A stretch of DNA of 64,000 nucleotides, from the sequence record NC_048048.2; one strand, 5' to 3'. How positions within the stretch are numbered: the stretch's first letter is position 1; the number at the start of each line of letters is the position of its first letter. The position numbers and the translations under genes are program-made. Shown one piece after another: positions 1-64,000 of this stretch. The notes beneath the pieces are model-generated. The model saw nothing but the letters and a program-made list of their open reading frames with translations. It had not been told where the DNA came from and did not search any database.

Positions 1-471
1 CTTCTCAAGGTCGCGCAGGTCCCCCTTCTTAGGGGCGCCGCCGGCCAGGATCGTACGGCAGAGGTCACGGGCGTCCTTGGTGGCCTTGAGCGCCGTCGCC
101 GCATCCTCCGCGATCGCCTGCGAAGCCAGATTGGCGGCGTCTTCCTTGGCGCTCGTCGGCGGCTCGGCCATGCCGACATACTTGCCGTCGCCCACCCAGC
201 GACGCTGGATCGTGCAGGGCACGCCCATGGTGCCCACGCCGGTGATCAGTTGCGCGAACTGCACTTCGGAGAACGCGATCTTGAGGATTTCCTTGTGCCC
301 GAAGAAACGCTGCTCGACGCCGCGCGTGAAGCGCTCAGCCTCCACGACCGTCAGGGTCATGTAGTGGCCCGTGGGCCAGTCGCAGCCGACGAGATTGCGT
401 TCGCCCGAGGTGCGCAGGATTTGCACCATCCCGTAGGACTCGTGGGCTTCCCTGATTTCGTCGTCGGCCAT
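1..471 (-). CDS. phage hypothetical protein (3'-truncated by window edge)
   Basis: Translated by hand: MADDEIREAHESYGMVQILRTSG...FSEVQFAQLITG...GVPCTIQ, open to position 1; GGAGA RBS and promoter upstream. Confidence 0.75.
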   Translation of the reverse strand, partial: MADDEIREAHESYGMVQILRTSGERNLVGCDWPTGHYMTLTVVEAERFTRGVEQRFFGHKEILKIAFSEVQFAQLITGVGTMGVPCTIQRRWVGDGKYVGMAEPPTSAKEDAANLASQAIAEDAATALKATKDARDLCRTILAGGAPKKGDLRDLEK

Positions 472-496
472 GGGGTCTCCTTTTCCGTTCGGGAGA

Positions 497-534
497 GGTT
501 TAGGACACCCCGCAAAGGGTGTCAACAGTTTTCT
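497..534 (-). promoter_or_regulatory. class A promoter (AGAAAACTGTTGACA-N17-TAAACC) within stem-loop
   Basis: Repeated motif; GACACCC/GGGTGTC inverted repeat in the spacer. Confidence 0.8.
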
Positions 535-565
535 AGCGTGTCCTTTGTCCTGGGATCAAGGACGC

Positions 566-973
566 CTAGTAGTGGTTGGACAGCAATCCGCGCTGGTCCC
601 AGATGTTGGGGCGGGGCTGGATGTAGGGATTGCGCGGATCGTCCCAGGCCAGGGTGTACTCCAGACCGATCATCTTGGCGCAGTCGGCGCCGATCAGGAA
701 CCAACCCATGTCCGAACCGTGGCGAGGCCAGCCGTCATGCGGCTCAGGATAGGGCTCGACCTGGGCGAAGAGATCAGTATCGTCCGGGTGCAGCGCATAG
801 GGACCGCCGCCGACTGTGTGGACCACCCGGCGCGGCTGACCTTCCTTCAGGTCCTTCTGGCAGCGGCAGCAGAAGTGGTTGGACTTCGGATCACGGCGGT
901 AGTCTGGCTCCATCCACACCGCCCGGTACGGGACGCCGGGCATGAACTCCTGCACGAAGGTCGCCTTAGCCAC
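566..973 (-). CDS. hypothetical protein, Cys-containing (CCRC...GADC), possible Zn-binding
   Basis: ORF track 135 aa, overlaps upstream neighbour. Confidence 0.7.
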   Translation of the reverse strand: MAKATFVQEFMPGVPYRAVWMEPDYRRDPKSNHFCCRCQKDLKEGQPRRVVHTVGGGPYALHPDDTDLFAQVEPYPEPHDGWPRHGSDMGWFLIGADCAKMIGLEYTLAWDDPRNPYIQPRPNIWDQRGLLSNHY

Positions 974-1271
974 GCTGGTGGGCCTTCCAACGCGCGTCGA
1001 GGTCTTCCTTGGTCACGAAGGTGCGCGAGGCCTCTTCGCCGCCATAGGGACGCTCGCAGATGAACACCGTCCCCGGCGTCGCCAGCGCAATTTCGGCGCC
1101 TTTGCTGCCTCCCGCCTCCGAGCCGTACTGGCTCATGTGGTAGGCGGAGACCTCGAAGGCTTCGGCGGCCTTGGCCTTAGAGGTGGTGGCCACATAGGCG
1201 TCGCCCTGGCGAGAATTACCGGGGATCGCCGGGTGATAGAAGACGATGCTGAAGACTTTGAGCTTGGCCAT
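966..1271 (-). CDS. hypothetical protein
   Basis: Start moved to MAKLKV (1271), coupled to upstream stop. Confidence 0.7.
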   Translation of the reverse strand: MAKLKVFSIVFYHPAIPGNSRQGDAYVATTSKAKAAEAFEVSAYHMSQYGSEAGGSKGAEIALATPGTVFICERPYGGEEASRTFVTKEDLDARWKAHQRG

Positions 1272-1552
1272 CAGTCGATCACCGCGATGAAGTCGCTTCG
1301 ACGCCGCTTCCAGATGGCCGGACGCCCCGAGGCTTCCAGTTCGGCAGCCACCTCGGCGGTCACCGGCAGGTAGCCGATCTTGTCGTAGGTGGTGTATTCG
1401 AGGGGCGTCGGGCCAGTCTGCGAGGCAGCGTAGTCTTTCAGCCACGCTTCGGCCGTCGCTTCGGTCCGGGTCAGCATGAAGCCGTCGGGGCGCTGGCCCC
1501 AGCCGCTTTCATGTTCGGTCCCAACGAGAACGAAGAGGAAGGTGTGGGTCAT
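1271..1552 (-). CDS. hypothetical protein
   Basis: Start MTHTFLF after AGGAGA RBS, downstream of promoter. Confidence 0.7.
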   Translation of the reverse strand: MTHTFLFVLVGTEHESGWGQRPDGFMLTRTEATAEAWLKDYAASQTGPTPLEYTTYDKIGYLPVTAEVAAELEASGRPAIWKRRRSDFIAVID

Positions 1553-1579
1553 CGGTCTCTTTCTCCTGGTTGTGACACC

Positions 1580-1617
1580 ATCTAGGCGCACGCCAGGAAC
1601 GATGTCAACCGTTTTCT
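1580..1617 (-). promoter_or_regulatory. class A promoter (AGAAAACGGTTGACA-N17-CTAGAT) within stem-loop
   Basis: Repeated motif, intergenic. Confidence 0.8.
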
Positions 1618-1621
1618 CGCA

Positions 1622-1918
1622 CTAGGGACGGAACTCGATCTCGTCCCAGTGCTCGTGGATGTAGGCGGCCAGTTCCCGCCCCAGGGGCGTGATCACGTGC
1701 CAGCGCTTACCTTCGACCGCTTCGGCCACGCCCAGCGCCTTGAGGTGATTTTCAACACCGATCGCGGCGAGCGTGGTCCACTTGCCGCAGCCCGTGAAGA
1801 TGCGAGTATCACCCCACGGGCAGTCAGGATTAAGCACGCCAGGGTGGGTAATGAAACGCCGCAGATTGATGGCGCCGTTGAGCGTCAGGCGCGCGGCCAG
1901 GGCGGCAAGGTCAGCCAT
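1622..1918 (-). CDS. hypothetical protein
   Basis: Start MADLAAL, overlaps upstream gene end. Confidence 0.65.
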   Translation of the reverse strand: MADLAALAARLTLNGAINLRRFITHPGVLNPDCPWGDTRIFTGCGKWTTLAAIGVENHLKALGVAEAVEGKRWHVITPLGRELAAYIHEHWDEIEFRP

Positions 1919-2243
1919 CTTCGCGCACTCGCCGTTCGATGTAGGCGCGCATCGCCTCTGAAGAGGCATAGCGCCACGTCCAGGGGGCCTTGTCAGGATC
2001 GACGCCGTTGAACCGGCATAGCCACAGATAGCCGGCCTCGGTGTGCGGAAACTGCTCGGCGGCGGCCGGAAAACCGGTCAGCCGAAAGCATGCAGCGACC
2101 TCGGCGGGCGTCAGATTGGGCGGCCGGACGTGGGTCAGCTTGACCTTCACCTCCTCGGGCGGGGCCGGTGGCGGAGGCTCGACTTCGTAGCCGGCCTTGC
2201 GCAGCAACTTGATCGCCGCCGCGATCTCAGGCGACGGCTTCAT
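1911..2243 (-). CDS. hypothetical protein
   Basis: Start MKPSPE, ATGA coupling. Confidence 0.65.
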   Translation of the reverse strand: MKPSPEIAAAIKLLRKAGYEVEPPPPAPPEEVKVKLTHVRPPNLTPAEVAACFRLTGFPAAAEQFPHTEAGYLWLCRFNGVDPDKAPWTWRYASSEAMRAYIERRVREDG

Positions 2244-2374
2244 CCCTGGACACTCTTTTGGAAGTCCCACCCATCCAGCCACGACCAGCGATCCAGGCTC
2301 AGCAGCCCGTAGGGGCAGGCCGAACGCGGCTTGCCTTGCACGAACGCCAGTTGGCCTTGCTGATAGGGGTCCAT
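2240..2374 (-). CDS. ribosome modulation factor (Rmf)-like small protein
   Basis: 44 aa MDPYQQGQLAFVQGKPRSACPYGLLSLDRWSWLDGW matches the Rmf pattern Y..G..A...G.....CPY......WL.GW. Confidence 0.6.
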   Translation of the reverse strand: MDPYQQGQLAFVQGKPRSACPYGLLSLDRWSWLDGWDFQKSVQG

Positions 2375-2784
2375 TACTTCCTCTTCTGGTTCAGGTGCTT
2401 TTGCAGGGCCTCCTCGTAACCCGACAGGGTGTAGTTGGCCTCGGCAAAGACGCGAGCGTATATCACGGCGCAGCGGTCCGTACAGAACAGACCATCCTTG
2501 TAGCTTTCGCCATCCCACACCGTGACCTTGTCGATGTAGTCGCCGCCCGTCTCTCGCCGATAGACGTCGTGGAACGAGTTGTTCGGATCGTACCGGCGCC
2601 AGGAGACCGACACGATAATGCCGTTGACGAGGCCTTGGACCTCGGCCTTGCTGCGCGGATAGGTGGAGCCGAACCGTCGGCTGTCACCGCTCGCCATCTG
2701 GCCGAAGTAGTAGTAGTCGGTGGCCTTGCCGATCGGCTTGAAGCAGCAGCGGCACAGCGGGGCGACGGCGGACTTGAACGACAT
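2374..2784 (-). CDS. hypothetical protein with CxCC and CxxxC (Zn-binding?)
   Basis: ORF track 136 aa, coupled. Confidence 0.7.
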   Translation of the reverse strand: MSFKSAVAPLCRCCFKPIGKATDYYYFGQMASGDSRRFGSTYPRSKAEVQGLVNGIIVSVSWRRYDPNNSFHDVYRRETGGDYIDKVTVWDGESYKDGLFCTDRCAVIYARVFAEANYTLSGYEEALQKHLNQKRK

Positions 2785-3551
2785 TAGGTGCGAGCCTCTT
2801 TGACGATCGCGATGGCCTTCATCAGGCTGTCGACCTCGTAGTTGGTCAGATCGATAGCCTTGGCCTCGGCCTTGGCGCGGATGCCTTCGAGCGCCTCGAT
2901 CAGGTCGGCCTTGTCCTGGGCCGCCTTCTCCTCCGACAGGCGCCAGCGCTCGGCGCGCTCAGCGGCGGCCTTCTTGGCGTTTTCGGCGGATTCTCTCGCC
3001 TGGGTCAAGGAAGGTAGCTTGCCAGCCAGGAATTGCTTGTAGGCCTGGAAGAGGGCCATTTCCTTGGAGTGGGCCGTGTCGACATAGGTGCGATTGGCCT
3101 GCTTGTCGACGCCGTCGACCGTGACCGTGTAGGGCTCGACGGCGGGATCGGGCTTCTGGCCCACCAGCGTCTCGCCCGTGGTTTGATCGACGTGCAGGCT
3201 GCGGATCATCCACTTGCCGCCGTAGCCGGTGTCGAAGAGGATGTGCGCGAACGGCTCGCCGTTCAGCGTGGCGTAGTTGGCGCTTTTCCAGCCCTTTTTT
3301 CGGGGATTGGTGTCTTCCCACGGCACGATCTTCAGGTCCGCGCCGGCCTCGGCCAACTTCAGCTTGCCGGCATACCGGGCGCAGCCAGGGCAGGAAGCAC
3401 GCATGGGGTCTTCGGTGGAGCGGTCAACGCGCGTCGTGTCCCGCTCACCGCAGTAGAAGACGTACTCGACCCGAGGGGTCGTGGTCCCGGCATAGAAGCC
3501 CAGGTCATTCTTCTCTTTGATGAGATGGGTGTGCTGAGCGCGTCGGGCCAT
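2784..3551 (-). CDS. hypothetical protein
   Basis: ORF track 255 aa, AAGGAG RBS, directly after promoter. Confidence 0.75.
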   Translation of the reverse strand: MARRAQHTHLIKEKNDLGFYAGTTTPRVEYVFYCGERDTTRVDRSTEDPMRASCPGCARYAGKLKLAEAGADLKIVPWEDTNPRKKGWKSANYATLNGEPFAHILFDTGYGGKWMIRSLHVDQTTGETLVGQKPDPAVEPYTVTVDGVDKQANRTYVDTAHSKEMALFQAYKQFLAGKLPSLTQARESAENAKKAAAERAERWRLSEEKAAQDKADLIEALEGIRAKAEAKAIDLTNYEVDSLMKAIAIVKEART

Positions 3552-3575
3552 GCTGATCTCCTTGCTGTTCGAGAC

Positions 3576-4061
3576 CTAGATAGGAGCCCAATGGTCGCTT
3601 GTCAACCGTTTTATCGCAGGATGGATATGCCAGCGCCACCAGCGGCTCGCCACGACCAGACCGCCAGCGATCGTTAGGGACAGAAGCTGCGCGGCGTAGA
3701 GAACGTTGATCACCAGCACATAGCCACGACTGGAGACGTGGACGCCGAGTACGGCCTTCAGGTACCAGAAGACAAGATGCGAGGCCATCTGCGCATAGAG
3801 GGACAGGGTGACCGCGCGGCTCCACCATGTAGGTCGCGTGAAACAGATCAGGCCGGCCAAGGCGCCCTGGACGCCATCGATCCAGGTATAGACGATCAAA
3901 GAGGAGGAATCGACGTAGAAGTAGACGCGCATCAGGTTGCAGACGATCCAACTGATGCAAAACATCGTGGCGACCGACTGCATGGCCGGGCGCCAGGAAA
4001 GCAGCGCAACCACTCCGGTAAGGAGGGTCGCGCCAGCAAAGATTTGCCCCCAGAACCCCAT
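3576..4061 (-). CDS. multi-pass membrane protein
   Basis: 161 aa with about 5 hydrophobic segments. Confidence 0.7.
   Translation of the reverse strand: MGFWGQIFAGATLLTGVVALLSWRPAMQSVATMFCISWIVCNLMRVYFYVDSSSLIVYTWIDGVQGALAGLICFTRPTWWSRAVTLSLYAQMASHLVFWYLKAVLGVHVSSRGYVLVINVLYAAQLLSLTIAGGLVVASRWWRWHIHPAIKRLTSDHWAPI
3577..3614 (-). promoter_or_regulatory. class A promoter (ATAAAACGGTTGACA-N17-TATCTA)
   Basis: Repeated motif, overlaps 3' end of upstream gene. Confidence 0.75.
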
Positions 4062-4064
4062 GCG

Positions 4065-4304
4065 TTACGGGATCGTCGGTTCGTCTTCGGGCGGCTTGTC
4101 ATTGCCGCCCGAACGCTCGACCGCGACGTCCTTGATGCGCGGGCCAAAGACCCCGGCCGCATAGTTGAGGATGACGTTCAGTCGGTTGTGGATGCGATCC
4201 ACGGTGGCCTTGATCTCCGGCTGATCGGCGACCTGCTGGTGCAGGATCACGAAGTCCTCGGCGATGGCGCCCACGAAGGTAATGGCCTTGTCGATGATGC
4301 TCAC
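4065..4304 (-). CDS. hypothetical protein
   Basis: 79 aa, GGGAGG RBS. Confidence 0.65.
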   Translation of the reverse strand: MSIIDKAITFVGAIAEDFVILHQQVADQPEIKATVDRIHNRLNVILNYAAGVFGPRIKDVAVERSGGNDKPPEDEPTIP

Positions 4305-4369
4305 TGGAGCCTCCCTTTACTCAGAACGAGGTTCTGCCTAGCAGCCGCGCTGCGGGGACGCGAGAGAAA

Positions 4370-4759
4370 TCATTGTGACGCGGCGGCTTTCGCAGCCTTG
4401 CGGGCCTTTACCTCTGCCGTCCTGGCTGCCATGAAGGCCTCGCCTTCTTCGCGATCGCGCCAGATTTCACGATGCTCCAGCAGGAAGGCGAAGCCGGCGG
4501 CCGACAACCGGTACTGCTTGGAGCCGCGCCGGTTCTTGAACTGCTTGTTGTGCAGTTCGGGCATGTTGCCGTGCCCGCGCTGGCAGAAATCGACCAGACC
4601 GCGCTTGGCGAGCTTCGCCAGCGTGCCCGAGTGGTGCGAGCCGTTCGAGGCGCCGATCTCGTAGGGCGTGTGCCATTTGATCGGGTCGTCCCGCCACAGC
4701 GGCGCCAGTTCGTTGAGCGTGGCGATGTCGCGCTCGGTCAGGGGCTTGAGGCCGGCCAT
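4370..4759 (-). CDS. hypothetical protein, possible winged-helix DNA-binding
   Basis: Start MAGLKP; TLAKLAKRGLV...YRLSAAG pattern. Confidence 0.6.
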   Translation of the reverse strand: MAGLKPLTERDIATLNELAPLWRDDPIKWHTPYEIGASNGSHHSGTLAKLAKRGLVDFCQRGHGNMPELHNKQFKNRRGSKQYRLSAAGFAFLLEHREIWRDREEGEAFMAARTAEVKARKAAKAAASQ

Positions 4760-5010
4760 CAGAAGTCCATGTCCAGAACGATGGTATGGGTGAAGCTGCC
4801 GTCGGTCAGGGTTTCCTTGACGATCCGCAGGCCATTCACCACGCGACCGCTTTGGTCCTGGACGTAGAACGACAGGCCCTCTTCTTCCTTTTCGGCTTCT
4901 TCGCACTGGTGCTGGGCCGTGCTCAGCGCCTCGATCAGATCGTAGGCGTAGGTAAGGCCCAGGCCATCGTCGCCCGAGGTTTCGAAGATCACTTCCTTGG
5001 TCATGGTCAC
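4759..5010 (-). CDS. acidic hypothetical protein
   Basis: ORF track 83 aa, coupled. Confidence 0.65.
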   Translation of the reverse strand: MTMTKEVIFETSGDDGLGLTYAYDLIEALSTAQHQCEEAEKEEEGLSFYVQDQSGRVVNGLRIVKETLTDGSFTHTIVLDMDF

Positions 5011-5594
5011 TCCTTTCTGGCCAAGGCGTCCGCCTCGGCTTCGAGTTTACGGGCCTTGTCGATCAGCGTACTGTGACCGGGCGTGTTCACGAGGTTGCGG
5101 GCCACGTCACGCAGTTCCTGAGCCGACCGGCGCAACGCGGCGATCTCGATGTCGACCTCGTTCGACGGGTCCTTCGGGATGAAGACCACCGACGGCCGCC
5201 GCGTATAATCCCGCGACTGCTTGCGCTTTTTCGTGCGGATCGCCTTGCGTTTGGCCGCGCCGTAGCCCTCGTGATAGTAGGTGTAGACCAGCGTGCTCCT
5301 CCCCGGCGTCTGGCTGGGGACCAGCATGCTTTCGCGTTTCAGCGGAAACACCGGAGCCTCGATCCGCGTCCAGCGGTCATCGAACGGTATGGCGGGCTCG
5401 AAAGTCTTCGGGCCACCCTCGGCGGGGCTTTCACGGCCAACCTTGACACCATCGGGGTCATAGTAGACGACGTCCATCAGGACCTCGTCGCCGCAGGCGT
5501 ACGATTGGCGCACGCGCCCGACGACGATCCGGCCGTCGTGATTTTCGGCGACCCAGTCGCCCTGGACGATGGGAAGGATGCGCTCGTCGCTCAC
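5007..5594 (-). CDS. hypothetical protein
   Basis: GTG start overlapping upstream stop. Confidence 0.7.
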   Translation of the reverse strand: MSDERILPIVQGDWVAENHDGRIVVGRVRQSYACGDEVLMDVVYYDPDGVKVGRESPAEGGPKTFEPAIPFDDRWTRIEAPVFPLKRESMLVPSQTPGRSTLVYTYYHEGYGAAKRKAIRTKKRKQSRDYTRRPSVVFIPKDPSNEVDIEIAALRRSAQELRDVARNLVNTPGHSTLIDKARKLEAEADALARKE

Positions 5595-5758
5595 AGGCCG
5601 TAGGCCTCCATGACCAGCAGGATGGCCCACGGGGCGAACGCGAAGGCCCCCGCCAAGGCAAGCGCCAGCGATCCGCCCACCATGCCGCTGATCATCAGCG
5701 AAGCACCAGCGACGGTGAAGATGCTGTAGCCGACCAATCGGTGCTTGCGGCGCGACAT
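5591..5758 (-). CDS. small membrane protein (55 aa)
   Basis: Hand-translated MSRRKHRLVGYSIFTVAGASLMISG...; GGAGG RBS; below ORF-track cutoff. Confidence 0.65.
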   Translation of the reverse strand: MSRRKHRLVGYSIFTVAGASLMISGMVGGSLALALAGAFAFAPWAILLVMEAYGL

Positions 5759-5788
5759 GATGCCTCCGGGTTGCTGAAGTTGAGAGGA

Positions 5789-5826
5789 CTTCTATGACGC
5801 GAATGGCGTCGAGTCAACTCATTTCT
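5789..5826 (-). promoter_or_regulatory. class A-variant promoter whose 17-bp spacer is exactly a class B operator (5795-5811)
   Basis: AGAAATGAGTTGACT-[CGACGCCATTCGCGTCA]-TAGAAG on minus strand. Confidence 0.7.
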
Positions 5827-5980
5827 TGTAGAAGTGCGAAGCTGCCCAAATAAGGGCGCCAACACCTGCTAGGCCCCAGATCAGGGTCGACCCATGCAGG
5901 ACGATGCGCGCATGCGAGACATAGTAGACCAGTCCTGCGCCGACGATGACGGCAATGGCGATGCCGAATTTGGAATTCAT
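5819..5980 (-). CDS. small two-helix membrane protein
   Basis: Start MNSKFGIA after GAGGA RBS. Confidence 0.65.
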   Translation of the reverse strand: MNSKFGIAIAVIVGAGLVYYVSHARIVLHGSTLIWGLAGVGALIWAASHFYKK

Positions 5981-6058
5981 GTCGATCCTCTGAAACCGAT
6001 GCGGCATAGGCCCGTTGAGGGCCTTGTTACCGCCGGCGGAGCTTCCACCGGAAAATCT

Positions 6059-6109
6059 TCTGTGACGTCGATCGTGACACTTGTCAACCACGGCGTCGTG
6101 TGTCTAGGT
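6059..6109. promoter_or_regulatory. back-to-back divergent promoters plus class B operator (6063-6079) at the strand switch
   Basis: TTGTCAA at 6081-6087 reads TTGACA leftward and TTGTCA-N17-CTAGGT rightward; TGACGTCGATCGTGACA adjacent. Confidence 0.65.
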
Positions 6110-6135
6110 AGAGGGACGAGTGCATGAGGACGGCG

Positions 6136-6588
6136 ATGGGGCGCTATACCAGCTTGTTCGAGGAGGCGGCCCAGGCTGTGGACGCAAGGTCCCAGTATCC
6201 AGGGCAGACCATCCCCGGACTGTGGGAGACCTCCGATACGGCTTCCTGGTCGGTCCTGATGGGCGTGATTATGGGCGATGCCCTGGCTGTCGTCTGTCGT
6301 CGACGAGACGATTGTGTGCTCGAACATGCCCTGGAGCGCTTGATCCAGATCACGGCGGGCGTGGAGGTTGAACTAAAGGGCGACCCCGCGCAGATTGCGT
6401 CGCGCAGGCTTAGGCTGGCGGCCCAAATCAACGCCGAACGTGTGGAGACTGCCGTCGAGCGCCTTAGTCGACTCGCGGCCGAGGCAGCCACCCACCTCGA
6501 AGGCGAGAATGATCCTCGTCTCAAGCAACTGGTCATCGACATACGCGCCGCCATTGGCGACGCCAAGGAAGCAGGAAAGATCGAGTGA
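6136..6588 (+). CDS. hypothetical protein
   Basis: Start MGRYTS after GAGGA; first rightward gene. Confidence 0.7.
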   Translation: MGRYTSLFEEAAQAVDARSQYPGQTIPGLWETSDTASWSVLMGVIMGDALAVVCRRRDDCVLEHALERLIQITAGVEVELKGDPAQIASRRLRLAAQINAERVETAVERLSRLAAEAATHLEGENDPRLKQLVIDIRAAIGDAKEAGKIE

Positions 6589-7139
6589 CGACGCCGACCA
6601 AGACCAAGATCAAGGGTTCCAAACGCTTGGCCCGCCGCGCGGCGGCCCGCGCCCTCTATGGCGTCAAGCCTCCCGCTGGCGGCTACAAGGTCAAGCCCTC
6701 GACCCGCTTCTTCTCCAAGCCCGCGCTACCCTCGGAGAGGGAGACACGGATAGAGACCCTCACGGGCATCCTGGAGAAGGCGACCAAGGTCAAGCAAAAC
6801 CAACCGCCCTTCTATCAGAACATCTATTGGACCGACCGCTCGGGTACGACCCAGCGGCTGGTTGAAATGCCCATGATGCACCTGAAGTCGGCGATCCATC
6901 TGGTCCGGCTCAATCGCATCGAGGCCATGAAGGCGGCGGCCAAGGTCAAGGGGCAGGCTGAGCGCAGTGCGCTCAATTCCCGCGCGGCCCTGGCCTGCGC
7001 GTGGCTGGTCTGCATGGAAGCCGAGGCCGAGCGCCGCGATCCGACCTATGCCGCCCTGCGCAAGCTGCAAGGCCACACCAAGGCCACGCCGACCCCGGTC
7101 GAGATCGCGGCCCTCCCTGGCACCTTCATCGGCGCCTAA
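6585..7139 (+). CDS. basic hypothetical protein
   Basis: ORF track 184 aa, GTGA coupling. Confidence 0.7.
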   Translation: MTTPTKTKIKGSKRLARRAAARALYGVKPPAGGYKVKPSTRFFSKPALPSERETRIETLTGILEKATKVKQNQPPFYQNIYWTDRSGTTQRLVEMPMMHLKSAIHLVRLNRIEAMKAAAKVKGQAERSALNSRAALACAWLVCMEAEAERRDPTYAALRKLQGHTKATPTPVEIAALPGTFIGA

Positions 7140-7143
7140 CCCC

Positions 7144-8232
7144 ATGGTCTACTACGCCACGCGCTACGGCCTCCCTAACGGTTCGATCCAGATCACCCAG
7201 TGCTATGCCGAGTCCGAAGAACACCTCAAAGAGGTGATGGCGGCGCGTGGCATGGGCGAGGTCCACCATCCGACCGGCTACGCCATCGCCAAGCCCACCA
7301 TGCCCTCCGCATGGCTTGAGAAGCGCGACTACGCCAAGGCCATCCATGCCTTGACCTGGGCGGCGATGATCGCCGTCAAGTCGGGCGTGGACGCCTGGAC
7401 CCTGCTTCACGACAGGGGCCTGATGCACGAGTTGGCGCACCTCAACGAGTACAACACCGAGGTCACCGCCCACCGGCCGATGGATGCTTGGTTGAACGCC
7501 TTCGGCCACCCAAGCGGGCTGGGCGCTGAACCGATCGATCTCAGGGCGCGTCGGCTGAAGCTCGTCGACGATCTCAAGGCCTTCGAGGCGACGGTCCCTG
7601 GACTGGCGCCCACACCGCCGAAGATCACGACCGCCGACTATAGCGAACTCGAAAAGCGCGTCATGGCCTACGCCTACGACTACCTGCTCGAAGACAGCGC
7701 CATCGAGTTCAAGACCGCGCCCAAGAAGGGCGAGAAGATCGAGGTCTTCTACGACTATGCTGCCGAGGACGTCACCCCGCCTCCGCCTCGGATGCGCGAG
7801 GGCTCCCGCGACTTCGACAAGCAGCGCCTGGAGCAATCCAAGGCCGCCAAGATGCAGCGCACCCAGGCTCTGGTGGCCAAGCTGAAGGCGTCCACCGACA
7901 AGGTCAAGGAAGCCGCTGAAAAGGCCAACGCCATCTTGGCGCCGCCCTCGGAGGCAAGGGAGTCTGCGTTCAGTTCGCTCCTGCGCGAGTACGCCGACAA
8001 GGTGATGAGCGCCCCGATGCGCAAGGACGCTGTCATTCCCAACGTGTTCTTGACGGGCAGGTCCTTCCGAGCCTCAAAAGTCGAGCCGGAAGTGCAGAAT
8101 TTCGATCCCAAGGAACAGAAGTTCAAGTACGAGTACATCTTCGAGGTGCCCAGCAAGACCCTAGATCAGAAAATCCTCGAAAACCTGACGCACAAGCAAG
8201 ACTTGGCGTTCAAGCTCGGAAGTCCTCTGTGA
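7144..8232 (+). CDS. HExxH-motif family protein, paralog 1, with long C-terminal extension
   Basis: Start MVYYATRYG; LLHDRGLMHELAHL; alignable to 9987-10487 and 35798-36400. Confidence 0.75.
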   Translation: MVYYATRYGLPNGSIQITQCYAESEEHLKEVMAARGMGEVHHPTGYAIAKPTMPSAWLEKRDYAKAIHALTWAAMIAVKSGVDAWTLLHDRGLMHELAHLNEYNTEVTAHRPMDAWLNAFGHPSGLGAEPIDLRARRLKLVDDLKAFEATVPGLAPTPPKITTADYSELEKRVMAYAYDYLLEDSAIEFKTAPKKGEKIEVFYDYAAEDVTPPPPRMREGSRDFDKQRLEQSKAAKMQRTQALVAKLKASTDKVKEAAEKANAILAPPSEARESAFSSLLREYADKVMSAPMRKDAVIPNVFLTGRSFRASKVEPEVQNFDPKEQKFKYEYIFEVPSKTLDQKILENLTHKQDLAFKLGSPL

Positions 8233-8732
8233 TGATTACTCCTGCCCGCCTGCCGGAACTGGACGACCGTTGCGCCTGCTATGGCCAATGGCTCGACGAA
8301 GACATGTGGGTCACCGGCACGATCGTCGCGATCAGCGGCAACGGGGCCACGATCAAGACCGATCAGGGCAAGGAACTGAAGGTTCCCCACCGGCGCCTGA
8401 CCTGGAAGAAGGCCCGCTCGGAGTGGGCAGTCTGGTCGCCTCAGGTCGATCATGAGGTCGAGAAGATTCGCACCCAACGGGGCGGAGACGGCCGATCGAA
8501 GTACAATCGCAGGCTCGTGCCCGGCGAGTACATTCGCTGCCAGATGGGTTCGAAGTTCGTCGGCGGGTTCGTCTGCCGCGTGCTGCTCGAAGGTTTCATG
8601 ATCACCATCCCCAAGGAGAAATCCCTGGTGCCCGACGCTGGCGTCGGCAACTTCGTGATCTCCGCCGACATGCTCTCCTACGACCAGGATCGTCAATGCT
8701 GGCAGGCCCGCTACACGCGGGTCAAGCCGTGA
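8229..8732 (+). CDS. hypothetical protein
   Basis: ORF track 167 aa, coupled. Confidence 0.7.
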   Translation: MMITPARLPELDDRCACYGQWLDEDMWVTGTIVAISGNGATIKTDQGKELKVPHRRLTWKKARSEWAVWSPQVDHEVEKIRTQRGGDGRSKYNRRLVPGEYIRCQMGSKFVGGFVCRVLLEGFMITIPKEKSLVPDAGVGNFVISADMLSYDQDRQCWQARYTRVKP

Positions 8733-8908
8733 CCAAGGACGACGCGCTCAAGGTCGCCGAGGCCGTGAACGCCATCGGAGACGTGGGCTTCTATCGGACC
8801 GAGACCCTGGCGCGTCTGCGTCGGGCTTTCCCCGAGGTCGCCGATGTCCTGGTCATTGACTATCCGTCCAGCCGCCAGGAAAGGGAGGCTCGCCGTGCAT
8901 CTGCCTGA
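8729..8908 (+). CDS. small hypothetical protein
   Basis: GTGA-coupled start VTKDDALK. Confidence 0.55.
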   Translation: MTKDDALKVAEAVNAIGDVGFYRTETLARLRRAFPEVADVLVIDYPSSRQEREARRASA

Positions 8909-9482
8909 CGACGCCATTCGCTGGAAGGTCAAGGCACCGCGCCTGCTGCCGCTGATCCCTCGGCCCTGGCTTCAGGAGGCGGCTGAAACGGTTCGCGCCG
9001 AATGGTCGGGGCTGCGTCGAGGTCATCATGAGCCGTCGATCACCTCCTATCAGCCGTTCGTCCGCGATGTGCCGGCGCATCAGAAGCTCAATCCTGGGCT
9101 CTCGTTCATCTATACCAACGGCGTGGCCCAGTACCACACCGACGGCAACTACCCGCGCTTCTTCTACCTGCTGATCCTTCACTCGCGGTCCTACTGCGTG
9201 GACGGCGGTGCGTGGCCCGAGCCCTTCGCCGCCGATCGCCCAGGCGATTTGATCTGCCTGGACAGCCACCTTGAGCACGGCCTGCGCGCCAAGTGGCTCG
9301 ACGGGCCAGAAGACCTCGATCCTGAGGAGATGAACGTCAACCGCTGCCTGCCGAATTTTTGGCTGGCCTTGTCGATGGACTCCTGGGCGCTCTTGACACC
9401 GGAGCAGACGATCATGGCCTATAGCCGCGCTTTGGAGCACAACAACAAGAACATGCCGGCGCAAGCCCTGGAGATCGCATGA
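8895..9482 (+). CDS. 2OG-Fe(II) oxygenase/cupin-fold protein
   Basis: HTD...GDLICLDSHLEHG = HxD...H facial triad; GGGAGG RBS before GTG 8895. Confidence 0.6.
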   Translation: MHLPDDAIRWKVKAPRLLPLIPRPWLQEAAETVRAEWSGLRRGHHEPSITSYQPFVRDVPAHQKLNPGLSFIYTNGVAQYHTDGNYPRFFYLLILHSRSYCVDGGAWPEPFAADRPGDLICLDSHLEHGLRAKWLDGPEDLDPEEMNVNRCLPNFWLALSMDSWALLTPEQTIMAYSRALEHNNKNMPAQALEIA

Positions 9483-9976
9483 AGACCCACTTCCATCGTA
9501 TCCAGCCGTCCACGGTCCAGGACGCCATCGAGCTTCTGCACTCGTGGATGGACGAGAACGACAAGCTGGAGTTCATCATGGAGGGCCAGTCGGGCCGTCT
9601 GCATCATGGTTTCATGCGCCACGTGCGCAACGAATGGAACCTGTGGGACACCTCCACGCCGATCGTCCGCAACACCAAGGCCGTCTACGGCGTCGACCAC
9701 GCCGACGACATCTCGGGCCTCATCGAAGGCGGTCTGCTCGCCAAGCTGAACGGCGATGAGTTCAATTTCGACGCCGAGGCGCGGCGCTACAAGGACCACT
9801 GGGCGCGCGAGGCCGCCAGCAAGGTCAAGGCTGTGCCGATCGAGCCCTATGCCTTCGCCAACAACACCGGACGGGCCGACCACCTCGTGCCCAACCCGAC
9901 TGCTCGTCCAGGCACATTGGAAGCGCCGCGTAAGCGGGGAATCCTTGACCGCCTGTTTTCCCACTTCAGCCAATAG
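9479..9976 (+). CDS. hypothetical protein (DUF6794-like)
   Basis: HHGFMRHVRNEWNLW...YGVDHADDISGLI motif recalled from memory. Confidence 0.55.
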   Translation: MKTHFHRIQPSTVQDAIELLHSWMDENDKLEFIMEGQSGRLHHGFMRHVRNEWNLWDTSTPIVRNTKAVYGVDHADDISGLIEGGLLAKLNGDEFNFDAEARRYKDHWAREAASKVKAVPIEPYAFANNTGRADHLVPNPTARPGTLEAPRKRGILDRLFSHFSQ

Positions 9977-9986
9977 GAGGCCTGAC

Positions 9987-10487
9987 ATGGCCAAGACCGA
10001 CCCCAACCTGCCGTTCCTGTTCCACACCACCTACGGCGAGGGCGCCCGCCGCCATGGCACCGTGATCGAGGCCGACAGCATCGAGCATGCCCGCGCCCTG
10101 GCCGTGCAGCGCGGCCTCAACGAGACCATCGAGAGCCTGGGCTGGCAAGGCGGCGATCCGGGCCTGGGCCACTTCGGCGCCTACCTGCTGAACGAGCAGT
10201 ACGTCGACGCCCTGCACGAAGCCACCTTCCTGGGCTTCATCGCCATGCAGTCGGGCGTGGCCACCGCCCGCGAGGTCCTGGGCGATCGCGGCCTGCTTCA
10301 CGAGATCGTCCATCTCATGCAGATGGGCAACGATCTCGACGACGAACATCCCGATAGCCGCCTGATCCGCATCCGCGAGCGGGCCAAGGACATCGCCATG
10401 CGCGTCCCCGGCTGGCCCAACGCCCACATCAACCACTTCTATCGCAACGCCGGCTTCGTGCCGAAGAAAGAAGTGGTCGAGGCCTGA
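9987..10487 (+). CDS. HExxH-motif family protein, paralog 2
   Basis: AGGAGG RBS; VLGDRGLLHEIVHL...RVPGW. Confidence 0.75.
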   Translation: MAKTDPNLPFLFHTTYGEGARRHGTVIEADSIEHARALAVQRGLNETIESLGWQGGDPGLGHFGAYLLNEQYVDALHEATFLGFIAMQSGVATAREVLGDRGLLHEIVHLMQMGNDLDDEHPDSRLIRIRERAKDIAMRVPGWPNAHINHFYRNAGFVPKKEVVEA

Positions 10488-10678
10488 TGACCGAGGTGCG
10501 CCAGGAGGCTTTCGTCCACGCCTCCACCGACCAACGCTGCGTCCGCCTGGACAATGTCCATGGCGGATGGGCGGCGCGCAACGCCGGCGGGGTGGAGAAG
10601 CAATTCCCCACCTACGAGGCGGCGTGCCGCTATGCGGGCCTGACACCCCGTGTCCAGGTTCCGACCCATGATCAGTGA
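10487..10678 (+). CDS. small hypothetical protein
   Basis: ORF track 63 aa, TGATG coupling. Confidence 0.6.
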   Translation: MTEVRQEAFVHASTDQRCVRLDNVHGGWAARNAGGVEKQFPTYEAACRYAGLTPRVQVPTHDQ

Positions 10679-10925
10679 CGACCTCGATCTCGTCGACCCA
10701 GAAGTCGAGGCCCTGGCTCGTGCCATCACTGATGAGGACTATCGCTACGGCGGCCACGTGGTCCTGCTTTATGAGCCTGACCTAGATAAGGTCGAGGCCC
10801 ATGTGGCGGCCAAGGTCGAGTCGCGCTGGCCCGAGCGCATTGAGCAGGCGCAGTCTCTGCTTGCGACCTTGCGGCGATACAACTTCACGGTCACACGCCT
10901 TCAGGGCAGTCTCGGCCTGGAGTGA
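10668..10925 (+). CDS. hypothetical protein
   Basis: Start MISDDL. Confidence 0.6.
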   Translation: MISDDLDLVDPEVEALARAITDEDYRYGGHVVLLYEPDLDKVEAHVAAKVESRWPERIEQAQSLLATLRRYNFTVTRLQGSLGLE

Positions 10926-10989
10926 AAGGCGCGACCGGAGAGCGGCGGCGAAGCCGGCGTGAAACGGGATGCGATCGTGCTCTAATTCG

Positions 10990-11015
10990 TTGACACCGTG
11001 ACGCGACTCGTGGCA
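10990..11015 (+). promoter_or_regulatory. TTGACA promoter with class B operator (10999-11015)
   Basis: TTGACACCG-TGACGCGACTCGTGGCA, intergenic. Confidence 0.65.
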
Positions 11016-11025
11016 CGAACAGTGC

Positions 11026-11940
11026 ATGCAGCAGATCACCGACAGCGCGCCGCATCTTCGTCCCTATGGCTGGGCGCCGGGTGATTACCTGTCTACCTGC
11101 CTTGCCTGTCAGCAGACGTTCATCGGCGACAAGCGCGCCATCTCCTGCCATCCGTGCGCCCTCAGGCGCTTTGAGAAAGCACATCCCGAGACCATGACCG
11201 ACGATCGCAGGCGCGTGCGCCAATCCTTCGCCGTCTATTTGGATCAGGACGGCGTGGTGTTCGATTTCGACGAAGGCCTGCGCCGCCTCGGCTTCCAACC
11301 CGATCCCGAGTATAACAAGTCGTCACACGCGATGAACGACGAAGCCAACCTCTGGAAGCAGGGCATGTACGAGGTGATCAAGGGCACCGACTTCTTCGCC
11401 CGTCTGCCGCTCATGGAGGGGGCTGTCGACCTCTATGCGGCTGTCGAGGACGCCGACCCGATCTTCCTGACGGCCTCGCCGAAGTTCGGCTCGACCGAGG
11501 ACGATTTCCTGACCCACCCCTTCTTCCTGGGCGCGGCCTATCACAAACGCCGTGCGGTCGAGGAAGTGCTGCTGCCGCAAGTCGCGCGACTGCGTATCCA
11601 CCAGTTGACGGGCAAGGAACCGCAAGCGGCTGTACCGCGTGTTCGGATCGAAGACGATCGGTTTATCTGCACGACCTCCGCTCGCAAGCAGGAGTATATG
11701 CACCGCAAGCACTCGCCCTACCAAGTGCTGATCGATGACCGCATCGCCAATTGCGAGGCCTGGGCCGCGTCGGGCGGGATCGCCATCCTTCACACCTCGG
11801 CCCGTAGCTCGATCACGATCTTCGAGCGTCTAGTCGACAAGGTCCTCGCGGGCGAGACCCTGGAGGCGGGCGTGCTGCGCACCGATTTCCCGCAGAGCAA
11901 GCAGCCGAAGGTTAATCTCGCGGAGGTCCTGGGTCGGTGA
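11026..11940 (+). CDS. HAD-family 5'(3')-deoxyribonucleotidase-like protein with N-terminal Zn-finger
   Basis: YLDQDGVVFDF (DxDGV) and LIDDRIAN motifs; CLAC...CHPC N-terminus. Confidence 0.8.
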   Translation: MQQITDSAPHLRPYGWAPGDYLSTCLACQQTFIGDKRAISCHPCALRRFEKAHPETMTDDRRRVRQSFAVYLDQDGVVFDFDEGLRRLGFQPDPEYNKSSHAMNDEANLWKQGMYEVIKGTDFFARLPLMEGAVDLYAAVEDADPIFLTASPKFGSTEDDFLTHPFFLGAAYHKRRAVEEVLLPQVARLRIHQLTGKEPQAAVPRVRIEDDRFICTTSARKQEYMHRKHSPYQVLIDDRIANCEAWAASGGIAILHTSARSSITIFERLVDKVLAGETLEAGVLRTDFPQSKQPKVNLAEVLGR

Positions 11941-12221
11941 AGGAAGCGCTCCTGGCCATCTACGCTGTCGTGGCGGCGACGGCCATGGGCGTCGCGCCGC
12001 TGATTCCGCTGATGTGCATGGTGGTGGTCGCCGTGGAGAACCCCAAGCCGGAGGTGGAGAGAAAGGCCTGGAGCCAAGCCGTCAGGTTCGGCCTCGCCTG
12101 TTTCTTCGCCGGCTTCTTTATGCTGCTGGTGGCCTACGGCCTGGGGTGGATGGCGCCGACCTATCGGGGCATGCCGCTCTGGGAACAGAAAAACTACATA
12201 GCCGAGCACACTCGGCGATAG
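11937..12221 (+). CDS. membrane protein
   Basis: 94 aa, two hydrophobic segments. Confidence 0.65.
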   Translation: MKEALLAIYAVVAATAMGVAPLIPLMCMVVVAVENPKPEVERKAWSQAVRFGLACFFAGFFMLLVAYGLGWMAPTYRGMPLWEQKNYIAEHTRR

Positions 12222-12230
12222 GAGGAAGCG

Positions 12231-12482
12231 ATGGCTGTTCAACTGGACCTCGTCTGGCTCGTGGCCTGGGCCGTTTTTGCCGGCACTGGCCTGACCCTCG
12301 CGCTCCTGGCTGAAAACCCGTACGTTCGCCTTTGGGGAGGCCTCGCGGGCGGGGCGGCGATCGCGCTGTTCTTCTGGAAGCTGTTCCTGACCGCCCTTTT
12401 GGTCTTCTACGTCTTCGGCGCCGTTCTGTGGGGCCTGGGCGCCCTGCACAATTTTTCGGTCGCGAAAGGATGGCTTCGCTGA
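12231..12482 (+). CDS. membrane protein
   Basis: 83 aa, mostly hydrophobic; AGGAGG RBS. Confidence 0.7.
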   Translation: MAVQLDLVWLVAWAVFAGTGLTLALLAENPYVRLWGGLAGGAAIALFFWKLFLTALLVFYVFGAVLWGLGALHNFSVAKGWLR

Positions 12483-12814
12483 TGTCCCGCATCGTTCACT
12501 GGTACGCCATCAAGCCCTGGACCGGACCAGACGCCGACTACCAGATCGCCGAGGACCTCGCCGCCGGCACCAAGGTGCTGACCGCCTGCATGCGTGACGG
12601 CAAGCCGACGCTCTATGTCGAGAAGGTCACCGGCAAGGGCCGGCCGCTGGAGATGTTCAAGAACCGCGTTGACGCCTTCTACGTCATGACCGGCGAGGAG
12701 TTCGAGGAGGTCCTGGCGCCGGGCGATCCGTTCCGCTACGTCGCCACCCTCCAGATCGACAGACCCTCAGGACTCTATTTCTATCATGTCTACGCACGGG
12801 TCCTGGGTCTGTGA
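12482..12814 (+). CDS. conserved phage hypothetical protein
   Basis: TGATG start MSRIVHWY; TGEEF...YVATLQ...YHVY pattern. Confidence 0.7.
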   Translation: MSRIVHWYAIKPWTGPDADYQIAEDLAAGTKVLTACMRDGKPTLYVEKVTGKGRPLEMFKNRVDAFYVMTGEEFEEVLAPGDPFRYVATLQIDRPSGLYFYHVYARVLGL

Positions 12815-13079
12815 GGTTCTAAATCGCCGAGACTTCGGCGGTAAAGTTCCTCGTGGCGCTAAGTCTATCGACAGAAACACGCCATACGGGAACCCTTTCC
12901 ATATCTCGCGTAAGATGACGCGAACACAGGCGATAGCAGCTTTCAGTGTCTGGCTTCCGACACAACCTGCATTGATCGCTCGCGCCCGTCGCGAACTCTA
13001 TGGCTACAATCTCGCCTGCTGGTGCGATCCCTTGCCTTGTCATGGGCATGTCTGGAGGAAAATCCTCATTTCCCCGTGA
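12786..13079 (+). CDS. DUF4326 family protein
   Basis: IDRNTPYGNPF...LYGYNLACWCDPLPCHGHV; start uncertain; visibly AT-richer. Confidence 0.8.
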   Translation: MSTHGSWVCEVLNRRDFGGKVPRGAKSIDRNTPYGNPFHISRKMTRTQAIAAFSVWLPTQPALIARARRELYGYNLACWCDPLPCHGHVWRKILISP

Positions 13080-13093
13080 CGCCATCCTTGACA
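13077..13093. promoter_or_regulatory. class B operator (degenerate)
   Basis: TGACGCCATCCTTGACA upstream of HD-domain gene. Confidence 0.45.
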
Positions 13094-13123
13094 GGGATCA
13101 TGAAAACAAGGACACATTGTCAC

Positions 13124-13924
13124 ATGCTCTCGACCCCTGCGATCAAAGAGGCCTTCGAATTCGCCTGTCAGGCGCATGCGGGGCAGATGTACGGCGACCA
13201 GACCTACGACGTCCATTTCCTGTCCGTCGCCCAGACCCTGGTCGATCACGGCTACGACACCGATGACTGGATCATCATGGGCCTGACCCATGACGTGATC
13301 GAGGACACCTCGGTCACCAAGGGTCAATTGGCCGACCGATATGGCGACAATGTGGCCGAAGGTGTCTGGACGGTCTCGGGGTTTGGCGCGACGCGCGCGA
13401 TTCGCAATGGCTGCATCGCCCTGAAGCTCCTGCGCCGGCCGCAGTACGCGCCGCTGAAGTGCGCAGACCGCATCAGGAACGTTCGCTCCTCCGCCGAGAA
13501 CAAGTCGATCCGTCACGCCGAACTCTACTTGAGCGAGGCCGGCGAGTTCGATCCCCTGGTCAAGGGTCACGTCCTGGGCTCGATGTTCCGCGACTTGCAG
13601 GACGCCTACCTCGAAGCCGAACTCATGCTCCAGGCCGAGGGCGTCTCGCGCAAGGATTCGCCGGTGTCGAAGGTCTATTCGGATGCGGCGTTCGACGACA
13701 ACGCCATCGACGCCTTCGCTGAGTCGCTGAAGGCCAAGATGGCCCTGTCTCGCGCCAAGGGTCGCGGCGGCTGGAACCGCCCCGAAGAGGTGTCCCAGGC
13801 CGCCTTGGTCGAGGCGCTGCACCACCACGTCGCCAAGGGCGATCCCCGCGATGTGGCCCTCTTCGCCATGATGCTCAACTACCACGGCTGGTCGACGGCC
13901 CTGACGCTTCCCGAGGCCGCATGA
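13124..13924 (+). CDS. HD-domain RelA/SpoT-type (p)ppGpp hydrolase-like protein fused to a C-terminal alpha-helical phage domain
   Basis: FACQAHAGQ, Y..H, LTHDVIEDT, KCADRIRN; C-terminus KGRGGW...HVAKGDPRDVALFAMML. Confidence 0.8.
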   Translation: MLSTPAIKEAFEFACQAHAGQMYGDQTYDVHFLSVAQTLVDHGYDTDDWIIMGLTHDVIEDTSVTKGQLADRYGDNVAEGVWTVSGFGATRAIRNGCIALKLLRRPQYAPLKCADRIRNVRSSAENKSIRHAELYLSEAGEFDPLVKGHVLGSMFRDLQDAYLEAELMLQAEGVSRKDSPVSKVYSDAAFDDNAIDAFAESLKAKMALSRAKGRGGWNRPEEVSQAALVEALHHHVAKGDPRDVALFAMMLNYHGWSTALTLPEAA

Positions 13925-14355
13925 CCTATACGATCAAGCAGGCGCTGATCGCGCTCGAACACCTGACTCCGTCGTTGCCGCGCGAGACAGAGGACGGCGA
14001 ATTCGAGACCAAGCCGCAGGCCGACAAGTCCTGGGGCACCATCTCGCTGGCGCGTCGGCTCCAGACCTCCAAGGAGGCGGCCAAGATCATCGAGGATGAT
14101 CTGGTTGAGGATGGGCTGATGATCAGGACGCCGGGCTACCAAGGCAACCCGCGCTTCAACCTGACCGATGCCGGCCACGCCTATCTGGTGCTGGGCCGCA
14201 AGGGCGGGCTGACAGCCGAACAGATCGTCAAGCGCATCCCCAGGGGACCATGCGCGGCCGATCCGATCTCAATGCGCGGGACCCTCCTGAAGATGGAGTT
14301 CCTGGGCATCGTGTCGTCGGCGGACGGCGGCCAGACCTATTCGTTGGTGTCGTAA
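13921..14355 (+). CDS. hypothetical protein, possible winged-helix
   Basis: ORF track 144 aa, ATGA coupling. Confidence 0.65.
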   Translation: MTYTIKQALIALEHLTPSLPRETEDGEFETKPQADKSWGTISLARRLQTSKEAAKIIEDDLVEDGLMIRTPGYQGNPRFNLTDAGHAYLVLGRKGGLTAEQIVKRIPRGPCAADPISMRGTLLKMEFLGIVSSADGGQTYSLVS

Positions 14356-15143
14356 TGCTGCACGCACGCGACCAGGAGGTCCTGGAGTTCGTCCGCCTGG
14401 GCATCGAAGGCGCCGATTTCATGCGCGGCGATGTGCGCGAGCGCATGTGGAACGCCTATTTCTCGATGGTCGCTACGGCGACCATGGGACAACTCCAAGA
14501 GTTTCGTAAGCGTGGCGTGATGGGTTTTAGTCTACTGGAGTTGACCACAGAAGAAACTCGGAAGATTATTCAGGCGGAGATCGCTTGGATGCTGCCGGGG
14601 ATGGTCACACGTTTCCCGGAACAAATCAGCAGAAGCTTTGGCGGACTGCATGTCAATGCTGGCCTTAGACGCGCCTATGACTTCCATCACACCAAACAGC
14701 ACTTCGAGGACGAGAACCCGACCGCCGAGATCGTCGGACGGAGCGTCGATCGGGACTGGTGGCTCGTGCGGAAGAAGGACCCGATTGGGGTTCTGGAAGA
14801 GGTTCGGGCCTTGGGCGCGCGCAACGCGGTCATGTTCAGCGACCGCCCGCAGGCCTCCAAGGAAGACTTCCTGGACAGCGACGTGGTCGATGCGCCGGCG
14901 CTGTTGCCGGGCGAATACCACATCCTGCTCGACGCCCGCGCCAAGTTCTTCAAGAGGATGCGCCTGGGTTTGATGGGCTCGCGCAAGGAAATCGCCGAGC
15001 CCTTGGTCGGCCTGGGACTGATCAAGTTGGATCGGCCTCAAGACCGTTCACGCTCCGTTCATGCGCTGGAGGTCAGGCTGACGGACCTGGGTTTGCGGTT
15101 CTGCGGCATCAGCGACAAGCAGCGCAGGGCTTTCGAAAGATGA
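14355..15143 (+). CDS. hypothetical protein
   Basis: TAATG start MLHARD. Confidence 0.7.
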   Translation: MLHARDQEVLEFVRLGIEGADFMRGDVRERMWNAYFSMVATATMGQLQEFRKRGVMGFSLLELTTEETRKIIQAEIAWMLPGMVTRFPEQISRSFGGLHVNAGLRRAYDFHHTKQHFEDENPTAEIVGRSVDRDWWLVRKKDPIGVLEEVRALGARNAVMFSDRPQASKEDFLDSDVVDAPALLPGEYHILLDARAKFFKRMRLGLMGSRKEIAEPLVGLGLIKLDRPQDRSRSVHALEVRLTDLGLRFCGISDKQRRAFER

Positions 15144-15409
15144 GCGCCTTCACGCCATCCGAGAAGCAGCGCGGCATGCTGCACAATGCCCTCGGCCTGT
15201 TGTGGGCCAAGGAGCCCTACCGGCGACACTACGTGGTCGGCAAGGGTTCTCCGGCCTATCACGACTGGCAGGAACTGTGCCGGCATGGCTACGGCGAGCA
15301 AGCCACCGACCCCGTGACGGGGGAACTCTATGACGCCGGACCTCAGGTCTGGTTCTATGTAACCGAGAAGGGCGCCGCCCTCTTCGGCAAGTCGCTTCCG
15401 CGCGACTAG
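15140..15409 (+). CDS. hypothetical protein
   Basis: ATGA-coupled start MSAFTP. Confidence 0.7.
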   Translation: MSAFTPSEKQRGMLHNALGLLWAKEPYRRHYVVGKGSPAYHDWQELCRHGYGEQATDPVTGELYDAGPQVWFYVTEKGAALFGKSLPRD

Positions 15410-15431
15410 GCTTAAAGTGTGGGTGGTGTAG

Positions 15432-15827
15432 ATGGACTTCAAGGTTGAAAATACGCTGTGGCCTGGGCGTCGCAGGGTCTGGGTCGAGTTCTTGTTTGGA
15501 GGTCCGTTCAGCACGGCCTTCATCAACGAAAAGCAGACCCACCGCGATGCGGCCATCGAGTTCAAGACGATGACCGTCGAGAAGCTTTGCCATCCATGTG
15601 GCGATGGGTCAAAGTGGACCTTGTCCGACGCCGGCCGGGTTCTTCGCGTCCTCTACATGCTGAGCGACAAGGAAGCCGGTCCCTGGACCTTGACCCAGGT
15701 GCGCCAGTTCGCCGACATGAAGCGCCTGACCGCCGACGAGGTGTTGCACGGGCTCGAAATTCTCGTCGAGGACAAGATCGTCCTCCTTCAACCCTCTTCC
15801 CGAACCCTCAAATGGGACCTGAAATGA
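15432..15827 (+). CDS. hypothetical protein
   Basis: ORF track 131 aa. Confidence 0.65.
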   Translation: MDFKVENTLWPGRRRVWVEFLFGGPFSTAFINEKQTHRDAAIEFKTMTVEKLCHPCGDGSKWTLSDAGRVLRVLYMLSDKEAGPWTLTQVRQFADMKRLTADEVLHGLEILVEDKIVLLQPSSRTLKWDLK

Positions 15828-16060
15828 CCAAGACCTACTTCACCCGAGACGGGCAAGTCTACAAGCTGCAACTCGGGGAAGAAATCCCGATGCCGCTCGG
15901 CGGCGCCAAGCTGCGGCACACCCAGCACCTGACCGACGCCGGCTTCAACAAGGCCGCCTACCCCGAGGTCGCCGAAAAGGAACTGGCCCAGGCCGCCGAA
16001 CTGGCCGAGGCCATCCGTGAGGTCGATCCGACCTTCACCGGTGAAGCGGGCTTCTGCTAG
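15824..16060 (+). CDS. hypothetical protein
   Basis: ATGA-coupled start MTKTYF. Confidence 0.65.
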   Translation: MTKTYFTRDGQVYKLQLGEEIPMPLGGAKLRHTQHLTDAGFNKAAYPEVAEKELAQAAELAEAIREVDPTFTGEAGFC

Positions 16061-16096
16061 AAATCTGTTGACAGGCCTCCTCGCCATCACGTAAGA
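16059..16096 (+). promoter_or_regulatory. class A promoter (AGAAATCTGTTGACA-N17-GTAAGA) within stem-loop
   Basis: Repeated motif. Confidence 0.8.
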
Positions 16097-16124
16097 GAGC
16101 GTGACACCAACGAGGAGGCCCGTC

Positions 16125-16430
16125 TTGAACGAACGCTACGAAGTCCGGTTCATCACGCCCGAGGGCGTACCGAACCCCAAGGGCGCCTACACCTATAGCG
16201 ACGCCCTGTTCGTCCGGGACTCGGCGGCCAAGATGGACCCGCCCTACGCCCTGGCCAATCCCGACATCGTGCGCTTCACCGAGACGGTGATTCCCGCCTC
16301 CGCCTATCCGCGCCTGCTGGAGCCGCTGACCGGCCTGGAGATCGCCGAAATCCGCACCGCTCTGCGTCGCGGCTGCGACGAGCGCACCGCGCAACGCGCC
16401 CTGGCCCAGATGGGAATCTTCGACCGATGA
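16125..16430 (+). CDS. hypothetical protein
   Basis: TTG start after GAGGAGG. Confidence 0.65.
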   Translation: MNERYEVRFITPEGVPNPKGAYTYSDALFVRDSAAKMDPPYALANPDIVRFTETVIPASAYPRLLEPLTGLEIAEIRTALRRGCDERTAQRALAQMGIFDR

Positions 16431-16882
16431 AGCTGAAGCGTCCCCTCAAGAGCGCCAGCGACCTCAAGCGCGGCGCCCGGCTCGTCACGCCGGCCCAGCG
16501 CGCCAAGCTGGACCCGCTGGAACTGGCCAATGTGGTCGCCGCCGAGCGCAAGATGAAGGCCTATGAGGACGAACGCGCCGCCGGGCTCGAAGCCGCCAAG
16601 CGATCGCCCCTGGACGCCTACCGCGCCGGCAAGGGCTACACCGGCGACAACATGCCCGACAAGGGCCAGCGCGATGGCTCGTGCAACCGCACGGCCTGCC
16701 AGCTTCCCCTGGCCGGCAACCGCCAGTTCTACATGAAGGACCACTTCACCGGCGGGCGCCTCTACTACTGCCCGGCCTGTGAACGCAAGTTCACCGAGGC
16801 CGATCGGCAGTTCCGCGAGCCGCAGCGCTGCCAGCCGGACGAGGACAACGACAACCGCCCGCGCTGGGAGACCTACGAATGA
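16427..16882 (+). CDS. hypothetical protein with CxxxxC...CxxC (Zn-binding)
   Basis: CNRTAC...YYCPAC. Confidence 0.7.
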   Translation: MKLKRPLKSASDLKRGARLVTPAQRAKLDPLELANVVAAERKMKAYEDERAAGLEAAKRSPLDAYRAGKGYTGDNMPDKGQRDGSCNRTACQLPLAGNRQFYMKDHFTGGRLYYCPACERKFTEADRQFREPQRCQPDEDNDNRPRWETYE

Positions 16883-17334
16883 ACGGGCAACAGCGCCTCG
16901 CCATCTTCCTGGCCTTCGCCGACATCCTGACCGACAGACAGTTCCCCGAAGGGCAGAGGATCAAGGATTTCTCCTTGTCCGATCTGAACGACGCGCAAGA
17001 GCACACGAAGTTCGAGGACTTCCAGCAGGTTCGTCGTGTCCTGCGCGCCATGGAAGGTGACGGCCTAGCCCGGAACACCAACGGGTTCTGGAGCCTGTCG
17101 GCCGCCGGCGCCGTCTACCGCTATCTCTGCCGTAAGGCCGAGACGGCGGTCGACCCTGCCGAGCGCATCTCCTATCGAAAGCTGACCATGCTGGAGGAGT
17201 TCGACGCCTACGCGGCCAAGAACATCAATCACGCCCCGACCGAACTGCGCGAACGCAATCTGGTCGAGGCCGACTTCCGCAACAAGACCGTCTGGCTCTC
17301 GGACGTCTTCTACCCACTCTCCCTCCTGGCCTAG
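16879..17334 (+). CDS. hypothetical protein
   Basis: ORF track 151 aa, ATGA coupling. Confidence 0.7.
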   Translation: MNGQQRLAIFLAFADILTDRQFPEGQRIKDFSLSDLNDAQEHTKFEDFQQVRRVLRAMEGDGLARNTNGFWSLSAAGAVYRYLCRKAETAVDPAERISYRKLTMLEEFDAYAAKNINHAPTELRERNLVEADFRNKTVWLSDVFYPLSLLA

Positions 17335-17342
17335 GAGCATCC

Positions 17343-18200
17343 ATGACGACGTTCGAGATCGTTGACCGCGAGAACACCCCTGGAAGCCAAGGCGGCGTCG
17401 ACTACGGCTCCACGCCCTTGACCGTCCTGGCGCGCTCGCCGGTCGCGGCCCTGCTCTGGATGCCGGGCGGAACCTATCATTCCGGGATTGGTCAACGCTC
17501 CTACGCCTCGGCCTATATGATGGTGATCAAGGGCCGCAGCCTGAGCGTCTGGGAGCGCAACAAGAAGCATGACTTCGAGCGCAAGCTGCATGAGCCGGCC
17601 AAGCGCCTATCGTCGGCGATGATCATGGAGCGGGCTGAGAAGATCAACGAGTTCTTCGAGGCCGACATCGCCGTCGAACTGGCCAAGGCCGTCAAGCAGC
17701 GCAAGACGCTGCTGGTCGATGGCGGTGGCGAGCCGTTCAAGGTGGACGCCAGGGTCGAGCGCAAGAAAAAGGAGGCCACGGCCGCCAAGATCGCGGCGGA
17801 AGCTGGCGTGGTGCGCTGGATCGAGCCGATCGACGTCGCCCACTGCCGCCAGTGCGGGACCAAGCTGGTCCCGGCCCTGGAAAAGCACTACGTCGACCCG
17901 AAGGTCTTCCAGCCGACCTCGCTGGAGGATGTTCAGCGTCAGTTCAACCACCTCCAGGTCGTTGCGACCGAGGGCTATTTCGGCAACGATCCTGAAGAGG
18001 CCCACCTGATCGGCGCCTACAAGACCTGGAACGGCCGGTCCTACATGCGTGGGCCGTACTTCTGCCACAACGATTGCGCGAAGGACTATGCGGTCCGCGC
18101 CGTCGAGACCCTTGAGGCCCTCCCGATCATCCCGCCGCTTAGCGACGAGGAACTGGAGGCCCAGGAACGCGCCGAACGGGACGCTGTCTGGGGTTTGTGA
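17343..18200 (+). CDS. hypothetical protein with CxxC...CxxxC
   Basis: ORF track 285 aa, AGGAG RBS. Confidence 0.75.
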   Translation: MTTFEIVDRENTPGSQGGVDYGSTPLTVLARSPVAALLWMPGGTYHSGIGQRSYASAYMMVIKGRSLSVWERNKKHDFERKLHEPAKRLSSAMIMERAEKINEFFEADIAVELAKAVKQRKTLLVDGGGEPFKVDARVERKKKEATAAKIAAEAGVVRWIEPIDVAHCRQCGTKLVPALEKHYVDPKVFQPTSLEDVQRQFNHLQVVATEGYFGNDPEEAHLIGAYKTWNGRSYMRGPYFCHNDCAKDYAVRAVETLEALPIIPPLSDEELEAQERAERDAVWGL

Positions 18201-18248
18201 GAAAACTGTTGACTTGACGTGGTTGCTTGCACTATGTCACGGTCAACA
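18200..18248 (+). promoter_or_regulatory. class A promoter within 42-nt stem-loop
   Basis: AGAAAACTGTTGACT-N17-CTATGT; TGTTGAC/GTCAACA arms. Confidence 0.8.
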
Positions 18249-18263
18249 TCACAGGAGACCCGC

Positions 18264-18635
18264 TTGACCGACCAGTCGAAGATCGCTGAACGCCAACTCG
18301 CGCCCAAGCAGATGCTGCACTGGGCGCGGCGTCACGGCCTCGTGCCGATCCGGTACAGCAAGCGCCGCTGGCGGGAATATCCCCTCTTCAAGACCGCCAA
18401 GCTCAAGTTCATCGCCGGCTGCCGCGACCAGAAGCGCTTCGTCCGCGTCCTGCCCCACCTTGACCGGATGGAAATCTGCGACGGCTTCATGGACCGCTGG
18501 GCCAACTCGCACGGCGCCGAGGTGGTCATGCCCAAGACCATGGCCGAGTTTGACGTGGCGATCGAGACCCTCCTGAAGGAGTCTGAGCCCAGAGTCCGAG
18601 ACACCCACCCCGTCGAGGAGAACGCCAATGGCTAG
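18264..18635 (+). CDS. hypothetical protein
   Basis: TTG start after AGGAGA. Confidence 0.7.
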   Translation: MTDQSKIAERQLAPKQMLHWARRHGLVPIRYSKRRWREYPLFKTAKLKFIAGCRDQKRFVRVLPHLDRMEICDGFMDRWANSHGAEVVMPKTMAEFDVAIETLLKESEPRVRDTHPVEENANG

Positions 18636-19029
18636 CGCCGCCGCGATCGCGGGCATCAGCACCTATGGCCTCAAGTGGCGTTGGGTCTGCTCCATCGGCC
18701 TGCGCAACAACGCCGCGCGGCTGGTCGCCATGATCGATCATGTCGAAAACCCGCTCCAGGCCCAGGTCCTCCATCCGATGTGGTTCGACGACATCGTCGA
18801 GCCCGTGCGCGTGTATGTCGAGAAGATCGAGGCCAAAGGCGTCCGTGACGACCACGAACGCGCTCTGGTGAGGGCGCTCAACGATTGGGTCTATGAGGCC
18901 AAGACCGTTCTGGTCTCCGACATCGACACGGTCTATGACGGCGACCCCAACGCTTGGATCGAATCCAGGATCGAGGACCTGCACGAACTCTACGACGTCT
19001 TCGACTACTACCGCGTGTGCTGCTACTGA
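18628..19029 (+). CDS. hypothetical protein
   Basis: ORF track 133 aa. Confidence 0.7.
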   Translation: MASAAAIAGISTYGLKWRWVCSIGLRNNAARLVAMIDHVENPLQAQVLHPMWFDDIVEPVRVYVEKIEAKGVRDDHERALVRALNDWVYEAKTVLVSDIDTVYDGDPNAWIESRIEDLHELYDVFDYYRVCCY

Positions 19030-19304
19030 TGGCTGATCCTGGCCTCCTGGTTCGCGACGAGCACTACGACGTCGACGTCAGTCACGACACCGTCTGGGTC
19101 AACGACGCCGTTGGCATGTGCATTGGCCGTTTCGGTCCGCGCGGCATCGACGTCCACGCCACCGCCCAGGATCAGCTAGAGGGAGCACACTGCTTGGCCT
19201 GCGCCAAGCGCTCCGCCGACGCCGATCGGGACTGGGCCTTCTTCGTCGACAACATGCTCGCCCATCACCGTGTTCAACTCACCGACCAGGACCGTCCCGG
19301 ATGA
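19029..19304 (+). CDS. hypothetical protein
   Basis: TGATG start MADPGL. Confidence 0.65.
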   Translation: MADPGLLVRDEHYDVDVSHDTVWVNDAVGMCIGRFGPRGIDVHATAQDQLEGAHCLACAKRSADADRDWAFFVDNMLAHHRVQLTDQDRPG

Positions 19305-19675
19305 ACCTGCATCAGAACATCGCCGACACGGTCGGCGCCAACGTTTCGACCCTGCTGCTGCGCACCGAATTCGAGAGCGCGGCCAACGACATCCTAGCCC
19401 TGCTGGGACCGCACGCTGAACTGGCCTGGGCCATTCATGCGGTCGAGCAGACCTTGCCCGGATGGGGCTGGTTGACGCGCAACGACGACGAGCAGGGCTA
19501 CTTCGCCAACATCATGACGCCGGATTTCGCCGGCGGGGTGGAGATCATCAACGGCTACGTCCTCGACTTCTCCGTCGGCGAGCGGTTCTACGCCTACGCC
19601 AAGACCCCAGGTGAGGCCCTGTTGAACGCTTTGGGTCAGGTCACCGTACGCCTGAAGAAGACTGCCGATGCCTAG
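19301..19675 (+). CDS. hypothetical protein
   Basis: ATGA start MNLHQN. Confidence 0.7.
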   Translation: MNLHQNIADTVGANVSTLLLRTEFESAANDILALLGPHAELAWAIHAVEQTLPGWGWLTRNDDEQGYFANIMTPDFAGGVEIINGYVLDFSVGERFYAYAKTPGEALLNALGQVTVRLKKTADA

Positions 19676-20852
19676 TCGTATCCTGATCCCGGCCGACCTG
19701 CTGCGCCTGCGCCAGGGCTTCCAGAGCATCGACCGCGACATTCGCTTCGTCGGCGGCTGCGTGCGCGACACCTTGTTCGGCCTCGTGCCCAAGGACATCG
19801 ACCTCTGCACCGACGCCTCGATCAACGAGATGATCCTGCTCGCCAGTCGTCTGGGGATCACGGTGATCCCGACCGGCGCCGAGCATGGCACCCTGACCTT
19901 CAAGCTCGACAGTGGCCTCTACGAGATCACCTGCCTGCGCGAGGAGACCAAGCACGACGGCCGCCGCGCCGAGTGCCGCTTCGGCCGAGACTGGGACAAG
20001 GACCTCTCGCGACGAGACCTGACCATCAACGCCATGGCCATGGATTTCGACGGCGTGATCTACGATCCGTTCGGCGGGCGGAAGGACCTGGAGCACGGTG
20101 TCGTCCGCTTCGTGGGCGACACCACCGATCGCATGCGCGAGGATTACCTGCGCATCCTGCGCTGGCTGCGCTTCCATGGTCGCTATGGTCGGGCGCCGAT
20201 CGACTTCCACGCCATGCTCGCCGCCCAGGACGTCCGCGAGGGGCTGTCGAAGCGGGACGTCGACGGATCGTTCCTGATCTCGCGTGAACGGGTCTGGGCC
20301 GAGATGGCCAAAATCTTCGCCGGCCCCCGCGTCGGCTACATCCTCCACTACCTCGTCCACATGCGCCTGGACGAGCACATCGACATGGTCGGCCCCTATA
20401 ACGTCAACCGTCTGGAGTGGGTGGCCAAGAAGACCGACGACTACATCGTCCGTCTCGTGGCGTTCATGACGTCGGTCGCCCAGGTCGAGGCGCTGGCCGA
20501 GGCCTGGAAGTGGAGCGTCGACGAGCGCAAGCGCGCCGTCTTCTTAGCAAAAGAGGTCTATGGCAGCCGTACACGCCTGGACTGGTTGGTGCTGATGGGG
20601 ATGGCGTCCAAGGCCTGGGCCGAGGACATCGCCCTCATTCGCGAGGATGAGGAGGCTTTCGAGACCCTGCGTGCATGGAATCCGCCCACCTTCCCGCTGC
20701 GGGGCCAAGACTTGCTGGACATAGGCTTCGCGCCCGGCCCGGCGATCGGCTACCATCTGGATGAACTGCGGGTCGCCTGGGCGCATGCCGACGGCCTCCT
20801 CACCAAAGAGCAACTGCTTCAAGGCCTCACGCCGGAGACCAACTATGGCTGA
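19668..20852 (+). CDS. cca: CCA-adding tRNA nucleotidyltransferase (class II, poly(A) polymerase superfamily)
   Basis: FVGGCVRD, DIDL, RRDLTINAM, EDYLRILRWLRFHGR, SRERVWAEM, FPLRGQDL. Confidence 0.9.
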   Translation: MPSRILIPADLLRLRQGFQSIDRDIRFVGGCVRDTLFGLVPKDIDLCTDASINEMILLASRLGITVIPTGAEHGTLTFKLDSGLYEITCLREETKHDGRRAECRFGRDWDKDLSRRDLTINAMAMDFDGVIYDPFGGRKDLEHGVVRFVGDTTDRMREDYLRILRWLRFHGRYGRAPIDFHAMLAAQDVREGLSKRDVDGSFLISRERVWAEMAKIFAGPRVGYILHYLVHMRLDEHIDMVGPYNVNRLEWVAKKTDDYIVRLVAFMTSVAQVEALAEAWKWSVDERKRAVFLAKEVYGSRTRLDWLVLMGMASKAWAEDIALIREDEEAFETLRAWNPPTFPLRGQDLLDIGFAPGPAIGYHLDELRVAWAHADGLLTKEQLLQGLTPETNYG

Positions 20853-21171
20853 TCTGAGCCCCATCCTGGTCCAGGAGATCACCCGGATCATCAACAGCAA
20901 GTCGCCCCTGTCGGACAAGCCGCAAGGCGCCAGCGGGGTTTCGTTCGTCGGCGGCACCCTGCCAGACCGGATCACCCACATCATCGCCTTCCACGTCGAA
21001 GGCTGGGGCCTGCATCGCTGGGCCTCCTTCGCCTACGTGATCGCCGGTCCCGATCCTCTCAACATGGAGGTCCGAAACATCACCTATCGCGAGGACCTGA
21101 CCATGCCCGGCGTCGCGCCTTGGGACGACGAGGACCTCACCGCCCTGGCCGCCAAGCTCCTCTATGTCTGA
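20845..21171 (+). CDS. hypothetical protein
   Basis: Start MADLSP. Confidence 0.65.
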   Translation: MADLSPILVQEITRIINSKSPLSDKPQGASGVSFVGGTLPDRITHIIAFHVEGWGLHRWASFAYVIAGPDPLNMEVRNITYREDLTMPGVAPWDDEDLTALAAKLLYV

Positions 21172-21409
21172 ACGCGTCCTGGTCGCCGCCATCAATGGCG
21201 ACCGCAATCGCTACTATGCCGAGCCCTGGTGCGATCCTTGGAACACCTGGGCCTTCCGGTGGAAGGTCTATCGCCACGATCGTCTCCCATGTGAGGGCCG
21301 TATGAGCCAATACATAGGCGAGGCCGCGTCGCTCATGGAAGCCCGGAAGGTCATCGCCCGGAACATCCGCAATATGCGGCGCCGCTCCAGGTTGCGAGAA
21401 AACAGTTGA
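21164..21409 (+). CDS. hypothetical protein
   Basis: 81 aa; stop is the TGA of the promoter TTGACA. Confidence 0.65.
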   Translation: MSERVLVAAINGDRNRYYAEPWCDPWNTWAFRWKVYRHDRLPCEGRMSQYIGEAASLMEARKVIARNIRNMRRRSRLRENS

Positions 21410-21444
21410 CAAACGCCAGCATCTCCCCAAGGATGCTGGCGTTT
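21397..21444 (+). promoter_or_regulatory. class A promoter overlapping a 13-bp-stem hairpin followed by a T-rich tract (terminator-like)
   Basis: AAACGCCAGCATC/GATGCTGGCGTTT then TCATTT. Confidence 0.75.
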
Positions 21445-21460
21445 TCATTTGGAGGATCGC

Positions 21461-21718
21461 ATGACCCGCACGCCGCCGCCGCTGAATGGCGAAAAGACCC
21501 ATCCGCTGTCGGCCGTTGCCCTGAGCACGCTGCGGAGCATCAGCCGCTTCCCCTGCCCGACCCAGGAGATCAATCACGGCCTGATCAACCGCTACCAGCG
21601 CGAGGGCCTGATCGAACTCTACGAGGACGTCAGTCCCTACAAGACCCACAAGGGCAAGAAGATCAGTTTCGTGCGCATCTCGCCGGCCGGCGAGGCCATT
21701 CTGCAAGAAATCGGTTGA
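21461..21718 (+). CDS. hypothetical protein, possible winged-helix
   Basis: GGAGG RBS; ends inside next promoter motif. Confidence 0.65.
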   Translation: MTRTPPPLNGEKTHPLSAVALSTLRSISRFPCPTQEINHGLINRYQREGLIELYEDVSPYKTHKGKKISFVRISPAGEAILQEIG

Positions 21719-21755
21719 CACTTGATCGATAGGCGTCCTAGATATCGATCATCAG
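21706..21755 (+). promoter_or_regulatory. class A promoter within stem-loop
   Basis: AGAAATCGGTTGACA-N17-CTAGAT; TGATCGATA/TATCGATCA arms. Confidence 0.8.
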
Positions 21756-21769
21756 CAGAGGAGAGCCCT

Positions 21770-22201
21770 GTGGAAGTCAACGCCAGCAACCTGCGCAACG
21801 CCCTGATCGTCCTCAAAGAGGAAGACCCCAATCTGGCCCACCTCCTGGACCCGCTCATCGACGACCGCGTCACCCTGCGCCAGTTCGCCGACATCCTGAA
21901 GACGGTCTACGAGACGGGCTATAACCGCCCGTCCCTGTCAAGCTTCACCGTCACCGGCTCCAAGCACATCGGCTTCCCGATGGACATGCTGCGCAAGGGC
22001 GACTGCTGGCCGGCCACAACCGACGACGCCAACCTGATCGAGAAGCTGATCGAACGCAACGACGGCTACATCGCCCGTCTGCCCAAGAACGTCACGATCC
22101 GCCTGACCACCTGCGCCAGCGAGTACGCCCAGGACAACGCCGCCGCCCGCTGGGCCTCGTTCGGCTGGACCGTCGCGACCCTGGAACAGGACGCGGCCTG
22201 A
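21770..22201 (+). CDS. hypothetical protein
   Basis: GTG start after GAGGAG; FPMDMLRKGDCWP motif. Confidence 0.7.
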   Translation: MEVNASNLRNALIVLKEEDPNLAHLLDPLIDDRVTLRQFADILKTVYETGYNRPSLSSFTVTGSKHIGFPMDMLRKGDCWPATTDDANLIEKLIERNDGYIARLPKNVTIRLTTCASEYAQDNAAARWASFGWTVATLEQDAA

Positions 22202-22620
22202 TGCGCAAAGCCCTGACCAGGGCCGTGACGATCGCCGGCCGCCGCTGCAACCTGATCGACGTCTTCGTCAAGCGCTACGACCTGTCGATGCTGCACGATC
22301 GCCTCACGGTCGACACGTCGGTCGGCGTGCGCATCCTGGGCCTGGGCTTCAACATCCAGGCCTATCAGAGCACGCGGACCTGGACCCTGGCCCTGGGCCA
22401 CTCCTGGCTGCTGGATGTTCAAATCGGCGGGACGGCGGAAGCCGTCTCGTCGCCGCTGAACACGGGCGCGCCCGACTTCAATCCGCCGGGCTTCCGCTTC
22501 TGCATGACCATCCTGGGCTCGATCACCAAGTCGCGCTGGACCTGGGAGGGCTTTGAGGTCACCAACGTCCTCTTCCCCGGCCATGGTCGCGTGATGCGCT
22601 GGAGCCATCAGTTTGGCTAA
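22201..22620 (+). CDS. hypothetical protein
   Basis: ORF track 139 aa. Confidence 0.65.
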   Translation: MRKALTRAVTIAGRRCNLIDVFVKRYDLSMLHDRLTVDTSVGVRILGLGFNIQAYQSTRTWTLALGHSWLLDVQIGGTAEAVSSPLNTGAPDFNPPGFRFCMTILGSITKSRWTWEGFEVTNVLFPGHGRVMRWSHQFG

Positions 22621-23818
22621 CCTGGACCTCCTCAACGAGTTCTGGACCCGCACCGAACGCGAAGACGAGTTCTCCGGCTACCGTGATTTCGTGCGCCGGG
22701 CGCGCGCCTTCACGCTCGATGACGACATGGCCTCGACGGTCAGCCGCTTGGCGGTCCGCGCCGATGACAAGATGCTCCTGCGGTACAAGCAGGCGGCCCG
22801 TCTCCCGTACCCGGAGATGTGGGTCGAGATGGACTATGAGCAGGGCTTTGCCGAGAACGCGTCAAACCGCCATCTTTTTGGCCGTCCCGAGCGCGTCGGC
22901 TGGATGCTGTCTCAAGGTCACCCCAACTACGGCCCGGATGCGATCAAGGTGATCCGCGTCGCCAAGACCGATGGCGGCGGTCCGCTTGCCGGCGGCGATC
23001 AACTGGCGTCGGTCTACCCGATGCAGATGATCTGGCTGCCAGAGGGCAGGATCAGCTATGTGCGCCAGGACGTTCGACGGGGCTTGCCGGCCAACGCCGA
23101 GGCCTGGATCGAGGCGTGGCACACCGCCGAGGAGAAGTTCAACAACCAGTCCGCCTCCTTGCGGCTGGCCTGGACTCCGAACGATCCCGGCGTCCCACGC
23201 GACGCTCAAGGCGACGCTGACGAATTGCTACGCCGCGCCAGCGCCGAGACCGACAAGCTGCCTCTGGCCGGCCATGTCATCGTGACCCTGGAAGGGCGCG
23301 CCTTGACCGCCTTGGCCCGGCGCCGTGATCCCAAGGAGATGTTCACGGGCGTCAGCGAACTGATGGGCGCGGCGCTCTACGATCAGACGGGCGACGCCGG
23401 TTTCCTGGTCGCGGCCCTGTCCCTGATCAACGAAATACCCGTCCGTTTCGTCGAGCATCAGCCGCGCGGGTCGCTACGGGCCGGCGGACGGCTGCGGCCG
23501 TACATGCGCTCCTCGATCGTCTCGATCGAAGTGCCCGCCACCCGTCGCCGGATCAAGGACATCGAAAAGACCATCAAGCAGCGCGTCGAGGCCGCCAAGC
23601 GCGCCCGCCACGAGGTGCGCGGCCATTGGATGACCGCCGACAAGCCGCCGCGTGTCGAGCAGACCCGCGAGACCAAGCGCTGGGAGACCTACTTCGACCG
23701 CGATGGCCGTATTCGCTGGCGGACCTGGATCGACAACCACATGCGCGGCAGCGCCGAGGTGGGCTACGTCCAGCAGGTCTACGAGGTGACCGAGAACCCG
23801 CGCCGTTCGAACTACTAG
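22613..23818 (+). CDS. conserved phage hypothetical protein
   Basis: 401 aa; C-terminal RHEVRGHW...WIDNHMRG motif. Confidence 0.75.
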   Translation: MANLDLLNEFWTRTEREDEFSGYRDFVRRARAFTLDDDMASTVSRLAVRADDKMLLRYKQAARLPYPEMWVEMDYEQGFAENASNRHLFGRPERVGWMLSQGHPNYGPDAIKVIRVAKTDGGGPLAGGDQLASVYPMQMIWLPEGRISYVRQDVRRGLPANAEAWIEAWHTAEEKFNNQSASLRLAWTPNDPGVPRDAQGDADELLRRASAETDKLPLAGHVIVTLEGRALTALARRRDPKEMFTGVSELMGAALYDQTGDAGFLVAALSLINEIPVRFVEHQPRGSLRAGGRLRPYMRSSIVSIEVPATRRRIKDIEKTIKQRVEAAKRARHEVRGHWMTADKPPRVEQTRETKRWETYFDRDGRIRWRTWIDNHMRGSAEVGYVQQVYEVTENPRRSNY

Positions 23819-23854
23819 AAAACGGTTGACACAGTTGGTAGGCGTCTCTATGAG
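23817..23854 (+). promoter_or_regulatory. class A promoter within stem-loop
   Basis: AGAAAACGGTTGACA-N16-CTATGA. Confidence 0.8.
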
Positions 23855-23884
23855 GGGGCGACTGAAACCAGGAAAGGATTTGCT

Positions 23885-24412
23885 TTGACCGACGAGACCG
23901 AAACCGAGCACGCCCTGTATTACGCCCTCGTCGCTGGCGCGGCCGAGTTCGACGGGCTGCCGGCTGTGCTCCTGGCGGTCTGGTCCGAGAACGACAAGAC
24001 CGTCACCGGCCGGGTCGTCGAGCAGATCTACACTTACAACAACAACATCACCCACGTGACCAAGCCCGATCCGAAGAACGCGATCTTTCGGGGCCGCCTG
24101 GGCACCAACCTCTTCCGCGCCTCCAAGAACCGCCTGCTGGCCACGTTCGCCGATAAGGCGACGGCCGAGGAGGCGACCTTCAAGGCCAATACCATCGCTT
24201 CGGTCCAGGTCGACGAGTTCGGCGAGAGCGAGAAGATCAAGGAGATGCGTCAACGCGCCTTTGATCTGGAGCAGCAGGCCCGCAAGCTGCGCGAAGAGAT
24301 CAGGCCTCTACGCGCCGCTGCCTGGGAAGACCGCTTCCAGCAAATCCTCGGCACGCTGCGCGACTCCGGCGCCACTCACGTCTGGTCGCCGCCCGAGGAC
24401 GTCACGGCATGA
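23885..24412 (+). CDS. hypothetical protein
   Basis: ORF track 175 aa. Confidence 0.7.
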   Translation: MTDETETEHALYYALVAGAAEFDGLPAVLLAVWSENDKTVTGRVVEQIYTYNNNITHVTKPDPKNAIFRGRLGTNLFRASKNRLLATFADKATAEEATFKANTIASVQVDEFGESEKIKEMRQRAFDLEQQARKLREEIRPLRAAAWEDRFQQILGTLRDSGATHVWSPPEDVTA

Positions 24413-24600
24413 CGCTCCTCGACGTCTGGATCATCGGCCTCGTACCGTCGATGCTGATCATCCTCTACTGGAACACCTACGAACTGCGTGGGTGGAACAT
24501 CCTCTACGTCCTGATCGCGGCGTTCATCGCCGCTGGCCTTTGGCCGATCTTCTGGCCGTGGCACCTGATCATGACCGTCAAACAAGACCAAGAAAGCTGA
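24409..24600 (+). CDS. small membrane protein
   Basis: 63 aa hydrophobic. Confidence 0.65.
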   Translation: MTLLDVWIIGLVPSMLIILYWNTYELRGWNILYVLIAAFIAAGLWPIFWPWHLIMTVKQDQES

Positions 24601-24602
24601 GC

Positions 24603-25238
24603 ATGAACCAACCCGTCAAGCACCTCATCCTCCACGCCGTCGAAGACGCCGGCATCCAGGGCATGGTCCGCGCCGTCCTCGGCCCGGATTTCTCCTCGAT
24701 CCTGGTTCCGGCCGAGATGATCCACGAGGAATGGGACAACCCCGAGCCTGTCGCCGTTCTGCTTCAGCCGGTCTATAACGAAGACACCGGGCGCCTGGGC
24801 GTCGTGCTGGGTCGACGCGCGGTCGCGCCCAAGGTGGGCGAATGGGCGTTCCCCGGCGGCTTCATGCAACGCGGCGAGACGCCCGAGGAGGGCGCAGTGC
24901 GCGAGACCCAGGAAGAATGGGGCATCGCCGGCCTCTATGGCCACACCGCCCGTATCTGGAAGGTCTATCCCTCGACCGGCGCCAAGCCGCGTCTGCTGAT
25001 CTTCTGCGTCAACGGCCATACCTTGAAGGCTTCGGAAGTTCGCGAAATCCTCGGCGCCCAGAAGGGCGACGGCGAGATGAGCGAGTTCCAGGTCTTCTAT
25101 GACCCGATCGAGACGGCCTTCCCGATCCACACCACCGTCCTGGCGAAGTTCTTCGCCGAGGCCGGCGTGGGCGCGAAGGAATTCCCGATGAGCGGCTACG
25201 GGCTGATCGCCTCCCGCAGCCATCCCCCGCAACGCTAG
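24603..25238 (+). CDS. Nudix hydrolase
   Basis: WAFPGGFMQRGETPEEGAVRETQEEWGI Nudix box. Confidence 0.9.
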   Translation: MNQPVKHLILHAVEDAGIQGMVRAVLGPDFSSILVPAEMIHEEWDNPEPVAVLLQPVYNEDTGRLGVVLGRRAVAPKVGEWAFPGGFMQRGETPEEGAVRETQEEWGIAGLYGHTARIWKVYPSTGAKPRLLIFCVNGHTLKASEVREILGAQKGDGEMSEFQVFYDPIETAFPIHTTVLAKFFAEAGVGAKEFPMSGYGLIASRSHPPQR

Positions 25239-25248
25239 GAGCCCGGCC

Positions 25249-25416
25249 ATGCCCGCAACCCGTCTGCGTGACCCCAAGTCGGTGGCCAAGATCATCAAGA
25301 CCTTCGACGAAACCAAAAGCCTGGACAAGACCGCCAAGAAGATGAAGGCCTCGGTGTCGGGCATCCGGGCGGTGCTGCGCGTCCACGCACCGCACCTGCT
25401 CGAACCCGGCACCTGA
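25249..25416 (+). CDS. small basic protein, possible HTH (55 aa)
   Basis: Hand-translated MPATRLRDPKSVAKIIKTFDETKSLDKTAKKMKASVSGIRAVLR...; AGGAG RBS. Confidence 0.6.
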   Translation: MPATRLRDPKSVAKIIKTFDETKSLDKTAKKMKASVSGIRAVLRVHAPHLLEPGT

Positions 25417-25420
25417 GCCG

Positions 25421-25448
25421 CCGCCTAGGGCGCATGCGCCCTAGGCGG
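25421..25448. repeat. perfect 28-bp palindrome
   Basis: CCGCCTAGGGCGCATGCGCCCTAGGCGG equals its reverse complement. Confidence 0.9.
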
Positions 25449-25458
25449 AAATTCTACA

Positions 25459-25496
25459 AGAAATCTGTTGACACCCTCTTTGAGCGTAGCCTATGG
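25459..25496 (+). promoter_or_regulatory. class A promoter
   Basis: AGAAATCTGTTGACA-N17-CTATGG. Confidence 0.8.
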
Positions 25497-25525
25497 TGCG
25501 TACATAGCCGCTTGAGGAGAGCCCC

Positions 25526-26359
25526 GTGTCGATCACCATGCCCGCCCAGAAAGACGCCGACGGCAACTGGCCCGAGACGGCGTACACGCCGGTCGAACCC
25601 TTCACCGAGGGCTCCTACCCGACCACGCAGCGTTATGACCACGAGGCCAAAAAGAGCGTCCTGGTCTACGACGAGTTCGACCCGGCCACCGGACGCTACG
25701 TCCAGGTCACGCCGATGTTCGGCCCCTACCGTCGCAATCACCTCGTTGGCTATCGGCCGACCGAACACTTCGAGTGCGTCATGGCCGAGACCTACAAGGG
25801 CCGGGTCCTGAGCCTGGGCGAAGTCAACGGCTATCACGACAGCGACTTCTACGCGATCGCCTGGAACCCTGAGAAGCCCGGCTACGATCGCATCGAGTAC
25901 GCCTCGACGCGCGGCTACACCTACCATTGCAGCGCCTATGTCGACGCCACCGACGAGGTTCGCGCCGCCGCCCAGGCCTATGACGAGGAGCAGACCCGGC
26001 TGCGGATCGAGGCGCGGGCCAAGGCCGTGGAAGACGCGCGCGCCGATTACGCCAAGACGCTGGAGGTCGACACCTCGGTGATCTCACGCCTGGAGCAGGC
26101 CTATGGGCAAATCGACCCGCGCCCCATCTCGACCTACGGACGCTATGGCGGCCATTATACCTCCCTGTCGCGGGCCTATGGCTTCACGCGGGAGTCCAAC
26201 GCCCTCGACGCTGTCCTGGCGCTGATCATCAGCGCCAAGAAGGGTCGCCTGCGCAGCGAATTCAAGAAGAATCTCGCTGCCCAGGTCATGGCTTGGCTGG
26301 CCGATCCGGCGCCCAAGTACCCGACCCCGCTGTCCACCAAGCAACTCCAATACATCTAA
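25526..26359 (+). CDS. hypothetical protein
   Basis: 277 aa, GAGGAG RBS. Confidence 0.75.
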   Translation: MSITMPAQKDADGNWPETAYTPVEPFTEGSYPTTQRYDHEAKKSVLVYDEFDPATGRYVQVTPMFGPYRRNHLVGYRPTEHFECVMAETYKGRVLSLGEVNGYHDSDFYAIAWNPEKPGYDRIEYASTRGYTYHCSAYVDATDEVRAAAQAYDEEQTRLRIEARAKAVEDARADYAKTLEVDTSVISRLEQAYGQIDPRPISTYGRYGGHYTSLSRAYGFTRESNALDAVLALIISAKKGRLRSEFKKNLAAQVMAWLADPAPKYPTPLSTKQLQYI

Positions 26360-26371
26360 GGGAGGACCCCC

Positions 26372-27325
26372 TTGAGCTTCATTGACAACACCCAGCCGGT
26401 CGAAAGCGGCAGCTACGCCATCATGTGGAGCGGCGGCGCCTTCGAAGTCTTCGAACTGCGCTCGCAATTCCGCGAGAAGCAAGGTGACGGCACGATCCTT
26501 CGCTTCAACGCGTTCGAGGTCACCGATCCCTATCCGATCATCCTGAACGCACGCGAGATCACCGCCCGCTACGACGACAAGGACGAGGCCCTTCTGTGCG
26601 CCGACGCCGCCAGGGCGGCCTGGAAGGGCGGCGACGACGCGCTGAAGGAACTGCAAGACGAGTTCGACCGCAAGAAGAAGCTCCTCACCGAGCGCCGCGA
26701 CCGCTATGCCCGCGATCTGGCCATCGCCGGCCGCGAGAAGATCGACGCCGGCGTCATCAAGCCGATGACGATCCCGCTAAGCGATCGAGAGATCGACCGC
26801 GAGATGGAAGCTTCCTACCGCCAGGATGCGGCCGTCGAAAGCGCGCTTCGCAACATCACCGAGGTCTCCGCGCCGCTCGGTGACTTTCCTGGCCTGCCGG
26901 ACTCGTGGTATGAAAAGCCGGTGTGCTTCGTCGAATGGGACAGCGACGACGGAGACCCGTCAGTCGGCATTTCCGGCTGGCACGGCCTCTTCCTCAAGCC
27001 CGACCAGACCGGCTCGATCCTAGGCGACATCCTCGCCGATCTGGCCATGGACCCCAAGGACGCCGTCGAGACCGTCACGCTACCCGAGACGACCCACGAG
27101 AAGCTCTACACCCGCCTGCGCGCCGCCGAGGCCGTGATCGCTATCCTGACCGACGTCATGGAGGATCAGACCTCGACGAACATGCGCTTCGAGGCCAATC
27201 GCGACGCCTTCCGCGCCCGTGTTGACGCCCTGATGTCCTATATCAAAGTCAACACCGAAAAGCTGCTCGACGCCATGGCCGAATGGGACGAGGCCGTCGC
27301 CGCGCACGAGGAAGCCGACGCATGA
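26372..27325 (+). CDS. hypothetical protein
   Basis: 317 aa, GGGAGG RBS, TTG start. Confidence 0.75.
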   Translation: MSFIDNTQPVESGSYAIMWSGGAFEVFELRSQFREKQGDGTILRFNAFEVTDPYPIILNAREITARYDDKDEALLCADAARAAWKGGDDALKELQDEFDRKKKLLTERRDRYARDLAIAGREKIDAGVIKPMTIPLSDREIDREMEASYRQDAAVESALRNITEVSAPLGDFPGLPDSWYEKPVCFVEWDSDDGDPSVGISGWHGLFLKPDQTGSILGDILADLAMDPKDAVETVTLPETTHEKLYTRLRAAEAVIAILTDVMEDQTSTNMRFEANRDAFRARVDALMSYIKVNTEKLLDAMAEWDEAVAAHEEADA

Positions 27326-27819
27326 CCGCCATCTTCGACAAGCCCACCGTGCTCCAGCGCGTCCGTTTCGCCCAGAAGCTGATCCGCGCCATCCCGGACG
27401 ACGGCGACGCCATGCTGCCCGACACCAACGCCGCCATGGCCCAGGACGCGATCATCAACCTGATCGTGGCCTACAACCTGATCAGCGACGAGCAGGACTT
27501 CAAGTCGGTTCGCGTAGCGGTCACGTCGGACACCAGCCGCAAGCAGCCGCCGGTCCTGCTGGACCCGATCGCGCTGCGCGTGCCGGACGGTCCGCTGACG
27601 ATCGACATGCGCGCCATCCGCAACTACGACATGCTCGCCGCCGCCCGTTTCGAGGCGATCATCGGGCTGCTCTCCATGCCGGGCTTCCTCAATCCCGGCC
27701 GCAAGTACGCCGCCCTGTCGTTCGACGACATGAAGGACCTCGATCGCCTGGACCGCGTGCGCCTGTCGTACCTGCTGCTGGACCTGATTGAAGTCTACAC
27801 CTACGGTTTCATCGCCTAA
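27322..27819 (+). CDS. hypothetical protein
   Basis: ATGA start MTAIFD. Confidence 0.7.
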   Translation: MTAIFDKPTVLQRVRFAQKLIRAIPDDGDAMLPDTNAAMAQDAIINLIVAYNLISDEQDFKSVRVAVTSDTSRKQPPVLLDPIALRVPDGPLTIDMRAIRNYDMLAAARFEAIIGLLSMPGFLNPGRKYAALSFDDMKDLDRLDRVRLSYLLLDLIEVYTYGFIA

Positions 27820-27824
27820 CTGCA

Positions 27825-27862
27825 AGAAAACTGTTGACACCCGTCAAAGGGGTCTCTAAAAG
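27825..27862 (+). promoter_or_regulatory. class A promoter
   Basis: AGAAAACTGTTGACA-N16-CTAAAA; TTGAC/GTCAA inverted repeat. Confidence 0.8.
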
Positions 27863-27891
27863 ACGCTCATCCGCCGCTAGAGGAGACCCCG

Positions 27892-28260
27892 ATGACCACC
27901 GAAGCCGCCATCCGCGCCAAGCCCTTCATTCTCACCAACGATGGTGGTGGCCAGATGCGCATCTGGGAGATCAAGGGCCTGCGCCCGCGCGGTGAACGCG
28001 AGCCGGGCGTCTACGAGATCGAAATCGCCGACACCGAGGAGAACAACTCCACGACGATCCGCAGCGACGACTTCGATACGATCTTCGCCACGGCGCCGAC
28101 GCTGGTCCAGGCGCAGATCGCCCGCCGTACGGCGCGGTTCGCCTGGGATAGCCACCAGCAGACGATCGCCGCGATCGAGATGGCGCTTCAAAACGCCAAG
28201 AACAACCAATGGATGGAAGTCAAAAGCGTCACTCGCCTCGTGGCCGAGGCGGTTATCTAG
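27892..28260 (+). CDS. hypothetical protein
   Basis: 122 aa, GAGGAG RBS. Confidence 0.7.
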   Translation: MTTEAAIRAKPFILTNDGGGQMRIWEIKGLRPRGEREPGVYEIEIADTEENNSTTIRSDDFDTIFATAPTLVQAQIARRTARFAWDSHQQTIAAIEMALQNAKNNQWMEVKSVTRLVAEAVI

Positions 28261-28262
28261 CC

Positions 28263-28634
28263 ATGACCGACCATCCGCTCGTCATCCGCCGCGATGCCAT
28301 CAAGAAGCTGCACGACGCCGTCGTGCCTCTGAAGGGCTTGGGCCGCCAGAGCTATCATCTGGGCGCCAACGCCCTGCGGATCGCCCTGGAGCGCGCCATG
28401 TCGACGGAAGACGACGGCAAGTGGCGCTACGAGGCCCTGGGCTTCGTGGAAGGCACCCGCCAAGCCCTGGAAGGCATGTCGGACAGCTACTGCGACATCG
28501 CTCGCGACCCGCTCTACGCCGCCCTCTCCCATGCGCGGGACCTCCTGCGCTGGGAGCAGCCCAAGCACTACGACGCCGTCATGGCCGAGATCGCCCCGAC
28601 CGTCAAAGCCCTGGAGGACCTCGCCCGTGGTTGA
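28263..28634 (+). CDS. hypothetical protein, tandem paralog A
   Basis: WRYEALGFVEGTRQAL. Confidence 0.7.
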   Translation: MTDHPLVIRRDAIKKLHDAVVPLKGLGRQSYHLGANALRIALERAMSTEDDGKWRYEALGFVEGTRQALEGMSDSYCDIARDPLYAALSHARDLLRWEQPKHYDAVMAEIAPTVKALEDLARG

Positions 28635-29013
28635 GTTCACCGCCGTCGACATCGACGATCGCCGCCAGCAGGTCCTGCGCGTCATCCGTGACGCCGTCCT
28701 GCGCCATCGCTCCGACAAGAAGCCCTGGACCCATCCGACCTTCGAGGCCATCCGCGACGCGGCCGACGCCGGCGCCAAGGATCGAATCTGGCGCATGGAG
28801 GCCGCCGGCTATGTCGATGGCACCCGCAACACCCTGCTGCGCCTGCGCAGCAGCTTCGTCCTGCCCCAGGGCCTGGACATGCAGCCCATGCTCGACGCCC
28901 TCATCCAGGTCTATCAGGTCCTAGAGGTCGAGGACCTCGCCGCCCTGAAACTGGAGGAGACCGGTGTCCACCGGGTCCTCGACGTTCTGGAAAGGACCCG
29001 CCCCCGTGACTGA
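28627..29013 (+). CDS. hypothetical protein, tandem paralog B
   Basis: WRMEAAGYVDGTRNTL. Confidence 0.7.
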   Translation: MVEFTAVDIDDRRQQVLRVIRDAVLRHRSDKKPWTHPTFEAIRDAADAGAKDRIWRMEAAGYVDGTRNTLLRLRSSFVLPQGLDMQPMLDALIQVYQVLEVEDLAALKLEETGVHRVLDVLERTRPRD

Positions 29014-29440
29014 TCCGATCCCCGATCGCCTGAGCCGCAACGCCCAAGACGGCGTCTGGCGCCTCTATGACTGCGAGCAGAACCGCCTGCTGACCGACGC
29101 CGATTTCGCCCATGCCGGCGTCACGGTCGCCGAGGTCGGCTGCGCGCTCGACTCGGGCAACTACAAGTTCCACAGTCTGGGCGAGCCGGGCGACTGGTCG
29201 CGACGCGATGTGATCCGCGCCGGCACCCTGGACTTCCCGGTGCGCGGCGTGACGATCGAACTGGCCGCCATCCGCACCTGGATGGACACCGAATGGGTGA
29301 AGCGCGAGGCGGACAAAGCGGCTGCGGAGTTCGTCGACGCGATCAAGGCCCAGATCGCTGCCGCCGCCATCACGCAGGAAGACATCACCCTGCACCTCAA
29401 TCCTGCCCAGCAGCAGATGCTGAAGGAGTACCTGAAGTGA
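29006..29440 (+). CDS. hypothetical protein
   Basis: GTG start after AAAGGA. Confidence 0.7.
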   Translation: MTDPIPDRLSRNAQDGVWRLYDCEQNRLLTDADFAHAGVTVAEVGCALDSGNYKFHSLGEPGDWSRRDVIRAGTLDFPVRGVTIELAAIRTWMDTEWVKREADKAAAEFVDAIKAQIAAAAITQEDITLHLNPAQQQMLKEYLK

Positions 29441-29802
29441 CCGACATCCACGCCTTCTCCAACGCCATCTACGAAACGCGCGACACCATGCGCGGCGTGG
29501 CGGGCGGTCTGGATCACCTCGCCAGCGCCTTCCTGACGACCGGCAACGCCAAGGTCGCCCAGGAACTCTATGACCTGTGCGAGGCCCTGGACAAGCAGGT
29601 CGACCGCCTGATGTCGGCCTACAGCCAGAAGGTCACCGACGACGTGCGCGCCTCCGAGCAGGCGACCGCGACCATGCTGCTGGGCATCGCCGGCGGCATG
29701 AAGGTCGCCGGCGGCCTCTCCCAAGAGGGCGAGGGCGTCATGCTCGCCCTGGCCGAATCCGTCTCACCGGGCGTCACCATTCCGATCCGCGAGGCCGTCT
29801 AG
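29437..29802 (+). CDS. hypothetical protein
   Basis: GTGA coupling. Confidence 0.7.
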   Translation: MTDIHAFSNAIYETRDTMRGVAGGLDHLASAFLTTGNAKVAQELYDLCEALDKQVDRLMSAYSQKVTDDVRASEQATATMLLGIAGGMKVAGGLSQEGEGVMLALAESVSPGVTIPIREAV

Positions 29803-29804
29803 CC

Positions 29805-30221
29805 TTGAACGACACCACCAATCCGTCGATGCTCCGGGCGGGCCAGATCAAGGCGATCTCGACCAGCCTGGATAAGTTCGTCGCCCGCTTCGACACGCCG
29901 ACCAAGCGCCGGGTGATGCCGTTCTATCTCCAGCCGGCGGCCGAGTTGATCCGAGAATCCCTCTCGGCTGCGCGCGCCGACAGTCTCCTGGCCCGTAAGG
30001 ACGTGGGCCTGCGGCTGGTCGGCGCCCGCACGCTGATGGCCTCGCATCCCAAAGACTCGGTCGCCATCGTGGTCACCCAGGCCCTGGATCACGCCTCCTA
30101 CGTGATGATGGCCGAGAGCGCCAATCGCCTGAAGGAGCGCTGGGACCCCATCAACGCCCTCGTCGCCAAGGTGGCGGCGATCAAGATCGACCCGCCGGCC
30201 TCGACGCCCGTCAAGGCCTAG
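29805..30221 (+). CDS. hypothetical protein
   Basis: TTG start after upstream stop. Confidence 0.65.
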   Translation: MNDTTNPSMLRAGQIKAISTSLDKFVARFDTPTKRRVMPFYLQPAAELIRESLSAARADSLLARKDVGLRLVGARTLMASHPKDSVAIVVTQALDHASYVMMAESANRLKERWDPINALVAKVAAIKIDPPASTPVKA

Positions 30222-30236
30222 CCGAAGGAGCTATCC

Positions 30237-30473
30237 ATGAGCCAGTCTACGACTCCGACCCATCGCCTCCAGATCACCGTACGGGGCTACCTGATGTTCG
30301 AGGTCTTCGGGTCCTCGCCCGACGATGTCATGGCCCAGTTCGCCGAGGCGGTCCGCCGCAAGGCCAAGATCGGCGGCTGGAGCGATCAGGCCCAGCACGA
30401 GATCGACTCCATCAAGCCCGAATGGATCGAGACCATCAGCCACGGCGTCACCATCGACGGCGAGCCGTTCTGA
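30237..30473 (+). CDS. hypothetical protein
   Basis: 78 aa, AAGGAG RBS. Confidence 0.7.
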   Translation: MSQSTTPTHRLQITVRGYLMFEVFGSSPDDVMAQFAEAVRRKAKIGGWSDQAQHEIDSIKPEWIETISHGVTIDGEPF

Positions 30474-30480
30474 TCCTACG

Positions 30481-30527
30481 AGAAAGCTGTTGACAGGCCT
30501 CTTGCCGCCCCTTAGAAGGGGTTCAAC
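30481..30527 (+). promoter_or_regulatory. class A promoter within stem-loop
   Basis: AGAAAGCTGTTGACA-N17-TAGAAG; GTTGA/TCAAC outer arms. Confidence 0.8.
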
Positions 30528-30541
30528 GAAAGGAGGCCCTC

Positions 30542-30787
30542 ATGGCTGGTTTTCACGTCATCTGCCGCCGCGAAGGCCGCGAGCGCGATCATTCCGATTT
30601 CCCGACCCTGGCCCAGGCCAAGTCGCGGGCGCTGCGCTACGCTGAGCGTGAGGCGATGATCGCCGGCATCTACCATGAGCCGGCCTTCCAGGACATCAAG
30701 GCGCAGATCGAGGCGTTCAAGCCCGGCTGCTTCAAGGGCGTCCAGGTCGGCGAGGTCTCGGTCGTTCGCATCGAGGATCGCTCGTGA
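30542..30787 (+). CDS. hypothetical protein
   Basis: 81 aa, AGGAGG RBS. Confidence 0.7.
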   Translation: MAGFHVICRREGRERDHSDFPTLAQAKSRALRYAEREAMIAGIYHEPAFQDIKAQIEAFKPGCFKGVQVGEVSVVRIEDRS

Positions 30788-31077
30788 GGGCGTTCATCTG
30801 GCAGGGCGGTGATGTCCTGCGCAACTATCGCAGCGGCCTTGTCGTTGTCCTGGCGCCGGATGAGCCGGCAGCCTGGGAGAAGCTGCGCCAGCAAAACCTC
30901 GCCGCCTTCGTCCAGCTTCTGACCGGCCACAAGTTCAGTCTCGATGAGCCGGGCGACCTCGACTTCTACTGGGGCGACCTGGACGAAGACGAGAAGGTCA
31001 AGCCCGGCTATCCGATCTTGCCTCAGGTCTACGACGTCGGCGCCGCACCTGTGGCGGTCTGCTGGGGAGGCGATTGA
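30784..31077 (+). CDS. hypothetical protein
   Basis: 97 aa, coupled. Confidence 0.7.
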   Translation: MRAFIWQGGDVLRNYRSGLVVVLAPDEPAAWEKLRQQNLAAFVQLLTGHKFSLDEPGDLDFYWGDLDEDEKVKPGYPILPQVYDVGAAPVAVCWGGD

Positions 31078-31448
31078 TGGCCATTCCGACCTACACGATC
31101 GAGCGGGACATCGACGACACCCATCAGCGGGAGTTGATGTCCCTGGCCTACGAGTGGTTCGACAACGCCACGGGCAAGGCCATGTTCAAGTTCGCCTGCG
31201 GGCAGCCGTGCGATGGCCGAAAGCTGCTCGCCGAGGCCAAGATCGCCTATGCCCAGGCCCAGGTGACCAGCCATGCGGACCTGCCGCGCCTGAAGGCCCT
31301 GATCGACTACGCCGCCGCGCAGGTGGCCTATGCCCGTCTGCGCATCAAGACCCGTGTGCTTCTGATCGAGGCGGCCAAAGCCGGCGTCGACAAGTACGAT
31401 GTGAGAACCTGGATGGAGGAAGCCTATGCTGACCAACCGCGTGCCTGA
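31077..31448 (+). CDS. hypothetical protein
   Basis: TGATG start MAIPTY. Confidence 0.7.
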   Translation: MAIPTYTIERDIDDTHQRELMSLAYEWFDNATGKAMFKFACGQPCDGRKLLAEAKIAYAQAQVTSHADLPRLKALIDYAAAQVAYARLRIKTRVLLIEAAKAGVDKYDVRTWMEEAYADQPRA

Positions 31449-31689
31449 CTTCATGCTCGATCCAGTGACCGGCGTGGGGCCGACCATCAAGCAGCGTATG
31501 GCCGAGCGCCTGCGCATCCGCCAGGACCTCGAACGGGAACACCCCGGATGGAAGGTTCAGAGCACTGTCGAATCGCGCTCGGGCGGGATCGAGGCCGTCA
31601 TGTTCAAGGACGGCGAGACCTTCCCCAAGCGCGTTCACTGGGACCGAGCGGCCTATCTGGGCCGCCAGTTCCTGCTGCCCTTCAACTAG
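31426..31689 (+). CDS. hypothetical protein
   Basis: 87 aa, GGAGG RBS. Confidence 0.65.
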   Translation: MLTNRVPDFMLDPVTGVGPTIKQRMAERLRIRQDLEREHPGWKVQSTVESRSGGIEAVMFKDGETFPKRVHWDRAAYLGRQFLLPFN

Positions 31690-31698
31690 GAGCCCCCG

Positions 31699-31938
31699 AT
31701 GGGCGTTAAATCCACCGTCCGCCTCTCACGCCAGGAAGCCGAAGAACGCTATGTGCGTTTGAAGCTCGAAGACCAAGCCCTGGCTCGGTCCTTTCGCGCC
31801 GAGGCGGTCATGATGACCGACACGCAACTCGAAGATGTGCTGGAACGACTGAACGATGATCGCTACCGAGACGAATACGGCTCCAGCAGCGGCTACGACA
31901 ACTACCTCATCACAAAATACCCCCACGCCGAGGACTAA
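31699..31938 (+). CDS. hypothetical protein
   Basis: 79 aa, AGGAG RBS. Confidence 0.65.
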   Translation: MGVKSTVRLSRQEAEERYVRLKLEDQALARSFRAEAVMMTDTQLEDVLERLNDDRYRDEYGSSSGYDNYLITKYPHAED

Positions 31939-31990
31939 GTTCGTCCTGATGCTGGGACAGCCACGTCAGGCGCTCTGGCGGCGGGCTGCA

Positions 31991-32041
31991 AGAAAACTGT
32001 TGACACGCCTGCTCTAGGTCGCCTAGAACGGGCGTGTCAAC
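31991..32041 (+). promoter_or_regulatory. class A promoter within near-perfect 43-nt stem-loop
   Basis: GTTGACACGCC/GGCGTGTCAAC plus inner TCTAGG/CCTAGA. Confidence 0.85.
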
Positions 32042-32058
32042 GAAAGAGGAGACACCCC

Positions 32059-32916
32059 GTGGCCCAGGCCGAGAACGTGAGCGTCGTGCTCATCATCTAC
32101 AAGCTCTACGAGACCGACAGCGCCATCGCCGTCAACGCCGGTGAGCTTCAGATGCAGCGGGACAACCCACGCGGCCTCGCCTACCTGCCCAAGAGCCAGA
32201 TCATCATCGGCAATACGCTGGCCTCCCATGAAGGCAAGGTGCGTTCCAGGGGCGTGCCGGCCAAGGTCGCCGAGCGTCTTGGCATTTCCAAGACCGGCTA
32301 TTACGCCGTCTCGGGAGGCGAGGCAGTCATCTCGCGTGTCGAGTGGTGCCCGGTTACCATGCCCAAGTGGCTGGCGGACAAGAACGGCTGGACCCATCAG
32401 TCGCCAGAGGACATGGTCGCGGTCTGCAAGACTTGGGCCTACACCGACATCACCGTTCAGCAGGCCCTGGACGCGATCGCCTCGCCGGGCGATCTGGCCC
32501 TGGCCCGCAAGGCCGAACGTGACGCTGCCGATCCGGTCCAGAGCCGTCTGGCCTCCTCGCTGAACTTCCTGATGAACATGAAGGAGGAACCTAAGGTCGC
32601 CTGGGAAGCCACGGAGAGCGGCTACTACTGGATCGCGCTCAACGACCACATCGATTTCTATCCCGAGGGCCGGCCGCGCCCATTCCTGGTCAAGGTCGAG
32701 GTGGATGAAGCCTACGCCATGGTCACCGAAGTGAACGGCGCCTTCCATTTCGAATTCGACATGAAGGTCAAGGATCGTCCTCGCAACCAATACAAGATCG
32801 CGTTCATGGGCAACGTCGCCGGCATCCCGACGACCAATTGGGAATGGCTGGGCGTGACCTGGATCAACGAGGTCCATCCGCCGGCCATGCCCAAGGAGAT
32901 CGCCCTGTGCGAGTGA
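32059..32916 (+). CDS. hypothetical protein
   Basis: 285 aa, GAGGAG RBS. Confidence 0.75.
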   Translation: MAQAENVSVVLIIYKLYETDSAIAVNAGELQMQRDNPRGLAYLPKSQIIIGNTLASHEGKVRSRGVPAKVAERLGISKTGYYAVSGGEAVISRVEWCPVTMPKWLADKNGWTHQSPEDMVAVCKTWAYTDITVQQALDAIASPGDLALARKAERDAADPVQSRLASSLNFLMNMKEEPKVAWEATESGYYWIALNDHIDFYPEGRPRPFLVKVEVDEAYAMVTEVNGAFHFEFDMKVKDRPRNQYKIAFMGNVAGIPTTNWEWLGVTWINEVHPPAMPKEIALCE

Positions 32917-33170
32917 ACCAGCGCAAACCGTCAATCCTGCGCTGGGTTGAAGACCGTAGCGGCGCCATGGGGTATCTCGGCGACATCTACGTCGCCCACG
33001 TCGCCGACTACGGGACGGGCAAGCGCTATTGGCGTACCGAGTTCGCTGCGCCGGGCTTCAATAGGTCGGGCAAGGGCATCGGCGAGGCCTACTGCCGCCG
33101 CCAAGCCGAAAAAGCGATTCAGAACTGGCTGAACGCGGCCGGTCTTGCCATCAAGCCGGCGGTAGAGTAA
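32913..33170 (+). CDS. hypothetical protein
   Basis: GTGA coupling. Confidence 0.65.
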   Translation: MNQRKPSILRWVEDRSGAMGYLGDIYVAHVADYGTGKRYWRTEFAAPGFNRSGKGIGEAYCRRQAEKAIQNWLNAAGLAIKPAVE

Positions 33171-33223
33171 GCCAGAACGTCACCACGAAAGGGGCAGCGT
33201 CACACGCTGCGCAGATACCCGCT

Positions 33224-33460
33224 ATGCCGCATGTCGTCACCGTCGAGGAAGCTATGGCGATCCTCGCCACGATGCCCAAGAAGGCCGTCCTGGTGATCGG
33301 TGGCGAGTGCGTCGCCGGACTGACCTTGCAACGCGGACGGGTCCGTGATGGGTACTACAATCAGCACTTCAAGCCGCACGAGGATGGGCGCATCCAGGCC
33401 GTTCGCTTCACGACCGTCACCGAACTCTCCACCGGCGAAGTCACCGAGGTGCCCCTGTGA
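33224..33460 (+). CDS. hypothetical protein
   Basis: 78 aa. Confidence 0.65.
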   Translation: MPHVVTVEEAMAILATMPKKAVLVIGGECVAGLTLQRGRVRDGYYNQHFKPHEDGRIQAVRFTTVTELSTGEVTEVPL

Positions 33461-34098
33461 TCGGCGCGCTTGATCTGCTGCTACGCAAAGCCGGCGCCGT
33501 GCGCTTCTCGGTCAACGAGAACCGCAGCTTCTATGAGACAGCCGCGATCGACTTCCATAAGCACATGATGCTGCCGGAAGAATGGTCGAACACGATCGAG
33601 AAGACCATGGTCGAAACCCTGGGCGCCCAGAAGGATTCGCCCATCACGACGACCAAGATTTTCCTGCGCGACGAGGTTCAGGGCAAGGAGCGCGCCTTCA
33701 CCGCCGGCGTCAATCCCGCGCTCGTGATCGCCAGGGCTCTTGACCGCTGGCGTATCGAATCAGGCTGCCTCGATCCGATCACCGACTTCTCGGCCGACGA
33801 GACGCTGGAGTTGGAGCAGGCGATGATCTACCTGACGGTCGAGTCCGTCTCCTGGTACATCGACGGCAACGAGCATCTGCGAGACGGTGCGCGGACCTAC
33901 GCCGAGATCGTTCGGGACTACCCGGTCTCGTTTCCAACCTGGGTCGGAGCGCCCGTCGCCGACGACTACGCCGGCGACATCGTGATCCTGACCATCTATC
34001 CCGACACGCCGATCGGCTCCTATCGGATGGCGGCGGCGACGCTGCCCGAAGTCCTCCGGGCCGCCAACACCTTGATGAGAGACCTGCGCGGACAATGA
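33457..34098 (+). CDS. hypothetical protein
   Basis: 213 aa, coupled. Confidence 0.7.
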   Translation: MIGALDLLLRKAGAVRFSVNENRSFYETAAIDFHKHMMLPEEWSNTIEKTMVETLGAQKDSPITTTKIFLRDEVQGKERAFTAGVNPALVIARALDRWRIESGCLDPITDFSADETLELEQAMIYLTVESVSWYIDGNEHLRDGARTYAEIVRDYPVSFPTWVGAPVADDYAGDIVILTIYPDTPIGSYRMAAATLPEVLRAANTLMRDLRGQ

Positions 34099-34943
34099 GC
34101 CTCTTCGAAACCAAGGACGCATTTGGCGACCGCATGAAGGCCTATGAGAAGGTCGAGACCGGCCGCCGGTTCATGCCCGGCCTGCCGCTCTATGTCCGCC
34201 TGGATGGTCGCGGGTTTTCGCGCTTCACCAAGGGCATGGACAAGCCCTTCGACACCCGCATGACCGAGGCGATGGCCGAGACCACCCGCACCCTGGTCGC
34301 CAAGACTCACGCCTCCCTGGGCTACTGCCAGTCCGACGAGATCAGCTTGGTCTTCATGCCCAAGGACCAGATCAACGACTACTTCTTCGCCGGCAAGGTG
34401 CAGAAGATCGTTTCGGTCCTGGCCGGCCTGTGCTCGACGGTCTTCTACCGCGAGTTCGCCGTGCAATGCGAAGACCACGTCGCCAAACGTGGCGTCGAAC
34501 ATGCCGACCAGTTTCTGAAGCGGCTGCCGCATTTCGACGCGCGCGCCTTCCAGGTGCCGGTCCTCTACGAGGTCGCCAACGCTGTTCTCTGGCGCGTCAA
34601 GGACGCCGAACGCAACGCCGTGCAGATGGCGGCCCAGGCGGCCTATTCGCAGCGTGACCTTCACAAGCAATCGACCCGCAAGCTGCGCGAGATGATCGCC
34701 GAGGCCGGCATCGACTTCGAGGCCTATCCCAGGGCGGTGAAGTCAGGACGCTTCTATGCGCGCGTCACCGAGGAGCGGCAGACGCCCCCGGACATCCTGG
34801 CCAAGATGAAGGAGAAGGACCGCGCCAAGAACGCGACCATCACCCGCAGCGAGGTCCAGGAAATCATCCCCGAAGGGCCGATCACCTACCAGACGATCGC
34901 CGACCTCCTGAAGTTCGACCAGCCGCCGGCGGTGGCCCCGTGA
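34095..34943 (+). CDS. thg1: tRNA-His guanylyltransferase Thg1-like protein (3'-5' polymerase)
   Basis: DRMKAYE, VRLDGRGFSRFT, KPFD, YCQSDEISL, FDARAF, WRVKDAERN. Confidence 0.92.
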   Translation: MSLFETKDAFGDRMKAYEKVETGRRFMPGLPLYVRLDGRGFSRFTKGMDKPFDTRMTEAMAETTRTLVAKTHASLGYCQSDEISLVFMPKDQINDYFFAGKVQKIVSVLAGLCSTVFYREFAVQCEDHVAKRGVEHADQFLKRLPHFDARAFQVPVLYEVANAVLWRVKDAERNAVQMAAQAAYSQRDLHKQSTRKLREMIAEAGIDFEAYPRAVKSGRFYARVTEERQTPPDILAKMKEKDRAKNATITRSEVQEIIPEGPITYQTIADLLKFDQPPAVAP

Positions 34944-35200
34944 GCCGTGTCGTTGTCCACGAGCGCAACGACCGCTCGATCTTCTACATGGTCGCCCTTG
35001 ATGGTGCCGGCCCGCCCACGCGTCTGCATGCCGACCCCGACAAGGCCCTCAAGGAGGCCAAGCGTCTGGTCAAGCACTTCAAGCGCCCCGCCCGCATCCT
35101 GATGCAGATCGGCATGGTCTTTCCGAGCGCCCATCAGGACGCGGTCATCGTCGCCAACTTCACCGTGGGCCAGTGGTACACCGAGCATGATGACACCTGA
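34940..35200 (+). CDS. hypothetical protein
   Basis: 86 aa, GTGA coupling. Confidence 0.65.
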   Translation: MSRVVVHERNDRSIFYMVALDGAGPPTRLHADPDKALKEAKRLVKHFKRPARILMQIGMVFPSAHQDAVIVANFTVGQWYTEHDDT

Positions 35201-35798
35201 CGAATTCGCCGTCGCCTATCCAGGCTGGAAAATGGTGCTGTCCTTCCCCCATCCGCCTATCGATCTGGGCCTGCACGGCAAGGCGCCAGATCAGGTGCGG
35301 GGGTGGCTTGTCTCACGCCACTATTGCTGCACGCTCCAGCGCCTGAACCCCACGCAGGTCAAGAAGAAGCCCGACGAGCGGGATGACGTCCTGGAAGGGG
35401 TGGGCGGGGAGAGCTTGACCAGCATGCAGGAGGCCTACGACGAGGCCATCCGCCAATTCACCCACTGGCGCCGCGACAAGCTCGACTTCTATCGCTGGCG
35501 CTATGCCAAGCACCTGCTCGAACGAGCCCTTCCAGGCGTGCGTGAACGGCTAAAGCAGCCCCGCTGGTTCCGGCATAGCTGGCAGGACGAATACCCCGAC
35601 CAGAAGCCGCCCAAGAACCTTGACGGCGCTCGGGAGTCGCTATGGTTTCCCGAGCGGTTCATCAACGAGACCTATGAGGCCGCCTGGGGCGACGGCGAGA
35701 CCGTCCTGACCGTCGTGGCCGCCCGTTTCGGATGGACGCGAGGGCAGGCCTATCAGGCAACCGAGGACTGGTTCCGCGATCCGGTGAACTACAACTGA
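35187..35798 (+). CDS. hypothetical protein
   Basis: 203 aa. Confidence 0.7.
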   Translation: MMTPDEFAVAYPGWKMVLSFPHPPIDLGLHGKAPDQVRGWLVSRHYCCTLQRLNPTQVKKKPDERDDVLEGVGGESLTSMQEAYDEAIRQFTHWRRDKLDFYRWRYAKHLLERALPGVRERLKQPRWFRHSWQDEYPDQKPPKNLDGARESLWFPERFINETYEAAWGDGETVLTVVAARFGWTRGQAYQATEDWFRDPVNYN

Positions 35799-36400
35799 TG
35801 CCGCTCTACTTCAGCACCTACAAGTTTAAGTCGACCAAATATCCGGGTCGGTGGGCCGAAGCCGCGACGCAGTTCTATGCGCGCAACTATGGTCATGCCC
35901 TGCAAACCCTGAAGATGCGCAACCTTGATGAGCACGTCTGCCGGCCGCCGCTGGCTCGGCCCGGTATTGTCACGGGCGTTGAAGGTCCACCGGAGATGCC
36001 CTCGGATTTGCTGCGGCAAGGACGGCTGGCTGAAGCCATGCACGCGGCGATCTACATGGGTTTCTTGGCGCACGCCTGTGAGGCTACGGAAGGCTACGAT
36101 CTCCTTCATGACATAGGCGTCCTGCATGAGGTTGGGCATCTGCTCCTGTTCGACGCCTGGGAAAAAGCAGGGTCTCTGCGAAACCACTACAAGGCCACCG
36201 GACGGGACAAGGAGATCATTGCCGAAGTCGAAGCCCTAGAACGCCGCATCCCAGGCTTTCACCCTTCCTGGTCAGGCGTGGAAGAACATCCTGCGGTCCC
36301 CTTCCCGCAGCGTCTCGCCTGGGCCAGGGATCGCATCGCTGAGCCGGACTGGTACGCCCAAGACATCCCCGAGGACGCGCCTAGGGTCTTCTTCGGATAG
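35798..36400 (+). CDS. HExxH-motif family protein, paralog 3
   Basis: LLHDIGVLHEVGHLL...RIPGF; TGATG start. Confidence 0.75.
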   Translation: MPLYFSTYKFKSTKYPGRWAEAATQFYARNYGHALQTLKMRNLDEHVCRPPLARPGIVTGVEGPPEMPSDLLRQGRLAEAMHAAIYMGFLAHACEATEGYDLLHDIGVLHEVGHLLLFDAWEKAGSLRNHYKATGRDKEIIAEVEALERRIPGFHPSWSGVEEHPAVPFPQRLAWARDRIAEPDWYAQDIPEDAPRVFFG

Positions 36401-36406
36401 CCTGCA

Positions 36407-36455
36407 AGATAACTGTTGACACCTTAGTCGGCGCCGACTACCCATGACGCAACAG
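36407..36455 (+). promoter_or_regulatory. class A promoter within stem-loop, heading the NAD operon
   Basis: AGATAACTGTTGACA; CTGTTG/CAACAG arms; inner palindrome TAGTCGGCGCCGACTA. Confidence 0.8.
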
Positions 36456-36475
36456 CTTTCACCAGGGGAGTCCAC

Positions 36476-37075
36476 GTGACCTACGAATCCAAACTGAACC
36501 CGCCGGGCTTCGTCACCGAGGAGGGCGGTTTCCGCGACTACCTCCACGTCTGGATCAAGGGTGACGCCGACACCGAATTGGCCCTGGGCGTCAGCCTGGG
36601 CACGGACGAGGCCGACGAGCCGCCCTGCCTGCGCGAAGCCATCGCGGTGATCTCCGCCTTCGCGGCCGGCGTGATCATGAAGCAGCCGGGCTTTGCCTCC
36701 ATGAACGAGGAGCAGCGCGAATACGCTGTCCAGGGCGGCGTCTCCCAGCTTCTGATGGCGGCGATCCAATCGGCTGCTCCGACCTTCAGCCCCCACCCGC
36801 ACCTACTGCCGCCGCCAGAGCCGATCGAGGACGACCCCGATGCGGTCCAGGCCGTGGGTATCTGGGCCACACCCGGCGCCGAGGGCGGCTTCTACGCCGC
36901 GTTCGTCGACCATCCCGACACGATGCCGGTAGGCGCCATTCTGGCCGCCGCCGCGCTGGAAGCCGCCGCCGAAGGTTCGGACGAGGACGCCTACGACACC
37001 GCCCTGGTGCGTGCCGTCCAGGCCGACTTCAACAAGACGATCGACACCGCGCTGATGGTGGGCACCGTCCAGTGA
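36476..37075 (+). CDS. acidic hypothetical protein
   Basis: 199 aa, GGGGAG RBS. Confidence 0.7.
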   Translation: MTYESKLNPPGFVTEEGGFRDYLHVWIKGDADTELALGVSLGTDEADEPPCLREAIAVISAFAAGVIMKQPGFASMNEEQREYAVQGGVSQLLMAAIQSAAPTFSPHPHLLPPPEPIEDDPDAVQAVGIWATPGAEGGFYAAFVDHPDTMPVGAILAAAALEAAAEGSDEDAYDTALVRAVQADFNKTIDTALMVGTVQ

Positions 37076-37761
37076 TCCGCAGCATCGCCCTTCGCATCCC
37101 GACGCTGGCCCTCCTGGCCAGCGCCATCGTCTCGACCGCCCAGGCTGGTGATCTCGCCGGCTCGGTCAGCCTGACCAGTGCCTACATCTCGCGAGGCACC
37201 GACCAGAACGTCCTGAACGGTGCGGCGCTCCAGGGCTTCGTGACCTACAGCCACGGACCGTTCTACGTCAGCGCCTTCGCCTCGTCCATGAACTATGGCG
37301 AGGGCACGACCAAGGAACTCGACTTCTTCGGCGGGGTGCGCAAGAGCGCCGGCCCCTGGACCGTCGACCTCGGGTTCGCCAACATCAACTACCCCGACAA
37401 CCACACGCCGCTGAACTTCGTCGAGTACGACCTGAAGGTCGACCGCGCGATCGGCAAGGGCAATGTCGGGGTCTGGCTCGGCTACACCGACGCCTATTTC
37501 AACACCTATGGCCAGGGCGTCTGGACCGAGGCCCACGCCAGCTATCCGATCACACAGTCGGTATCGATCAGCGGCGCGGTCGCCAACCAGGACCTGCCCA
37601 ACAACTTCGACTACCGTACCTGGAACATCGGCCTGACCAAGGCCTTTGCCGGCGGTGTCAGTGCCGATCTGCGGTATAGCGACACCGATCGGCACGACCT
37701 GGACCCGCGCTGGAACACCTACGGCGCGCGGACCTCGCTGACCCTGACCAAGAGCTTCTAA
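37072..37761 (+). CDS. outer-membrane beta-barrel protein, TorF/TIGR02001 (Gcw_chp)-like putative porin
   Basis: Signal peptide (..STAQA-), GSVSLTSAYISRGTDQ...ALQG, ELDFFGG, alternating beta strands, C-terminal Phe (LTLTKSF). Confidence 0.8.
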   Translation: MIRSIALRIPTLALLASAIVSTAQAGDLAGSVSLTSAYISRGTDQNVLNGAALQGFVTYSHGPFYVSAFASSMNYGEGTTKELDFFGGVRKSAGPWTVDLGFANINYPDNHTPLNFVEYDLKVDRAIGKGNVGVWLGYTDAYFNTYGQGVWTEAHASYPITQSVSISGAVANQDLPNNFDYRTWNIGLTKAFAGGVSADLRYSDTDRHDLDPRWNTYGARTSLTLTKSF

Positions 37762-37771
37762 GGGGGACCCT

Positions 37772-38407
37772 ATGAGCCTGCTCGAAATCCTCGCCACCGC
37801 CGTCACGGTCGCCTGCGTCCTGCTGGCGGTCAAGCGTTCGACGTGGCAGTACCCTGTCGGGATCATCGGCACGATCCTGTTCTTCTTCGTCTTCTGGGGC
37901 GCCAAGCTCTACGCCAGCGCCGCGCTCCAGGTCTTCTTCACCTTCGTCCAGGTCTATGGCTGGTGGTACTGGACGCGCGGCGATCGCGGCAAGGCCCCGC
38001 CGATCACCACCTTCCCCCGAGACATCCTGGCCGCCGTCATCGTCGGCGGGGTCCTGCTCGCGTTCGCCCTAAGCGCGATCCTCAATCAGTTCGTCACGCC
38101 CAAGGTGCTGTTCTGGGATACGGCGATCTTCGGCCTGTCGATGGCCGCCCAGTTCCTGCTCGACCGCAAGAAGATCGAGAACTGGATCGTCTGGGGCGCC
38201 GTCAACGCCATCTCGGTCATCGTCTATTCCAACCAGGGCTTGAAGGTCGCCGCCATCCTCTACGCGGCCCTCTTCGTCAACGTCTTCTGGGGCTACTACG
38301 AATGGGCCAAGGCCAAGCGCGCCCAGAAGATCGTCTGGGACGCCGAGGCCAGGAAGTATCCGCCGGCGCCGCAGCATGAGCCCCAGACGGGAGACCTGCT
38401 GCCGTGA
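37772..38407 (+). CDS. pnuC: nicotinamide riboside transporter PnuC
   Basis: YPVGIIG...LYASAALQVFF...YGWWYW, AQFLLDRKKIENWIVWGAVN, GYYEW. Confidence 0.92.
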   Translation: MSLLEILATAVTVACVLLAVKRSTWQYPVGIIGTILFFFVFWGAKLYASAALQVFFTFVQVYGWWYWTRGDRGKAPPITTFPRDILAAVIVGGVLLAFALSAILNQFVTPKVLFWDTAIFGLSMAAQFLLDRKKIENWIVWGAVNAISVIVYSNQGLKVAAILYAALFVNVFWGYYEWAKAKRAQKIVWDAEARKYPPAPQHEPQTGDLLP

Positions 38408-39444
38408 GGTTCACCCAGATCGTTCCCGCCCACCCGTTCGAGGCCAAGCCCGAGAAGGGCTTCGTGCTGGGCAAGTTCATGCCGCCGACCGAGGGCCATC
38501 GCTTCCTCTGCGAGTTCGCGCGTGAATACTGCCAGAAGCTGACCATCCTGGTCTGCTCTCTGCCCGATGAGCCCATCGACGGCTTCCTGCGCTTCCAGTG
38601 GATGCGCGAGATGTTCCCCGACTGCCATGTCGTCTGGTGCCAGGAGGTCCTGCCGCAGGAACCGGTGGGCGAGGACCCCCAGTTCTGGGAGACCTGGGCC
38701 GGCGTCATCCAGAAGTACGGCAGCCGCTATGGCGAGCCCTACAAGCCCGACGTCGTCTTCGCCTCGGAGCCCTACGGCCACAAACTGGCCGCCAGCGTCG
38801 GCGCCCGGTTCGTACCATGCGATATCTCGCGGACGGCGCGCGACATCTCGGCGACCCGCATCCGCGCCCAGCCCCTGGCCAACTGGTCCTATATCCCCAA
38901 CGTCGTGCGTCCCCACTTCGTCAAGCGGGTGACCATGTTCGGCCCGGAAAGCAGCGGCAAGTCGACCCTGGCCTGCGCGCTGGCCAAGCTCTACGACACC
39001 CTCGTCGTGCCTGAGTACGGCCGCACCTACACCGAGCAGTTCGGAACCGACGTCGGCGCCGAGGACCTGATCCGCATCGTCCAGGGCCACCGCGCCAGCG
39101 TGACGGCCGCCAAGCGGCAGGCCAACCGCATCCTCTTCGAGGACACCGACCCGATCATGAGCGCGGTCTGGTCGGACATGCTGGGCGTGGCGCGCGACCC
39201 CTGGTTCGACAGCTTCGACGACAAGGCCGACCTCTATCTGCTCTGCGGCGTCGACATCCCCTGGGAAGACGACGGCACCCGCTACTTCCCGTCCCAGTCC
39301 GCCAGGGAGCGCTTCTATGGCCTCTGCAAGCTGGAACTGGAGCGTCGGGGATGCAATTACGTCGAGATCAAGGGGTCCATGCTGGAGCGCCGCGTGGACG
39401 CCATGAACGCCATCCAGAAGGCCTTTGGGATCGAGCCGTCATGA
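38404..39444 (+). CDS. nadR: NadR-like bifunctional NMN adenylyltransferase / ribosylnicotinamide kinase
   Basis: GKFMPPTEGH (T/HxGH), FASEPYG, ISATRIR, GPESSGKSTL (Walker A), EYGR, DTD, WEDDGTR; no HTH. Confidence 0.92.
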   Translation: MRFTQIVPAHPFEAKPEKGFVLGKFMPPTEGHRFLCEFAREYCQKLTILVCSLPDEPIDGFLRFQWMREMFPDCHVVWCQEVLPQEPVGEDPQFWETWAGVIQKYGSRYGEPYKPDVVFASEPYGHKLAASVGARFVPCDISRTARDISATRIRAQPLANWSYIPNVVRPHFVKRVTMFGPESSGKSTLACALAKLYDTLVVPEYGRTYTEQFGTDVGAEDLIRIVQGHRASVTAAKRQANRILFEDTDPIMSAVWSDMLGVARDPWFDSFDDKADLYLLCGVDIPWEDDGTRYFPSQSARERFYGLCKLELERRGCNYVEIKGSMLERRVDAMNAIQKAFGIEPS

Positions 39445-39830
39445 ACTTCACCTACTTGGGCATCCCCTACACCTCCAAGAACCCCGATCCGGTCGAGGCC
39501 GCCGCTGAGCGTGCCCGGCGAATGGAAGGGTTCTGGCAGGCCTGCGCCATGCTGATCGATCAGGGCGAAGAGGTCGTCTCGCCGATGACCCTGGAGCCGG
39601 CCCTGACGGTCGTCCCGGACCTGCCCTATGAGTGGCCGTTCTGGCAGCACTATTCGCGTCGGATGCTGGCCATCTGCAACAAGCTGGTGGTCCTCCAGTT
39701 GGACGGCTGGGACGTCTCGTCGGGCATCGCCGGCGAGGTCGAGGAAGCCAAGCGCCTGGGCCTGGAGATCGTCTACCTGCATCCGCAGGACGTCGAGACG
39801 TGGAAGCAGGAACGATCCCGTGGCGAGTAA
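39441..39830 (+). CDS. DUF1937 / nucleoside-2-deoxyribosyltransferase-like protein
   Basis: YLGIPYT...V.SP...LAICNKLVVLQLDGWDVSSGIAGEVEEAKRLGL. Confidence 0.7.
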   Translation: MNFTYLGIPYTSKNPDPVEAAAERARRMEGFWQACAMLIDQGEEVVSPMTLEPALTVVPDLPYEWPFWQHYSRRMLAICNKLVVLQLDGWDVSSGIAGEVEEAKRLGLEIVYLHPQDVETWKQERSRGE

Positions 39831-40068
39831 GCTACCCGCGACGAAGGCCGGGCGCGCGGCCTTCTCGATCATCCAAGGCGCGCTGGAGCCCCTGGGTTTC
39901 GGCATCGAGTTCGAGACCAACTCCAAGCACAACTTCGTCGTGGCCTCCCGACGCGGGCGGCGATGGACGTTCGGCATCTCCAAGGGCGGCAACGCGCGCG
40001 CCGACCACTATACCAACTACGCCAGGAAGTTCGCGCGCAGGGTCCTGGCCGAGGCCGCCGCGACCTAG
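39820..40068 (+). CDS. small basic protein, possible HicA-like fold
   Basis: LGFGIEFETNSKHNFVV...TFGISKG. Confidence 0.5.
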   Translation: MASKLPATKAGRAAFSIIQGALEPLGFGIEFETNSKHNFVVASRRGRRWTFGISKGGNARADHYTNYARKFARRVLAEAAAT

Positions 40069-40077
40069 ACTTTCCGC

Positions 40078-40122
40078 TTGCACCGTGTCACGAAGCGTGT
40101 ACTGATGACGCGACAAGTGACA
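40078..40122 (+). promoter_or_regulatory. promoter with tandem class B operators (40086-40102, 40106-40122)
   Basis: TTGCAC; TGTCACGAAGCGTGTAC; TGACGCGACAAGTGACA, 20 bp apart. Confidence 0.6.
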
Positions 40123-40133
40123 CGGGGTATCTG

Positions 40134-40718
40134 ATGGGCGACACCACCGACGATCCGTTCGGCGGCGACGAAGGGTTCTTGAGCTACGTCGAGTCGCACT
40201 CCAAGACCGAACGCGCGCTGTTTGCCGTCGACCATATCGAACGCTTCGCCAAGCTCGCAGGACCGCCGTGGAAGTTCGATCCGTCGAACTATATCGGCAA
40301 GGCCTTCCTGCCGATGCCGTACGACCATATCGCCGGCGCCGTGAAGGCGGCGTGGAACCGGCACAAGAACAAGCGCCGGCCGCCGGTCATTCTCGATCCC
40401 GGCACCTATGGCGGCAGCAAGGCCTTCCATAGGCTCACCGAGGACCTGACCAAGGCCCAGGACCCCAAGCTCACCCGGCTGATCTCCCGGCACTTGACGG
40501 ACCTGCGAAAAGGCCTCAAGGACCTGGAGAGCCTGTCGATCAGCAATCACCGGCGCATGGGCCTGCTCTGGCTTCGAGAGCACGAGCGGACCGCCGAGGA
40601 AGCGATCATCCCTCGCCTCCACGCCATCGGGACCAACGCGTCCCTCTACCGCAACCTGATGAAAGCCTGCTACCGCGACTCGCTGAGACGCGCGGCCGGC
40701 GTGAAGAAGAAGTTCTGA
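40134..40718 (+). CDS. hypothetical protein
   Basis: Start MGDTTD. Confidence 0.7.
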   Translation: MGDTTDDPFGGDEGFLSYVESHSKTERALFAVDHIERFAKLAGPPWKFDPSNYIGKAFLPMPYDHIAGAVKAAWNRHKNKRRPPVILDPGTYGGSKAFHRLTEDLTKAQDPKLTRLISRHLTDLRKGLKDLESLSISNHRRMGLLWLREHERTAEEAIIPRLHAIGTNASLYRNLMKACYRDSLRRAAGVKKKF

Positions 40719-40918
40719 TGTCCCACCGTGACGCGACGCCCTCCGACTTCGAGGGCAAGAAGATCATCCTGGCCGAGGTCGACGCCATCAACGTCTGGCG
40801 CCTGCATTTCGACGATGGCACCAACGTCACGGTCGAACTGACCTACTTCGGGCCGGAGGTTGGCTATGGCATGGCCGTCTGCGAGTGCGATCAACCCGTG
40901 CCGGAACTGGCGGCCTGA
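40718..40918 (+). CDS. small hypothetical protein
   Basis: 66 aa, TGATG. Confidence 0.65.
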   Translation: MSHRDATPSDFEGKKIILAEVDAINVWRLHFDDGTNVTVELTYFGPEVGYGMAVCECDQPVPELAA

Positions 40919-40919
40919 C

Positions 40920-41276
40920 ATGCGCCGGCATCTTCCCAATCGTGGTTGGCTGACCCGTTATGGCCTCTGCGTCTACGGCGGTGAGGTGGACGATCCCAGT
41001 CTTCCACTCCCCGACGACGCGTCATTGATCACGCCCAAGAGCTTCCGTCCAGGCACCTTCGAGGTGATCGGCATCTACAAGACCGAGAAAGAGGCGATCG
41101 ACGCCTGGAAGGCCAAGGCATGGCAGACCGTCGACAACGCCCATGCCCGGTACCGGATCGCTGAAGCCTTTCTCGAAGACTTGCCGCCTGTCCATATGGA
41201 CCACGGCTTCTTGCCGGGAACCCTGCGCGAAAAGTTCCTCGGGGCGATGGGTCTCCAGGAGATCAAGAATGGCTGA
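40920..41276 (+). CDS. DUF4170 domain protein (host-like)
   Basis: VYGGEV...VIGIY...AIDAWKAKAWQTVDNAHARYRI. Confidence 0.7.
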   Translation: MRRHLPNRGWLTRYGLCVYGGEVDDPSLPLPDDASLITPKSFRPGTFEVIGIYKTEKEAIDAWKAKAWQTVDNAHARYRIAEAFLEDLPPVHMDHGFLPGTLREKFLGAMGLQEIKNG

Positions 41277-41613
41277 TCCTGTCCGCACCCTGCGGATCAT
41301 CGTCGAAGAGACGGTCACCAGAGCCTACGACCTTTCGGTTGACGCCGATCCCTCTCACTTCGCCTATGTCGACGCGTTGAGCTACAACGTGTCCGACCCG
41401 GACGTGCGCTACATCCCAGCCGCCCTCAAGGGTTATCTGAGCAAGGGCGGCGAACCGGTCGAGCTTCCCGTCGGCCTGCGCCCATCCTCGGAACTCACCA
41501 GGATCACCAAGGTCACGCAATTGGCCTGTGATGACGGCGAGCCCTTCCACAAGATCGTCCGCACCCCGTCCACCATCTCGGCCGGTCCCGTCCGCGCCAA
41601 GCGCAAACGCTGA
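41269..41613 (+). CDS. hypothetical protein
   Basis: Start MADPVR. Confidence 0.65.
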   Translation: MADPVRTLRIIVEETVTRAYDLSVDADPSHFAYVDALSYNVSDPDVRYIPAALKGYLSKGGEPVELPVGLRPSSELTRITKVTQLACDDGEPFHKIVRTPSTISAGPVRAKRKR

Positions 41614-41629
41614 TCCTGGAGACGCCATC

Positions 41630-42370
41630 ATGGCCATCATCTTCTCGCCCGCCTTTCTCGACAAGGTCGAAGACCTGCTCAACGATCGCCTGGAAGGCAA
41701 TCTCAGCCCGTTCCTCCTCCAGACTATCAATGGCAGCCTGGACTACCTGCTCAACGGCAACCTGAAGTACACCTACACCCGCAACTACCTGGGCAACGCC
41801 AGCGACATGGGCACGCTGTTGCGCACGCTCCTGCCGGGCGCGGCGATCGTCACCCAGGTCAAGAAGGGCTTCCTGACCATCGGCGCCGGCACCGAGGTCA
41901 CCATCGAGTACGACGGCGAGACCTACACCGACTTCGTGGCCACCACCGACGAGGTCCTGGCCACCGTGATCGCCGCCCTCGCGCCGCTGCGCTTCAAGCT
42001 GGCCAAGGACGAAACCGAGCGCGCCGAAAAGGCGCTCAAGGCCGAGGCCCGTAAGGCGGCCAAGAAGGCGGCTGCCGCCAAGCCCGCCGACACCGGCCTT
42101 TCGGTGACCAAGGAAGCCGACAAGCCCGCGCCCAAGAAGAAGGCCCCCGCCAAGAAGCCCAAGCACGAGGTGCTGGACGCCGGCGCCGAGGTCATCGAGC
42201 GCCCAGTTCCCAACGAACCGACGGGCAAGAAGACCGGCGAGGTCCCGGCCAAATCGTCGGGCTCGTTCCGCCCAGCGGGCTTCAAGGCTCCTGTCGCCGG
42301 CCGCAACACCTCTTCGACCAGCGGATCGGTTGGCCATCGCCAGATCGTCCGCGACCCGTCCAAGCGCTAG
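41630..42370 (+). CDS. hypothetical protein with Lys/Ala/Pro-rich histone-H1-like segment
   Basis: KAEARKAAKKAAAAKPA...KPAPKKKAPAKKPK. Confidence 0.7.
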   Translation: MAIIFSPAFLDKVEDLLNDRLEGNLSPFLLQTINGSLDYLLNGNLKYTYTRNYLGNASDMGTLLRTLLPGAAIVTQVKKGFLTIGAGTEVTIEYDGETYTDFVATTDEVLATVIAALAPLRFKLAKDETERAEKALKAEARKAAKKAAAAKPADTGLSVTKEADKPAPKKKAPAKKPKHEVLDAGAEVIERPVPNEPTGKKTGEVPAKSSGSFRPAGFKAPVAGRNTSSTSGSVGHRQIVRDPSKR

Positions 42371-42373
42371 TCC

Positions 42374-42847
42374 ATGACCTGCATCGTCTACCGCGACGGC
42401 GTCCTGGTGGCCGATAGCTGGGTGCTCGACGTCTGGACCAAGATCGGTCGCTTTCCCAAGATCGCTAAGCGCGAAGGGGTGAACGGCACGATCTTGCTGG
42501 CCGCGTCGGGCGACTCCGGCTACTCCAAGAACTTCCTGGACTGGGGCCGAGGCCCTGGCCTGAAGGACTGGATCAAGAAGGGCGACGAGGTTCACGAGGG
42601 CATCCCGAACCTGGGCGAGGGCGATCGCACCGCCAACGGCATGCTGATCATGCCCGACGGCTCGTGCATCCGCTTTGATCCAGGCTCGCTGCCCTACGTG
42701 ATCAAGGCGCCGTTCTATGCCATGGGATCGGGCTGCTGGGTGGCGCTGGGCGCCCTGGAAGCCGGAGCCACCGCCGAGGAAGCCGTCCTGGCCGCCGAGA
42801 AGTGGGACGTTGGCACCAACGGTCCGCTCATCACCTTGAGGCACTGA
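42374..42847 (+). CDS. HslV/proteasome-beta-like Ntn-hydrolase (Thr peptidase)
   Basis: M-T-CIVYRDGVLVADS, AASGD, AMGSG, AVLAAEKWDVGTNG. Confidence 0.75.
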   Translation: MTCIVYRDGVLVADSWVLDVWTKIGRFPKIAKREGVNGTILLAASGDSGYSKNFLDWGRGPGLKDWIKKGDEVHEGIPNLGEGDRTANGMLIMPDGSCIRFDPGSLPYVIKAPFYAMGSGCWVALGALEAGATAEEAVLAAEKWDVGTNGPLITLRH

Positions 42848-43125
42848 TGATCAATCTCACCATCACCGAAACCGTCACCAGGACCTATGTTCTGCTCGAA
42901 AATGAGGAGAACTTGGCCCTGCTCGCCGACCTACGCGAGACGATGCTGAAAGCCAACGAGCAGCCCAGCGTCATGGTCTTTGGGCAATTGCCCAGGCCCA
43001 AGGCGGGTATCCCCGCCGCGTTGCGAGGCCAGGAGCAGAACGCCGTGTTTGAGATGAGCAGCTATCGCTACTCCACCTCCCAGCGACGCGAGTCCGGCGA
43101 GCACGGGCACGTCTTCACGCCATGA
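42847..43125 (+). CDS. hypothetical protein
   Basis: TGATG start MINLTI. Confidence 0.6.
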   Translation: MINLTITETVTRTYVLLENEENLALLADLRETMLKANEQPSVMVFGQLPRPKAGIPAALRGQEQNAVFEMSSYRYSTSQRRESGEHGHVFTP

Positions 43126-43634
43126 GAACCGCCGAAGAGATCAAGGAACTGCCGCGCCTGGAACCCCGCTACGGCGGGACCTTCGTGTTGCTCAACGACG
43201 AGCGCATGCTGATCCGCCGCGACGTGCCCGACTTCCAGATGGGCGGCGAGATGAAGCAGCTTGCCTCCCAGGGTCGGGCGATCCTGGTCTTCAAGGAGGT
43301 CCACCACGACTGCCGCCACTGCCGGGCGCGCCGCGAGGCTTTCGCCAGGGAGCATCCCAACCTGACGCGGCCCACCTTGATCGAGCGCCTTCGCGCCGCC
43401 AAGGACCGTGACGCCTACTGGTGCAATACCTGTCAGGCCACCGGCTGGGTCGTTGAGCCGATCGAGGACCTGATCAAGCGTCTGGACATCGTGACCTGGG
43501 AGAAGAAGGCCGCCGCCCTCTCCAACGAGGAACTGAAGGTGGAAATGGCCCAGGCCAGTGACCTCAACTTCCGCCTCCACAAAAAGGGCTTCCCGCCCGA
43601 CGTTCTGGCCGCCGAAGCGGCCCGCAGGCTCTAG
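43122..43634 (+). CDS. hypothetical protein with CxxC...CxxC
   Basis: 170 aa, CRHC...CNTC. Confidence 0.7.
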   Translation: MRTAEEIKELPRLEPRYGGTFVLLNDERMLIRRDVPDFQMGGEMKQLASQGRAILVFKEVHHDCRHCRARREAFAREHPNLTRPTLIERLRAAKDRDAYWCNTCQATGWVVEPIEDLIKRLDIVTWEKKAAALSNEELKVEMAQASDLNFRLHKKGFPPDVLAAEAARRL

Positions 43635-43644
43635 GAGACACCCC

Positions 43645-43833
43645 ATGCTGCCGCAACTCGTAACCGTCTTCTATCACCTCGATGGCGCCGTCACCCGGCA
43701 CCTGGACGTCGACGAGGCCGTCGCCCTGCGCGCCGATGAAACCGGCAAGGCCGAGTTCGAGGGTCAGACCTACAACGCCGATGTCTACTGGGACACCTAC
43801 GGCCGCGTCGACATCTACCTGAAGGCGGCCTGA
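43645..43833 (+). CDS. small hypothetical protein
   Basis: AGGAGA RBS, MLPQLV. Confidence 0.65.
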   Translation: MLPQLVTVFYHLDGAVTRHLDVDEAVALRADETGKAEFEGQTYNADVYWDTYGRVDIYLKAA

Positions 43834-43835
43834 CC

Positions 43836-44234
43836 ATGGCGCAGATCGTCTGGCTGGCCATCCTCTTCCAGGTCAAGCACTTCGTCTTCGACTGGGCGTA
43901 TCAGCCGCCCTACATGTGGAAGAACAAGGGCACCTTTGGTCACTGGGGCGGCATCGTCCACTCGGGCATCCACGCCATATGGACAGCGCTGATCCTGGCG
44001 TTGTTCGCCGCGATCACCCTTAAGTCCGATGACGCCGTGCGCGCCATCCCGCTGATCGCCCTGGCCGAGTTCGTCGCCCACTACCTGATCGACTGGGCCA
44101 AGATGAACATCAACAGGAAGATGGGATGGACGGCCACGACCCATCACGCCTTCTGGGTTCTGACGGGCTTTGACCAGCTACTCCATCAACTCACCTATGT
44201 GGCGATCATCGCCTATTGGGTCAGCCTCTGGTAA
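43836..44234 (+). CDS. DUF3307 family membrane protein
   Basis: KHFVFDW..QP...H..IH...HYLIDWAK...GFDQLLH. Confidence 0.8.
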   Translation: MAQIVWLAILFQVKHFVFDWAYQPPYMWKNKGTFGHWGGIVHSGIHAIWTALILALFAAITLKSDDAVRAIPLIALAEFVAHYLIDWAKMNINRKMGWTATTHHAFWVLTGFDQLLHQLTYVAIIAYWVSLW

Positions 44235-44238
44235 CCAC

Positions 44239-44964
44239 ATGGCCGATCACTTCCAACCGATCCTGTTCTGGGGCGCCGACTACCAGGGCTGGACGACGCC
44301 CAGGTCCGAAGGCGGCCTAGGTCCCGAGAACGCCCGTGAAAGCCTCGGGATCGAGGTCTATCACCACTATGGGGTGACGACGCACGAGGCGGTCGCCGGG
44401 ACGGCGGGCGGTGAAGTGGTCTACAACCTGACCCGGACCCTGTGGCACAAGCCGCGAGAGGATGGCGGCGGGCTTCATGACGATGATCACACCTGGGACT
44501 TCGAGCCGCCTAAATCCTTCGGCGGGCGCGGCCGGGTCCAAATCTACAAGACCGAGAAGGCCGGCTACTGGCCCTTCAACCCCTACGGCGTCCAGGACGG
44601 TCCAGGCGCGCGATGGTTCCACGAGGAGTACCGCGAGCCTATTGTCGGCGAACTCCTGGCCGAGGCCGCTTACTGCGAAACGACCATCCTTGACCATGCT
44701 GGCGAGCTAGTCGACTGCCGCGACACCGTGCGTGGTCGAAAGAAGGCCAGGGACCTCAAGAGCCTGATCGAGAACCGAGAGTGGCTGCGCAAGATGATCC
44801 TCAAGCGCTGGCCGCAGACGGAGGTCTATCTGGCCACGCCGCTGATCGCGCCGGCGCACCTACCGGCCGATCGCCTCAACATTACCAAGTTCTCGGCCCA
44901 GCGCCTGGAGAGCTACCCCATCGTTCGCGCTCTCCTGGGAGACCACCCGTGCGCTACTACCTAG
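44239..44964 (+). CDS. hypothetical protein
   Basis: Start MADHFQ. Confidence 0.7.
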   Translation: MADHFQPILFWGADYQGWTTPRSEGGLGPENARESLGIEVYHHYGVTTHEAVAGTAGGEVVYNLTRTLWHKPREDGGGLHDDDHTWDFEPPKSFGGRGRVQIYKTEKAGYWPFNPYGVQDGPGARWFHEEYREPIVGELLAEAAYCETTILDHAGELVDCRDTVRGRKKARDLKSLIENREWLRKMILKRWPQTEVYLATPLIAPAHLPADRLNITKFSAQRLESYPIVRALLGDHPCATT

Positions 44965-45401
44965 ACTGCGAATTCGACGGCCACGGCGGCGCGCTGCTCT
45001 CGATGGCGCTCTATCGCAAGGACGCCCGCGCCCTCTACATGGTTCGCGACGATGCCGAGCAGATCGCCAACAATGCCTGGGTCTGTGAGCACGTCCTGCC
45101 GGTCCTGCGCAAGTCGCCGAGCAATATCGGCATCGAGACCATTCCGATCACCGAGTTCGGACCGACCCTGGCCAAGTTCTTCGAGGGTGAGCAACCCTTC
45201 ATCGTCGCCGATTGGCCGGCGGACATCATCCACTTCTGCCAGCAGTTGATGATCCAGCCCGACAAGATGGCGGCGGTCCCAAACTTCGTCACCCAGGTCA
45301 TCCGCATCCCCGACGCCTACGCCGACACGCCCTTCAAGAGCGCTGTGCGGCACAACGCCATGTGGGACGCGATCGTCCTCTGCGACGCCATCGAACCGTG
45401 A
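44949..45401 (+). CDS. DEDDh 3'-5' exo(ribo)nuclease (Rv2179c-like)
   Basis: YYLDCEF, DWPAD, HNAMWDA. Confidence 0.8.
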   Translation: MRYYLDCEFDGHGGALLSMALYRKDARALYMVRDDAEQIANNAWVCEHVLPVLRKSPSNIGIETIPITEFGPTLAKFFEGEQPFIVADWPADIIHFCQQLMIQPDKMAAVPNFVTQVIRIPDAYADTPFKSAVRHNAMWDAIVLCDAIEP

Positions 45402-45425
45402 TCCCCAGAAAGGTCACGTGACACC

Positions 45426-45443
45426 TTGACGCGATCAGTGTCA
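45426..45443. promoter_or_regulatory. class B operator (perfect consensus) overlapping TTGACG
   Basis: TGACGCGATCAGTGTCA at 45427-45443, intergenic. Confidence 0.7.
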
Positions 45444-45482
45444 TGGAGGATGAAAGGTTAAGCAAGAAACCGAGGTTCTCCC

Positions 45483-45815
45483 GTGACCGCCCCGCCCACC
45501 TGGGACTTCTACCCGACGCCTCCGGGCTCCCTCGAACGCATGCGATACCACGTCGACTCGGCCGGATCGCATCTGCACTTCGAAATTCACAACGCCGACG
45601 GCTCGGACGACGCGCCGTTGATCGATGGCGATGCCCGCATCTTTGGGACGGTCAACTGGGAAGGCTGCATCAACTGGCGCACCCACAAGTACATGAATTG
45701 CCACTTCTGCTCGCCGGCCGATTCGCTGCGCCTGCATGAGCTATTCAAGGGCCTCTGGCGCCTCGCTAGCCTGACCTTGCCGCATTGGTGCGGGGACGTG
45801 GAGGAAAAGGCGTGA
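45483..45815 (+). CDS. hypothetical protein
   Basis: 110 aa. Confidence 0.65.
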   Translation: MTAPPTWDFYPTPPGSLERMRYHVDSAGSHLHFEIHNADGSDDAPLIDGDARIFGTVNWEGCINWRTHKYMNCHFCSPADSLRLHELFKGLWRLASLTLPHWCGDVEEKA

Positions 45816-46366
45816 ACCGAGCCGACATCGACTTCACCCAGGCGTGGTGGAGCAACAAGCTGGGCGACCCGCCGGCCCTCCTGCGCTTCCTGGAGAAGCT
45901 GCACTACACCGAGTTCAGCGGCTACAAGGACAACATCGACGCGGCCTATCGGTGGGCGCCGCTCAATCCGGCCGCCCACCATATCTTCTGCCAGACGGCC
46001 GAGGACGAGATGCGTCATGCTGAGCTTCTCGTACCCCTGGTCCTTGATCGTGGCGGACGCTGCGACGGGATCGATGCGCCCCCGCCGTCCTTTTACTGGG
46101 ACGAGATGGACAAGGCGATCGTCAGCCTGGACACATGCGCCGCCGTCTTCCATCTCGGAGAAAAGCTCGCCGCCGAGCGCTTCGAGGTGATGCTGGACAA
46201 CGCCGGCAACCCCGAGGACATTCGGGCCTTCCTGGAAGCGGTCATTCCCGACGAGCAGCACCACGCCCGCATCTTCGGAAAACTGGCCGGTCCCGAAGCG
46301 ATCGCCGCGATGCAGGCCCATCACGACAAGACCGTCATCCAGTTGAAGGACGCAGGCGGAAGCTGA
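45812..46366 (+). CDS. ferritin-like di-iron carboxylate protein
   Basis: TEFSG...EDEMRH...GEKLA...DEQHH (E/ExxH/E/ExxH). Confidence 0.8.
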   Translation: MNRADIDFTQAWWSNKLGDPPALLRFLEKLHYTEFSGYKDNIDAAYRWAPLNPAAHHIFCQTAEDEMRHAELLVPLVLDRGGRCDGIDAPPPSFYWDEMDKAIVSLDTCAAVFHLGEKLAAERFEVMLDNAGNPEDIRAFLEAVIPDEQHHARIFGKLAGPEAIAAMQAHHDKTVIQLKDAGGS

Positions 46367-46770
46367 TGAACACCTACATGATGCCAACCAGCGCCTACGA
46401 GGCGCTGGACTACCCGCGCCGGGCGTCCTCCAATTGGGTCAGGGACCTGCCCGACTGGACCTTCATCACCCTTGCGCCGGGCGACGCGCCGCCTGACGGG
46501 GCCGTACCGATCAGTTTCATCCGCATGGCCATTGATCAGGCCTACAACGCCTATCATCGCAACGGCTGGATCAACTGGGAAGGCGGCCCTATGCCCGTCC
46601 CCCATGGCACGCTTGTCGACGTCAAGCACCGCGACGGCGAGACCCATACCGAGCAGTATGCCGGCTCGATCGAGGGAGCCGCCGCAGAGTGGCACCACGG
46701 TGACAATCTAGGCTCGCCAACCGACCCGGCCGACATCATCGCCTATCGCCGGACGCCCCGGCGTGGATGA
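46366..46770 (+). CDS. hypothetical protein
   Basis: TGATG start; WEGGPMPVP..TLVDVKHRDG...DIIAYR phage motif. Confidence 0.7.
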   Translation: MNTYMMPTSAYEALDYPRRASSNWVRDLPDWTFITLAPGDAPPDGAVPISFIRMAIDQAYNAYHRNGWINWEGGPMPVPHGTLVDVKHRDGETHTEQYAGSIEGAAAEWHHGDNLGSPTDPADIIAYRRTPRRG

Positions 46771-47008
46771 CGCCAAGACGGTCCAGACTGTTCTGGAGGT
46801 GGCGCGGCGCTTGGCGGCACAGGGATTGGAGCCCTGGCCGTCGATCGCTCCGAAACTGACCGGCGCCTATGAGGAGCCTCAGTTCGTCTTCATGGTGGGC
46901 AAGGCCGAACTGCGGATTGATGAGGCCATCCATCTCGTCCACCCGCCGACGCAGGCCAACGTCGTGATCCTCAGTCAGATCGAGAAGGTCTACCGCGCGC
47001 GTGGCTAG
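46763..47008 (+). CDS. hypothetical protein
   Basis: 81 aa. Confidence 0.6.
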   Translation: MDDAKTVQTVLEVARRLAAQGLEPWPSIAPKLTGAYEEPQFVFMVGKAELRIDEAIHLVHPPTQANVVILSQIEKVYRARG

Positions 47009-47240
47009 TCGCACCTGCCTCAACCCGTCCTGTCGCGTGCGCTTCAAGCCGGCGCATCGGGGTCATTTCTGGTGCGACGCCCTTTGTCGCCAGAGTCATT
47101 TCAAGGCCGACACCGGGCAGGACCTGGGCGGGGGCTTTGGGAGTCTGTCCGATCCCAAGATGGTTCGAGCCTTCGACAACAAGTGGATCACCGCCGCCGG
47201 GCGCCGCACGCGGCCAACCAAGAAGAAAGCTCCGTCATGA
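47001..47240 (+). CDS. small basic Cys-containing protein
   Basis: CLNPSC...WCDALC. Confidence 0.65.
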   Translation: MASRTCLNPSCRVRFKPAHRGHFWCDALCRQSHFKADTGQDLGGGFGSLSDPKMVRAFDNKWITAAGRRTRPTKKKAPS

Positions 47241-47446
47241 CGATCATGACCGTCACCTCGACCGTCTCGTTTCGCTACTTCATGCAGAAGTCGAAGGACT
47301 GGCTGGCCTCCCACATCCAGACCCTGGAAGGGCTCCTGGACCGCCCCAGGACGCCGTACAGCGCCCTGATGACGCTGCTGCGCTACGACCTAGCCAAGAT
47401 GGCTCTCGCCCTCCACAGCGAGCTTCCTGAGGACGACAATGACTGA
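47237..47446 (+). CDS. small hypothetical protein
   Basis: ATGA coupling. Confidence 0.6.
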   Translation: MTIMTVTSTVSFRYFMQKSKDWLASHIQTLEGLLDRPRTPYSALMTLLRYDLAKMALALHSELPEDDND

Positions 47447-48209
47447 CCTCGCCGACGCCTTCGTAGAGCGCTATGGCGCCGACCTCTTCGACGAACTGTG
47501 CGAAGGCGTCCTGTCACCTGAAGCCTATCCCCACGTCCGGGTCACCGAGACCGAAAGGCACAATGCCTGCAACCACACCTATCGTGGCGAGATCGTCCGC
47601 GAGGGCCAGGAGACGGTGTATTTCTCCCTCGATAGTGGGGATTGGAACGGAACCTGCCTGCGCTACTTCAGCGAGGAGACTTCCGAAGACTACGAGCGAG
47701 GTCATCGGGCCTATGTCTTTGATCTTAATCCCGCCCGCTTGGCCGTCCCCGTCGCCGAGGTCCGCCTGAAGGTGTCGATCTGGCTCAACAACTACCTGTC
47801 GGTCACCATGACCAACGGCGAATTCAAGGACAAGGAGCGCGGCTACGGCTATGACTCCACCTTCGCCCCTGGCGTGGTCACCGACAGACACTATCGCGCC
47901 TACGCCGCCTCCCGCGATCTGATCCCGACCTCGACCTGGATTCCTGAGACCATCGAGCGGGTTTCCACGGCCGAGTTCAACAACGCCAGGATCGAATACG
48001 AGAAGGCCTCCGATATCCGCTTCCGCAAGCAGTTTCGCGACAAGGTCGAGCCGCAGCACGAGGAGGCCCTGAGCCTGCGCGCTGGCGAGTTCTTCCGGCT
48101 GCTGTCGATCCGCTTCGCCAGTGAGGGGCGCGAGAACGCCGCCGCCCTGGCGAGGGACGTTTCCCAAGCGTGGCTTGACACGAAGAACGATTCACCAAGT
48201 TCTGCTTGA
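47439..48209 (+). CDS. hypothetical protein
   Basis: 256 aa. Confidence 0.7.
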   Translation: MTDLADAFVERYGADLFDELCEGVLSPEAYPHVRVTETERHNACNHTYRGEIVREGQETVYFSLDSGDWNGTCLRYFSEETSEDYERGHRAYVFDLNPARLAVPVAEVRLKVSIWLNNYLSVTMTNGEFKDKERGYGYDSTFAPGVVTDRHYRAYAASRDLIPTSTWIPETIERVSTAEFNNARIEYEKASDIRFRKQFRDKVEPQHEEALSLRAGEFFRLLSIRFASEGRENAAALARDVSQAWLDTKNDSPSSA

Positions 48210-48234
48210 AGTCTGTCACGAATGGCGTCATGAT
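48206..48234 (+). promoter_or_regulatory. promoter (TTGAAG-N17-CATGAT) with class B operator 48214-48230
   Basis: TGTCACGAATGGCGTCA in spacer. Confidence 0.65.
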
Positions 48235-48268
48235 GCTGCAAATACTGACGCAGAAAGGGCCAGTGCCC

Positions 48269-48523
48269 GTGAACAAGACCAACCCGGATAGACGCTCATT
48301 CCTGGCCATTCTGGGCCTCGGCGTCGGCGGCTTTGGCGCCGGTTTGGGTGGAGGGCTCCTGGCGATCAAGCCGCCCGAGCCCAAGGTGATCGTGGCCAAC
48401 TTGCCTGCTATCGACACCGGCAACGCCGGGAAGTATCTGGCCTACGACGGTGAGAATATGGCCTGGATCAAGGTCAATCCCCAGGCCCGTCGAATCCTTC
48501 AAGACATTGAGAGCCATCTGTGA
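48269..48523 (+). CDS. small protein with twin-arginine (Tat) signal
   Basis: NPDRRSFLAILGLGVGGFGAGLGGG; AAAGGG RBS. Confidence 0.65.
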   Translation: MNKTNPDRRSFLAILGLGVGGFGAGLGGGLLAIKPPEPKVIVANLPAIDTGNAGKYLAYDGENMAWIKVNPQARRILQDIESHL

Positions 48524-48927
48524 ACGCCTCCGACCTCGTCCCGCTGCGTGACGGCGACCTTCTGACCCTCAAGGGCGTTTTCCGCCTTCAGGATGAGAAG
48601 CCCCACGTCGATTTTCGCTGCGCGGGCGCCCCGTGGCTGCCGCTGCTCGAAGGCGTGATGCAGCAGGTCGTCAGTATCGACCATCTGCTGCACAAGGGCG
48701 ACTATGTTTCGGCCTCTGGGCAATACGGGCACGTTCGTCAGGCGCTGATGGCCAACGGCGAGATCGCCGAACCGGGGCAGCGCCCCGATGCCTACTTGGT
48801 CGACATCGAGCGCGACTCCTATGGCGCGTTCGGCGACAAGCCCAGGCCCAGCGGCCTGACCCTGGTCGAGGCCAGTAAGGTTCATCTTCGTAAGCGTACC
48901 GTCGCGCTCCCCGCCGACAAGGATTGA
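48520..48927 (+). CDS. hypothetical protein
   Basis: 135 aa, GTGA coupling. Confidence 0.65.
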   Translation: MNASDLVPLRDGDLLTLKGVFRLQDEKPHVDFRCAGAPWLPLLEGVMQQVVSIDHLLHKGDYVSASGQYGHVRQALMANGEIAEPGQRPDAYLVDIERDSYGAFGDKPRPSGLTLVEASKVHLRKRTVALPADKD

Positions 48928-48928
48928 C

Positions 48929-49354
48929 ATGACCTCCAACATCCAGACCGTTCGCCCTGGCTCCGTCACCGAAATCTCTCTGGTAAAGGCGGGCCTTCTG
49001 AAGCTGGCGGTCTACGGGATCGAACCGGCCAGCGAGCACGAGCCGATCGAGTATCAGGCCCACTACATCGTTGGCGACACAGTCGGCGCCATCCTGCCGC
49101 TCCCGCTGCTGCGGATGCTGAAGGCCAATCGCGACTACATCGCCACCATGGTCCAGGGCCTTGCCGAGTACGACGGGCTGGTCGACGAGGTCGATGGCGC
49201 CGGGCTCGTAGTCCAGCGCTATGAGGACAGCAACGGCGAGACCCAGATCAGGACCATCCTGTCCTGGCAGGGCATGACCGTCGGCGTCTTGGGCGACGGG
49301 ATCGGCGAGATCGACCTGATCCTGACCGCGCTCGAACACATTCCGTCCACCTAA
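48929..49354 (+). CDS. hypothetical protein
   Basis: 141 aa. Confidence 0.7.
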   Translation: MTSNIQTVRPGSVTEISLVKAGLLKLAVYGIEPASEHEPIEYQAHYIVGDTVGAILPLPLLRMLKANRDYIATMVQGLAEYDGLVDEVDGAGLVVQRYEDSNGETQIRTILSWQGMTVGVLGDGIGEIDLILTALEHIPST

Positions 49355-49370
49355 GCCAAGGAGACACCCG

Positions 49371-49826
49371 ATGGCCAACGACCAGAACCGCGATTTCACC
49401 TGCTGCTACCTGCTGATGCGCGTCGACCTCAAGTCGCTGTGCGTCGGCAAGGCGATCGCCCAGGCCCACCACGCCGGCTTGCAACTGGAGCATGACTCCA
49501 AGGAATGGACGTCCGAGCAGCAAGCGATCTTCGCCCGTTACCGCAAGGAAGCTCGGGGCTTCGGCACGACCATCACCCTGGCCGTCACCGAGCAGGAGAT
49601 GCGCGCGGCGATGATCCGCGCCCGTGACCTGGGCTACCTGCACGGCGTGGTCCACGATCCCGAATACCCGTTGGTGGACGGTGGCTTCATGCACCACATC
49701 CCGCTGGATACCTGCGCCTACGTCTTCGGCGAGAAGCGCTTCGTCGAGAACGCGGTGATCGGCCTGGACCTGCTGCGCCGCGCGAGCCTGTGGCAGCCGG
49801 TGCCCAAAGTGCCGGCCGATGGCTGA
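49371..49826 (+). CDS. peptidyl-tRNA hydrolase type 2 (Pth2)-like protein, divergent
   Basis: YLLMRVDL...VGKAIAQAHHA, TTITLAV, GVVHD. Confidence 0.65.
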   Translation: MANDQNRDFTCCYLLMRVDLKSLCVGKAIAQAHHAGLQLEHDSKEWTSEQQAIFARYRKEARGFGTTITLAVTEQEMRAAMIRARDLGYLHGVVHDPEYPLVDGGFMHHIPLDTCAYVFGEKRFVENAVIGLDLLRRASLWQPVPKVPADG

Positions 49827-50250
49827 TCGCGAACACAATTATGCCCAACTGCGCATGGCCCTGAGCCGCGAGTTCAAGGGCCATGCCGAGATCAGGAAGC
49901 TGATCAAAGGCCAGCGCCTGCGCGACAACCTGGACGCGGCCGAGGACCTCGCCGGCGTCAAGGCCGTGGTCCATGACTTGATCACCAGCGTCTACGGCGA
50001 CCATCCCTGGCTCCGCGACCCGCCTCCCGTCTACACGGGCGAGATCAAGAAGGGCATGGAGTTCTTGATGACGGTGGACCTCGATCATGAACGCCAAATC
50101 AAGATCGTCGAAGTCCATGAAAGCGATCACGGCCAGCGTAGCTACTCCTATCGCTACATGAGTGGCGTCGGTAAAGGCCACATCGAGTCGCTCGCCGATG
50201 ACATGCTGCGCGGCGTCATTGAGCCGCTCGACGATGAAATCCCCTTCTAA
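49819..50250 (+). CDS. hypothetical protein
   Basis: 143 aa. Confidence 0.65.
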   Translation: MADREHNYAQLRMALSREFKGHAEIRKLIKGQRLRDNLDAAEDLAGVKAVVHDLITSVYGDHPWLRDPPPVYTGEIKKGMEFLMTVDLDHERQIKIVEVHESDHGQRSYSYRYMSGVGKGHIESLADDMLRGVIEPLDDEIPF

Positions 50251-50264
50251 CCGAGAGACCTTCC

Positions 50265-50537
50265 ATGGCCTTCATCCGCCTGTCGGCGAACGACATCCTG
50301 CACCACTTCGATCTGAACAAGGTCACCGTTGGAAACATCCGCGTCAGCGACGGCGCCGGCATCACCATCGGGATGGGTGAAGAAGATTTCGATCTGGAGA
50401 TCGATATCGAACACCCCGACTTGCCCAAGGGCCGTGTCGAGGTTCACGCCGACTTCAAGTACCACGATGACGGCGGCATTACGCTGCTTCGCATCAACGA
50501 CGTCGACCTCCAGGATGTCGAAGGCGAGGACGACTGA
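50265..50537 (+). CDS. acidic hypothetical protein
   Basis: 90 aa. Confidence 0.65.
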   Translation: MAFIRLSANDILHHFDLNKVTVGNIRVSDGAGITIGMGEEDFDLEIDIEHPDLPKGRVEVHADFKYHDDGGITLLRINDVDLQDVEGEDD

Positions 50538-50541
50538 CCTC

Positions 50542-50567
50542 TTGACGCCGTGACGTCGATCGTGTCA
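50542..50567 (+). promoter_or_regulatory. TTGACG promoter with class B operator 50551-50567
   Basis: TTGACGCCG-TGACGTCGATCGTGTCA; same offset as 10990 site. Confidence 0.7.
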
Positions 50568-50600
50568 TCTGGTCACCAATCACAGCAAGAAGCGTGCCAG

Positions 50601-50828
50601 ATGGCTCTCCTCCAGCATTACCAGATCGGCCAACAGGTCCGCGTCCGTCTTCTCGCAGAGGAGCCCTGGACCCAGGATTGGCAGGATTACGCTGACCTGT
50701 GGGTCGCCGGTGTCGAGTACGAGATCGGCAAGGGCACGCCCTCCTACACCCTCGCTGACCACTGGCCGCCGCGCACGCGGGGCGACATGACCAGCGAGTT
50801 CTCCGAACACCACATCGAGGCCGTCTGA
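50601..50828 (+). CDS. hypothetical protein (SH3/KOW-like beta barrel possible)
   Basis: Start MALLQHYQIGQQVRV. Confidence 0.6.
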   Translation: MALLQHYQIGQQVRVRLLAEEPWTQDWQDYADLWVAGVEYEIGKGTPSYTLADHWPPRTRGDMTSEFSEHHIEAV

Positions 50829-51118
50829 TGCTCAGCCGTCAAACCCGCACCCAGCACATCGTCCTCGTGACCGTCGATCCGGCCAAGTTCACGCCGGAGT
50901 TCATGGAAGAGTTCCGTGAGCACTTCTTCGACTATGACACGATCGAGGAGCACATCGAGCACCTGGGCAGCCTCTACGGGCGCGGTGTGATCGAGGGCTT
51001 TCCCAACGAGTTCATCGAAGGCTATGGCGTGGCCAAGGAGATGGGCATCGCCTTCAAGACCCTCGTCGAGCAGACCGAACTGCTCTACGACTACGAGGAA
51101 GTGGAAATCCGCCCGTGA
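50828..51118 (+). CDS. acidic hypothetical protein
   Basis: 96 aa, TGATG. Confidence 0.7.
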   Translation: MLSRQTRTQHIVLVTVDPAKFTPEFMEEFREHFFDYDTIEEHIEHLGSLYGRGVIEGFPNEFIEGYGVAKEMGIAFKTLVEQTELLYDYEEVEIRP

Positions 51119-51648
51119 TCTTCCTCAACGAGAGCTATCGGCCCGAGCCGGAGAAGGCTCCAGCGCTGGACAACCTCTGTCTGGAGGTTCCGGTACCGCC
51201 ACTGCTGTCCGAGGAAGAAAAGGACGCGCGCTTCCGCGCCGCGATCGCCGAGGCCAAGAAGGCTTGGTATCCGAAGTCTAACGAGAAGGCCCTGCACGAC
51301 TTCAGTCTGCCGGCCATCGTCCGGGGCTTCCTGGCCCTGCATCAAGGACCGGCGACCGAGGTCCTGGCGATCGAAGAGGCGGGATTCATGCCGCGTCTGT
51401 TCGCCAAGCACGGCGAGCGGCACTGCCAAGTCACCCTGGTCTCGGCCATGGACGACATCGGCATTTCCTACACCTACCAGCCTGACGGCTACGGCTACAC
51501 CGAGCGCCTGTCGATCTACGACCTGACCGACTTCACCCTGACCAATCCTTTCCGCCAGTTCGGAGAGACGGGCGAGGTCGAATACGTCCAGTACGAGAGC
51601 GGCCGGATCGGGCGCCGCAAGAAGCGTCGTCTTCGGAGCCGCCTGTGA
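51115..51648 (+). CDS. hypothetical protein
   Basis: 177 aa. Confidence 0.7.
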   Translation: MIFLNESYRPEPEKAPALDNLCLEVPVPPLLSEEEKDARFRAAIAEAKKAWYPKSNEKALHDFSLPAIVRGFLALHQGPATEVLAIEEAGFMPRLFAKHGERHCQVTLVSAMDDIGISYTYQPDGYGYTERLSIYDLTDFTLTNPFRQFGETGEVEYVQYESGRIGRRKKRRLRSRL

Positions 51649-52694
51649 TCGCGCATCTGGTCTTCTTCGCCGACGGCGACGTCGTCTTCGACGGCAAGAT
51701 GTACCATTTCGAGGACTGCTACGGCGGCGTCGGCGGAAGCTACGACGCGGCTGTCCAGGTGGCCTTTAACGAAGGCTGGGAGGTCCTCGTCTATTTCGTC
51801 GAGCGGTTCGACGAGGTCAAGACGATCGAAGAAACCGAACGCCTGATCAACCTTTGCTACGAGACGGGCGAGCGCCGTGTCTGGTTGCTCAAGACCAACT
51901 CCAAAAGAACGCGACCTCTCCACATGAGCAAGTCCTTCAGCCTGGACGATCACATCAGCAGCCAGCCGCTTTCGGTCGATAAGCCTAAATTGGTCGACCC
52001 CGACGCGCTGCATTACAATGTCTGGACGTCGTCAGGCCATTACTTTGCTGGTGACGCCGAGGCCTACGTTAAACGCTTCAACCCGCGTCACGTCGAACCC
52101 ACGCTCCAAAGCATCGTGGCGCACGCTCAGCGCAGCGACTACGATCTCGTCATCACCAAGGGCGCGGCGTCGCCGCGTATGATCCAGCGCTTCGGCGCCT
52201 TGGTCTATGACCTCAACGACGTCTTCATCGTTGATCCGAACAATCCCGACCAACTCAAGGAAGTCGATCTCACCAAGCCCGATTGGGAAAAGGTGGTGCG
52301 CGGGCAGGCTGTCCTGACGCCCGCCAAGGAGCCCTTCGTCCTGCCGCCGGCCATGGGCAAATGGATCGCCTTTGGTCTGCCGGCTCTGCTGTTCCTGGCG
52401 GTCCTCACCATCACCGGAGCCTGGACGCCGATCTTCGATGTCCTGGGCGCTTGGGGCATTGGTTTCGTCCACGTCTGCATAGCGATCGGTCACTGGTTCG
52501 CCGTCTATTGGTGGGTGCCGCTGATCCCCATCGTCCTGATCCTGCTGGTGACCGATGGCGGTATCCTCCTGATCTTGGGCGTCCTGGCCCTCCTCGGCCT
52601 GCTCTGGGGTCTCTGGAGCGGCACCGTGGGGCTCTACCACTACGGCAAGGAAATCCAGGCCAGGGAACGGGCGGCCATCCATGCTCCTCGCTAA
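51645..52694 (+). CDS. hypothetical protein with C-terminal transmembrane helices
   Basis: 349 aa; hydrophobic C-terminal ~100 aa. Confidence 0.7.
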   Translation: MIAHLVFFADGDVVFDGKMYHFEDCYGGVGGSYDAAVQVAFNEGWEVLVYFVERFDEVKTIEETERLINLCYETGERRVWLLKTNSKRTRPLHMSKSFSLDDHISSQPLSVDKPKLVDPDALHYNVWTSSGHYFAGDAEAYVKRFNPRHVEPTLQSIVAHAQRSDYDLVITKGAASPRMIQRFGALVYDLNDVFIVDPNNPDQLKEVDLTKPDWEKVVRGQAVLTPAKEPFVLPPAMGKWIAFGLPALLFLAVLTITGAWTPIFDVLGAWGIGFVHVCIAIGHWFAVYWWVPLIPIVLILLVTDGGILLILGVLALLGLLWGLWSGTVGLYHYGKEIQARERAAIHAPR

Positions 52695-52917
52695 CTGGCC
52701 CGGCCGCCGGCCCGTCCTTCCTGGGGACCTGATCTTCCAGTTGGAATGGCGCGACGAGCCGGGCGTCTGGAAGGACGTCGAGCCCGTCAATCCCGCCCTC
52801 TCGTCAAGCTTCCAGCTTGCAAGCCTCGTTGAGGAAGGCATGGTCTCGGTGCGCCGGTACGGCGACCTCAAATACCTGCCCAACTTCCGCATCGCATCCT
52901 ACGAGCCACCCAGATGA
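52681..52917 (+). CDS. hypothetical protein
   Basis: 78 aa. Confidence 0.6.
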   Translation: MLLANWPGRRPVLPGDLIFQLEWRDEPGVWKDVEPVNPALSSSFQLASLVEEGMVSVRRYGDLKYLPNFRIASYEPPR

Positions 52918-53135
52918 CCTACGCCAGCTTCAGCAAACGTGAGAAGGTCAACCAGACCTATCAGTCGGCGCGCGCCGTCGAGGCCGCCATCAACAACCTC
53001 GACTTCTCCGCCCTGGACGATGGCGGCGCGCGGCTGATCGCCACCCTGGAGACGGCCTTGGGCAAGCATCGCCTCGCCGCTGAGAAGCGCGCCGAGGAGA
53101 CGCGGATCGACGGCATCCTCAAGGGAGATCGGTGA
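52914..53135 (+). CDS. hypothetical protein
   Basis: 73 aa, ATGA coupling. Confidence 0.65.
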   Translation: MTYASFSKREKVNQTYQSARAVEAAINNLDFSALDDGGARLIATLETALGKHRLAAEKRAEETRIDGILKGDR

Positions 53136-53863
53136 TGGGATGGGCTGACTGCGGCGACGACAGCAAGGGCCGGCCGATCGGCTATGGCCATGCCGCGATC
53201 TGCGATCAGGAAGGCTGCACCGCCGAAATCCATCGCGGGTTGGCCTATGCCTGTGGAGGCATGCACGGCTCATCGCCGGGTTGCGAGGGCTACTTCTGCG
53301 ACGAGCACATGGGCTCGGCCTGGGACCCTGGCGAGCAGCAGCATATCCAGGTTTGCGCCAAGTGCGAGGCCGACCTGGAGAACGCCAAGGCCGAGGCCTA
53401 CAAGGATGTCCTTCTCTCGGCCGTGCGCGTGGCCGCTCCGGCGCCCGACTTCAAGCCGATCGACAGCAAGCGCATCGACGTCTTCCTGCAAGGCCACTTC
53501 GTCGGATCGCTCAAGGCGCGCGCCAGCGGCTCTTGGGAGTTCGTCGACGAAGGGTTCACCATGACGATGGGTCAGGATGCGCCCTCGGCGGTGTCCCGCT
53601 GCATCGAGCACTTCACCCAGCCGCCACTGACCCATCGCCAGCTACGCGCCCGGATCATGGCGCTGATGGTCGAATGGGACGACGAGGACCTCCACCTGCT
53701 GCCGACTGGGTCGGGCTTGGTGTCGGAGGCCGATGAGAAGGCGATCGTCGCGGCCAAGGAGCGCCACGCCCGCTGGACGGTCAAGATCGAGCCCAACCAC
53801 GACGTCATGGACCGTCTGAAGGACATGGCCCGTGAACGCAACGCCCAAGTCAGGATGATCTGA
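53135..53863 (+). CDS. hypothetical protein with Cys/His-rich N-terminal metal-binding domain
   Basis: GRPIGY...CDQEGC...ACGGMHG...CEGYFCDEH. Confidence 0.75.
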   Translation: MGWADCGDDSKGRPIGYGHAAICDQEGCTAEIHRGLAYACGGMHGSSPGCEGYFCDEHMGSAWDPGEQQHIQVCAKCEADLENAKAEAYKDVLLSAVRVAAPAPDFKPIDSKRIDVFLQGHFVGSLKARASGSWEFVDEGFTMTMGQDAPSAVSRCIEHFTQPPLTHRQLRARIMALMVEWDDEDLHLLPTGSGLVSEADEKAIVAAKERHARWTVKIEPNHDVMDRLKDMARERNAQVRMI

Positions 53864-54324
53864 TGGCCACCGACTACACGCCCGGAGCCGGCATCGGCAT
53901 CCTGCTGGACCTCAAGCGTCTGGACAAGCCCGGCGGCATCCAACAATCCTGCGAACACGAGCAGCGCATTGGGCAGCGCTTCTGCCCGGTCTGCGGCAAG
54001 TCGGTCTACAAGGATCGACCGGCGATTGATTCGACCGCACGCTGGGCCGTGTCCGAGCAGTTCCACGAACGCCCCCAGTTCCACACACCGTCTGAGTCCA
54101 ACATCCTGCTGGCCTATGCCGACTATCACGAAGACGTCTGGTTCCTGGGCTGGGGCAAGACCTTCGACCGCGACGATCGCCTCGGGCCGTACGCTCTCCC
54201 GGACCTGGAGGACCTGGATCGCAAGATCGACGACTTTCTGAAGTCGCTCAAGGGCCTGGACGACCCGGACGTTATCGTGGTGCCAAAGTCGTTCGGCTTT
54301 CACGTCTTCATGCCAGGGTGGTGA
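53863..54324 (+). CDS. hypothetical protein with CxxC
   Basis: 153 aa, FCPVCG. Confidence 0.7.
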   Translation: MATDYTPGAGIGILLDLKRLDKPGGIQQSCEHEQRIGQRFCPVCGKSVYKDRPAIDSTARWAVSEQFHERPQFHTPSESNILLAYADYHEDVWFLGWGKTFDRDDRLGPYALPDLEDLDRKIDDFLKSLKGLDDPDVIVVPKSFGFHVFMPGW

Positions 54325-54326
54325 TC

Positions 54327-54608
54327 ATGTGCGGCTGCGTCGATGTTGAGATGGGCTCCTACGCCAACCAGGAGGAGCGCTGGGCGCCCACCGGACGTTT
54401 GGTGGGCATCGACCGCTGCTTGCTCGATGAGATCGAAGGGCTTTGGCGTCTGGGGATCGTGACGATCGAAAGCTGCTGTGGCCACAACCAGACCAGCGGC
54501 TACATCGCCGTAGCGTCCGGGCACGAGCCAATCATGCGTGCGCTGGGCTATAAGCCCGATCCCTTGATGCCCGATCGCGTTGAACTCTTCAGCCCCAAGA
54601 GCCTATGA
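54327..54608 (+). CDS. hypothetical protein, weak Tyw3-like N-terminal motif
   Basis: IDRCLLDEIEGLWRLGIVTIESCCGH. Confidence 0.55.
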   Translation: MCGCVDVEMGSYANQEERWAPTGRLVGIDRCLLDEIEGLWRLGIVTIESCCGHNQTSGYIAVASGHEPIMRALGYKPDPLMPDRVELFSPKSL

Positions 54609-54910
54609 CCAAGCTGCGCATCATCCCGTCGAGCCTCTTCCAGGCGCTGAAGGAGCAGCTTCCCCTGTCGCGGCTACTGCGCAACTTCTTCGTTACGCGC
54701 AACGCCTGGGGCATGTTCCACGTCAACAGCCACATCGTCGGTGCAACGGGAAAGGCCAAGGTCACCTATTCGTCTAAGGCCAGCGCCGAGAAGGCCGCCA
54801 CGTCCATGGCCAGGAAGCATGGCGGGGTCTTCAGGCCCTACAAGTGCGTCTACTGCGCCGGCTACCATATCGGCAAGAACCGGCCGACGGAGCCGCCCAA
54901 GGATGAGTGA
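54605..54910 (+). CDS. Zn-ribbon small protein (paralog of 55859-56071)
   Basis: KVTYSSKASA...YKCVYCAGYH. Confidence 0.7.
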   Translation: MTKLRIIPSSLFQALKEQLPLSRLLRNFFVTRNAWGMFHVNSHIVGATGKAKVTYSSKASAEKAATSMARKHGGVFRPYKCVYCAGYHIGKNRPTEPPKDE

Positions 54911-55154
54911 GCCCGAAGAAGACATCGGCAATGAGATCGGCGACGATCCATGGATAATCGATGCTAAGACCTGGAGCGACCAGGACATTCTGGAACTCAA
55001 AGATCGGCAATATACCGACGAAGAGTTCAAGCGCCTCTACATGCAGGAATGGGAATATGAGCCAAGACCACCTGAACCTGTTCAGTCACCGCCCGATCCT
55101 CGACCACGGCGAAGAACCTCCCCTTTCCGAAATCATCGAGACCTACTACGCTAA
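54903..55154 (+). CDS. hypothetical protein
   Basis: Start MSEPEE; overlaps next gene by about 98 nt. Confidence 0.5.
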   Translation: MSEPEEDIGNEIGDDPWIIDAKTWSDQDILELKDRQYTDEEFKRLYMQEWEYEPRPPEPVQSPPDPRPRRRTSPFRNHRDLLR

Positions 55155-55443
55155 GCATGGAATGGCGGCGGACAAGGCCGCCCAGGTTGCCTACGCCTAT
55201 ATGTCCAAGCTTTCCTCGGACATCCAGGCTGCGACCGCCCCCGACCCTCGCGACGACAACGGCCACCAACTGGCGCATCTGTCGGTCAAGGTCGCTGCGC
55301 TCCTGAAGCTGCCCACCCAGTTGATCGCGGGCGACCGGGCGCACATTGCCGCCGTCAAGCTCTACAACGCCATCCAGAGTGGCGACCAGGACGAAATCTT
55401 CGCGGTCCTGCGCGAGATCAAGCAAGCGTTCCCAACCCTCTGA
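55057..55443 (+). CDS. hypothetical protein
   Basis: Start MSQDHL. Confidence 0.6.
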   Translation: MSQDHLNLFSHRPILDHGEEPPLSEIIETYYAKHGMAADKAAQVAYAYMSKLSSDIQAATAPDPRDDNGHQLAHLSVKVAALLKLPTQLIAGDRAHIAAVKLYNAIQSGDQDEIFAVLREIKQAFPTL

Positions 55444-55462
55444 CCGTTAACCACAACGCGTG

Positions 55463-55513
55463 AGAACGCTGTTGACAACCTAAGATCATGCGCCTATATG
55501 CCGCATCCTTGAC
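55463..55513 (+). promoter_or_regulatory. class A promoter within stem-loop
   Basis: AGAACGCTGTTGACA-N16-CTATAT; ATGCG/CGCAT arms. Confidence 0.75.
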
Positions 55514-55540
55514 GCGGATGCTTTCATGGAGGCGCCAATC

Positions 55541-55663
55541 ATGTTACGACATATCTGGTGCGACATGTTCCACTGGCTCCGCTGGGAACTGATCGACGCC
55601 CCCGACAAGGCCAATCGCCGCTGGCGGTGCAAGGAGTGCGGTCACTTCCATCATGTCGACTAG
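55541..55663 (+). CDS. 40-aa Cys/His zinc-finger-like peptide
   Basis: Hand-translated MLRHIWCDMFHW...WRCKECGHFH; GGAGG RBS. Confidence 0.65.
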   Translation: MLRHIWCDMFHWLRWELIDAPDKANRRWRCKECGHFHHVD

Positions 55664-55859
55664 GCTTCCCCTGTCCTACCACGCCGACGTCTTGCTGCGC
55701 GAGATCGTGCTGAGCAACGGCCGGCATTGGGATAACCTCTCTCGCCAGCAGAAGCTGATGGTCCACGCCATGCGTCGGCGCGGGTATGTGATGTTCATTC
55801 ACGTCGCCGACGGCATATGGGTCGAGCCTTTGTACGAAGGCCGGAAGGCGGTGGCCTGA
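55653..55859 (+). CDS. small hypothetical protein
   Basis: 68 aa. Confidence 0.6.
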   Translation: MSTRLPLSYHADVLLREIVLSNGRHWDNLSRQQKLMVHAMRRRGYVMFIHVADGIWVEPLYEGRKAVA

Positions 55860-56071
55860 TGCCCTGGGACCGGATGGAGCGTCACAAGACCCGTAGCTGC
55901 ACCTCCAAGGTCCGCTATGGCTCCGAGGCCCTGGCTCGCGACGGCGCCCAGGACATGCTCAAGCGCACAGGCCGCAAGCGCGCCGGTGTCTATCCGTGCG
56001 AGTTCTGTGGCCTTTGGCACGTCTCCAGCGACGGCGTCGGGCGCTTCATCGTCCTGCGAGAAAACTGTTGA
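55859..56071 (+). CDS. Zn-ribbon small protein (paralog of 54605-54910)
   Basis: CTSKVRYGSEALA...VYPCEFCGLWH; ends inside promoter motif. Confidence 0.7.
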   Translation: MPWDRMERHKTRSCTSKVRYGSEALARDGAQDMLKRTGRKRAGVYPCEFCGLWHVSSDGVGRFIVLRENC

Positions 56072-56096
56072 CAAGACCCTCGTAAGGCCCGATAAC
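56059..56096 (+). promoter_or_regulatory. class A promoter within stem-loop
   Basis: AGAAAACTGTTGACA-N17-GATAAC. Confidence 0.8.
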
Positions 56097-56130
56097 GCGA
56101 GCCTCGACGACGAAGAAAGGCCCGCCGCCC

Positions 56131-58299
56131 ATGATGGAAGACAGCCCCCTTTGGAAAGCCATTGGTCTCTGGGAAGAGATCACCGGCGTGGCTGTGCCCA
56201 ATGCCGACGGCTCGTTCAAGGGCACGCTGGGCCAATACGACATTCGCCAGACCTACATCGAACTGCGCGAGACCCTGGAGCTTGATCCCACCGAGGTCAC
56301 GACGAACCTGATCTTCAATACGTTCGTCAAGCAGTGGATGGCCAAGCAGCAAAACAGCCTGCTCGACCTCTTCAACGACCCGGTCAAGTACGAGCAGATG
56401 CTGGAAAAGCCGCGTCTGCTGATGAGCATCCTCAACCGCCCCGAGATCATCGAGGCGCGCGATGCGTTCCTGGCGTCGTTGAACGAACTGACCGTCCGCT
56501 ACGGCGCCGATCAGCGCAGCGATCTCCAGAAGACCCTGGGTCAACACGACCTGCTCGCCTTCCTGCGCCGCGATGCGCTGCGGGCCTCGGCGCGTCTGCG
56601 CATCCACCAGTTCACCTCGGGCGCCCCCGAGGCCGCCGACTACAAGCCCGTCTTCGTCAAGACCGTCCACCAGTGGTGGAACATCAATTCGCTGCTCGAA
56701 GCGGCCCTTCGCATGCCGTCGGGCATCTCGCTGAACCTGATCCGCGCCCCGGACATGTATGAGTCGTTCTTCTGTTTTTGCATCCGCAACGGCGGCAACC
56801 TTTTCATTCTCACCGACGCGCCCGAAAACGCCCATCCGCTGCAAGGCCTGTTTCGTCGCAAGCCCGAGCGCGCCTATGAGGCCCGCGTCAGCAAGTCGTG
56901 GTTCCCCTACGACCTGATGAACCTGGAGTGGGACGAGGAGGCCGAGCAGTATTTCCAGGCCGAGTCCAAGGTCACCGCCGTGGCGACCTATCAAAACCAG
57001 CACCTGCCGCTGAAGCCGATCAACGAGCTTGATCCGCCCGAATTCCTGTGGTGCTCGATGATGCTCGACCTGATCGTCGAGAAGTTCTGGCGACAGAACT
57101 ACCAGCACCCGACCCTGTCCTACACCGGCGAGATGCTGGTCATCGAAAACCGTCTGGAGGCCAGTGCCGCGAGCGCCGGCCTGCCCGTGGCCGCCTACCA
57201 GCCGCTGAACCTGCCGGCCTTGACCGCAGCAGATATGAAGACCGACCTCCTGGACGAGGCCGCGATCGGCCGATCCTATCACAAGCCCAACCTGTGGCTG
57301 GAGGAGCGCTATGGCCACAAGGTCCAGGACGCGGCCCTCAACCTCGTCGCCAACGCCGACCAGTTGGTCCTGATGGACAAGGCCTCCGGCGAGATCACCA
57401 CCGAAGGTCGCGACTTCATCAAGAAGTACGAGGCCATCCCCTCGGTGTTCACCGATCAGAAGGCGCAGATGATGGCCGGCCGCGTCAAGATGGAGGTCAT
57501 CAACCCCACGCGGTTTGGCACGCGTGAGGAACTGGACAACGATCGCAAGTTCATCGCCCGCTACAATTACGCCACCGAGATCGGGCGCATGGCCAAGGAA
57601 GAGTTCCAGCAGCGCTCCGACGAAATCATCAAGTGGTGGGAAAAGGCCGTCCGCAAGAATCGCGACAACCTGCTGGCCTACGCCGCCGCCGAGAACGTCT
57701 GGGTCTGGTCGGACATGAAGGGCTCGGGCGACACCTTCGACCACATGCGCTCGGGCGCCGGCCCGCGCTACCGCGTCGACCTGGGCCAAGGTCGCGACAG
57801 CGACGGCTATTTTAACCGTCGCTACAAGGACGCCCACAAGTTCACCCACCGCGTGTCGATGGACGACTTCGACTACAGCACCCTGGGTTTCAAGTGGATC
57901 AACCTTGGCGACTATGAGCACAAGCGTCGCTATCTCTGCGCGATCAACGACACCAAGGCCTCGTTCATGCAGTGCTTCCATCCGACCAACGCCGCCGAAC
58001 TGGCGGTCCTGGCCGGCTGCGCGGTCGAGGAGCTTCCCGACGTGCTCCAGCACTGGACCCTGGCCGATCCCTACGACGGCAATCACCTCTTGAGCCGCAT
58101 CGACCCGCTCAACTGGCAGGTCAAGAACCCCTGGCTGAGCCTGAGCTTCCGGGTCGGCATCCCGCTGTCGGTTCGAGGCGCGGCCAAGATCGCGCCCTTG
58201 GCCCGCAAGCCGGCGATCCCTGACCTGATACCCGACGAACTGATCGTCGACGATCGTCCCTCCTTCCCGTCTCCTTTCAGGACCGATCCCGCCGCATGA
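56131..58299 (+). CDS. large hypothetical protein (722 aa)
   Basis: Longest ORF, strong GC3 bias, own promoter. Confidence 0.8.
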   Translation: MMEDSPLWKAIGLWEEITGVAVPNADGSFKGTLGQYDIRQTYIELRETLELDPTEVTTNLIFNTFVKQWMAKQQNSLLDLFNDPVKYEQMLEKPRLLMSILNRPEIIEARDAFLASLNELTVRYGADQRSDLQKTLGQHDLLAFLRRDALRASARLRIHQFTSGAPEAADYKPVFVKTVHQWWNINSLLEAALRMPSGISLNLIRAPDMYESFFCFCIRNGGNLFILTDAPENAHPLQGLFRRKPERAYEARVSKSWFPYDLMNLEWDEEAEQYFQAESKVTAVATYQNQHLPLKPINELDPPEFLWCSMMLDLIVEKFWRQNYQHPTLSYTGEMLVIENRLEASAASAGLPVAAYQPLNLPALTAADMKTDLLDEAAIGRSYHKPNLWLEERYGHKVQDAALNLVANADQLVLMDKASGEITTEGRDFIKKYEAIPSVFTDQKAQMMAGRVKMEVINPTRFGTREELDNDRKFIARYNYATEIGRMAKEEFQQRSDEIIKWWEKAVRKNRDNLLAYAAAENVWVWSDMKGSGDTFDHMRSGAGPRYRVDLGQGRDSDGYFNRRYKDAHKFTHRVSMDDFDYSTLGFKWINLGDYEHKRRYLCAINDTKASFMQCFHPTNAAELAVLAGCAVEELPDVLQHWTLADPYDGNHLLSRIDPLNWQVKNPWLSLSFRVGIPLSVRGAAKIAPLARKPAIPDLIPDELIVDDRPSFPSPFRTDPAA

Positions 58300-58706
58300 G
58301 CGACGAACTCGTCATCTATTCGATCATCAGCCAAGCCGCCCTAGACGCCATGAAGGGCAATCGAGGCAAGCTGAACGCCCAGGCTGGGCATGCCTACCTC
58401 CACGCATGGTGGGACGCCGACGAGCGCTTCCCCAAGGTCGCCAAGGCCTACCGCTATTCGGACGCCGCCGTGAAGGTGGCTCTCAGGATGGTCCAGGACC
58501 TGGATGTCGAGGACATCCAAGTCGCCGGCACGGCGGAAGACCTTTCGGCCCTGTACGACGTCTTCCACGGCGTCTGCGGCATCACCCTGGTCCGGGACGC
58601 CGCGCGGACCGTGTTCAAGAAGCCCACGATCACCTTCCTGGGTGTTGGGCCGATCACCAAGGCGCGGTTCAACGAACTGGCGCCGGGCTTGCGTCCGCTT
58701 CTGTAG
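58296..58706 (+). CDS. peptidyl-tRNA hydrolase type 2 (Pth2)
   Basis: GKLNAQAGHA, VKVAL, LVRDAARTVF..PTITFLGVGP. Confidence 0.85.
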   Translation: MSDELVIYSIISQAALDAMKGNRGKLNAQAGHAYLHAWWDADERFPKVAKAYRYSDAAVKVALRMVQDLDVEDIQVAGTAEDLSALYDVFHGVCGITLVRDAARTVFKKPTITFLGVGPITKARFNELAPGLRPLL

Positions 58707-58715
58707 CGGTGTGCG

Positions 58716-58764
58716 AGAAAACTGTTGACAGCTTTCTGGGAACATCCTAGAAGACTGTCAACAG
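58716..58764 (+). promoter_or_regulatory. class A promoter within 43-nt stem-loop
   Basis: CTGTTGACAG/CTGTCAACAG plus TTCTGGGA/TCCTAGAA. Confidence 0.85.
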
Positions 58765-58783
58765 CCGCCGCAAGGAGACAGCC

Positions 58784-59185
58784 ATGACCGCCCCGACCGT
58801 GACCCGCAACCTGATCGTCGTCGACAAGGACGTGGTCAATCCGAACCACGATCGCCGCGTCAAGCATGGCGAGGACAGTCTGGCCAAGCTCACCGTCGGC
58901 GAACGCCTCGTCGTTACCACGGCCGACTATGGCACCCACAAGGAAGTCAGCCTGCGCCGCATCGGCGCCAACACCAGCCTCTGGAAGCGCGCCTTCGTCG
59001 AGGCGATCCTGGCCAATGCCTCGCCGGCCGAGCCGGTGAGCTTCGTCGAATGGGCGGCGCTGACCGGCGACGAGGGCGAGGGCATCAACCGCCGCATGCT
59101 GGAAATCCTTTTCCAGACCAAGCCCGACATCGTCAAGAAGGCCCACGCTTCGGCCGTGGCGCGCTATGACGAGTTCGAGGACTGA
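58784..59185 (+). CDS. hypothetical protein
   Basis: 133 aa, AAGGAG RBS. Confidence 0.7.
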   Translation: MTAPTVTRNLIVVDKDVVNPNHDRRVKHGEDSLAKLTVGERLVVTTADYGTHKEVSLRRIGANTSLWKRAFVEAILANASPAEPVSFVEWAALTGDEGEGINRRMLEILFQTKPDIVKKAHASAVARYDEFED

Positions 59186-59187
59186 TC

Positions 59188-59541
59188 ATGAAACAACGGA
59201 GGATCAAGGATCGCTACGGCGATAGCCGCCGCGCGCCCATGACGATCAACGACGCCATCGTGGTCATCCTGGAGCACATGCAGTCCTCGGTCGCGAGCAT
59301 GGCTCGCATGCCCGAGTACCAGAACCCCCGCAATCCCAACCGCCTGCCCGAGAAGTCGCTATCGTCTTCCAAGGTCCACCCGGCCCGCTATTGGCAGGCC
59401 GCCGCGCGCCTGATCAAGGAAGGCGCCGTGGTCGCCACTTGTGGCAGCCCCGACGTCCGCGACGACTTCAATAACCCGCTGTTCATGGTCGCTGGGCCAA
59501 ACTACGACAAGGCCATCCGCACCTACCTGGGAGACGTCTGA
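59188..59541 (+). CDS. hypothetical protein
   Basis: 117 aa. Confidence 0.65.
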   Translation: MKQRRIKDRYGDSRRAPMTINDAIVVILEHMQSSVASMARMPEYQNPRNPNRLPEKSLSSSKVHPARYWQAAARLIKEGAVVATCGSPDVRDDFNNPLFMVAGPNYDKAIRTYLGDV

Positions 59542-59660
59542 TGGGCGGGCAGTTCTGGGTCGGGATTGCGGTCTGGTCTGGCGGTCTGGTTTGGGTCCTG
59601 TCCGTGATTCGACATCTGAGGTACCGGGCGCTGGAAAAGCGCCTACAAGAAAACTGTTGA
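59541..59660 (+). CDS. 39-aa single-pass membrane peptide
   Basis: TGATG start MGGQFWVGIAVWSGGLVWVLSVIRHLRYRALEKRLQENC; stop in promoter TTGA. Confidence 0.5.
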   Translation: MGGQFWVGIAVWSGGLVWVLSVIRHLRYRALEKRLQENC

Positions 59661-59685
59661 CTCACGGCTCTCGTCGGTCTAGGTA
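59648..59685 (+). promoter_or_regulatory. class A promoter
   Basis: AGAAAACTGTTGACT-N16-CTAGGT. Confidence 0.8.
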
Positions 59686-59710
59686 AGGGCTACGCAACGA
59701 GGAGGCCCTG

Positions 59711-60757
59711 ATGACGAAGCAACGGTTCGAGGTCCTGGACGCCCTGCGCGGCGTCGCCGCCGTACTGGTGATGCTCTATCACGTGGGCAACACCTTCTCG
59801 GCCGAGGCCGGCATTGACCATCTGGCGATCTTCGCCAAGCATGGCTGGGTGGCGGTCGACTTCTTCTTCATGCTGAGTGGCTTCATCATCGCCCATGCCT
59901 ACGACGCAAAGCTGGCGGCAGGGCTGGGCGTCACTTCGTTCATGCGAGCACGCATCAAGCGACTCTATCCCCTGTACTTGGTTGGAGCGCTCCTGGGAGC
60001 GATCGCGACAGTCTCGCTGACCATGGCCAAGGGCCAGCCCGTCGGTCCTGCCGAGGTGGTCCTGGTCCTGACCACCACGCTGCTATTCTGCCCCATCCTG
60101 CATGCCGCGCCCGCCTTCATTTTCAACGTCCCGGCTTGGTCCCTGTTCTTCGAGATCGTCGCCAATCTCGCCTATGCCGCCGGTTTCAAGTGGTCGTCCA
60201 AGCGCGCCCTGCTGCTCGCCTCACTGCTGGGGTTGGTCGGGCTCTGCGCCAGCCACCTTGCCTACGGTACGCTGGACGTGGGCTGGGCCGGCAACAATTT
60301 CATGGGTGGACTGGCGCGCATCACCTTTGCCTTCCCCCTAGGCGCACTGCTTTATCGCCTGCACGTTGAAGGCCGCTTCTCCTGGGTACCGCGCGTCAGC
60401 CCGGCCACGCTGATCGCCCTGCTGGTGGTGTTGACCTGCCTGCCGGCGCCGCGCGATACCCTGATCGATCTGCCGATCATCGCCGTGATCTTCCCCTTGT
60501 TCCTGATCGTCGCGGCCCAGGCGCGTTTCGCCAAGCCAGCTAAACTGCTTCTGCAAGGCGGCGACCTCTCCTACGCGCTCTATGCGACCCACACGCCGGT
60601 TCTCGTCCTGGTGTCAGCAGTGCAGTTCGCCACGCATGCCTCGCCCCTGATGCTGCTCGCCGCAGCACCCCTGGCCATCCTTCTAGCGATGGTCGCCCAG
60701 CGTCTGACGACTCAATCGCACAAGAAAGCTGTTGACACCCATCTGGTGGTGGCCTAA
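59711..60757 (+). CDS. acyltransferase-3 family (OafA/YrhL-like) membrane O-acyltransferase
   Basis: LDALRGVAAVLVMLYH, AVDFFFMLSGF, RIKRLYP, WSLFFE, GDLSYALYATH; about 10 TM helices. Confidence 0.9.
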   Translation: MTKQRFEVLDALRGVAAVLVMLYHVGNTFSAEAGIDHLAIFAKHGWVAVDFFFMLSGFIIAHAYDAKLAAGLGVTSFMRARIKRLYPLYLVGALLGAIATVSLTMAKGQPVGPAEVVLVLTTTLLFCPILHAAPAFIFNVPAWSLFFEIVANLAYAAGFKWSSKRALLLASLLGLVGLCASHLAYGTLDVGWAGNNFMGGLARITFAFPLGALLYRLHVEGRFSWVPRVSPATLIALLVVLTCLPAPRDTLIDLPIIAVIFPLFLIVAAQARFAKPAKLLLQGGDLSYALYATHTPVLVLVSAVQFATHASPLMLLAAAPLAILLAMVAQRLTTQSHKKAVDTHLVVA

Positions 60758-60770
60758 GACTAGGCCATCA
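60723..60770 (+). promoter_or_regulatory. class A promoter within stem-loop
   Basis: AGAAAGCTGTTGACA-N16-CTAAGA; TGGTGGCCTA/TAGGCCATCA arms. Confidence 0.8.
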
Positions 60771-60792
60771 ACCGCGAAGGGAGCCCCAGCGC

Positions 60793-61308
60793 ATGCCGAA
60801 GAAAATCCACACCGTGACTTTCGCCGATGGCGCGACCGCCACCCGCGAGTCCGAGAATCGGACCTACAGCCACGTGGTGGTCGGCAAGCACGACAAGCGG
60901 GTCGATATCGACTACGCCCGCAAGCGCGCCCGTAGCGATCGCAGCAACTACGACTACTACAAGAACATGGCCAACGCCCAGCCGGGCGTCCCCTCGACCT
61001 ACACCTCGCACTCGGACGACCGTCCCTTCACCTTCACCTATACCGCCGCTGAGATCGCCAAAGGCCAGGAAGAAATCGCCGGCCGCGACCCCGAAACCTA
61101 CTGCAAGGACAAGCTGGCCGAGCGTCTCGACGAGATCGAGAAGAAGGCGGCCGAGGGCTATTACGACCGCTGGAACGCCCTGACCTGGGCCTCCCGCGCC
61201 GATCTGGCGGCCAAGCAGGTGAACAACTGGTCCAAGACCTTCACCGAGGTCACCATCCTGCCGGTCGAGCACCGCGAGGCCGCCCCGCGCAAGAAGAAGG
61301 AGGCCTAG
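60793..61308 (+). CDS. hypothetical protein
   Basis: 171 aa, GGGAG RBS. Confidence 0.75.
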   Translation: MPKKIHTVTFADGATATRESENRTYSHVVVGKHDKRVDIDYARKRARSDRSNYDYYKNMANAQPGVPSTYTSHSDDRPFTFTYTAAEIAKGQEEIAGRDPETYCKDKLAERLDEIEKKAAEGYYDRWNALTWASRADLAAKQVNNWSKTFTEVTILPVEHREAAPRKKKEA

Positions 61309-61311
61309 CCC

Positions 61312-61512
61312 ATGGCCGAGCCCTATCTGGCCCCACTGAACGAAGAAAACCTCGCCCTGGTCGTCAAGGCCCTGGAGCGCTACGGCATGGACTGCCGCGC
61401 CGAGGTCTTCAACGAAAGCCTGTCCCTGGCTGACCGAGCCGCCGCCAGCGCCAGGGCCGACAAGGCCCGCGACCTGCGCATGGACCTCATGAACCGCACG
61501 GTGACGCCCTGA
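61312..61512 (+). CDS. small hypothetical protein
   Basis: 66 aa, AGGAGG RBS. Confidence 0.65.
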   Translation: MAEPYLAPLNEENLALVVKALERYGMDCRAEVFNESLSLADRAAASARADKARDLRMDLMNRTVTP

Positions 61513-61736
61513 TGGCCTGGACCTGGGAAGCCCGCAACTCCAAGACCAAGGAGGCCCTGTCGGGCACCGCCGCCACCCAAGGCGAGGCCCGCCAGATGGC
61601 CGAGCAGGGCAAGGACCGGCTGGGCTTCAAGAACACCGGGGCCTATGTCACCTCGCCCAAAGGCGTGGTCTGGCACTACGGCCTGCGTAACGACAACCGT
61701 TCCGGCTCCGTCTGGCGCCGCCTGGACAAGGACTGA
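61512..61736 (+). CDS. small hypothetical protein
   Basis: 74 aa, TGATG. Confidence 0.65.
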   Translation: MAWTWEARNSKTKEALSGTAATQGEARQMAEQGKDRLGFKNTGAYVTSPKGVVWHYGLRNDNRSGSVWRRLDKD

Positions 61737-61739
61737 CCC

Positions 61740-61931
61740 ATGACCTTCGAACTGATCCTTCGGGCCATCGCCGTGACGCTCGCCTTCCAGCAGGTCGTCT
61801 CGGGCTTTGGCGCTACGGTCGAGCGCACCGAGACTGGCTACGTGATCGGGGCGACCTACGCCTGGGCCAACCTCTTCTTCGCCGGCGCCTTGGTCGCCTT
61901 CGCCGTCTACGGCTTCAGCCTCTTCCGCTAG
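61740..61931 (+). CDS. small membrane protein
   Basis: 63 aa hydrophobic. Confidence 0.65.
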   Translation: MTFELILRAIAVTLAFQQVVSGFGATVERTETGYVIGATYAWANLFFAGALVAFAVYGFSLFR

Positions 61932-61941
61932 GAGAAACAGC

Positions 61942-62121
61942 ATGGCTCGCCGAGCCCCCTTCGACTTCGTCCAGCGCACCGCCCTGGCCCGCACCTACCT
62001 CGACGATGGCGCGCCGTTCTCGGCCGCGCGCATCCTCGAAGAACTGGCCAAGGACATTCGCGAGGCCGGCGAGGAGCGTAACCGCGCTCTGGAAGCGGCC
62101 CTGGAGGGCAAGACCAAATGA
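61942..62121 (+). CDS. small hypothetical protein (59 aa)
   Basis: Hand-translated MARRAPFDFVQRTALAR...; AGGAGA RBS; ATGA coupling to next gene. Confidence 0.65.
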   Translation: MARRAPFDFVQRTALARTYLDDGAPFSAARILEELAKDIREAGEERNRALEAALEGKTK

Positions 62122-62471
62122 TCCATCCTCCCGGCTTGATCCAGGCCGTGCGCGGCCTGAAGGGCACCTTCCTCGCCGAGGGCGGCGGCCGATTGGCGAC
62201 CCCCGACGACACCGTCGCGGCGATCGACAGCGTCTGTCGCTACATCGAGGCGACGCTGCCGCTGGGCCTGTCCGCCGCGATCGGCTACCAGATCGTCCAG
62301 AACGGTAAGACCATCCAGGTCAACGACGCCACCTGGGAGCAACTGGCCCAGGCCGTCGTCGAACTGCTCGACTTCCTGGAGCACGCCGACAATCTCACCG
62401 AGCACCTGACCAGGGCCGTGAACGCCGCCCGCGATGGTAAGGAGCTTCCGATCCTGATCGAGGCTGGCTGA
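62118..62471 (+). CDS. hypothetical protein
   Basis: 117 aa. Confidence 0.7.
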   Translation: MIHPPGLIQAVRGLKGTFLAEGGGRLATPDDTVAAIDSVCRYIEATLPLGLSAAIGYQIVQNGKTIQVNDATWEQLAQAVVELLDFLEHADNLTEHLTRAVNAARDGKELPILIEAG

Positions 62472-62686
62472 TGGCCCTGCGTCTTCGCAAGACCAAGCCG
62501 ACCCTCTGGAACGGCAACGGCTTTGGCACGTCCGCCGCCGAGTGGACGCTGGCCGACTATCCAGGCTGGTCGATCTATAAGAGCGCCGGCGACTGGTACG
62601 CTCGGAAGGGCGACCTGGAGGTCTATGCCTTCCACCGCAAGGACCTCCTGGCCAAGCTCGAACCCATCGTCAAGGCAACCGCATGA
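62471..62686 (+). CDS. small hypothetical protein
   Basis: 71 aa. Confidence 0.7.
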   Translation: MALRLRKTKPTLWNGNGFGTSAAEWTLADYPGWSIYKSAGDWYARKGDLEVYAFHRKDLLAKLEPIVKATA

Positions 62687-62976
62687 ACTACCTCCAGCAC
62701 CCAGTTCGCTTCATGGGCCAGCCGATCGGTAAGACCGCCACCTCCAAGCTCCAGGCCGCCCTGGCGGTCCTGACGTGGCTCAAGCCTGGGCAGGTCCCGG
62801 CCGAATACTGCCCGGTCGAGCGTAAGGTCCGGTCCAAGGGTCTGGACGCCGGCAAGGTCAGCAACATCCACCTCTACCCCACCATCGGCAGGCTGGTGAA
62901 GAACACCGCCTATGATGGCCAGGGCTTCAATGTCGGGATCGGCCTGCCGGATCGGCGCCTCAGTCGCAAATCCTAG
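62683..62976 (+). CDS. hypothetical protein
   Basis: 97 aa. Confidence 0.65.
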   Translation: MNYLQHPVRFMGQPIGKTATSKLQAALAVLTWLKPGQVPAEYCPVERKVRSKGLDAGKVSNIHLYPTIGRLVKNTAYDGQGFNVGIGLPDRRLSRKS

Positions 62977-62987
62977 CTCGTGACGTG

Positions 62988-63018
62988 AAAAAGGCCCGGA
63001 GTCACCTCCGGGCCTTTT
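62988..63018. terminator. bidirectional rho-independent terminator
   Basis: AAAAAGGCCCGGAG-TCAC-CTCCGGGCCTTTT between convergent units. Confidence 0.85.
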
Positions 63019-63072
63019 GCATGATGTATCAGTCATATTGGGCGAATGTGCATGATATGTCATGCAAAAAGG

Positions 63073-63150
63073 TGGCGGCCCCGGCGGGAATCGAACCCGC
63101 GACCTCTGCTTTCGGAAAACAGCGCTCTTGTTCCGCTGAGCTACGGGGCC
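63073..63150 (-). tRNA. tRNA-Arg(CCG)
   Basis: Cloverleaf GGCCCCG...CGGGGCC-G-CCA; anticodon loop TTCCGAA; T-loop TTCGATT. Confidence 0.92.
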
Positions 63151-63151
63151 A

Positions 63152-63226
63152 TGGCGTGCCCGGCCGGAATCAAACCGGCATCCGGCGCTTAGAAGGCGCT
63201 TGCTCTCTTCGTTGAGCTACGGGCAC
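63152..63226 (-). tRNA. tRNA-Arg(TCT)
   Basis: Cloverleaf GTGCCCG...CGGGCAC-G-CCA; anticodon loop CTTCTAA; atypical T-loop TTTGATT and A-C pair at top of anticodon stem. Confidence 0.85.
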
Positions 63227-63298
63227 GAGGGGTCAAGGGTCGGCTTAGCGCCGCCGCCTGGAGACCGTTCTGATCGTGACCGTGGAAATCATATCCAA

Positions 63299-63327
63299 TC
63301 CCTAGCCCATATTTCCTGGGCTGTAAA
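63299..63327 (-). promoter_or_regulatory. putative promoter for the tRNA pair (TTTACA-N17-TAGGGA)
   Basis: Correct spacing and orientation upstream of tRNAs; AGCCCA/TGGGCT hairpin in spacer. Confidence 0.55.
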
Positions 63328-63348
63328 GAAACGTGATTCGTGACACGA

Positions 63349-63365
63349 TGACATCTTGCGCGTCA
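63349..63365. promoter_or_regulatory. class B operator
   Basis: TGACATCTTGCGCGTCA in divergent intergenic region. Confidence 0.6.
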
Positions 63366-63391
63366 CAGCGAACCCAGGGTATCAAAGACCC

Positions 63392-63577
63392 ATGTCCGAC
63401 GAGGCCTTCATCGACCTGCTGCTGAGCGACCCGCGCAATGCGGGCCTGACGCGCGGCTGGCTGGAATATGCCCTTGGACTCCTGGGACGCCACACGCTGA
63501 GCGCCATCCTCTCGCCGGGAAAACTGACCGCCGAGGAACTTCGGGCCGTTTCGGCACGCCCCCGCGAGGCCGCCTGA
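63392..63577 (+). CDS. small hypothetical protein
   Basis: Start MSDEAF. Confidence 0.6.
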   Translation: MSDEAFIDLLLSDPRNAGLTRGWLEYALGLLGRHTLSAILSPGKLTAEELRAVSARPREAA

Positions 63578-63578
63578 C

Positions 63579-63776
63579 ATGCCCCAGAAGATGTTGAGCG
63601 TCTGCACCTGCCGCCAATGCAAGCGCGCCCGCCGGCGTGGACGCATCCTGGGCGCGCGGCTCCTCAAGCACCTGGGCAGCAAGGCCCATTTCCAATCCGG
63701 GATCGTGCCGTTCGCTCGATACGCCAAAGGCAAGCGCATCCGCCGCCCTCAAAACCAGAAGGACCTCGACGAGTGA
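63579..63776 (+). CDS. small basic protein with CxCxxC
   Basis: 65 aa, CTCRQC. Confidence 0.65.
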   Translation: MPQKMLSVCTCRQCKRARRRGRILGARLLKHLGSKAHFQSGIVPFARYAKGKRIRRPQNQKDLDE

Positions 63777-64000
63777 ACCGAGCCCTGCCGCTCCTGGCGC
63801 TTTGCGCCCTGGGCCTGACCGCTTGCCTGGACCCCAAGACCAAGGCCGCCATCAAGGCCAATCAAGAGGCCCAGGCGCGCGAGTACGAGGCCCAGCAAGC
63901 CCGGTACCAGCGCGATGTCGACTACCTCTACCGCACCAAGGTCGTGCGCGTCTGCACCGCCAAGTCCACCTACATCGTCCAGGGCGCTGACGGCCGGCGT
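63773..64000 (+). CDS. putative lipoprotein (truncated by window edge)
   Basis: GTGA start VNRALPLLALCALGLTAC (lipobox LTAC). Confidence 0.65.
   Translation, partial: MNRALPLLALCALGLTACLDPKTKAAIKANQEAQAREYEAQQARYQRDVDYLYRTKVVRVCTAKSTYIVQGADGRR

Follow-up and report, generated by a model that had tools for sequence, protein, structure and literature searches.

The window, a stretch of 64,000 nucleotides, corresponds to bases 186001-250000 of Caulobacter phage CcrSC (Bertelyvirus, 317 kb), a giant Caulobacter phage. Its genes from 6.3 to 63 kb all run in the same direction, and no antisense promoters are evident in that interval. Nineteen near-identical blocks of 16-20 nt recur here within a region of small hypothetical genes, at 19 of the ~140 gene junctions; they are located between genes, directly past stop codons, each with an annotated start codon 52-69 nt downstream. 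They follow the consensus RAGAAAaCtGTTGACA-N17±1-CCTAnRa, have C[A] at the predicted +1, and lead into a Shine-Dalgarno sequence (SD) and the start codon. A 16-nt weight matrix (PWM) built from these sites and used to scan the 64 kb returned exactly 19 matches, all above 21 bits, with every other position at 10 bits or less, recovering in place and strand every copy listed in the initial annotation and no further one. Both the consensus boxes and this C[A] agree with the Caulobacter RpoD consensus (TTGaCgS / GCtANAWC; PMC8144410). Judged by sequence, the repeated element is a Caulobacter RpoD-type, that is host-type, promoter. The cassettes are listed below; the anchor of each is the T of TTGACA, from which offsets are counted, z scores are relative to dinucleotide shuffles, and orthologues are those of CcrBL9 and RB23.

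469..537, minus strand: cassette through the ATG of gp421 (anchor 525; PWM 30.3 bits); hairpin within the spacer, GACACCCC/GGGGTGTC (z -2.1 to -2.3), kept in CcrBL9 via a C/G swap (GACAGCC/GGCTGTC); RB23 has a different stem of 8-10 bp spanning the -10.
1550..1620, minus strand: cassette (anchor 1608; PWM 28.5); spacer TTCCTGG pairs with CCAGGAG over the SD, and GGTTG with CAACC; z -2.3 in the short window, -3.7 if extended to the start codon.
3549..3617, minus strand: cassette with no significant hairpin (anchor 3605; PWM 25.2; z -0.5); the -10 region contains the stop codon of the upstream gene.
5756..5829, minus strand: cassette (anchor 5817; PWM 21.1; z -2.6, orthologues -2.5 and -2.0); an outer stem links the -35 with the +1 region, and the inner spacer stem GACGC/GCGTC is TGTCAC/GTGACA in RB23.
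16056..16127, plus strand: cassette (anchor 16068; z -5.8 if extended to the start codon); 10-bp spacer arm GGCCTCCTCG pairs with CGAGGAGGCC over the SD, a match common to all three phages (P against shuffles 0.003), plus an inner 6-bp stem; predicted P(SD paired) 1.00 in read-through RNA, 0.40 in the local transcript.
18197..18266, plus strand: cassette (anchor 18209; z -3.9 to -4.4, orthologues -3.4 and -5.7); ~17-bp hairpin from the -35 box to +1 (TGTTGAC.../...GTCAACA).
21394..21463, plus strand: cassette (anchor 21406; z -6 to -8); spacer filled by a 13-14-bp stem, then TTTTCATTT; the only copy resembling a sense-strand intrinsic terminator.
21703..21772, plus strand: cassette (anchor 21715; z -1.9); -10 bracketed by a 9-bp stem, TGATCGATA/TATCGATCA, which CcrBL9 retains and RB23 has lost; TTGACA includes the upstream gene's TGA stop.
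23814..23887, plus strand: cassette with no significant hairpin (anchor 23826; PWM 27.8; z -0.3, -0.8 and +0.4 across the three phages); the downstream gene starts with TTG.
25456..25528, plus strand: cassette (anchor 25468; z -1.6, CcrBL9 -3.4, RB23 -2.5); spacer CTCTTTGAGCG pairs with CGCTTGAGGAG over the SD, with three G.U pairs; in RB23 both arms are changed to a perfect 10-bp CTCCTCGGCG/CGCCGAGGAG; predicted P(SD paired) 0.85 read-through, 0.37 local.
27822..27894, plus strand: cassette (anchor 27834; z -3.1 if extended to the start codon); GGGGTCTCT, located immediately 5' of the -10 and overlapping it, is paired to AGAGGAGACCCC over the SD; GTCTCCT(C)/GAGGAGAC, shifted in position, in RB23; predicted P(SD paired) 0.74 read-through, 0.37 local.
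30478..30544, plus strand: cassette (anchor 30490; z -1.8); spacer GGCCTCTT pairs with AAGGAGGCC over the SD, with inner CCCCTT/AAGGGG over the -10; in CcrBL9 (z -3.2) the anti-SD arm GGCCTCCT is shifted from offset 6 to 16; predicted P(SD paired) 0.86 read-through, 0.62 local.
31988..32061, plus strand: cassette (anchor 32000; MFE -33.2, z -7.9 to -8.8, orthologues -8.6 and -7.7); 14+6-bp hairpin from the -35 box to +1, with the -10 in the inner stem.
36404..36478, plus strand: cassette (anchor 36416; z -2.3 to -2.4), the final copy ahead of a ~19-kb block without promoters; TAGTCGGC/GCCGACTA enclosed by CTGTTG/CAACAG; CcrBL9 has the outer stem, not the inner.
55460..55543, plus strand: cassette (anchor 55472; PWM 23.5; z -1.5, CcrBL9 -2.2); GCGCCT at the -10 pairs with AGGCGC over the SD, with inner hairpin GCATCC/GGATGC-TTTC; longest Watson-Crick anti-SD match 6 bp.
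56056..56133, plus strand: cassette with no significant hairpin (anchor 56068; PWM 30.9; z -1.5, -0.7); weak -10 (GATAAC), upstream TGA stop within TTGACA.
58713..58786, plus strand: cassette (anchor 58725; z -6.0 to -6.7); CTGTTGACAG/CTGTCAACAG and a 9-bp inner stem form a hairpin of ~19 bp that extends to the predicted +1; RB23 has new arms ACACCCCTTCT/AGAAGGGGTG (z -5.9) at 28% identity over offsets 6-44.
59645..59713, plus strand: cassette with weak structure in CcrSC (anchor 59657; z +0.5, -0.6); orthologues have spacer-to-SD stems of 7-9 bp, TCCTCGA/TCGAGGA in CcrBL9 and TCTCCTCGT/ACGAGGAGA in RB23 (z -2.8).
60720..60795, plus strand: cassette within the 3' end of the upstream gene (anchor 60732; z -3.0 to -3.6); -10 bracketed by TGGCCTA/TAGGCCA, plus outer pairs; in CcrBL9 GCGGTTGA pairs with TCAACCGC instead, from the -35 box to +1.

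Folding against dinucleotide-shuffled controls bore out the excess of structure that had been suspected. Over offsets -4 to +44 the mean z of the 19 sites was -2.35, with nine below -2 (overall mean fold z -2.2 to -2.35; controls ~0), compared with -0.07 for random 49-mers (4.7% below -2) and -0.23 for the upstream regions of 122 promoter-less genes (7.4% below -2). Native sites reached -15.7 kcal/mol versus -11.6 for chimeras, in which the left half of one site was joined to the right half of another, a difference attained in 0 of 20,000 permutations (P < 5e-5). The related Brevundimonas phage Bambus shares repeated GTTGACA promoters with CcrSC but not the hairpins (mean z -0.03, chimera P = 0.89), and the signal in CcrSC is therefore not created by the method. 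The self-complementarity of the CcrSC promoters is genuine and particular to these sites.

The initial annotation had placed nearly all copies inside a uniform stem-loop of 40-45 nt from -35 to +1. The stems quoted as examples (31999-32041, 58722-58764, 36413-36455, 18207-18248, 21411-21444 and 21723-21751) are all present, and most copies are self-complementary, 11 of the 19 reaching z < -2 in one or other of two windows, but the single geometry does not hold. It applies to about eight sites; at about seven, the spacer or -10 pairs with the downstream SD, one has a spacer-internal hairpin, and three (3605, 23826 and 56068) have no significant structure, though their promoters are conserved. 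Pairing is concentrated between the discriminator/+1 region and either the -35 (1.90 expected pairs vs 1.16 in chimeras and 0.85 in shuffles) or the early spacer (2.03 vs 0.89 and 0.89), with the A-tract and -10 the least paired positions. The 5' arm is always upstream of the predicted start site, so that only DNA or read-through RNA can contain the hairpin.

One specific form of RNA-level action, likened to the T7 early region, would be that RNase III or another endonuclease cuts at the hairpins, splitting a polycistronic early RNA and leaving a protective 3' hairpin. The intergenic position of the elements directly past stop codons would suit such sites, as would the composite stems of ~17-20 bp with small internal loops at 32000, 58725, 18209 and 21406. 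The hairpin 3' end also coincides with the predicted +1 in the -35-to-+1 sites, so that processing would give 5' ends like the primary ones. Most stems, however, have 6-10 bp, which is short for RNase III, and just four or five or so attain roughly 17-20 bp; their shapes and positions vary from site to site, and there is no matching Rfam family. Processing of this kind is therefore unlikely.

Comparison with CcrBL9 and RB23 indicated that hairpin strength is conserved site by site (z in CcrSC vs RB23, rho 0.79, P = 5e-5), with the variable part only 52% identical. Exchange of orthologous halves carried a penalty of 2.1-2.7 kcal/mol (P = 3e-4 to 2e-3), summarised as 2.5 kcal/mol with P ≈ 6e-4, and compensatory pairs were found in the 21406 family and in families 525, 58725, 25468 and 59657. 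RNAalifold predicted 20 pairs in the 21406 family, none broken in the core, with covarying columns 19/39 (AU/CG/GC) and 23/35 (UA/CG). By these sequence comparisons the stem arms co-evolve between phages, pointing to selection on structure, and most copies lie within inverted repeats maintained by compensating mutations. This result upholds the earlier proposal that the promoters double as selected structured elements.

Structure without a function of its own might arise if complementary boxes (GTTGAC at -35, GTCAAC at +1) were extended and repaired by quasi-palindrome templated mutation. CAAC occurs at offsets 30-45 in 10 of 19 sites (6.9% background), including sites without hairpins, which makes it a conserved start-region box, and the chimeras keep some -35/+1 pairing (1.16 vs 0.85 in shuffles); the symmetry of the strands described below would also fit a DNA-templated process. 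Against this, site-specific complementarity extends far past the conserved boxes, which are not involved at the SD-pairing sites, unrelated replacement arms still pair (58725 in RB23), and the strength of each hairpin is stable across lineages. Such an origin has little probability in our estimation.

The same genomes bear on the suggestion that the cassettes are recombination linkers, whose exchange inserts, deletes or swaps the gene modules that they flank. The near-identical blocks among small genes, and 15 indels of 60 nt or more relative to CcrBL9 in the region, would be consistent with this role. Only three of the 15 indels, however, end within 80 nt of a promoter, about as expected because 19 of ~140 junctions carry one, and in no case does the longer genome have a copy on each side of the indel, contrary to the module shuffling between motif pairs proposed initially. 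Recombination linkage is extremely improbable and, in the 64-kb window, already weakly refuted.

Pairing between spacer and SD, at about a third of the sites, had escaped the initial annotation. Spacer and SD region had a longest Watson-Crick match of 5.0 nt on average, compared with 4.09 nt in 120 promoter-less genes (P = 0.0013), and matches of at least 7 bp occurred at 12 of 61 sites versus 3 of 120 controls (Fisher P = 1.7e-4, orthologues not being independent). The predicted probability of SD pairing at sites 16068, 25468, 27834 and 30490 is 0.74-1.00 for read-through RNA but drops to 0.37-0.62 for the local transcript. As measured by pair probability, SD pairing with the promoter part was not above that with shuffled spacer (0.47 vs 0.43, P = 0.27), and SD masking is therefore limited to a subset.

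Abundant G-T pairs had been read as a sign of selection on RNA or single-stranded DNA, a view that the counts contradict. G.U pairs make up ~4-5% of pairs (40 sense vs 54 antisense), and the sense-minus-antisense energy of +0.6 to +1.2 kcal/mol is no different from the +1.35 of the genome background; allowing for composition, both strands fold equally well, so that sense RNA is not marked as the selected molecule. The symmetry and the rarity of G.U would be consistent with inverted repeats acting as DNA, a supercoiling-driven cruciform or hairpin across -35 to +1 switching the promoter, and the strongest copies (32000, 58725, 21406 and 18209) form near-perfect palindromes whose terminal loops measure 3-7 nt. 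Nevertheless, the ~7 sites with the SD as 3' arm fit RNA rather than promoter DNA, stem position relative to -35 and -10 is variable and shifts between orthologues (525, 30490), three copies lack any repeat, and many stems contain interior loops of 10-20 nt, which disfavour cruciform extrusion. A DNA switch is thus quite unlikely.

No sense-strand U-tract follows the stems (at most 3 T in the 8 nt past the stem, with a T-run only at 21406), which makes classical intrinsic termination unlikely. The phage does use such signals, as is clear from the A-tract/hairpin/T-tract terminator at 62988-63018, adjoining convergent tRNA genes. This usage would also be in line with the -35-to-+1 hairpins being intrinsic terminators for antisense transcription, with promoter function overlaid. 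The opposite strand gives a hairpin and then UUUUCU, the complement of the UP-like A-tract (stem end ...GUCAACAG then UUUUCU(C/U)G at 58725, 32000, 18209 and 5817; weaker UUAUCU at 36416), and stems start at offset -4 to 0, adjoining the unpaired A-tract. Antisense termination is nonetheless quite improbable given the co-directional genes and the lack of evident antisense promoters, the SD-pairing and spacer-internal sites that do not adjoin the A-tract, and a stem base (CAACAG) that is not G+C-rich. A simple terminator scan flagged none of the sites, yet it also missed the 62988-63018 hairpin.

The observed motif, structural excess, conservation, arm co-evolution and geometry are together best explained by composite promoter/stem-loop cassettes for host RNA polymerase, resembling the PeSLs of T4-type phages, with hairpins that would insulate gene blocks from read-through; our belief and doubt in this reading are evenly balanced. 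Each cassette would be an expression unit for host RNA polymerase with the principal sigma factor RpoD, ordered as upstream stop codon, A-rich UP-like block (RAGAAAaC), -35 TTGACA, spacer of 17±1 nt, Caulobacter-type -10 (CCTAnRa), C[A] at +1, leader of 8-20 nt, SD and start codon. Because the promoter fills the ~60-nt intergenic gap, an intergenic hairpin would have to be built from its free positions, with the 5' arm in the -35 flank or spacer and the 3' arm in the discriminator/+1 region (~8 sites) or over the SD (~7 sites). From predictions we infer the start-site position, the action at RNA level and the insulating effect: locally started RNA would lack the 5' arm, which is upstream of the predicted start, and keep an open leader, whereas RNA from an upstream promoter would fold the hairpin on read-through. 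The hairpin could then attenuate or process the read-through RNA, or else stabilise the upstream message at its 3' end. At the SD-pairing sites it may hide the ribosome-binding site, the downstream gene being translated mainly from its own promoter. If so, each gene block is probably shielded from transcripts begun upstream.

The architecture of the CcrSC cassettes closely fits that of the PeSLs of T4-type phages, in which the stem-loops lower read-through (PMC2839356); the initial comparison with PeSLs stands in this respect, but not in its extension to the shuffling of gene modules, since only three of 15 indels touch a promoter. The SD-masking subset can be likened to T4 gene e. In transcripts of gene e and I-TevI initiated upstream, a hairpin hides the ribosome-binding site, and a promoter within that hairpin yields translatable RNA (PMC3014915).

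At 100% identity, the 64-kb window corresponds to record positions 186001-250000 of Caulobacter phage CcrSC (MH588547.2 / NC_048048.2), which has a genome of 317,489 bp and belongs to the genus Bertelyvirus, subfamily Dolichocephalovirinae. Its G+C content is 63%, its genes run leftward at 1-5980 and rightward at 6316-63000, and almost all of them are small and annotated as hypothetical. One 96-residue ORF (50828-51118) carries the label 'tape measure protein' in CcrSC and in both relatives compared here, CcrBL9 (86% identity) and RB23 (about 82%); this is implausibly small for a jumbo siphovirus, and the annotation was probably carried over by similarity. Our results cover this window and these two relatives, in which orthologous sites are non-independent observations.

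The 19 repeated promoters listed in the initial annotation were all present where it had placed them. A 16-nt weight matrix derived from these sites gives them 21-32 bits, and the rest of the window stays at 10 bits or less. The aligned element reads RC-RAGAAAaCtG-TTGACA, followed by a spacer of 16-18 nt (usually 17) and the -10 CCTAnRa; TTGAC and the AGAAAaC block occur in 19/19 sites, and the -10 has its T in 17/19 and its A in 19/19. The predicted start lies 6-7 bases past the -10 hexamer, with C at -1 in 12 and A at +1 in 11 of the 19 sites, and is followed by the Shine-Dalgarno sequence (SD) and by an annotated start codon 52-69 nt past the first T of TTGACA, the position from which offsets are counted and by which sites are named. 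Ten of the 19 sites contain CAAC at offsets 30-45, compared with a background of 6.9%, and the stop codon of the upstream gene falls within the element (offsets -21 to +29) in 14/19. Boxes and spacing agree with the consensus of Caulobacter RpoD (sigma-73; -35 TTGaCgS, -10 GCtANAWC, sigma-70-like spacing; PMC8144410). Given this match and the stop codons inside the element, we read the 19 elements as putative host-RpoD promoters, with predicted starts, in very compact intergenic gaps. The overlap extends to the boxes themselves, with a TGA stop inside the -35 TTGACA three times (21407-21409, 21716-21718 and 56069-56071) and a TAA or TAG stop inside the -10 CCTAAG/CTAG twice (60755-60757 and 3576-3578). 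TTG start codons are annotated for three of the 19 promoter-proximal genes (16125, 18264 and 23885), and GTG for several others.

In many unrelated low-G+C viral contigs (IMG/VR, loci L007-L107), exact copies of AAGAAAACTGTTGACA likewise stand upstream of TATAAT-type -10 boxes, at 17-bp spacing; this UP-like/-35 composite is thus generic to strong promoters, with no specificity for this phage group. The 15-mer AGAAAACTGTTGACA was discarded as a marker of relatives, as an IMG/VR scan gave mostly single chance or generic matches. Intergenic gaps without the 19-copy promoter hold clusters of other words (GTGACR, TGTCAC, TGACGC, TTGACGC and CGATC(R)GTGWCA), which may represent a second promoter class or regulator sites. 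They are the prevailing intergenic words in the promoter-free block (36.5-55.4 kb), where NAD-salvage, HslV-like and RNase H genes lie.

Intergenic gaps with clusters of the other words (window positions)
5981-6315
10926-11025
40069-40133
45402-45482
48210-48268
50538-50600, for example CTTGACGCCGTGACGTCGATCGTGTCAT
63227-63391

The excess self-complementarity noticed at these promoters proved to be real. At offsets -4 to +44 the mean z of the fold energy relative to dinucleotide shuffles was -2.35, with nine of the 19 sites below -2 (11/19 in one of two windows), compared with -0.07 (4.7% below -2) for random 49-mers of the window and -0.23 (7.4% below -2) for equivalent segments upstream of 122 promoter-less genes. 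Chimeras joining the left and right parts of different sites folded with a mean energy of -11.6 kcal/mol versus -15.7 kcal/mol for the native sites, and a mean as low as the native one arose in 0 of 20,000 permutations. The complementarity is therefore site-specific and goes beyond what the shared boxes produce. Brevundimonas phage Bambus (ON529853.1, 93567-134643), a more distant member of the same subfamily with 66% G+C, has its own repeated promoter, GTTGACA-N14-TTCCTTTACA, with a GACGAC-like start region downstream and no AGAAAAC block. The repeated Bambus promoters lacked any hairpin excess, with a mean z of -0.03 and a chimera P of 0.89; the feature therefore belongs specifically to the Bertelyvirus lineage.

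The structural signal is robust and has been maintained in evolution. Per-site z in CcrSC correlated with that in CcrBL9 and in RB23 (rho 0.79 each), even though CcrSC and RB23 share only 52% identity in the variable part; how strong the hairpin is remains a stable trait of the individual site. Swapping orthologous halves between CcrSC (or CcrBL9) and RB23 cost 2.1-2.7 kcal/mol (P=3e-4 to 2e-3), where arms decaying independently would give an expected cost of zero. We give little credence to the reading in which complementary boxes and templated mutation produced the hairpins as by-products without a function. Among the families of orthologous sites, 21406 has 20 consensus pairs with an unbroken core, one pair alternating between AU, CG and GC and another between UA and CG, and in family 525 GACACCC/GGGTGTC is replaced by the compensated GACAGCC/GGCTGTC. 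The RB23 copy of 58725 is 28% identical and folds equally strongly through new arms, the spacer arm and the SD flank change together in families 25468 and 59657, and the anti-SD arm of family 30490 is shifted ten bases along the spacer in CcrBL9. RNAalifold was uninformative for family 25468 because the stem register shifts between phages, and single-sequence folds were used instead.

Pair-probability maps revealed two enriched contacts, one between the -35 box and the discriminator/+1 region and the other between the first half of the spacer and that same region, with the A-tract and the -10 as the least paired positions. Site-by-site single-sequence folds separate the copies into the following classes.

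Hairpin geometry at the 19 promoter sites (window position of the first T of TTGACA; plus strand unless marked)
18209, 21406, 21715, 32000, 36416, 58725, 5817 (minus), 60732: -35 box or early spacer pairing to +1; about 8/19
16068, 25468, 27834, 30490, 1608 (minus), 55472, 59657: 5' arm in the spacer or -10, pairing with the SD; about 7/19
525 (minus): spacer-internal hairpin; one site
3605 (minus), 23826, 56068: without significant structure; three sites

The initial description of nearly all copies as folded within a stem-loop spanning -35 to +1 was thus too broad, as this geometry fits under half of them (about 8/19). At site 59657 the spacer-SD pairing is clear in the relatives but weak in CcrSC. 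Promoter 55472 has a second hairpin past its -10, at 55503-55525 (GCATCC-TTGACGC-GGATGC, then TTTC), which straddles the predicted start; it is kept in CcrBL9, and RB23 has a different hairpin there (CCAAG...CTTGG).

Pairing with the SD was pronounced in a subset of sites. The longest perfect match between spacer and SD region averaged 5.0 nt, compared with 4.09 nt in promoter-less genes (P=0.0013), and matches of at least 7 bp occurred at 12 of 61 sites of the three phages, whose orthologues are non-independent, versus 3 of 120 controls (P=1.7e-4). At sites 16068, 25468, 27834 and 30490, predicted SD pairing was 0.74-1.00 in read-through RNA and 0.37-0.62 in RNA from the predicted +1. A masking layout, with the SD paired in upstream-initiated RNA and the local start between the arms, is predicted for about 7/19 sites. 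As a feature shared by every site, masking was rejected on comparison with shuffled spacers: over all sites, the probability of SD pairing with the promoter part was 0.47 versus 0.43 (P=0.27).

The intergenic gaps are about 50-120 nt long and filled by the promoter; an intergenic hairpin must therefore use the free positions, namely spacer, discriminator or leader, and this explains the geometry seen. Wherever a site is structured, its 5' arm precedes the predicted start, and the hairpin can therefore form only in read-through RNA, or in DNA. The argument that G-T pairs point to selection on RNA or single-stranded DNA did not survive strand comparison, as internal G.U pairs numbered 40 in the sense and 54 in the antisense orientation among about 880 pairs. 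Strand asymmetry was likewise rejected as evidence for RNA: the sense-minus-antisense energy was +0.6 to +1.2 kcal/mol versus +1.35 for background coding-strand 56-mers, and the small antisense advantage matches the compositional background. The structure is symmetric between strands, so RNA is not distinguishable from DNA on this basis, and the symmetry would also be consistent with a DNA cruciform switch. However, the SD-pairing sites argue for RNA, and it is mainly because of them that we favor action in RNA and see only a small chance for a cruciform.

We infer an RNA-level insulator as the most likely function of the hairpins, with evenly balanced confidence. A transcript started upstream and reading through the promoter would be attenuated, processed or given a stable 3' end, and at about a third of sites its SD would also be masked, whereas the locally started transcript would carry a short, open leader. 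Processing by RNase III would be consistent with the composite stems of about 17-20 bp at 4-5 of the 19 sites; however, stems at the remaining sites are only 6-10 bp, and we regard RNase III sites as an unlikely explanation. The suggestion that promoter-stem-loop units shuffle gene modules found little agreement with the indels of at least 60 nt that separate CcrSC from CcrBL9 over the 64 kb, as only 3 of 15 touch or lie near a promoter copy, and no indel has copies on both sides. Module shuffling of this kind was rejected for the window on these indel positions, and a role of the hairpins as recombination linkers is highly improbable.

Classical intrinsic termination on the sense strand was also unsupported, since no U-tract follows the stems (the 8 nt past the stem never hold more than three T, and 21406 alone has a T-run, partly within the stem) and pattern scans were negative. 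A pattern scan for terminators flagged no promoter hairpin on either strand, and an E. coli-consensus promoter/terminator scan is insensitive here, as it needs T at -10 position 6 and unbranched stems. On the opposite strand, the complement of the UP A-tract could serve as U-tract, which would make the hairpins antisense terminators; we consider this distinctly improbable. A combined reading of both strands, also quite unlikely, would have the DNA act forward as an UP-element promoter whose non-contact bases form a gate closing only on read-through RNA (as SD mask, processing or 3'-end mark) and backward as an antisense intrinsic terminator composed of the hairpin and UUUUCU, the UP A-tract complement. 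If true, promoter, read-through insulator and antisense terminator would be packed into about 60 nt at every early cassette. An Rfam search of the window returned two tRNAs and no other known RNA family. Elsewhere, a textbook A-tract/hairpin/T-tract arrangement with the shape of a bidirectional terminator (AAAAA-GGCCCGGAG-TCAC-CTCCGGGCC-TTTT, 62988-63018) lies between the last rightward gene and two leftward tRNA-Arg genes; it was missed by a simple terminator scan.

For phiCbK-like and Bertelyvirus phages, we found no description of a promoter-hairpin architecture in the literature covered, which lies outside the primary CcrSC and CcrBL9 papers; the phiCbK genomics paper describes neither promoter motifs nor stem-loops (PMC3556154). 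With this motif, one promoter class and the transcription units that it drives can be annotated directly in Bertelyvirus genomes, where genes are now almost entirely hypothetical proteins. Moreover, the 19 paralogous sites, with and without hairpins, in at least three diverged genomes provide a natural test set for how much freedom spacer and discriminator have to carry a second code.

Several known systems resemble the CcrSC elements in part. In the early region of T7, RNase III sites separate the cistrons of multi-gene early transcripts and stand apart from promoters; a site of this type is an RNA duplex of about two helical turns, in most cases with an internal loop, that the host RNase III cleaves. 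The CcrSC hairpins are likewise placed between cistrons, and a few composite stems reach about 20 bp with small internal loops; however, they overlap promoters, most stems are much shorter, and cleavage is hypothetical. In promoter-coupled terminators, one DNA stretch in tandem genes serves as stem-loop for the upstream unit and as promoter of the next; a T-tract immediately precedes the -10, and transcription ends about 10 bp short of the start site (Fletcher et al. 2026, bioRxiv 10.64898/2026.08.19.745784). Dual use of the DNA and a stem-loop over the -35 box are shared with CcrSC, whereas the CcrSC stems run past the -10 to +1 or the SD, the -10 sits in the inner stem or the loop, and the stems lack a following T-tract, none being found at offsets 15-22 of the 19 site sequences.

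In T4 gene e (lysozyme), I-TevI and related genes, a hairpin with a promoter inside it sequesters the ribosome-binding site (PMC3014915). The approximately seven SD-pairing sites are predicted to share this layout, with the SD paired in upstream-initiated RNA, the local start between the arms and the site's own transcript open. The internal T4 promoter, however, is late, so that the device sets timing, whereas upstream and local promoters in CcrSC are both of RpoD type and carry the same motif, so that the internal promoter belongs to no later temporal class. The T4 arrangement also concerns a few special genes, compared with many in CcrSC, where masking is predicted.

The closest match is the promoter-early stem-loop (PeSL) cassette of T4-type phages (Arbiol et al. 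2010, PMC2839356; Comeau et al. 2014, PMC4122927), in which a stop codon in an A/T-rich block is followed by a sigma-70-type promoter, a variably placed stem-loop, an SD and a start codon (PMC2839356). These cassettes are repeated between small orphan genes, and their stem-loop lowers read-through in a reporter (PMC2839356; PMC4122927). The CcrSC elements have the same order of parts, from upstream stop through strong sigma-70-type -35/-10 and a stem-loop of variable sequence to SD and start, and they too have an A/T-rich block upstream of the -35, with or next to the stop codon. The stem-loop lies between the boxes, over either box or just before the start, varying as in the five PeSL subclasses, and the many copies stand between small genes without assigned role (nearly all flanking genes are annotated as hypothetical) in a variable region with 15 indels of at least 60 nt relative to CcrBL9. 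The comparison drawn in the initial annotation therefore holds for architecture, stem placement and gene setting and fails for shuffling, since indels ending at cassettes, a PeSL feature tied to recombination between copies and to mini-circles, did not recur in the window (3/15, none between copies). CcrSC further differs as an unrelated lineage, a G+C-rich jumbo siphovirus of an alphaproteobacterium with a Caulobacter-type -10; about a third of its stems are predicted to pair with the downstream SD, and U-tracts are absent, which argues against classical termination by its stem-loops. The CcrSC cassettes appear to be an independent occurrence of the design known from T4-type phages. If the hairpins insulate, a design of A+T-rich T4-type phages would have arisen independently in a G+C-rich Caulobacter jumbo phage, and this would point to a general solution for phages with many strong promoters arranged head to tail, with each block expressed from its own promoter and not from the read-through of its neighbours.

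Follow-up and report, generated by a model that had tools for sequence, protein, structure and literature searches.

Repressors of the lambda type (lambda CI at OR and OL, the 434 repressor and P22 c2) are among the closest described counterparts of a 17-base two-fold symmetric sequence that overlaps or adjoins many promoters in the Caulobacter jumbo phage CcrSC and its relatives. By sequence comparison this element is real and conserved. As in the lambda-type systems, the proposed CcrSC operators are 17 bp long, with conserved half-sites around a variable centre, and adjacent ones lie about two turns apart over promoter -35 and -10 positions. The candidate reader, gp479, is predicted to join a 434/P22-like HTH to a LexA/CI-like C-terminal domain. 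Unlike lambda, the phage group of CcrSC has been described as virulent and without a lysogeny switch (Gill 2012), and about 45 operators are spread across the 317-kb genome instead of forming two clusters. In addition, a CcrSC half-site is often the -35 hexamer itself, and the self-cleavage serine of the repressor is not conserved in gp479. The regulon of phiCbK TgrL and the host XRE proteins RtrA, RtrB, CdxA and CdxB (McLaughlin et al. 2023, PMC10688885), from the same phage subfamily, also depends on an oligomer-forming phage XRE-family HTH protein that is mostly a repressor, and its CcrSC orthologue is gp450. However, the definition of that regulon comes from the host chromosome, and its motif is described as one strong and one weak half-site. 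Moreover, the gafYZ promoter fragment lacks the dyad, and the TgrL recognition helix is invariant whereas the left half of the dyad depends on lineage.

Class II activator sites (CRP and FNR at -41.5; lambda CI at OR2 for PRM) are similar in that a dimer site abuts or overlaps the -35 box, the CcrSC dyad being centred near -39 when its right half is TTGACA. Their half-site sequences are unrelated to it, and since the CcrSC site contains the whole -35 hexamer, a bound protein would compete with sigma region 4 and not sit beside it. A dyad between -35 and -10 also recalls MerR-type operators. No MerR-family protein was found in CcrSC (best match E 0.014 in the genome scan and E 0.066 at the protein level, 13.8 bits against a cut-off of 21.6), and a reading with a 20-bp spacer would place the transcription start within four start codons that lie 10-11 nt past a dyad. 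CcrSC also carries a separate two-fold symmetric promoter-linked site, GCAT-N9-ATGC (29 instances against 3.2 expected), which differs in sequence and spacing and goes with the class A early promoters.

The window analysed here is a stretch of 64,000 nucleotides, bases 186001-250000 of the CcrSC genome. An earlier note had proposed a regulon within it, governed by the operator TGACRC-N5-GYGTCA, and all ten strings that it quoted were found in place. This consensus was enriched when up to one mismatch was permitted (10 matches against 0.98 +/- 0.89 expected, a count reached in 0 of 100 shuffles), and seven of the 10 matches lay in annotated intergenic DNA, which makes up 5.9% of the window. At up to three mismatches there was no enrichment in the window (107 matches, 101 expected). 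The in-gene one-mismatch matches at 5444, 12670 and 44030 are not conserved, and their number fits the chance expectation of about 1. Of the 22 weight-matrix matches in the window with scores of at least 8, 15 fell between genes or at the edge of one (binomial p about 3e-12), and all eight scoring at least 16 were intergenic. The proposed consensus was too narrow, the conserved core being TGWCR-N7-YGWCA, often in the extended form cgTGWCRcgawtcgYGWCAcg. The CcrSC genome contains 48 exact matches to the core, where third-order Markov simulations gave 8.5 +/- 2.4. Only the N7 spacing was enriched, the remaining spacings from N3 to N11 giving 0-15 matches. The sites of the window are as follows.

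5795-5811, no strand assigned: proposed member, not retained
6063-6079, no strand assigned: dyad TGACGTCGATCGTGACA in a divergent intergenic region, matrix score 19.9
10990-11015, plus strand: TTGACA (10990-10995), 3 bp, dyad TGACGCGACTCGTGGCA (10999-11015)
13077-13093, plus strand: dyad TGACGCCATCCTTGACA, right half forming the -35 box TTGACA, score 19.6
40078-40122, plus strand: TTGCAC (40078-40083), then tandem dyads 40086-40102 and 40106-40122, 20 bp apart
45418-45443, plus strand: GTGACA (45418-45423), 3 bp, perfect dyad TGACGCGATCAGTGTCA (45427-45443)
48206-48230, plus strand: TTGAAG (48206-48211), 2 bp, dyad TGTCACGAATGGCGTCA (48214-48230), score 21.8
50542-50567, plus strand: TTGACG (50542-50547), 3 bp, dyad TGACGTCGATCGTGTCA (50551-50567)
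63340-63365, plus strand: GTGACA (63340-63345), 3 bp, dyad TGACATCTTGCGCGTCA (63349-63365)

Nine of the ten proposed sites (6063, 10999, 13077, 40086, 40106, 45427, 48214, 50551 and 63349) were conserved in CcrBL9 and/or RB23, with half-sites kept while spacer and flanks varied. The site at 5795 was rejected because it is degraded in CcrBL9 (aligned sequence TGGCGAGAAGTGCCGT-G), and its final base breaks the core (GCGTCG). The 6063 dyad ends 1 bp short of a -35-like TTGTCA (6081-6086), which is followed after 17 bp by CTAGGT (6104-6109) in the direction of the gene at 6316. It is unchanged in CcrBL9 and reads TGACGTGGATCGTGACC in RB23, where the surrounding DNA is 72% identical. The 10999 dyad stands 10 nt before the ATG (11026) of an annotated deoxyribonucleotidase; RB23 has TTGACA-N3-TGACGCGAGCCGTGGCA with the ATG 9 nt after it, and a diverged upstream flank. 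The 13077 dyad lies 30 nt 5' of a gene (13124) for an HD-domain phosphohydrolase (HD_4 domain, E 1.5e-7), and its RB23 counterpart is TGACGCCGTCGTTGACA in surrounding DNA of 65% identity. In the tandem, the 40086-40102 dyad has a weak right half, GTGTAC, and the 40106-40122 dyad is followed after 11 nt by an ATG (40134). In RB23 the two dyads are both present, down to the unusual GTGTAC half, and the ATG again follows after 11 nt.

The 45427 dyad, the only zero-mismatch match in the window, lies 39 nt 5' of the gene at 45483 and corresponds to TGACGCGATCGGTGTCA in CcrBL9 and TGACGCGATCCACGTCA in RB23. The highest matrix score of the window belongs to the 48214 dyad, 38 nt 5' of the gene at 48269, whose RB23 counterpart TGTCACATCTGGCGTCA is preceded by TTGCGC. 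At 50551 (33 nt 5' of the gene at 50601) RB23 has TTGACA-N3-TGACACGGTTCGCGTCA, an unchanged layout with a different spacer. The 63349 dyad, unchanged in CcrBL9 and reading TGACGCCTTGCGTGACA in RB23, lies 26 nt 5' of the gene at 63392. It had been linked to the tRNA locus, which is unsupported, as it faces this plus-strand gene and the tRNAs are on the minus strand.

Three layouts relative to the -35 box recur among the 45 conserved CcrSC sites, with transcription starts placed from this geometry. In one, the right half is the -35 box (TTGAC in 19 of 45). In another, which includes most sites of the window, the dyad lies 2-3 bp past a -35-like hexamer (14 of 45), extending across the spacer and onto the upstream edge of the -10 region. 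In the third, neighbouring dyads lie 19-20 bp apart (seven pairs); these tandem pairs combine the other two layouts at a distance of about two helical turns. The proposed location in promoter spacers thus describes one layout of three, since 19 of the 45 sites have the -35 hexamer itself as their promoter-proximal half. Likewise, a start 6-9 bp after the beginning of a TTGAC-like box holds for 10999, 50551, 40086, 48214, 45427 and 63349 but not for 13077, where the right half is itself TTGACA, nor for 6063, which is 1 bp upstream of TTGTCA. The separation from class A promoters stands, the class A box AGAAAACTGTTGACA occurring in 0 of the 8 intergenic regions with a confirmed dyad.

The element is not a local regulon of the window but a genome-wide and subfamily-wide promoter element. 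Conserved CcrSC sites precede, among others, genes for the portal, endolysin, DNA methyltransferase, exonuclease and ribonucleotide reductase. Forty of 52 anchored CcrSC sites had a counterpart in RB23 (a site with a score of 12 or higher, no more than about 130 nt from the syntenic position), against 3.9% of random windows. Half-sites were kept here too while spacer and flanks changed, a footprint whose figures are inflated by the choice of the best-scoring partner. The motif was present across phiCbK-like phages, with 26 matches against 1 in the control for phiCbK, 23 against 0 for CcrBL10 and 21 against 0 for the Brevundimonas phage Gurke. Colossus and CcrPW have the same composite with the left half TGCC[AG]G. 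The preferred left half is TGTCGT in phiCbK and TGCCAG in Colossus, two phages whose records name the same host. TG[AT]CG[TC] precedes every one of the seven TTGACA boxes in a 20.8-kb stretch of a distant 266-kb metagenomic phage.

We suggest, with a probability of about 0.6, that the dyad is the operator of a dimeric, phage-encoded HTH regulator, most likely gp479, that controls a second promoter class. A dimeric HTH regulator, as the earlier note had proposed, would fit all the comparative evidence (strict spacing, conserved half-sites over a variable spacer, tandem dyads, positional conservation and no hairpin), once the local scope and the option of a host protein are dropped. Two candidate readers were considered besides the TgrL orthologue.

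gp479, genome positions 147182-147880, outside the window: predicted 434/P22-type HTH with a LexA/lambda-CI-type C-terminal domain
gp410, window positions 4370-4759, minus strand: winged-helix "HTH DNA binding protein" (phrog_14387, E 4.8e-24)

gp479 matches HTH_3 (E 9e-14), and its best sequence matches among solved structures are the 434 repressor, 434 Cro and P22 c2. Over its full length, its model (pLDDT 82) matches LexA as well as the lambda repressor and a lambda-186 hybrid repressor, and the HTH domain of the model gives a target-normalised TM of 0.85-0.89 with P22 c2 and 434 Cro. The gene is syntenic in six genera or lineages, and in every relative examined it neighbours the genes for ribonucleotide reductase and dUTPase. 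Where the motif is the same, the recognition helix of gp479 is identical (CcrSC, RB23 and the metagenomic phage; phiCbK and BL10; Colossus and PW), and it differs between these groups, a covariation that comprises few, mostly non-independent lineages. The region upstream of gp479 has TTGCAC and, after it, a pair of imperfect dyads at a distance of 19 bp, an arrangement kept in RB23. Each of these dyads has one core mismatch, which counts against gp479, as does Gurke, whose gp479 helix is like that of Colossus while the phage gave its matches with the A/T form. The LexA-type serine is not conserved in the gp479 family alignment, and RecA-linked release is therefore unsupported. The weaker candidate gp410 is the sole DNA-binding candidate within the window. 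It had no match in the Pfam search, and its homologues occur in 31 Caulobacter phage records, with none detected by local tblastn in Colossus or the phiCbK record JX163858.

It is unlikely that the dyad is instead read by the TgrL-type XRE protein gp450, orthologue of phiCbK gp216, possibly with the host paralogues RtrA, RtrB, CdxA and CdxB, with which TgrL-type proteins form homo- and heteromers that repress many host promoters (PMC10688885). The phiCbK protein at the TgrL locus shares 44% identity with gp450, whose homologues occur in all relatives. TgrL is highly expressed early, chiefly a repressor and forms homomers, and deletion of the host paralogues reduces the phiCbK burst size, which tgrL rescues (PMC10688885). 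Since the core TGNCR is common to all motif groups, a reader with an invariant helix could serve, and the TgrL-type helix TFQQVQKYE, invariant across phages, would suit that core. Such a helix, however, leaves the differing left halves of phiCbK and Colossus unexplained. All five XRE proteins are reported to bind and repress a 326-bp gafYZ promoter fragment (PMC10688885), yet TGNCR-N7-YGNCA is absent from this fragment, taken by primer match from a near-identical Caulobacter genome. TgrL has 136 host peaks (PMC10688885), whereas the dyad is not enriched in host genomes, and the published motif is described as a strong half-site with a weak one. A borrowed host transcription factor, as CtrA is elsewhere, is a quite improbable reader. 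Phages of the CcrSC group do have functional CtrA sites (PMC9437464), and a TTAACCAT box is also found at many dyad promoters outside the window. Against this, three Caulobacter host genomes showed no enrichment (density about ten times lower, matches resembling coding sequence), TGWCGYGAATCTTGACA at up to one mismatch had 0 matches in 61 Caulobacter genomes, phiCbK and Colossus prefer different half-sites in one host, and the motif extends to a Brevundimonas phage. The LexA site is GTTC-N7-GTTC, and the dyad resembles neither this nor the CtrA box TTAA-N7-TTAA.

The element could also be part of the promoter. RNA polymerase would then recognise its upstream half as an extended -35 or upstream element, either through host sigma-73/alpha or after modification by a phage factor such as the T5 A1-like protein, with no separate dimeric regulator. 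The exact -35 hexamer as right half in 19 of 45 sites, with the left half fixed 11 bp upstream, would suit this, as would the lack of an own sigma factor or GcrA in CcrSC and its A1-like protein (Gill 2012). We consider it unlikely, as complete dyads occur without a TTGACA right half (e.g. 45427, 48214 and 63349), and dyads also lie downstream of the -35 box, upstream of it (6063 and genome position 93288) and in tandem at 19-20 bp. Unlike UP elements, the left half is rich in G+C, and two-fold symmetry with strict N7 spacing has no role under a polymerase-only model. A hairpin, as a 5' leader RNA stem-loop or DNA cruciform, is highly improbable. Some copies can pair through six-base arms and a 5-nt loop (e.g. 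45427, with G-U pairs), but Watson-Crick pairs accounted for 36-41% at the variable positions 3/15 and 5/13, which is at or below random. Paired positions are thus not kept complementary, which argues against a hairpin; position 3/15 cannot pair in the commonest form TGAC...GACA, and the start expected from the -35 geometry leaves most of the element upstream.

With gp479 as the most likely reader, the two half-sites would be bound by a phage-made dimer at the core of sigma-73 promoters of the host type, in the three layouts described, and these promoters would form a second class apart from those with the class A box. Binding, the reader's identity and the sign of regulation are inferred from sequence here. 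Since the sites extend over -35, spacer and -10 positions, occupancy would mainly stop RNA polymerase, although single sites overlapping -35 could serve activation instead. A promoter that has the complete TTGACA and a good -10 would fire unaided, and a repressor would need relief at late genes. Dyad promoters stand in front of genes for replication, nucleotide metabolism, lysis and structural proteins, besides those of the window, and the regulator may provide a timed shut-off or delay.

The window was 100% identical to bases 186001-250000, plus strand, of Caulobacter phage CcrSC (NC_048048.2 / MH588547.2, 317,489 bp, genus Bertelyvirus). Gene coordinates and statistics within it follow the RefSeq annotation, which leaves 5.9% of the window outside genes. 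The ten strings that an earlier note had read as a 17-bp operator, TGACRC-N5-GYGTCA, were all present where it had placed them. Permitting up to three mismatches, this pattern could not be told from background (107 matches vs. 101 in shuffled sequence). With at most one mismatch there were 10 matches against 0.98 +/- 0.89, a count attained in none of 100 shuffles, and seven of the ten were intergenic. The signal is confined to this stringent form. When weight-matrix matches in coding and non-coding DNA were compared, a check proposed in the note, 15 of the 22 scoring at least 8 fell between genes or at the edge of one (p about 3e-12), and all eight scoring at least 16 fell between genes.

Stringent matches within genes (window 5444, 12670 and 44030) had lost the motif in the related phages CcrBL9 and RB23. 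The intergenic site at 5795, one of the original ten, had lost it in CcrBL9, and the other nine were retained in CcrBL9, RB23 or both. In the RB23 copies the half-sites were kept while the spacer and flanks were altered: site 45427 ends in ...GATCAGTGTCA in CcrSC and ...GATCCACGTCA in RB23, and site 50551 reads TGACGTCGATCGTGTCA and TGACACGGTTCGCGTCA, respectively.

A whole-phage scan refined the element, showing that base 3 of the half-site is A or T, independently in each half, and that base 5 is a purine. The resulting core, TGWCR-N7-YGWCA, occurs 48 times in the whole of CcrSC, where third-order Markov simulations gave 8.5 +/- 2.4, and it is in excess at spacing 7 alone, other spacings within 3-11 yielding 0-15 copies. 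Outside the core C6, G7 and A8, an A/T centre and cg...cg flanks are favoured. The variable positions 3/15 and 5/13 are Watson-Crick complementary in just 36-41% of sites, in CcrSC and RB23 alike, so intra-strand pairing has not been selected for. From its sequence, the dyad appears to act as two half-sites that are read independently, rather than as a hairpin. In a strict scan for 4-mer palindrome dyads, CtrA-type TTAA/GTTAAC dyads and GCAT-N9-ATGC dominated CcrSC, and our element was hidden because its W position is degenerate; in phiCbK the same scan ranked TGTC-N9-GACA top. The GCAT-N9-ATGC dyad (29 copies in CcrSC vs. 3.2 expected) marks the other promoter class. The CtrA-type dyads are distinct from the element, strongly enriched, and densest in the CcrSC terminal repeats, and the CtrA box TTAA-N7-TTAA does not account for the element, which contains no TTAA.

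The proposal of two promoter classes was borne out. The eight intergenic regions of the window in which a dyad was confirmed all lacked the class A box, thirteen other regions carried it, and the two classes are therefore real. All thirteen class A promoters follow the pattern TGCAAGAAAACTGTTGACA-N16-18-CTAGAA-like, with a GGAG ribosome-binding site after it.

Class A promoters (window positions)
472-565
1553-1621
16061-16124
18201-18263
23819-23884
25417-25525
27820-27891
30474-30541
31939-32058
36401-36475
55444-55540
58707-58783
59542-59710

Genome-wide, the class A form has 61 copies, clustered in the terminal repeats and three further blocks. Two of the window promoters are followed by a half-dyad-like TGACGC-N5-GCTTTCA (36445-36461 and 55510-55526) with the same odd right half. 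Elsewhere in the window, a separate near-perfect palindrome, GATCGATAG-N11-ATATCGATC, occupies a 51-nt intergenic gap (21719-21769) just after a terminator-like hairpin region (21410-21460). A 239-nt unannotated gap (35799-36037) lies inside an open frame (35732-36400) continuous with the annotated gene at 36038, so that the start of this gene may be further upstream.

The element is not the local regulon that had been described, since dyads were found before genes throughout the genome, including many genes of the structural module. Intergenic calls outside the window came from partial annotation and a crude gene caller, which under-calls (463 vs. 575 annotated genes), over-extends starts and was used for strand maps alone.

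Dyads before genes outside the window (CcrSC genome coordinates)
35261, before the portal gene
123005, before the endolysin gene
126177, before a DNA methyltransferase gene
128742/128772, before a second DNA methyltransferase gene
132198, before an exonuclease gene
142351/142370, before the ribonucleotide reductase gene

Among the 52 CcrSC sites that scored at least 12 and could be anchored by flanking homology, 40 had an RB23 counterpart of that score or better no more than about 130 nt from the syntenic position, compared with 3.9% of random RB23 windows. Exact cores numbered 26 in phiCbK, 23 in CcrBL10 and 21 in Brevundimonas phage Gurke, against 1, 0 and 0 for a reversed-pattern control, and the element was almost invariant in phiCbK and CcrBL10 (TGTCGTGAATCTTGACA). 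Colossus and CcrPW had 8-9 exact cores (3-4 for the control), and the same composite, in which the left half is TGCCAG or TGCCGG, offset from TTGACA by 11 bp as in the other phages. In a distant 266-kb metagenomic phage, all seven TTGACA boxes of a 20.8-kb stretch had TG[AT]CG[TC] upstream, again at the 11-bp offset. This phage also carries a LAGLIDADG-type gene (L159:7075-7572) between its two ribonucleotide reductase subunit genes.

Promoter layout was surveyed at 45 conserved CcrSC sites, with promoter elements and starts assigned by eye or from geometry. The earlier description of the dyad as filling the promoter spacer holds for 14 of them, where the dyad starts 2-3 bp past a -35-like hexamer; 19 have TTGAC itself as their right half. 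Where the sequence downstream of these TTGAC-type sites was inspected, a -10-like hexamer (CTAnnn or TAnnnT) followed 15-17 bp further on. The Caulobacter sigma-73 consensus is TTGACGS-N11-14-GCTANAWC. Judged by sequence, the TTGAC right half with its -10-like hexamer is a putative host-type promoter. The spacer layout was seen at window 10999, 45427 and 50551, at 63349 with a GTGACA box and, read by eye, with weaker boxes at 40086 (TTGCAC) and 48214 (TTGAAG). Site 6063 lies 1 bp upstream of TTGTCA-N17-CTAGGT. Seven neighbouring pairs among the 45 sites, window 40086/40106 included, have a separation of 19-20 bp, with the -35 lying in the upstream dyad and the spacer and -10 region under its downstream partner.

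At four sites (window 10999 and 40106; genome 126177 and 167227) an ATG lies exactly 10-11 nt past a spacer-type dyad, about 36 nt past the first base of the -35 hexamer and without a ribosome-binding sequence upstream. The distance is retained in RB23 for 10999 (9 nt) and 40106 (11 nt). Since these ATGs stand where the transcript would begin and lack a ribosome-binding sequence, we infer that the mRNAs are probably leaderless.

Start codons 10-11 nt past a spacer-type dyad
window 11026
window 40134
genome (G000:C1) 126204
genome (G000:C1) 167216

The DNA methyltransferase gene has its annotated start at 126240, 36 nt downstream of the ATG at 126204, and this annotation may be mis-set.

Many dyad promoters of late, lysis and replication genes carry a box, (G)TTAACCATG, 1-16 bp (mostly 5-7) past the -35 box, often directly abutting a second dyad (TTAACCA-TGTCAT...). 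We take TTAACCAT to be the 8-mer half-site of CtrA; late genes could be coupled to the host cell cycle through the box. The published search for CtrA sites in these phages (Mascolo 2022) used the full CtrA motif.

Occurrences of the (G)TTAACCATG box outside the window
CcrSC (G000:C1): 35303, 57322, 123028, 128764, 132234, 139755, 142388
phiCbK (JX163858): about 106570, 109811, 188370

Several observations bear on whether the reader of the dyad is encoded by host or phage. Three Caulobacter genomes of 4-5 Mb contained 49-95 exact cores each, roughly a tenfold lower density than in the phage, and these matches look like coding sequence. The composite TGWCGYGAATCTTGACA, with at most one mismatch, had no match among 61 Caulobacter genomes. 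Both phiCbK and Colossus are recorded with the host Caulobacter crescentus, yet their preferred left halves differ. Together these sequence comparisons argue for a phage-encoded reader. Among other regulators sought in CcrSC, no sigma-70 region 2 or GcrA was found, and matches to sigma region 4 and MerR were below threshold. A MerR-type reader was rejected: the best MerR_1 match had E 0.014 in the genome scan and E 0.066 at the protein level (13.8 bits, cut-off 21.6), and the 19-20 bp spacer geometry of that family conflicts with start codons 10-11 nt past the dyad.

Candidate readers and a neighbouring promoter
gp479: genome 147182-147880, outside the window, HTH_3 (Pfam), E 9e-14
gp410: window 4370-4759, winged-helix protein found solely in Caulobacter phages
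promoter behind the gp479-family gene: CcrSC G000:C1:148226-148242; phiCbK JX163858 127297; CcrBL10 79445

The candidates were ranked with gp479 first, gp450 second and the others after them. By sequence, the closest solved relatives of gp479 are 434 repressor, 434 Cro and P22 c2. A model built on seven homologues (mean pLDDT 82) and searched with Foldseek matched, over its full length, lambda repressor (3bdn), a lambda-186 hybrid repressor (7jvt) and LexA (3k2z/1jhf). Its C-terminal domain on its own matched those of LexA and 186 repressor, and its HTH domain gave target-normalised TM values of 0.85-0.89 against P22 c2 and 434 Cro. The protein is thus modelled as having two domains, an N-terminal HTH and a C-terminal S24-like beta domain. 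In a six-sequence family alignment, the serine that a Ser-Lys dyad for RecA-stimulated, LexA-type self-cleavage would place before the conserved GD motif was not conserved; the residue at its place is S in CcrSC, N or a shifted S in Colossus, and A in phiCbK and CcrBL10. Synteny places the gp479 gene after those for ribonucleotide reductase and dUTPase in CcrSC, Colossus, CcrPW, CcrBL10, phiCbK and Gurke, and after the reductase genes and a PRA-PH (MazG-like) gene in the metagenomic phage. Upstream of it are TTGCAC and two imperfect dyads 19 bp apart, a layout conserved in RB23 and also seen at window 40078-40122. Downstream of the gene, in three phages, a dyad-plus-TTGACA promoter faces back to its 3′ end and may drive an antisense or small unannotated transcript.

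The recognition helix of gp479 is ARAAYSQYE in CcrSC, RB23 and five database homologues (to 35% identity), ARTAYIMYE in phiCbK and CcrBL10, and SRSAYCMYE in Colossus and CcrPW. Group by group, the same helix goes with the same preferred half-site, although the lineages are few and partly related. Gurke was uninformative in this comparison, as few of its dyads are joined to TTGACA. The second candidate, gp450, is the orthologue of phiCbK TgrL, described in PMC10688885 as an early, mostly repressive XRE factor sharing targets with the host proteins RtrA, RtrB, CdxA and CdxB, whose loss lowers burst size. Its helix, TFQQVQKYE, is identical in CcrSC, RB23, phiCbK and Colossus; such an invariant helix would leave the lineage-specific left halves unexplained and would fit the common TGNCR core. 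The same paper reports that a gafYZ promoter fragment is bound by all five XRE proteins. TGNCR-N7-YGNCA was absent from this 326-bp fragment, the sole bound promoter checked. Abundant host-chromosomal matches, as a TgrL/CdxA-type regulon would call for, were also lacking in the three Caulobacter genomes scanned for the core and the 61 scanned for the composite. The gafYZ and cdxA promoter regions were recovered by primer match, gafYZ from a near-identical Caulobacter genome. A string common to both, CCTAAGCGA, was within chance, and CTAAGCG was not enriched in the phages. The gp461 helix is almost the same in phiCbK and Colossus, and gp410 had no homologue match in Colossus.

We propose, with a probability of roughly one in five, that a repressor of LexA/lambda-CI fold is the master timing switch of this virulent giant phage subfamily, acting on about 45 promoter-embedded operators and keeping genes for replication, lysis and structure silent until its removal or dilution. 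The -35 hexamer, the spacer and the upstream edge of the -10 region all fall under the dyads, which frequently come as a phased pair; a protein bound there should accordingly keep RNA polymerase out, in the manner of lambda CI at OR1 and OR2 for PR. One half-site would serve as the -35 box, with tandem O1-O2 pairs over the promoter core. The likeness to lambda CI/LexA-type systems lies in operators of 14-18 bp with two-fold symmetry and conserved half-sites. Those systems also have adjacent operators at a helical-repeat distance over promoter elements, where binding is cooperative; the CcrSC pairs, 19-20 bp apart over the -35 and then the spacer/-10, may correspond to these. Alternatively, a single dyad whose proximal half forms the -35 could recruit polymerase. 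Because the dyad promoters have good core elements, the repressor model calls for some form of release. According to PMC10688885, phiCbK expresses its replication genes early and those for structure and lysis in the middle to late period. Dyads precede genes of both kinds, so the dyad alone sets no single temporal class, and a second box such as (G)TTAACCATG may do so. The timing switch would be a lysogeny-type repressor that a strictly lytic phage has turned to its temporal programme and that is conserved beside nucleotide-metabolism genes across the whole subfamily.

The passages available from Gill 2012 (genome paper), Mascolo 2022 and McLaughlin 2023 (TgrL) contained no mention of the element, and literature searches, including a full-text search for the core string, returned no passage on the dyad or on a role for the gp479 family. 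Operators of dimeric HTH repressors are of a classic kind, and the candidate gp479 has a classic fold; what is unusual is the genome-wide spread in a virulent phage subfamily and the half-site that doubles as a -35 box. Phages of the phiCbK type are standard tools of Caulobacter cell-cycle research, and their promoters and timing control have scarcely been described. If correct, our reading would map a second class of promoters in these genomes, name a candidate regulator and open a direct route to re-analysing the existing phiCbK infection time course, and would show a lambda-repressor-like protein regulating a virulent phage globally. Should a TgrL-family protein prove to be the regulator, these sites would account for the higher phage yield that host XRE proteins bring about.
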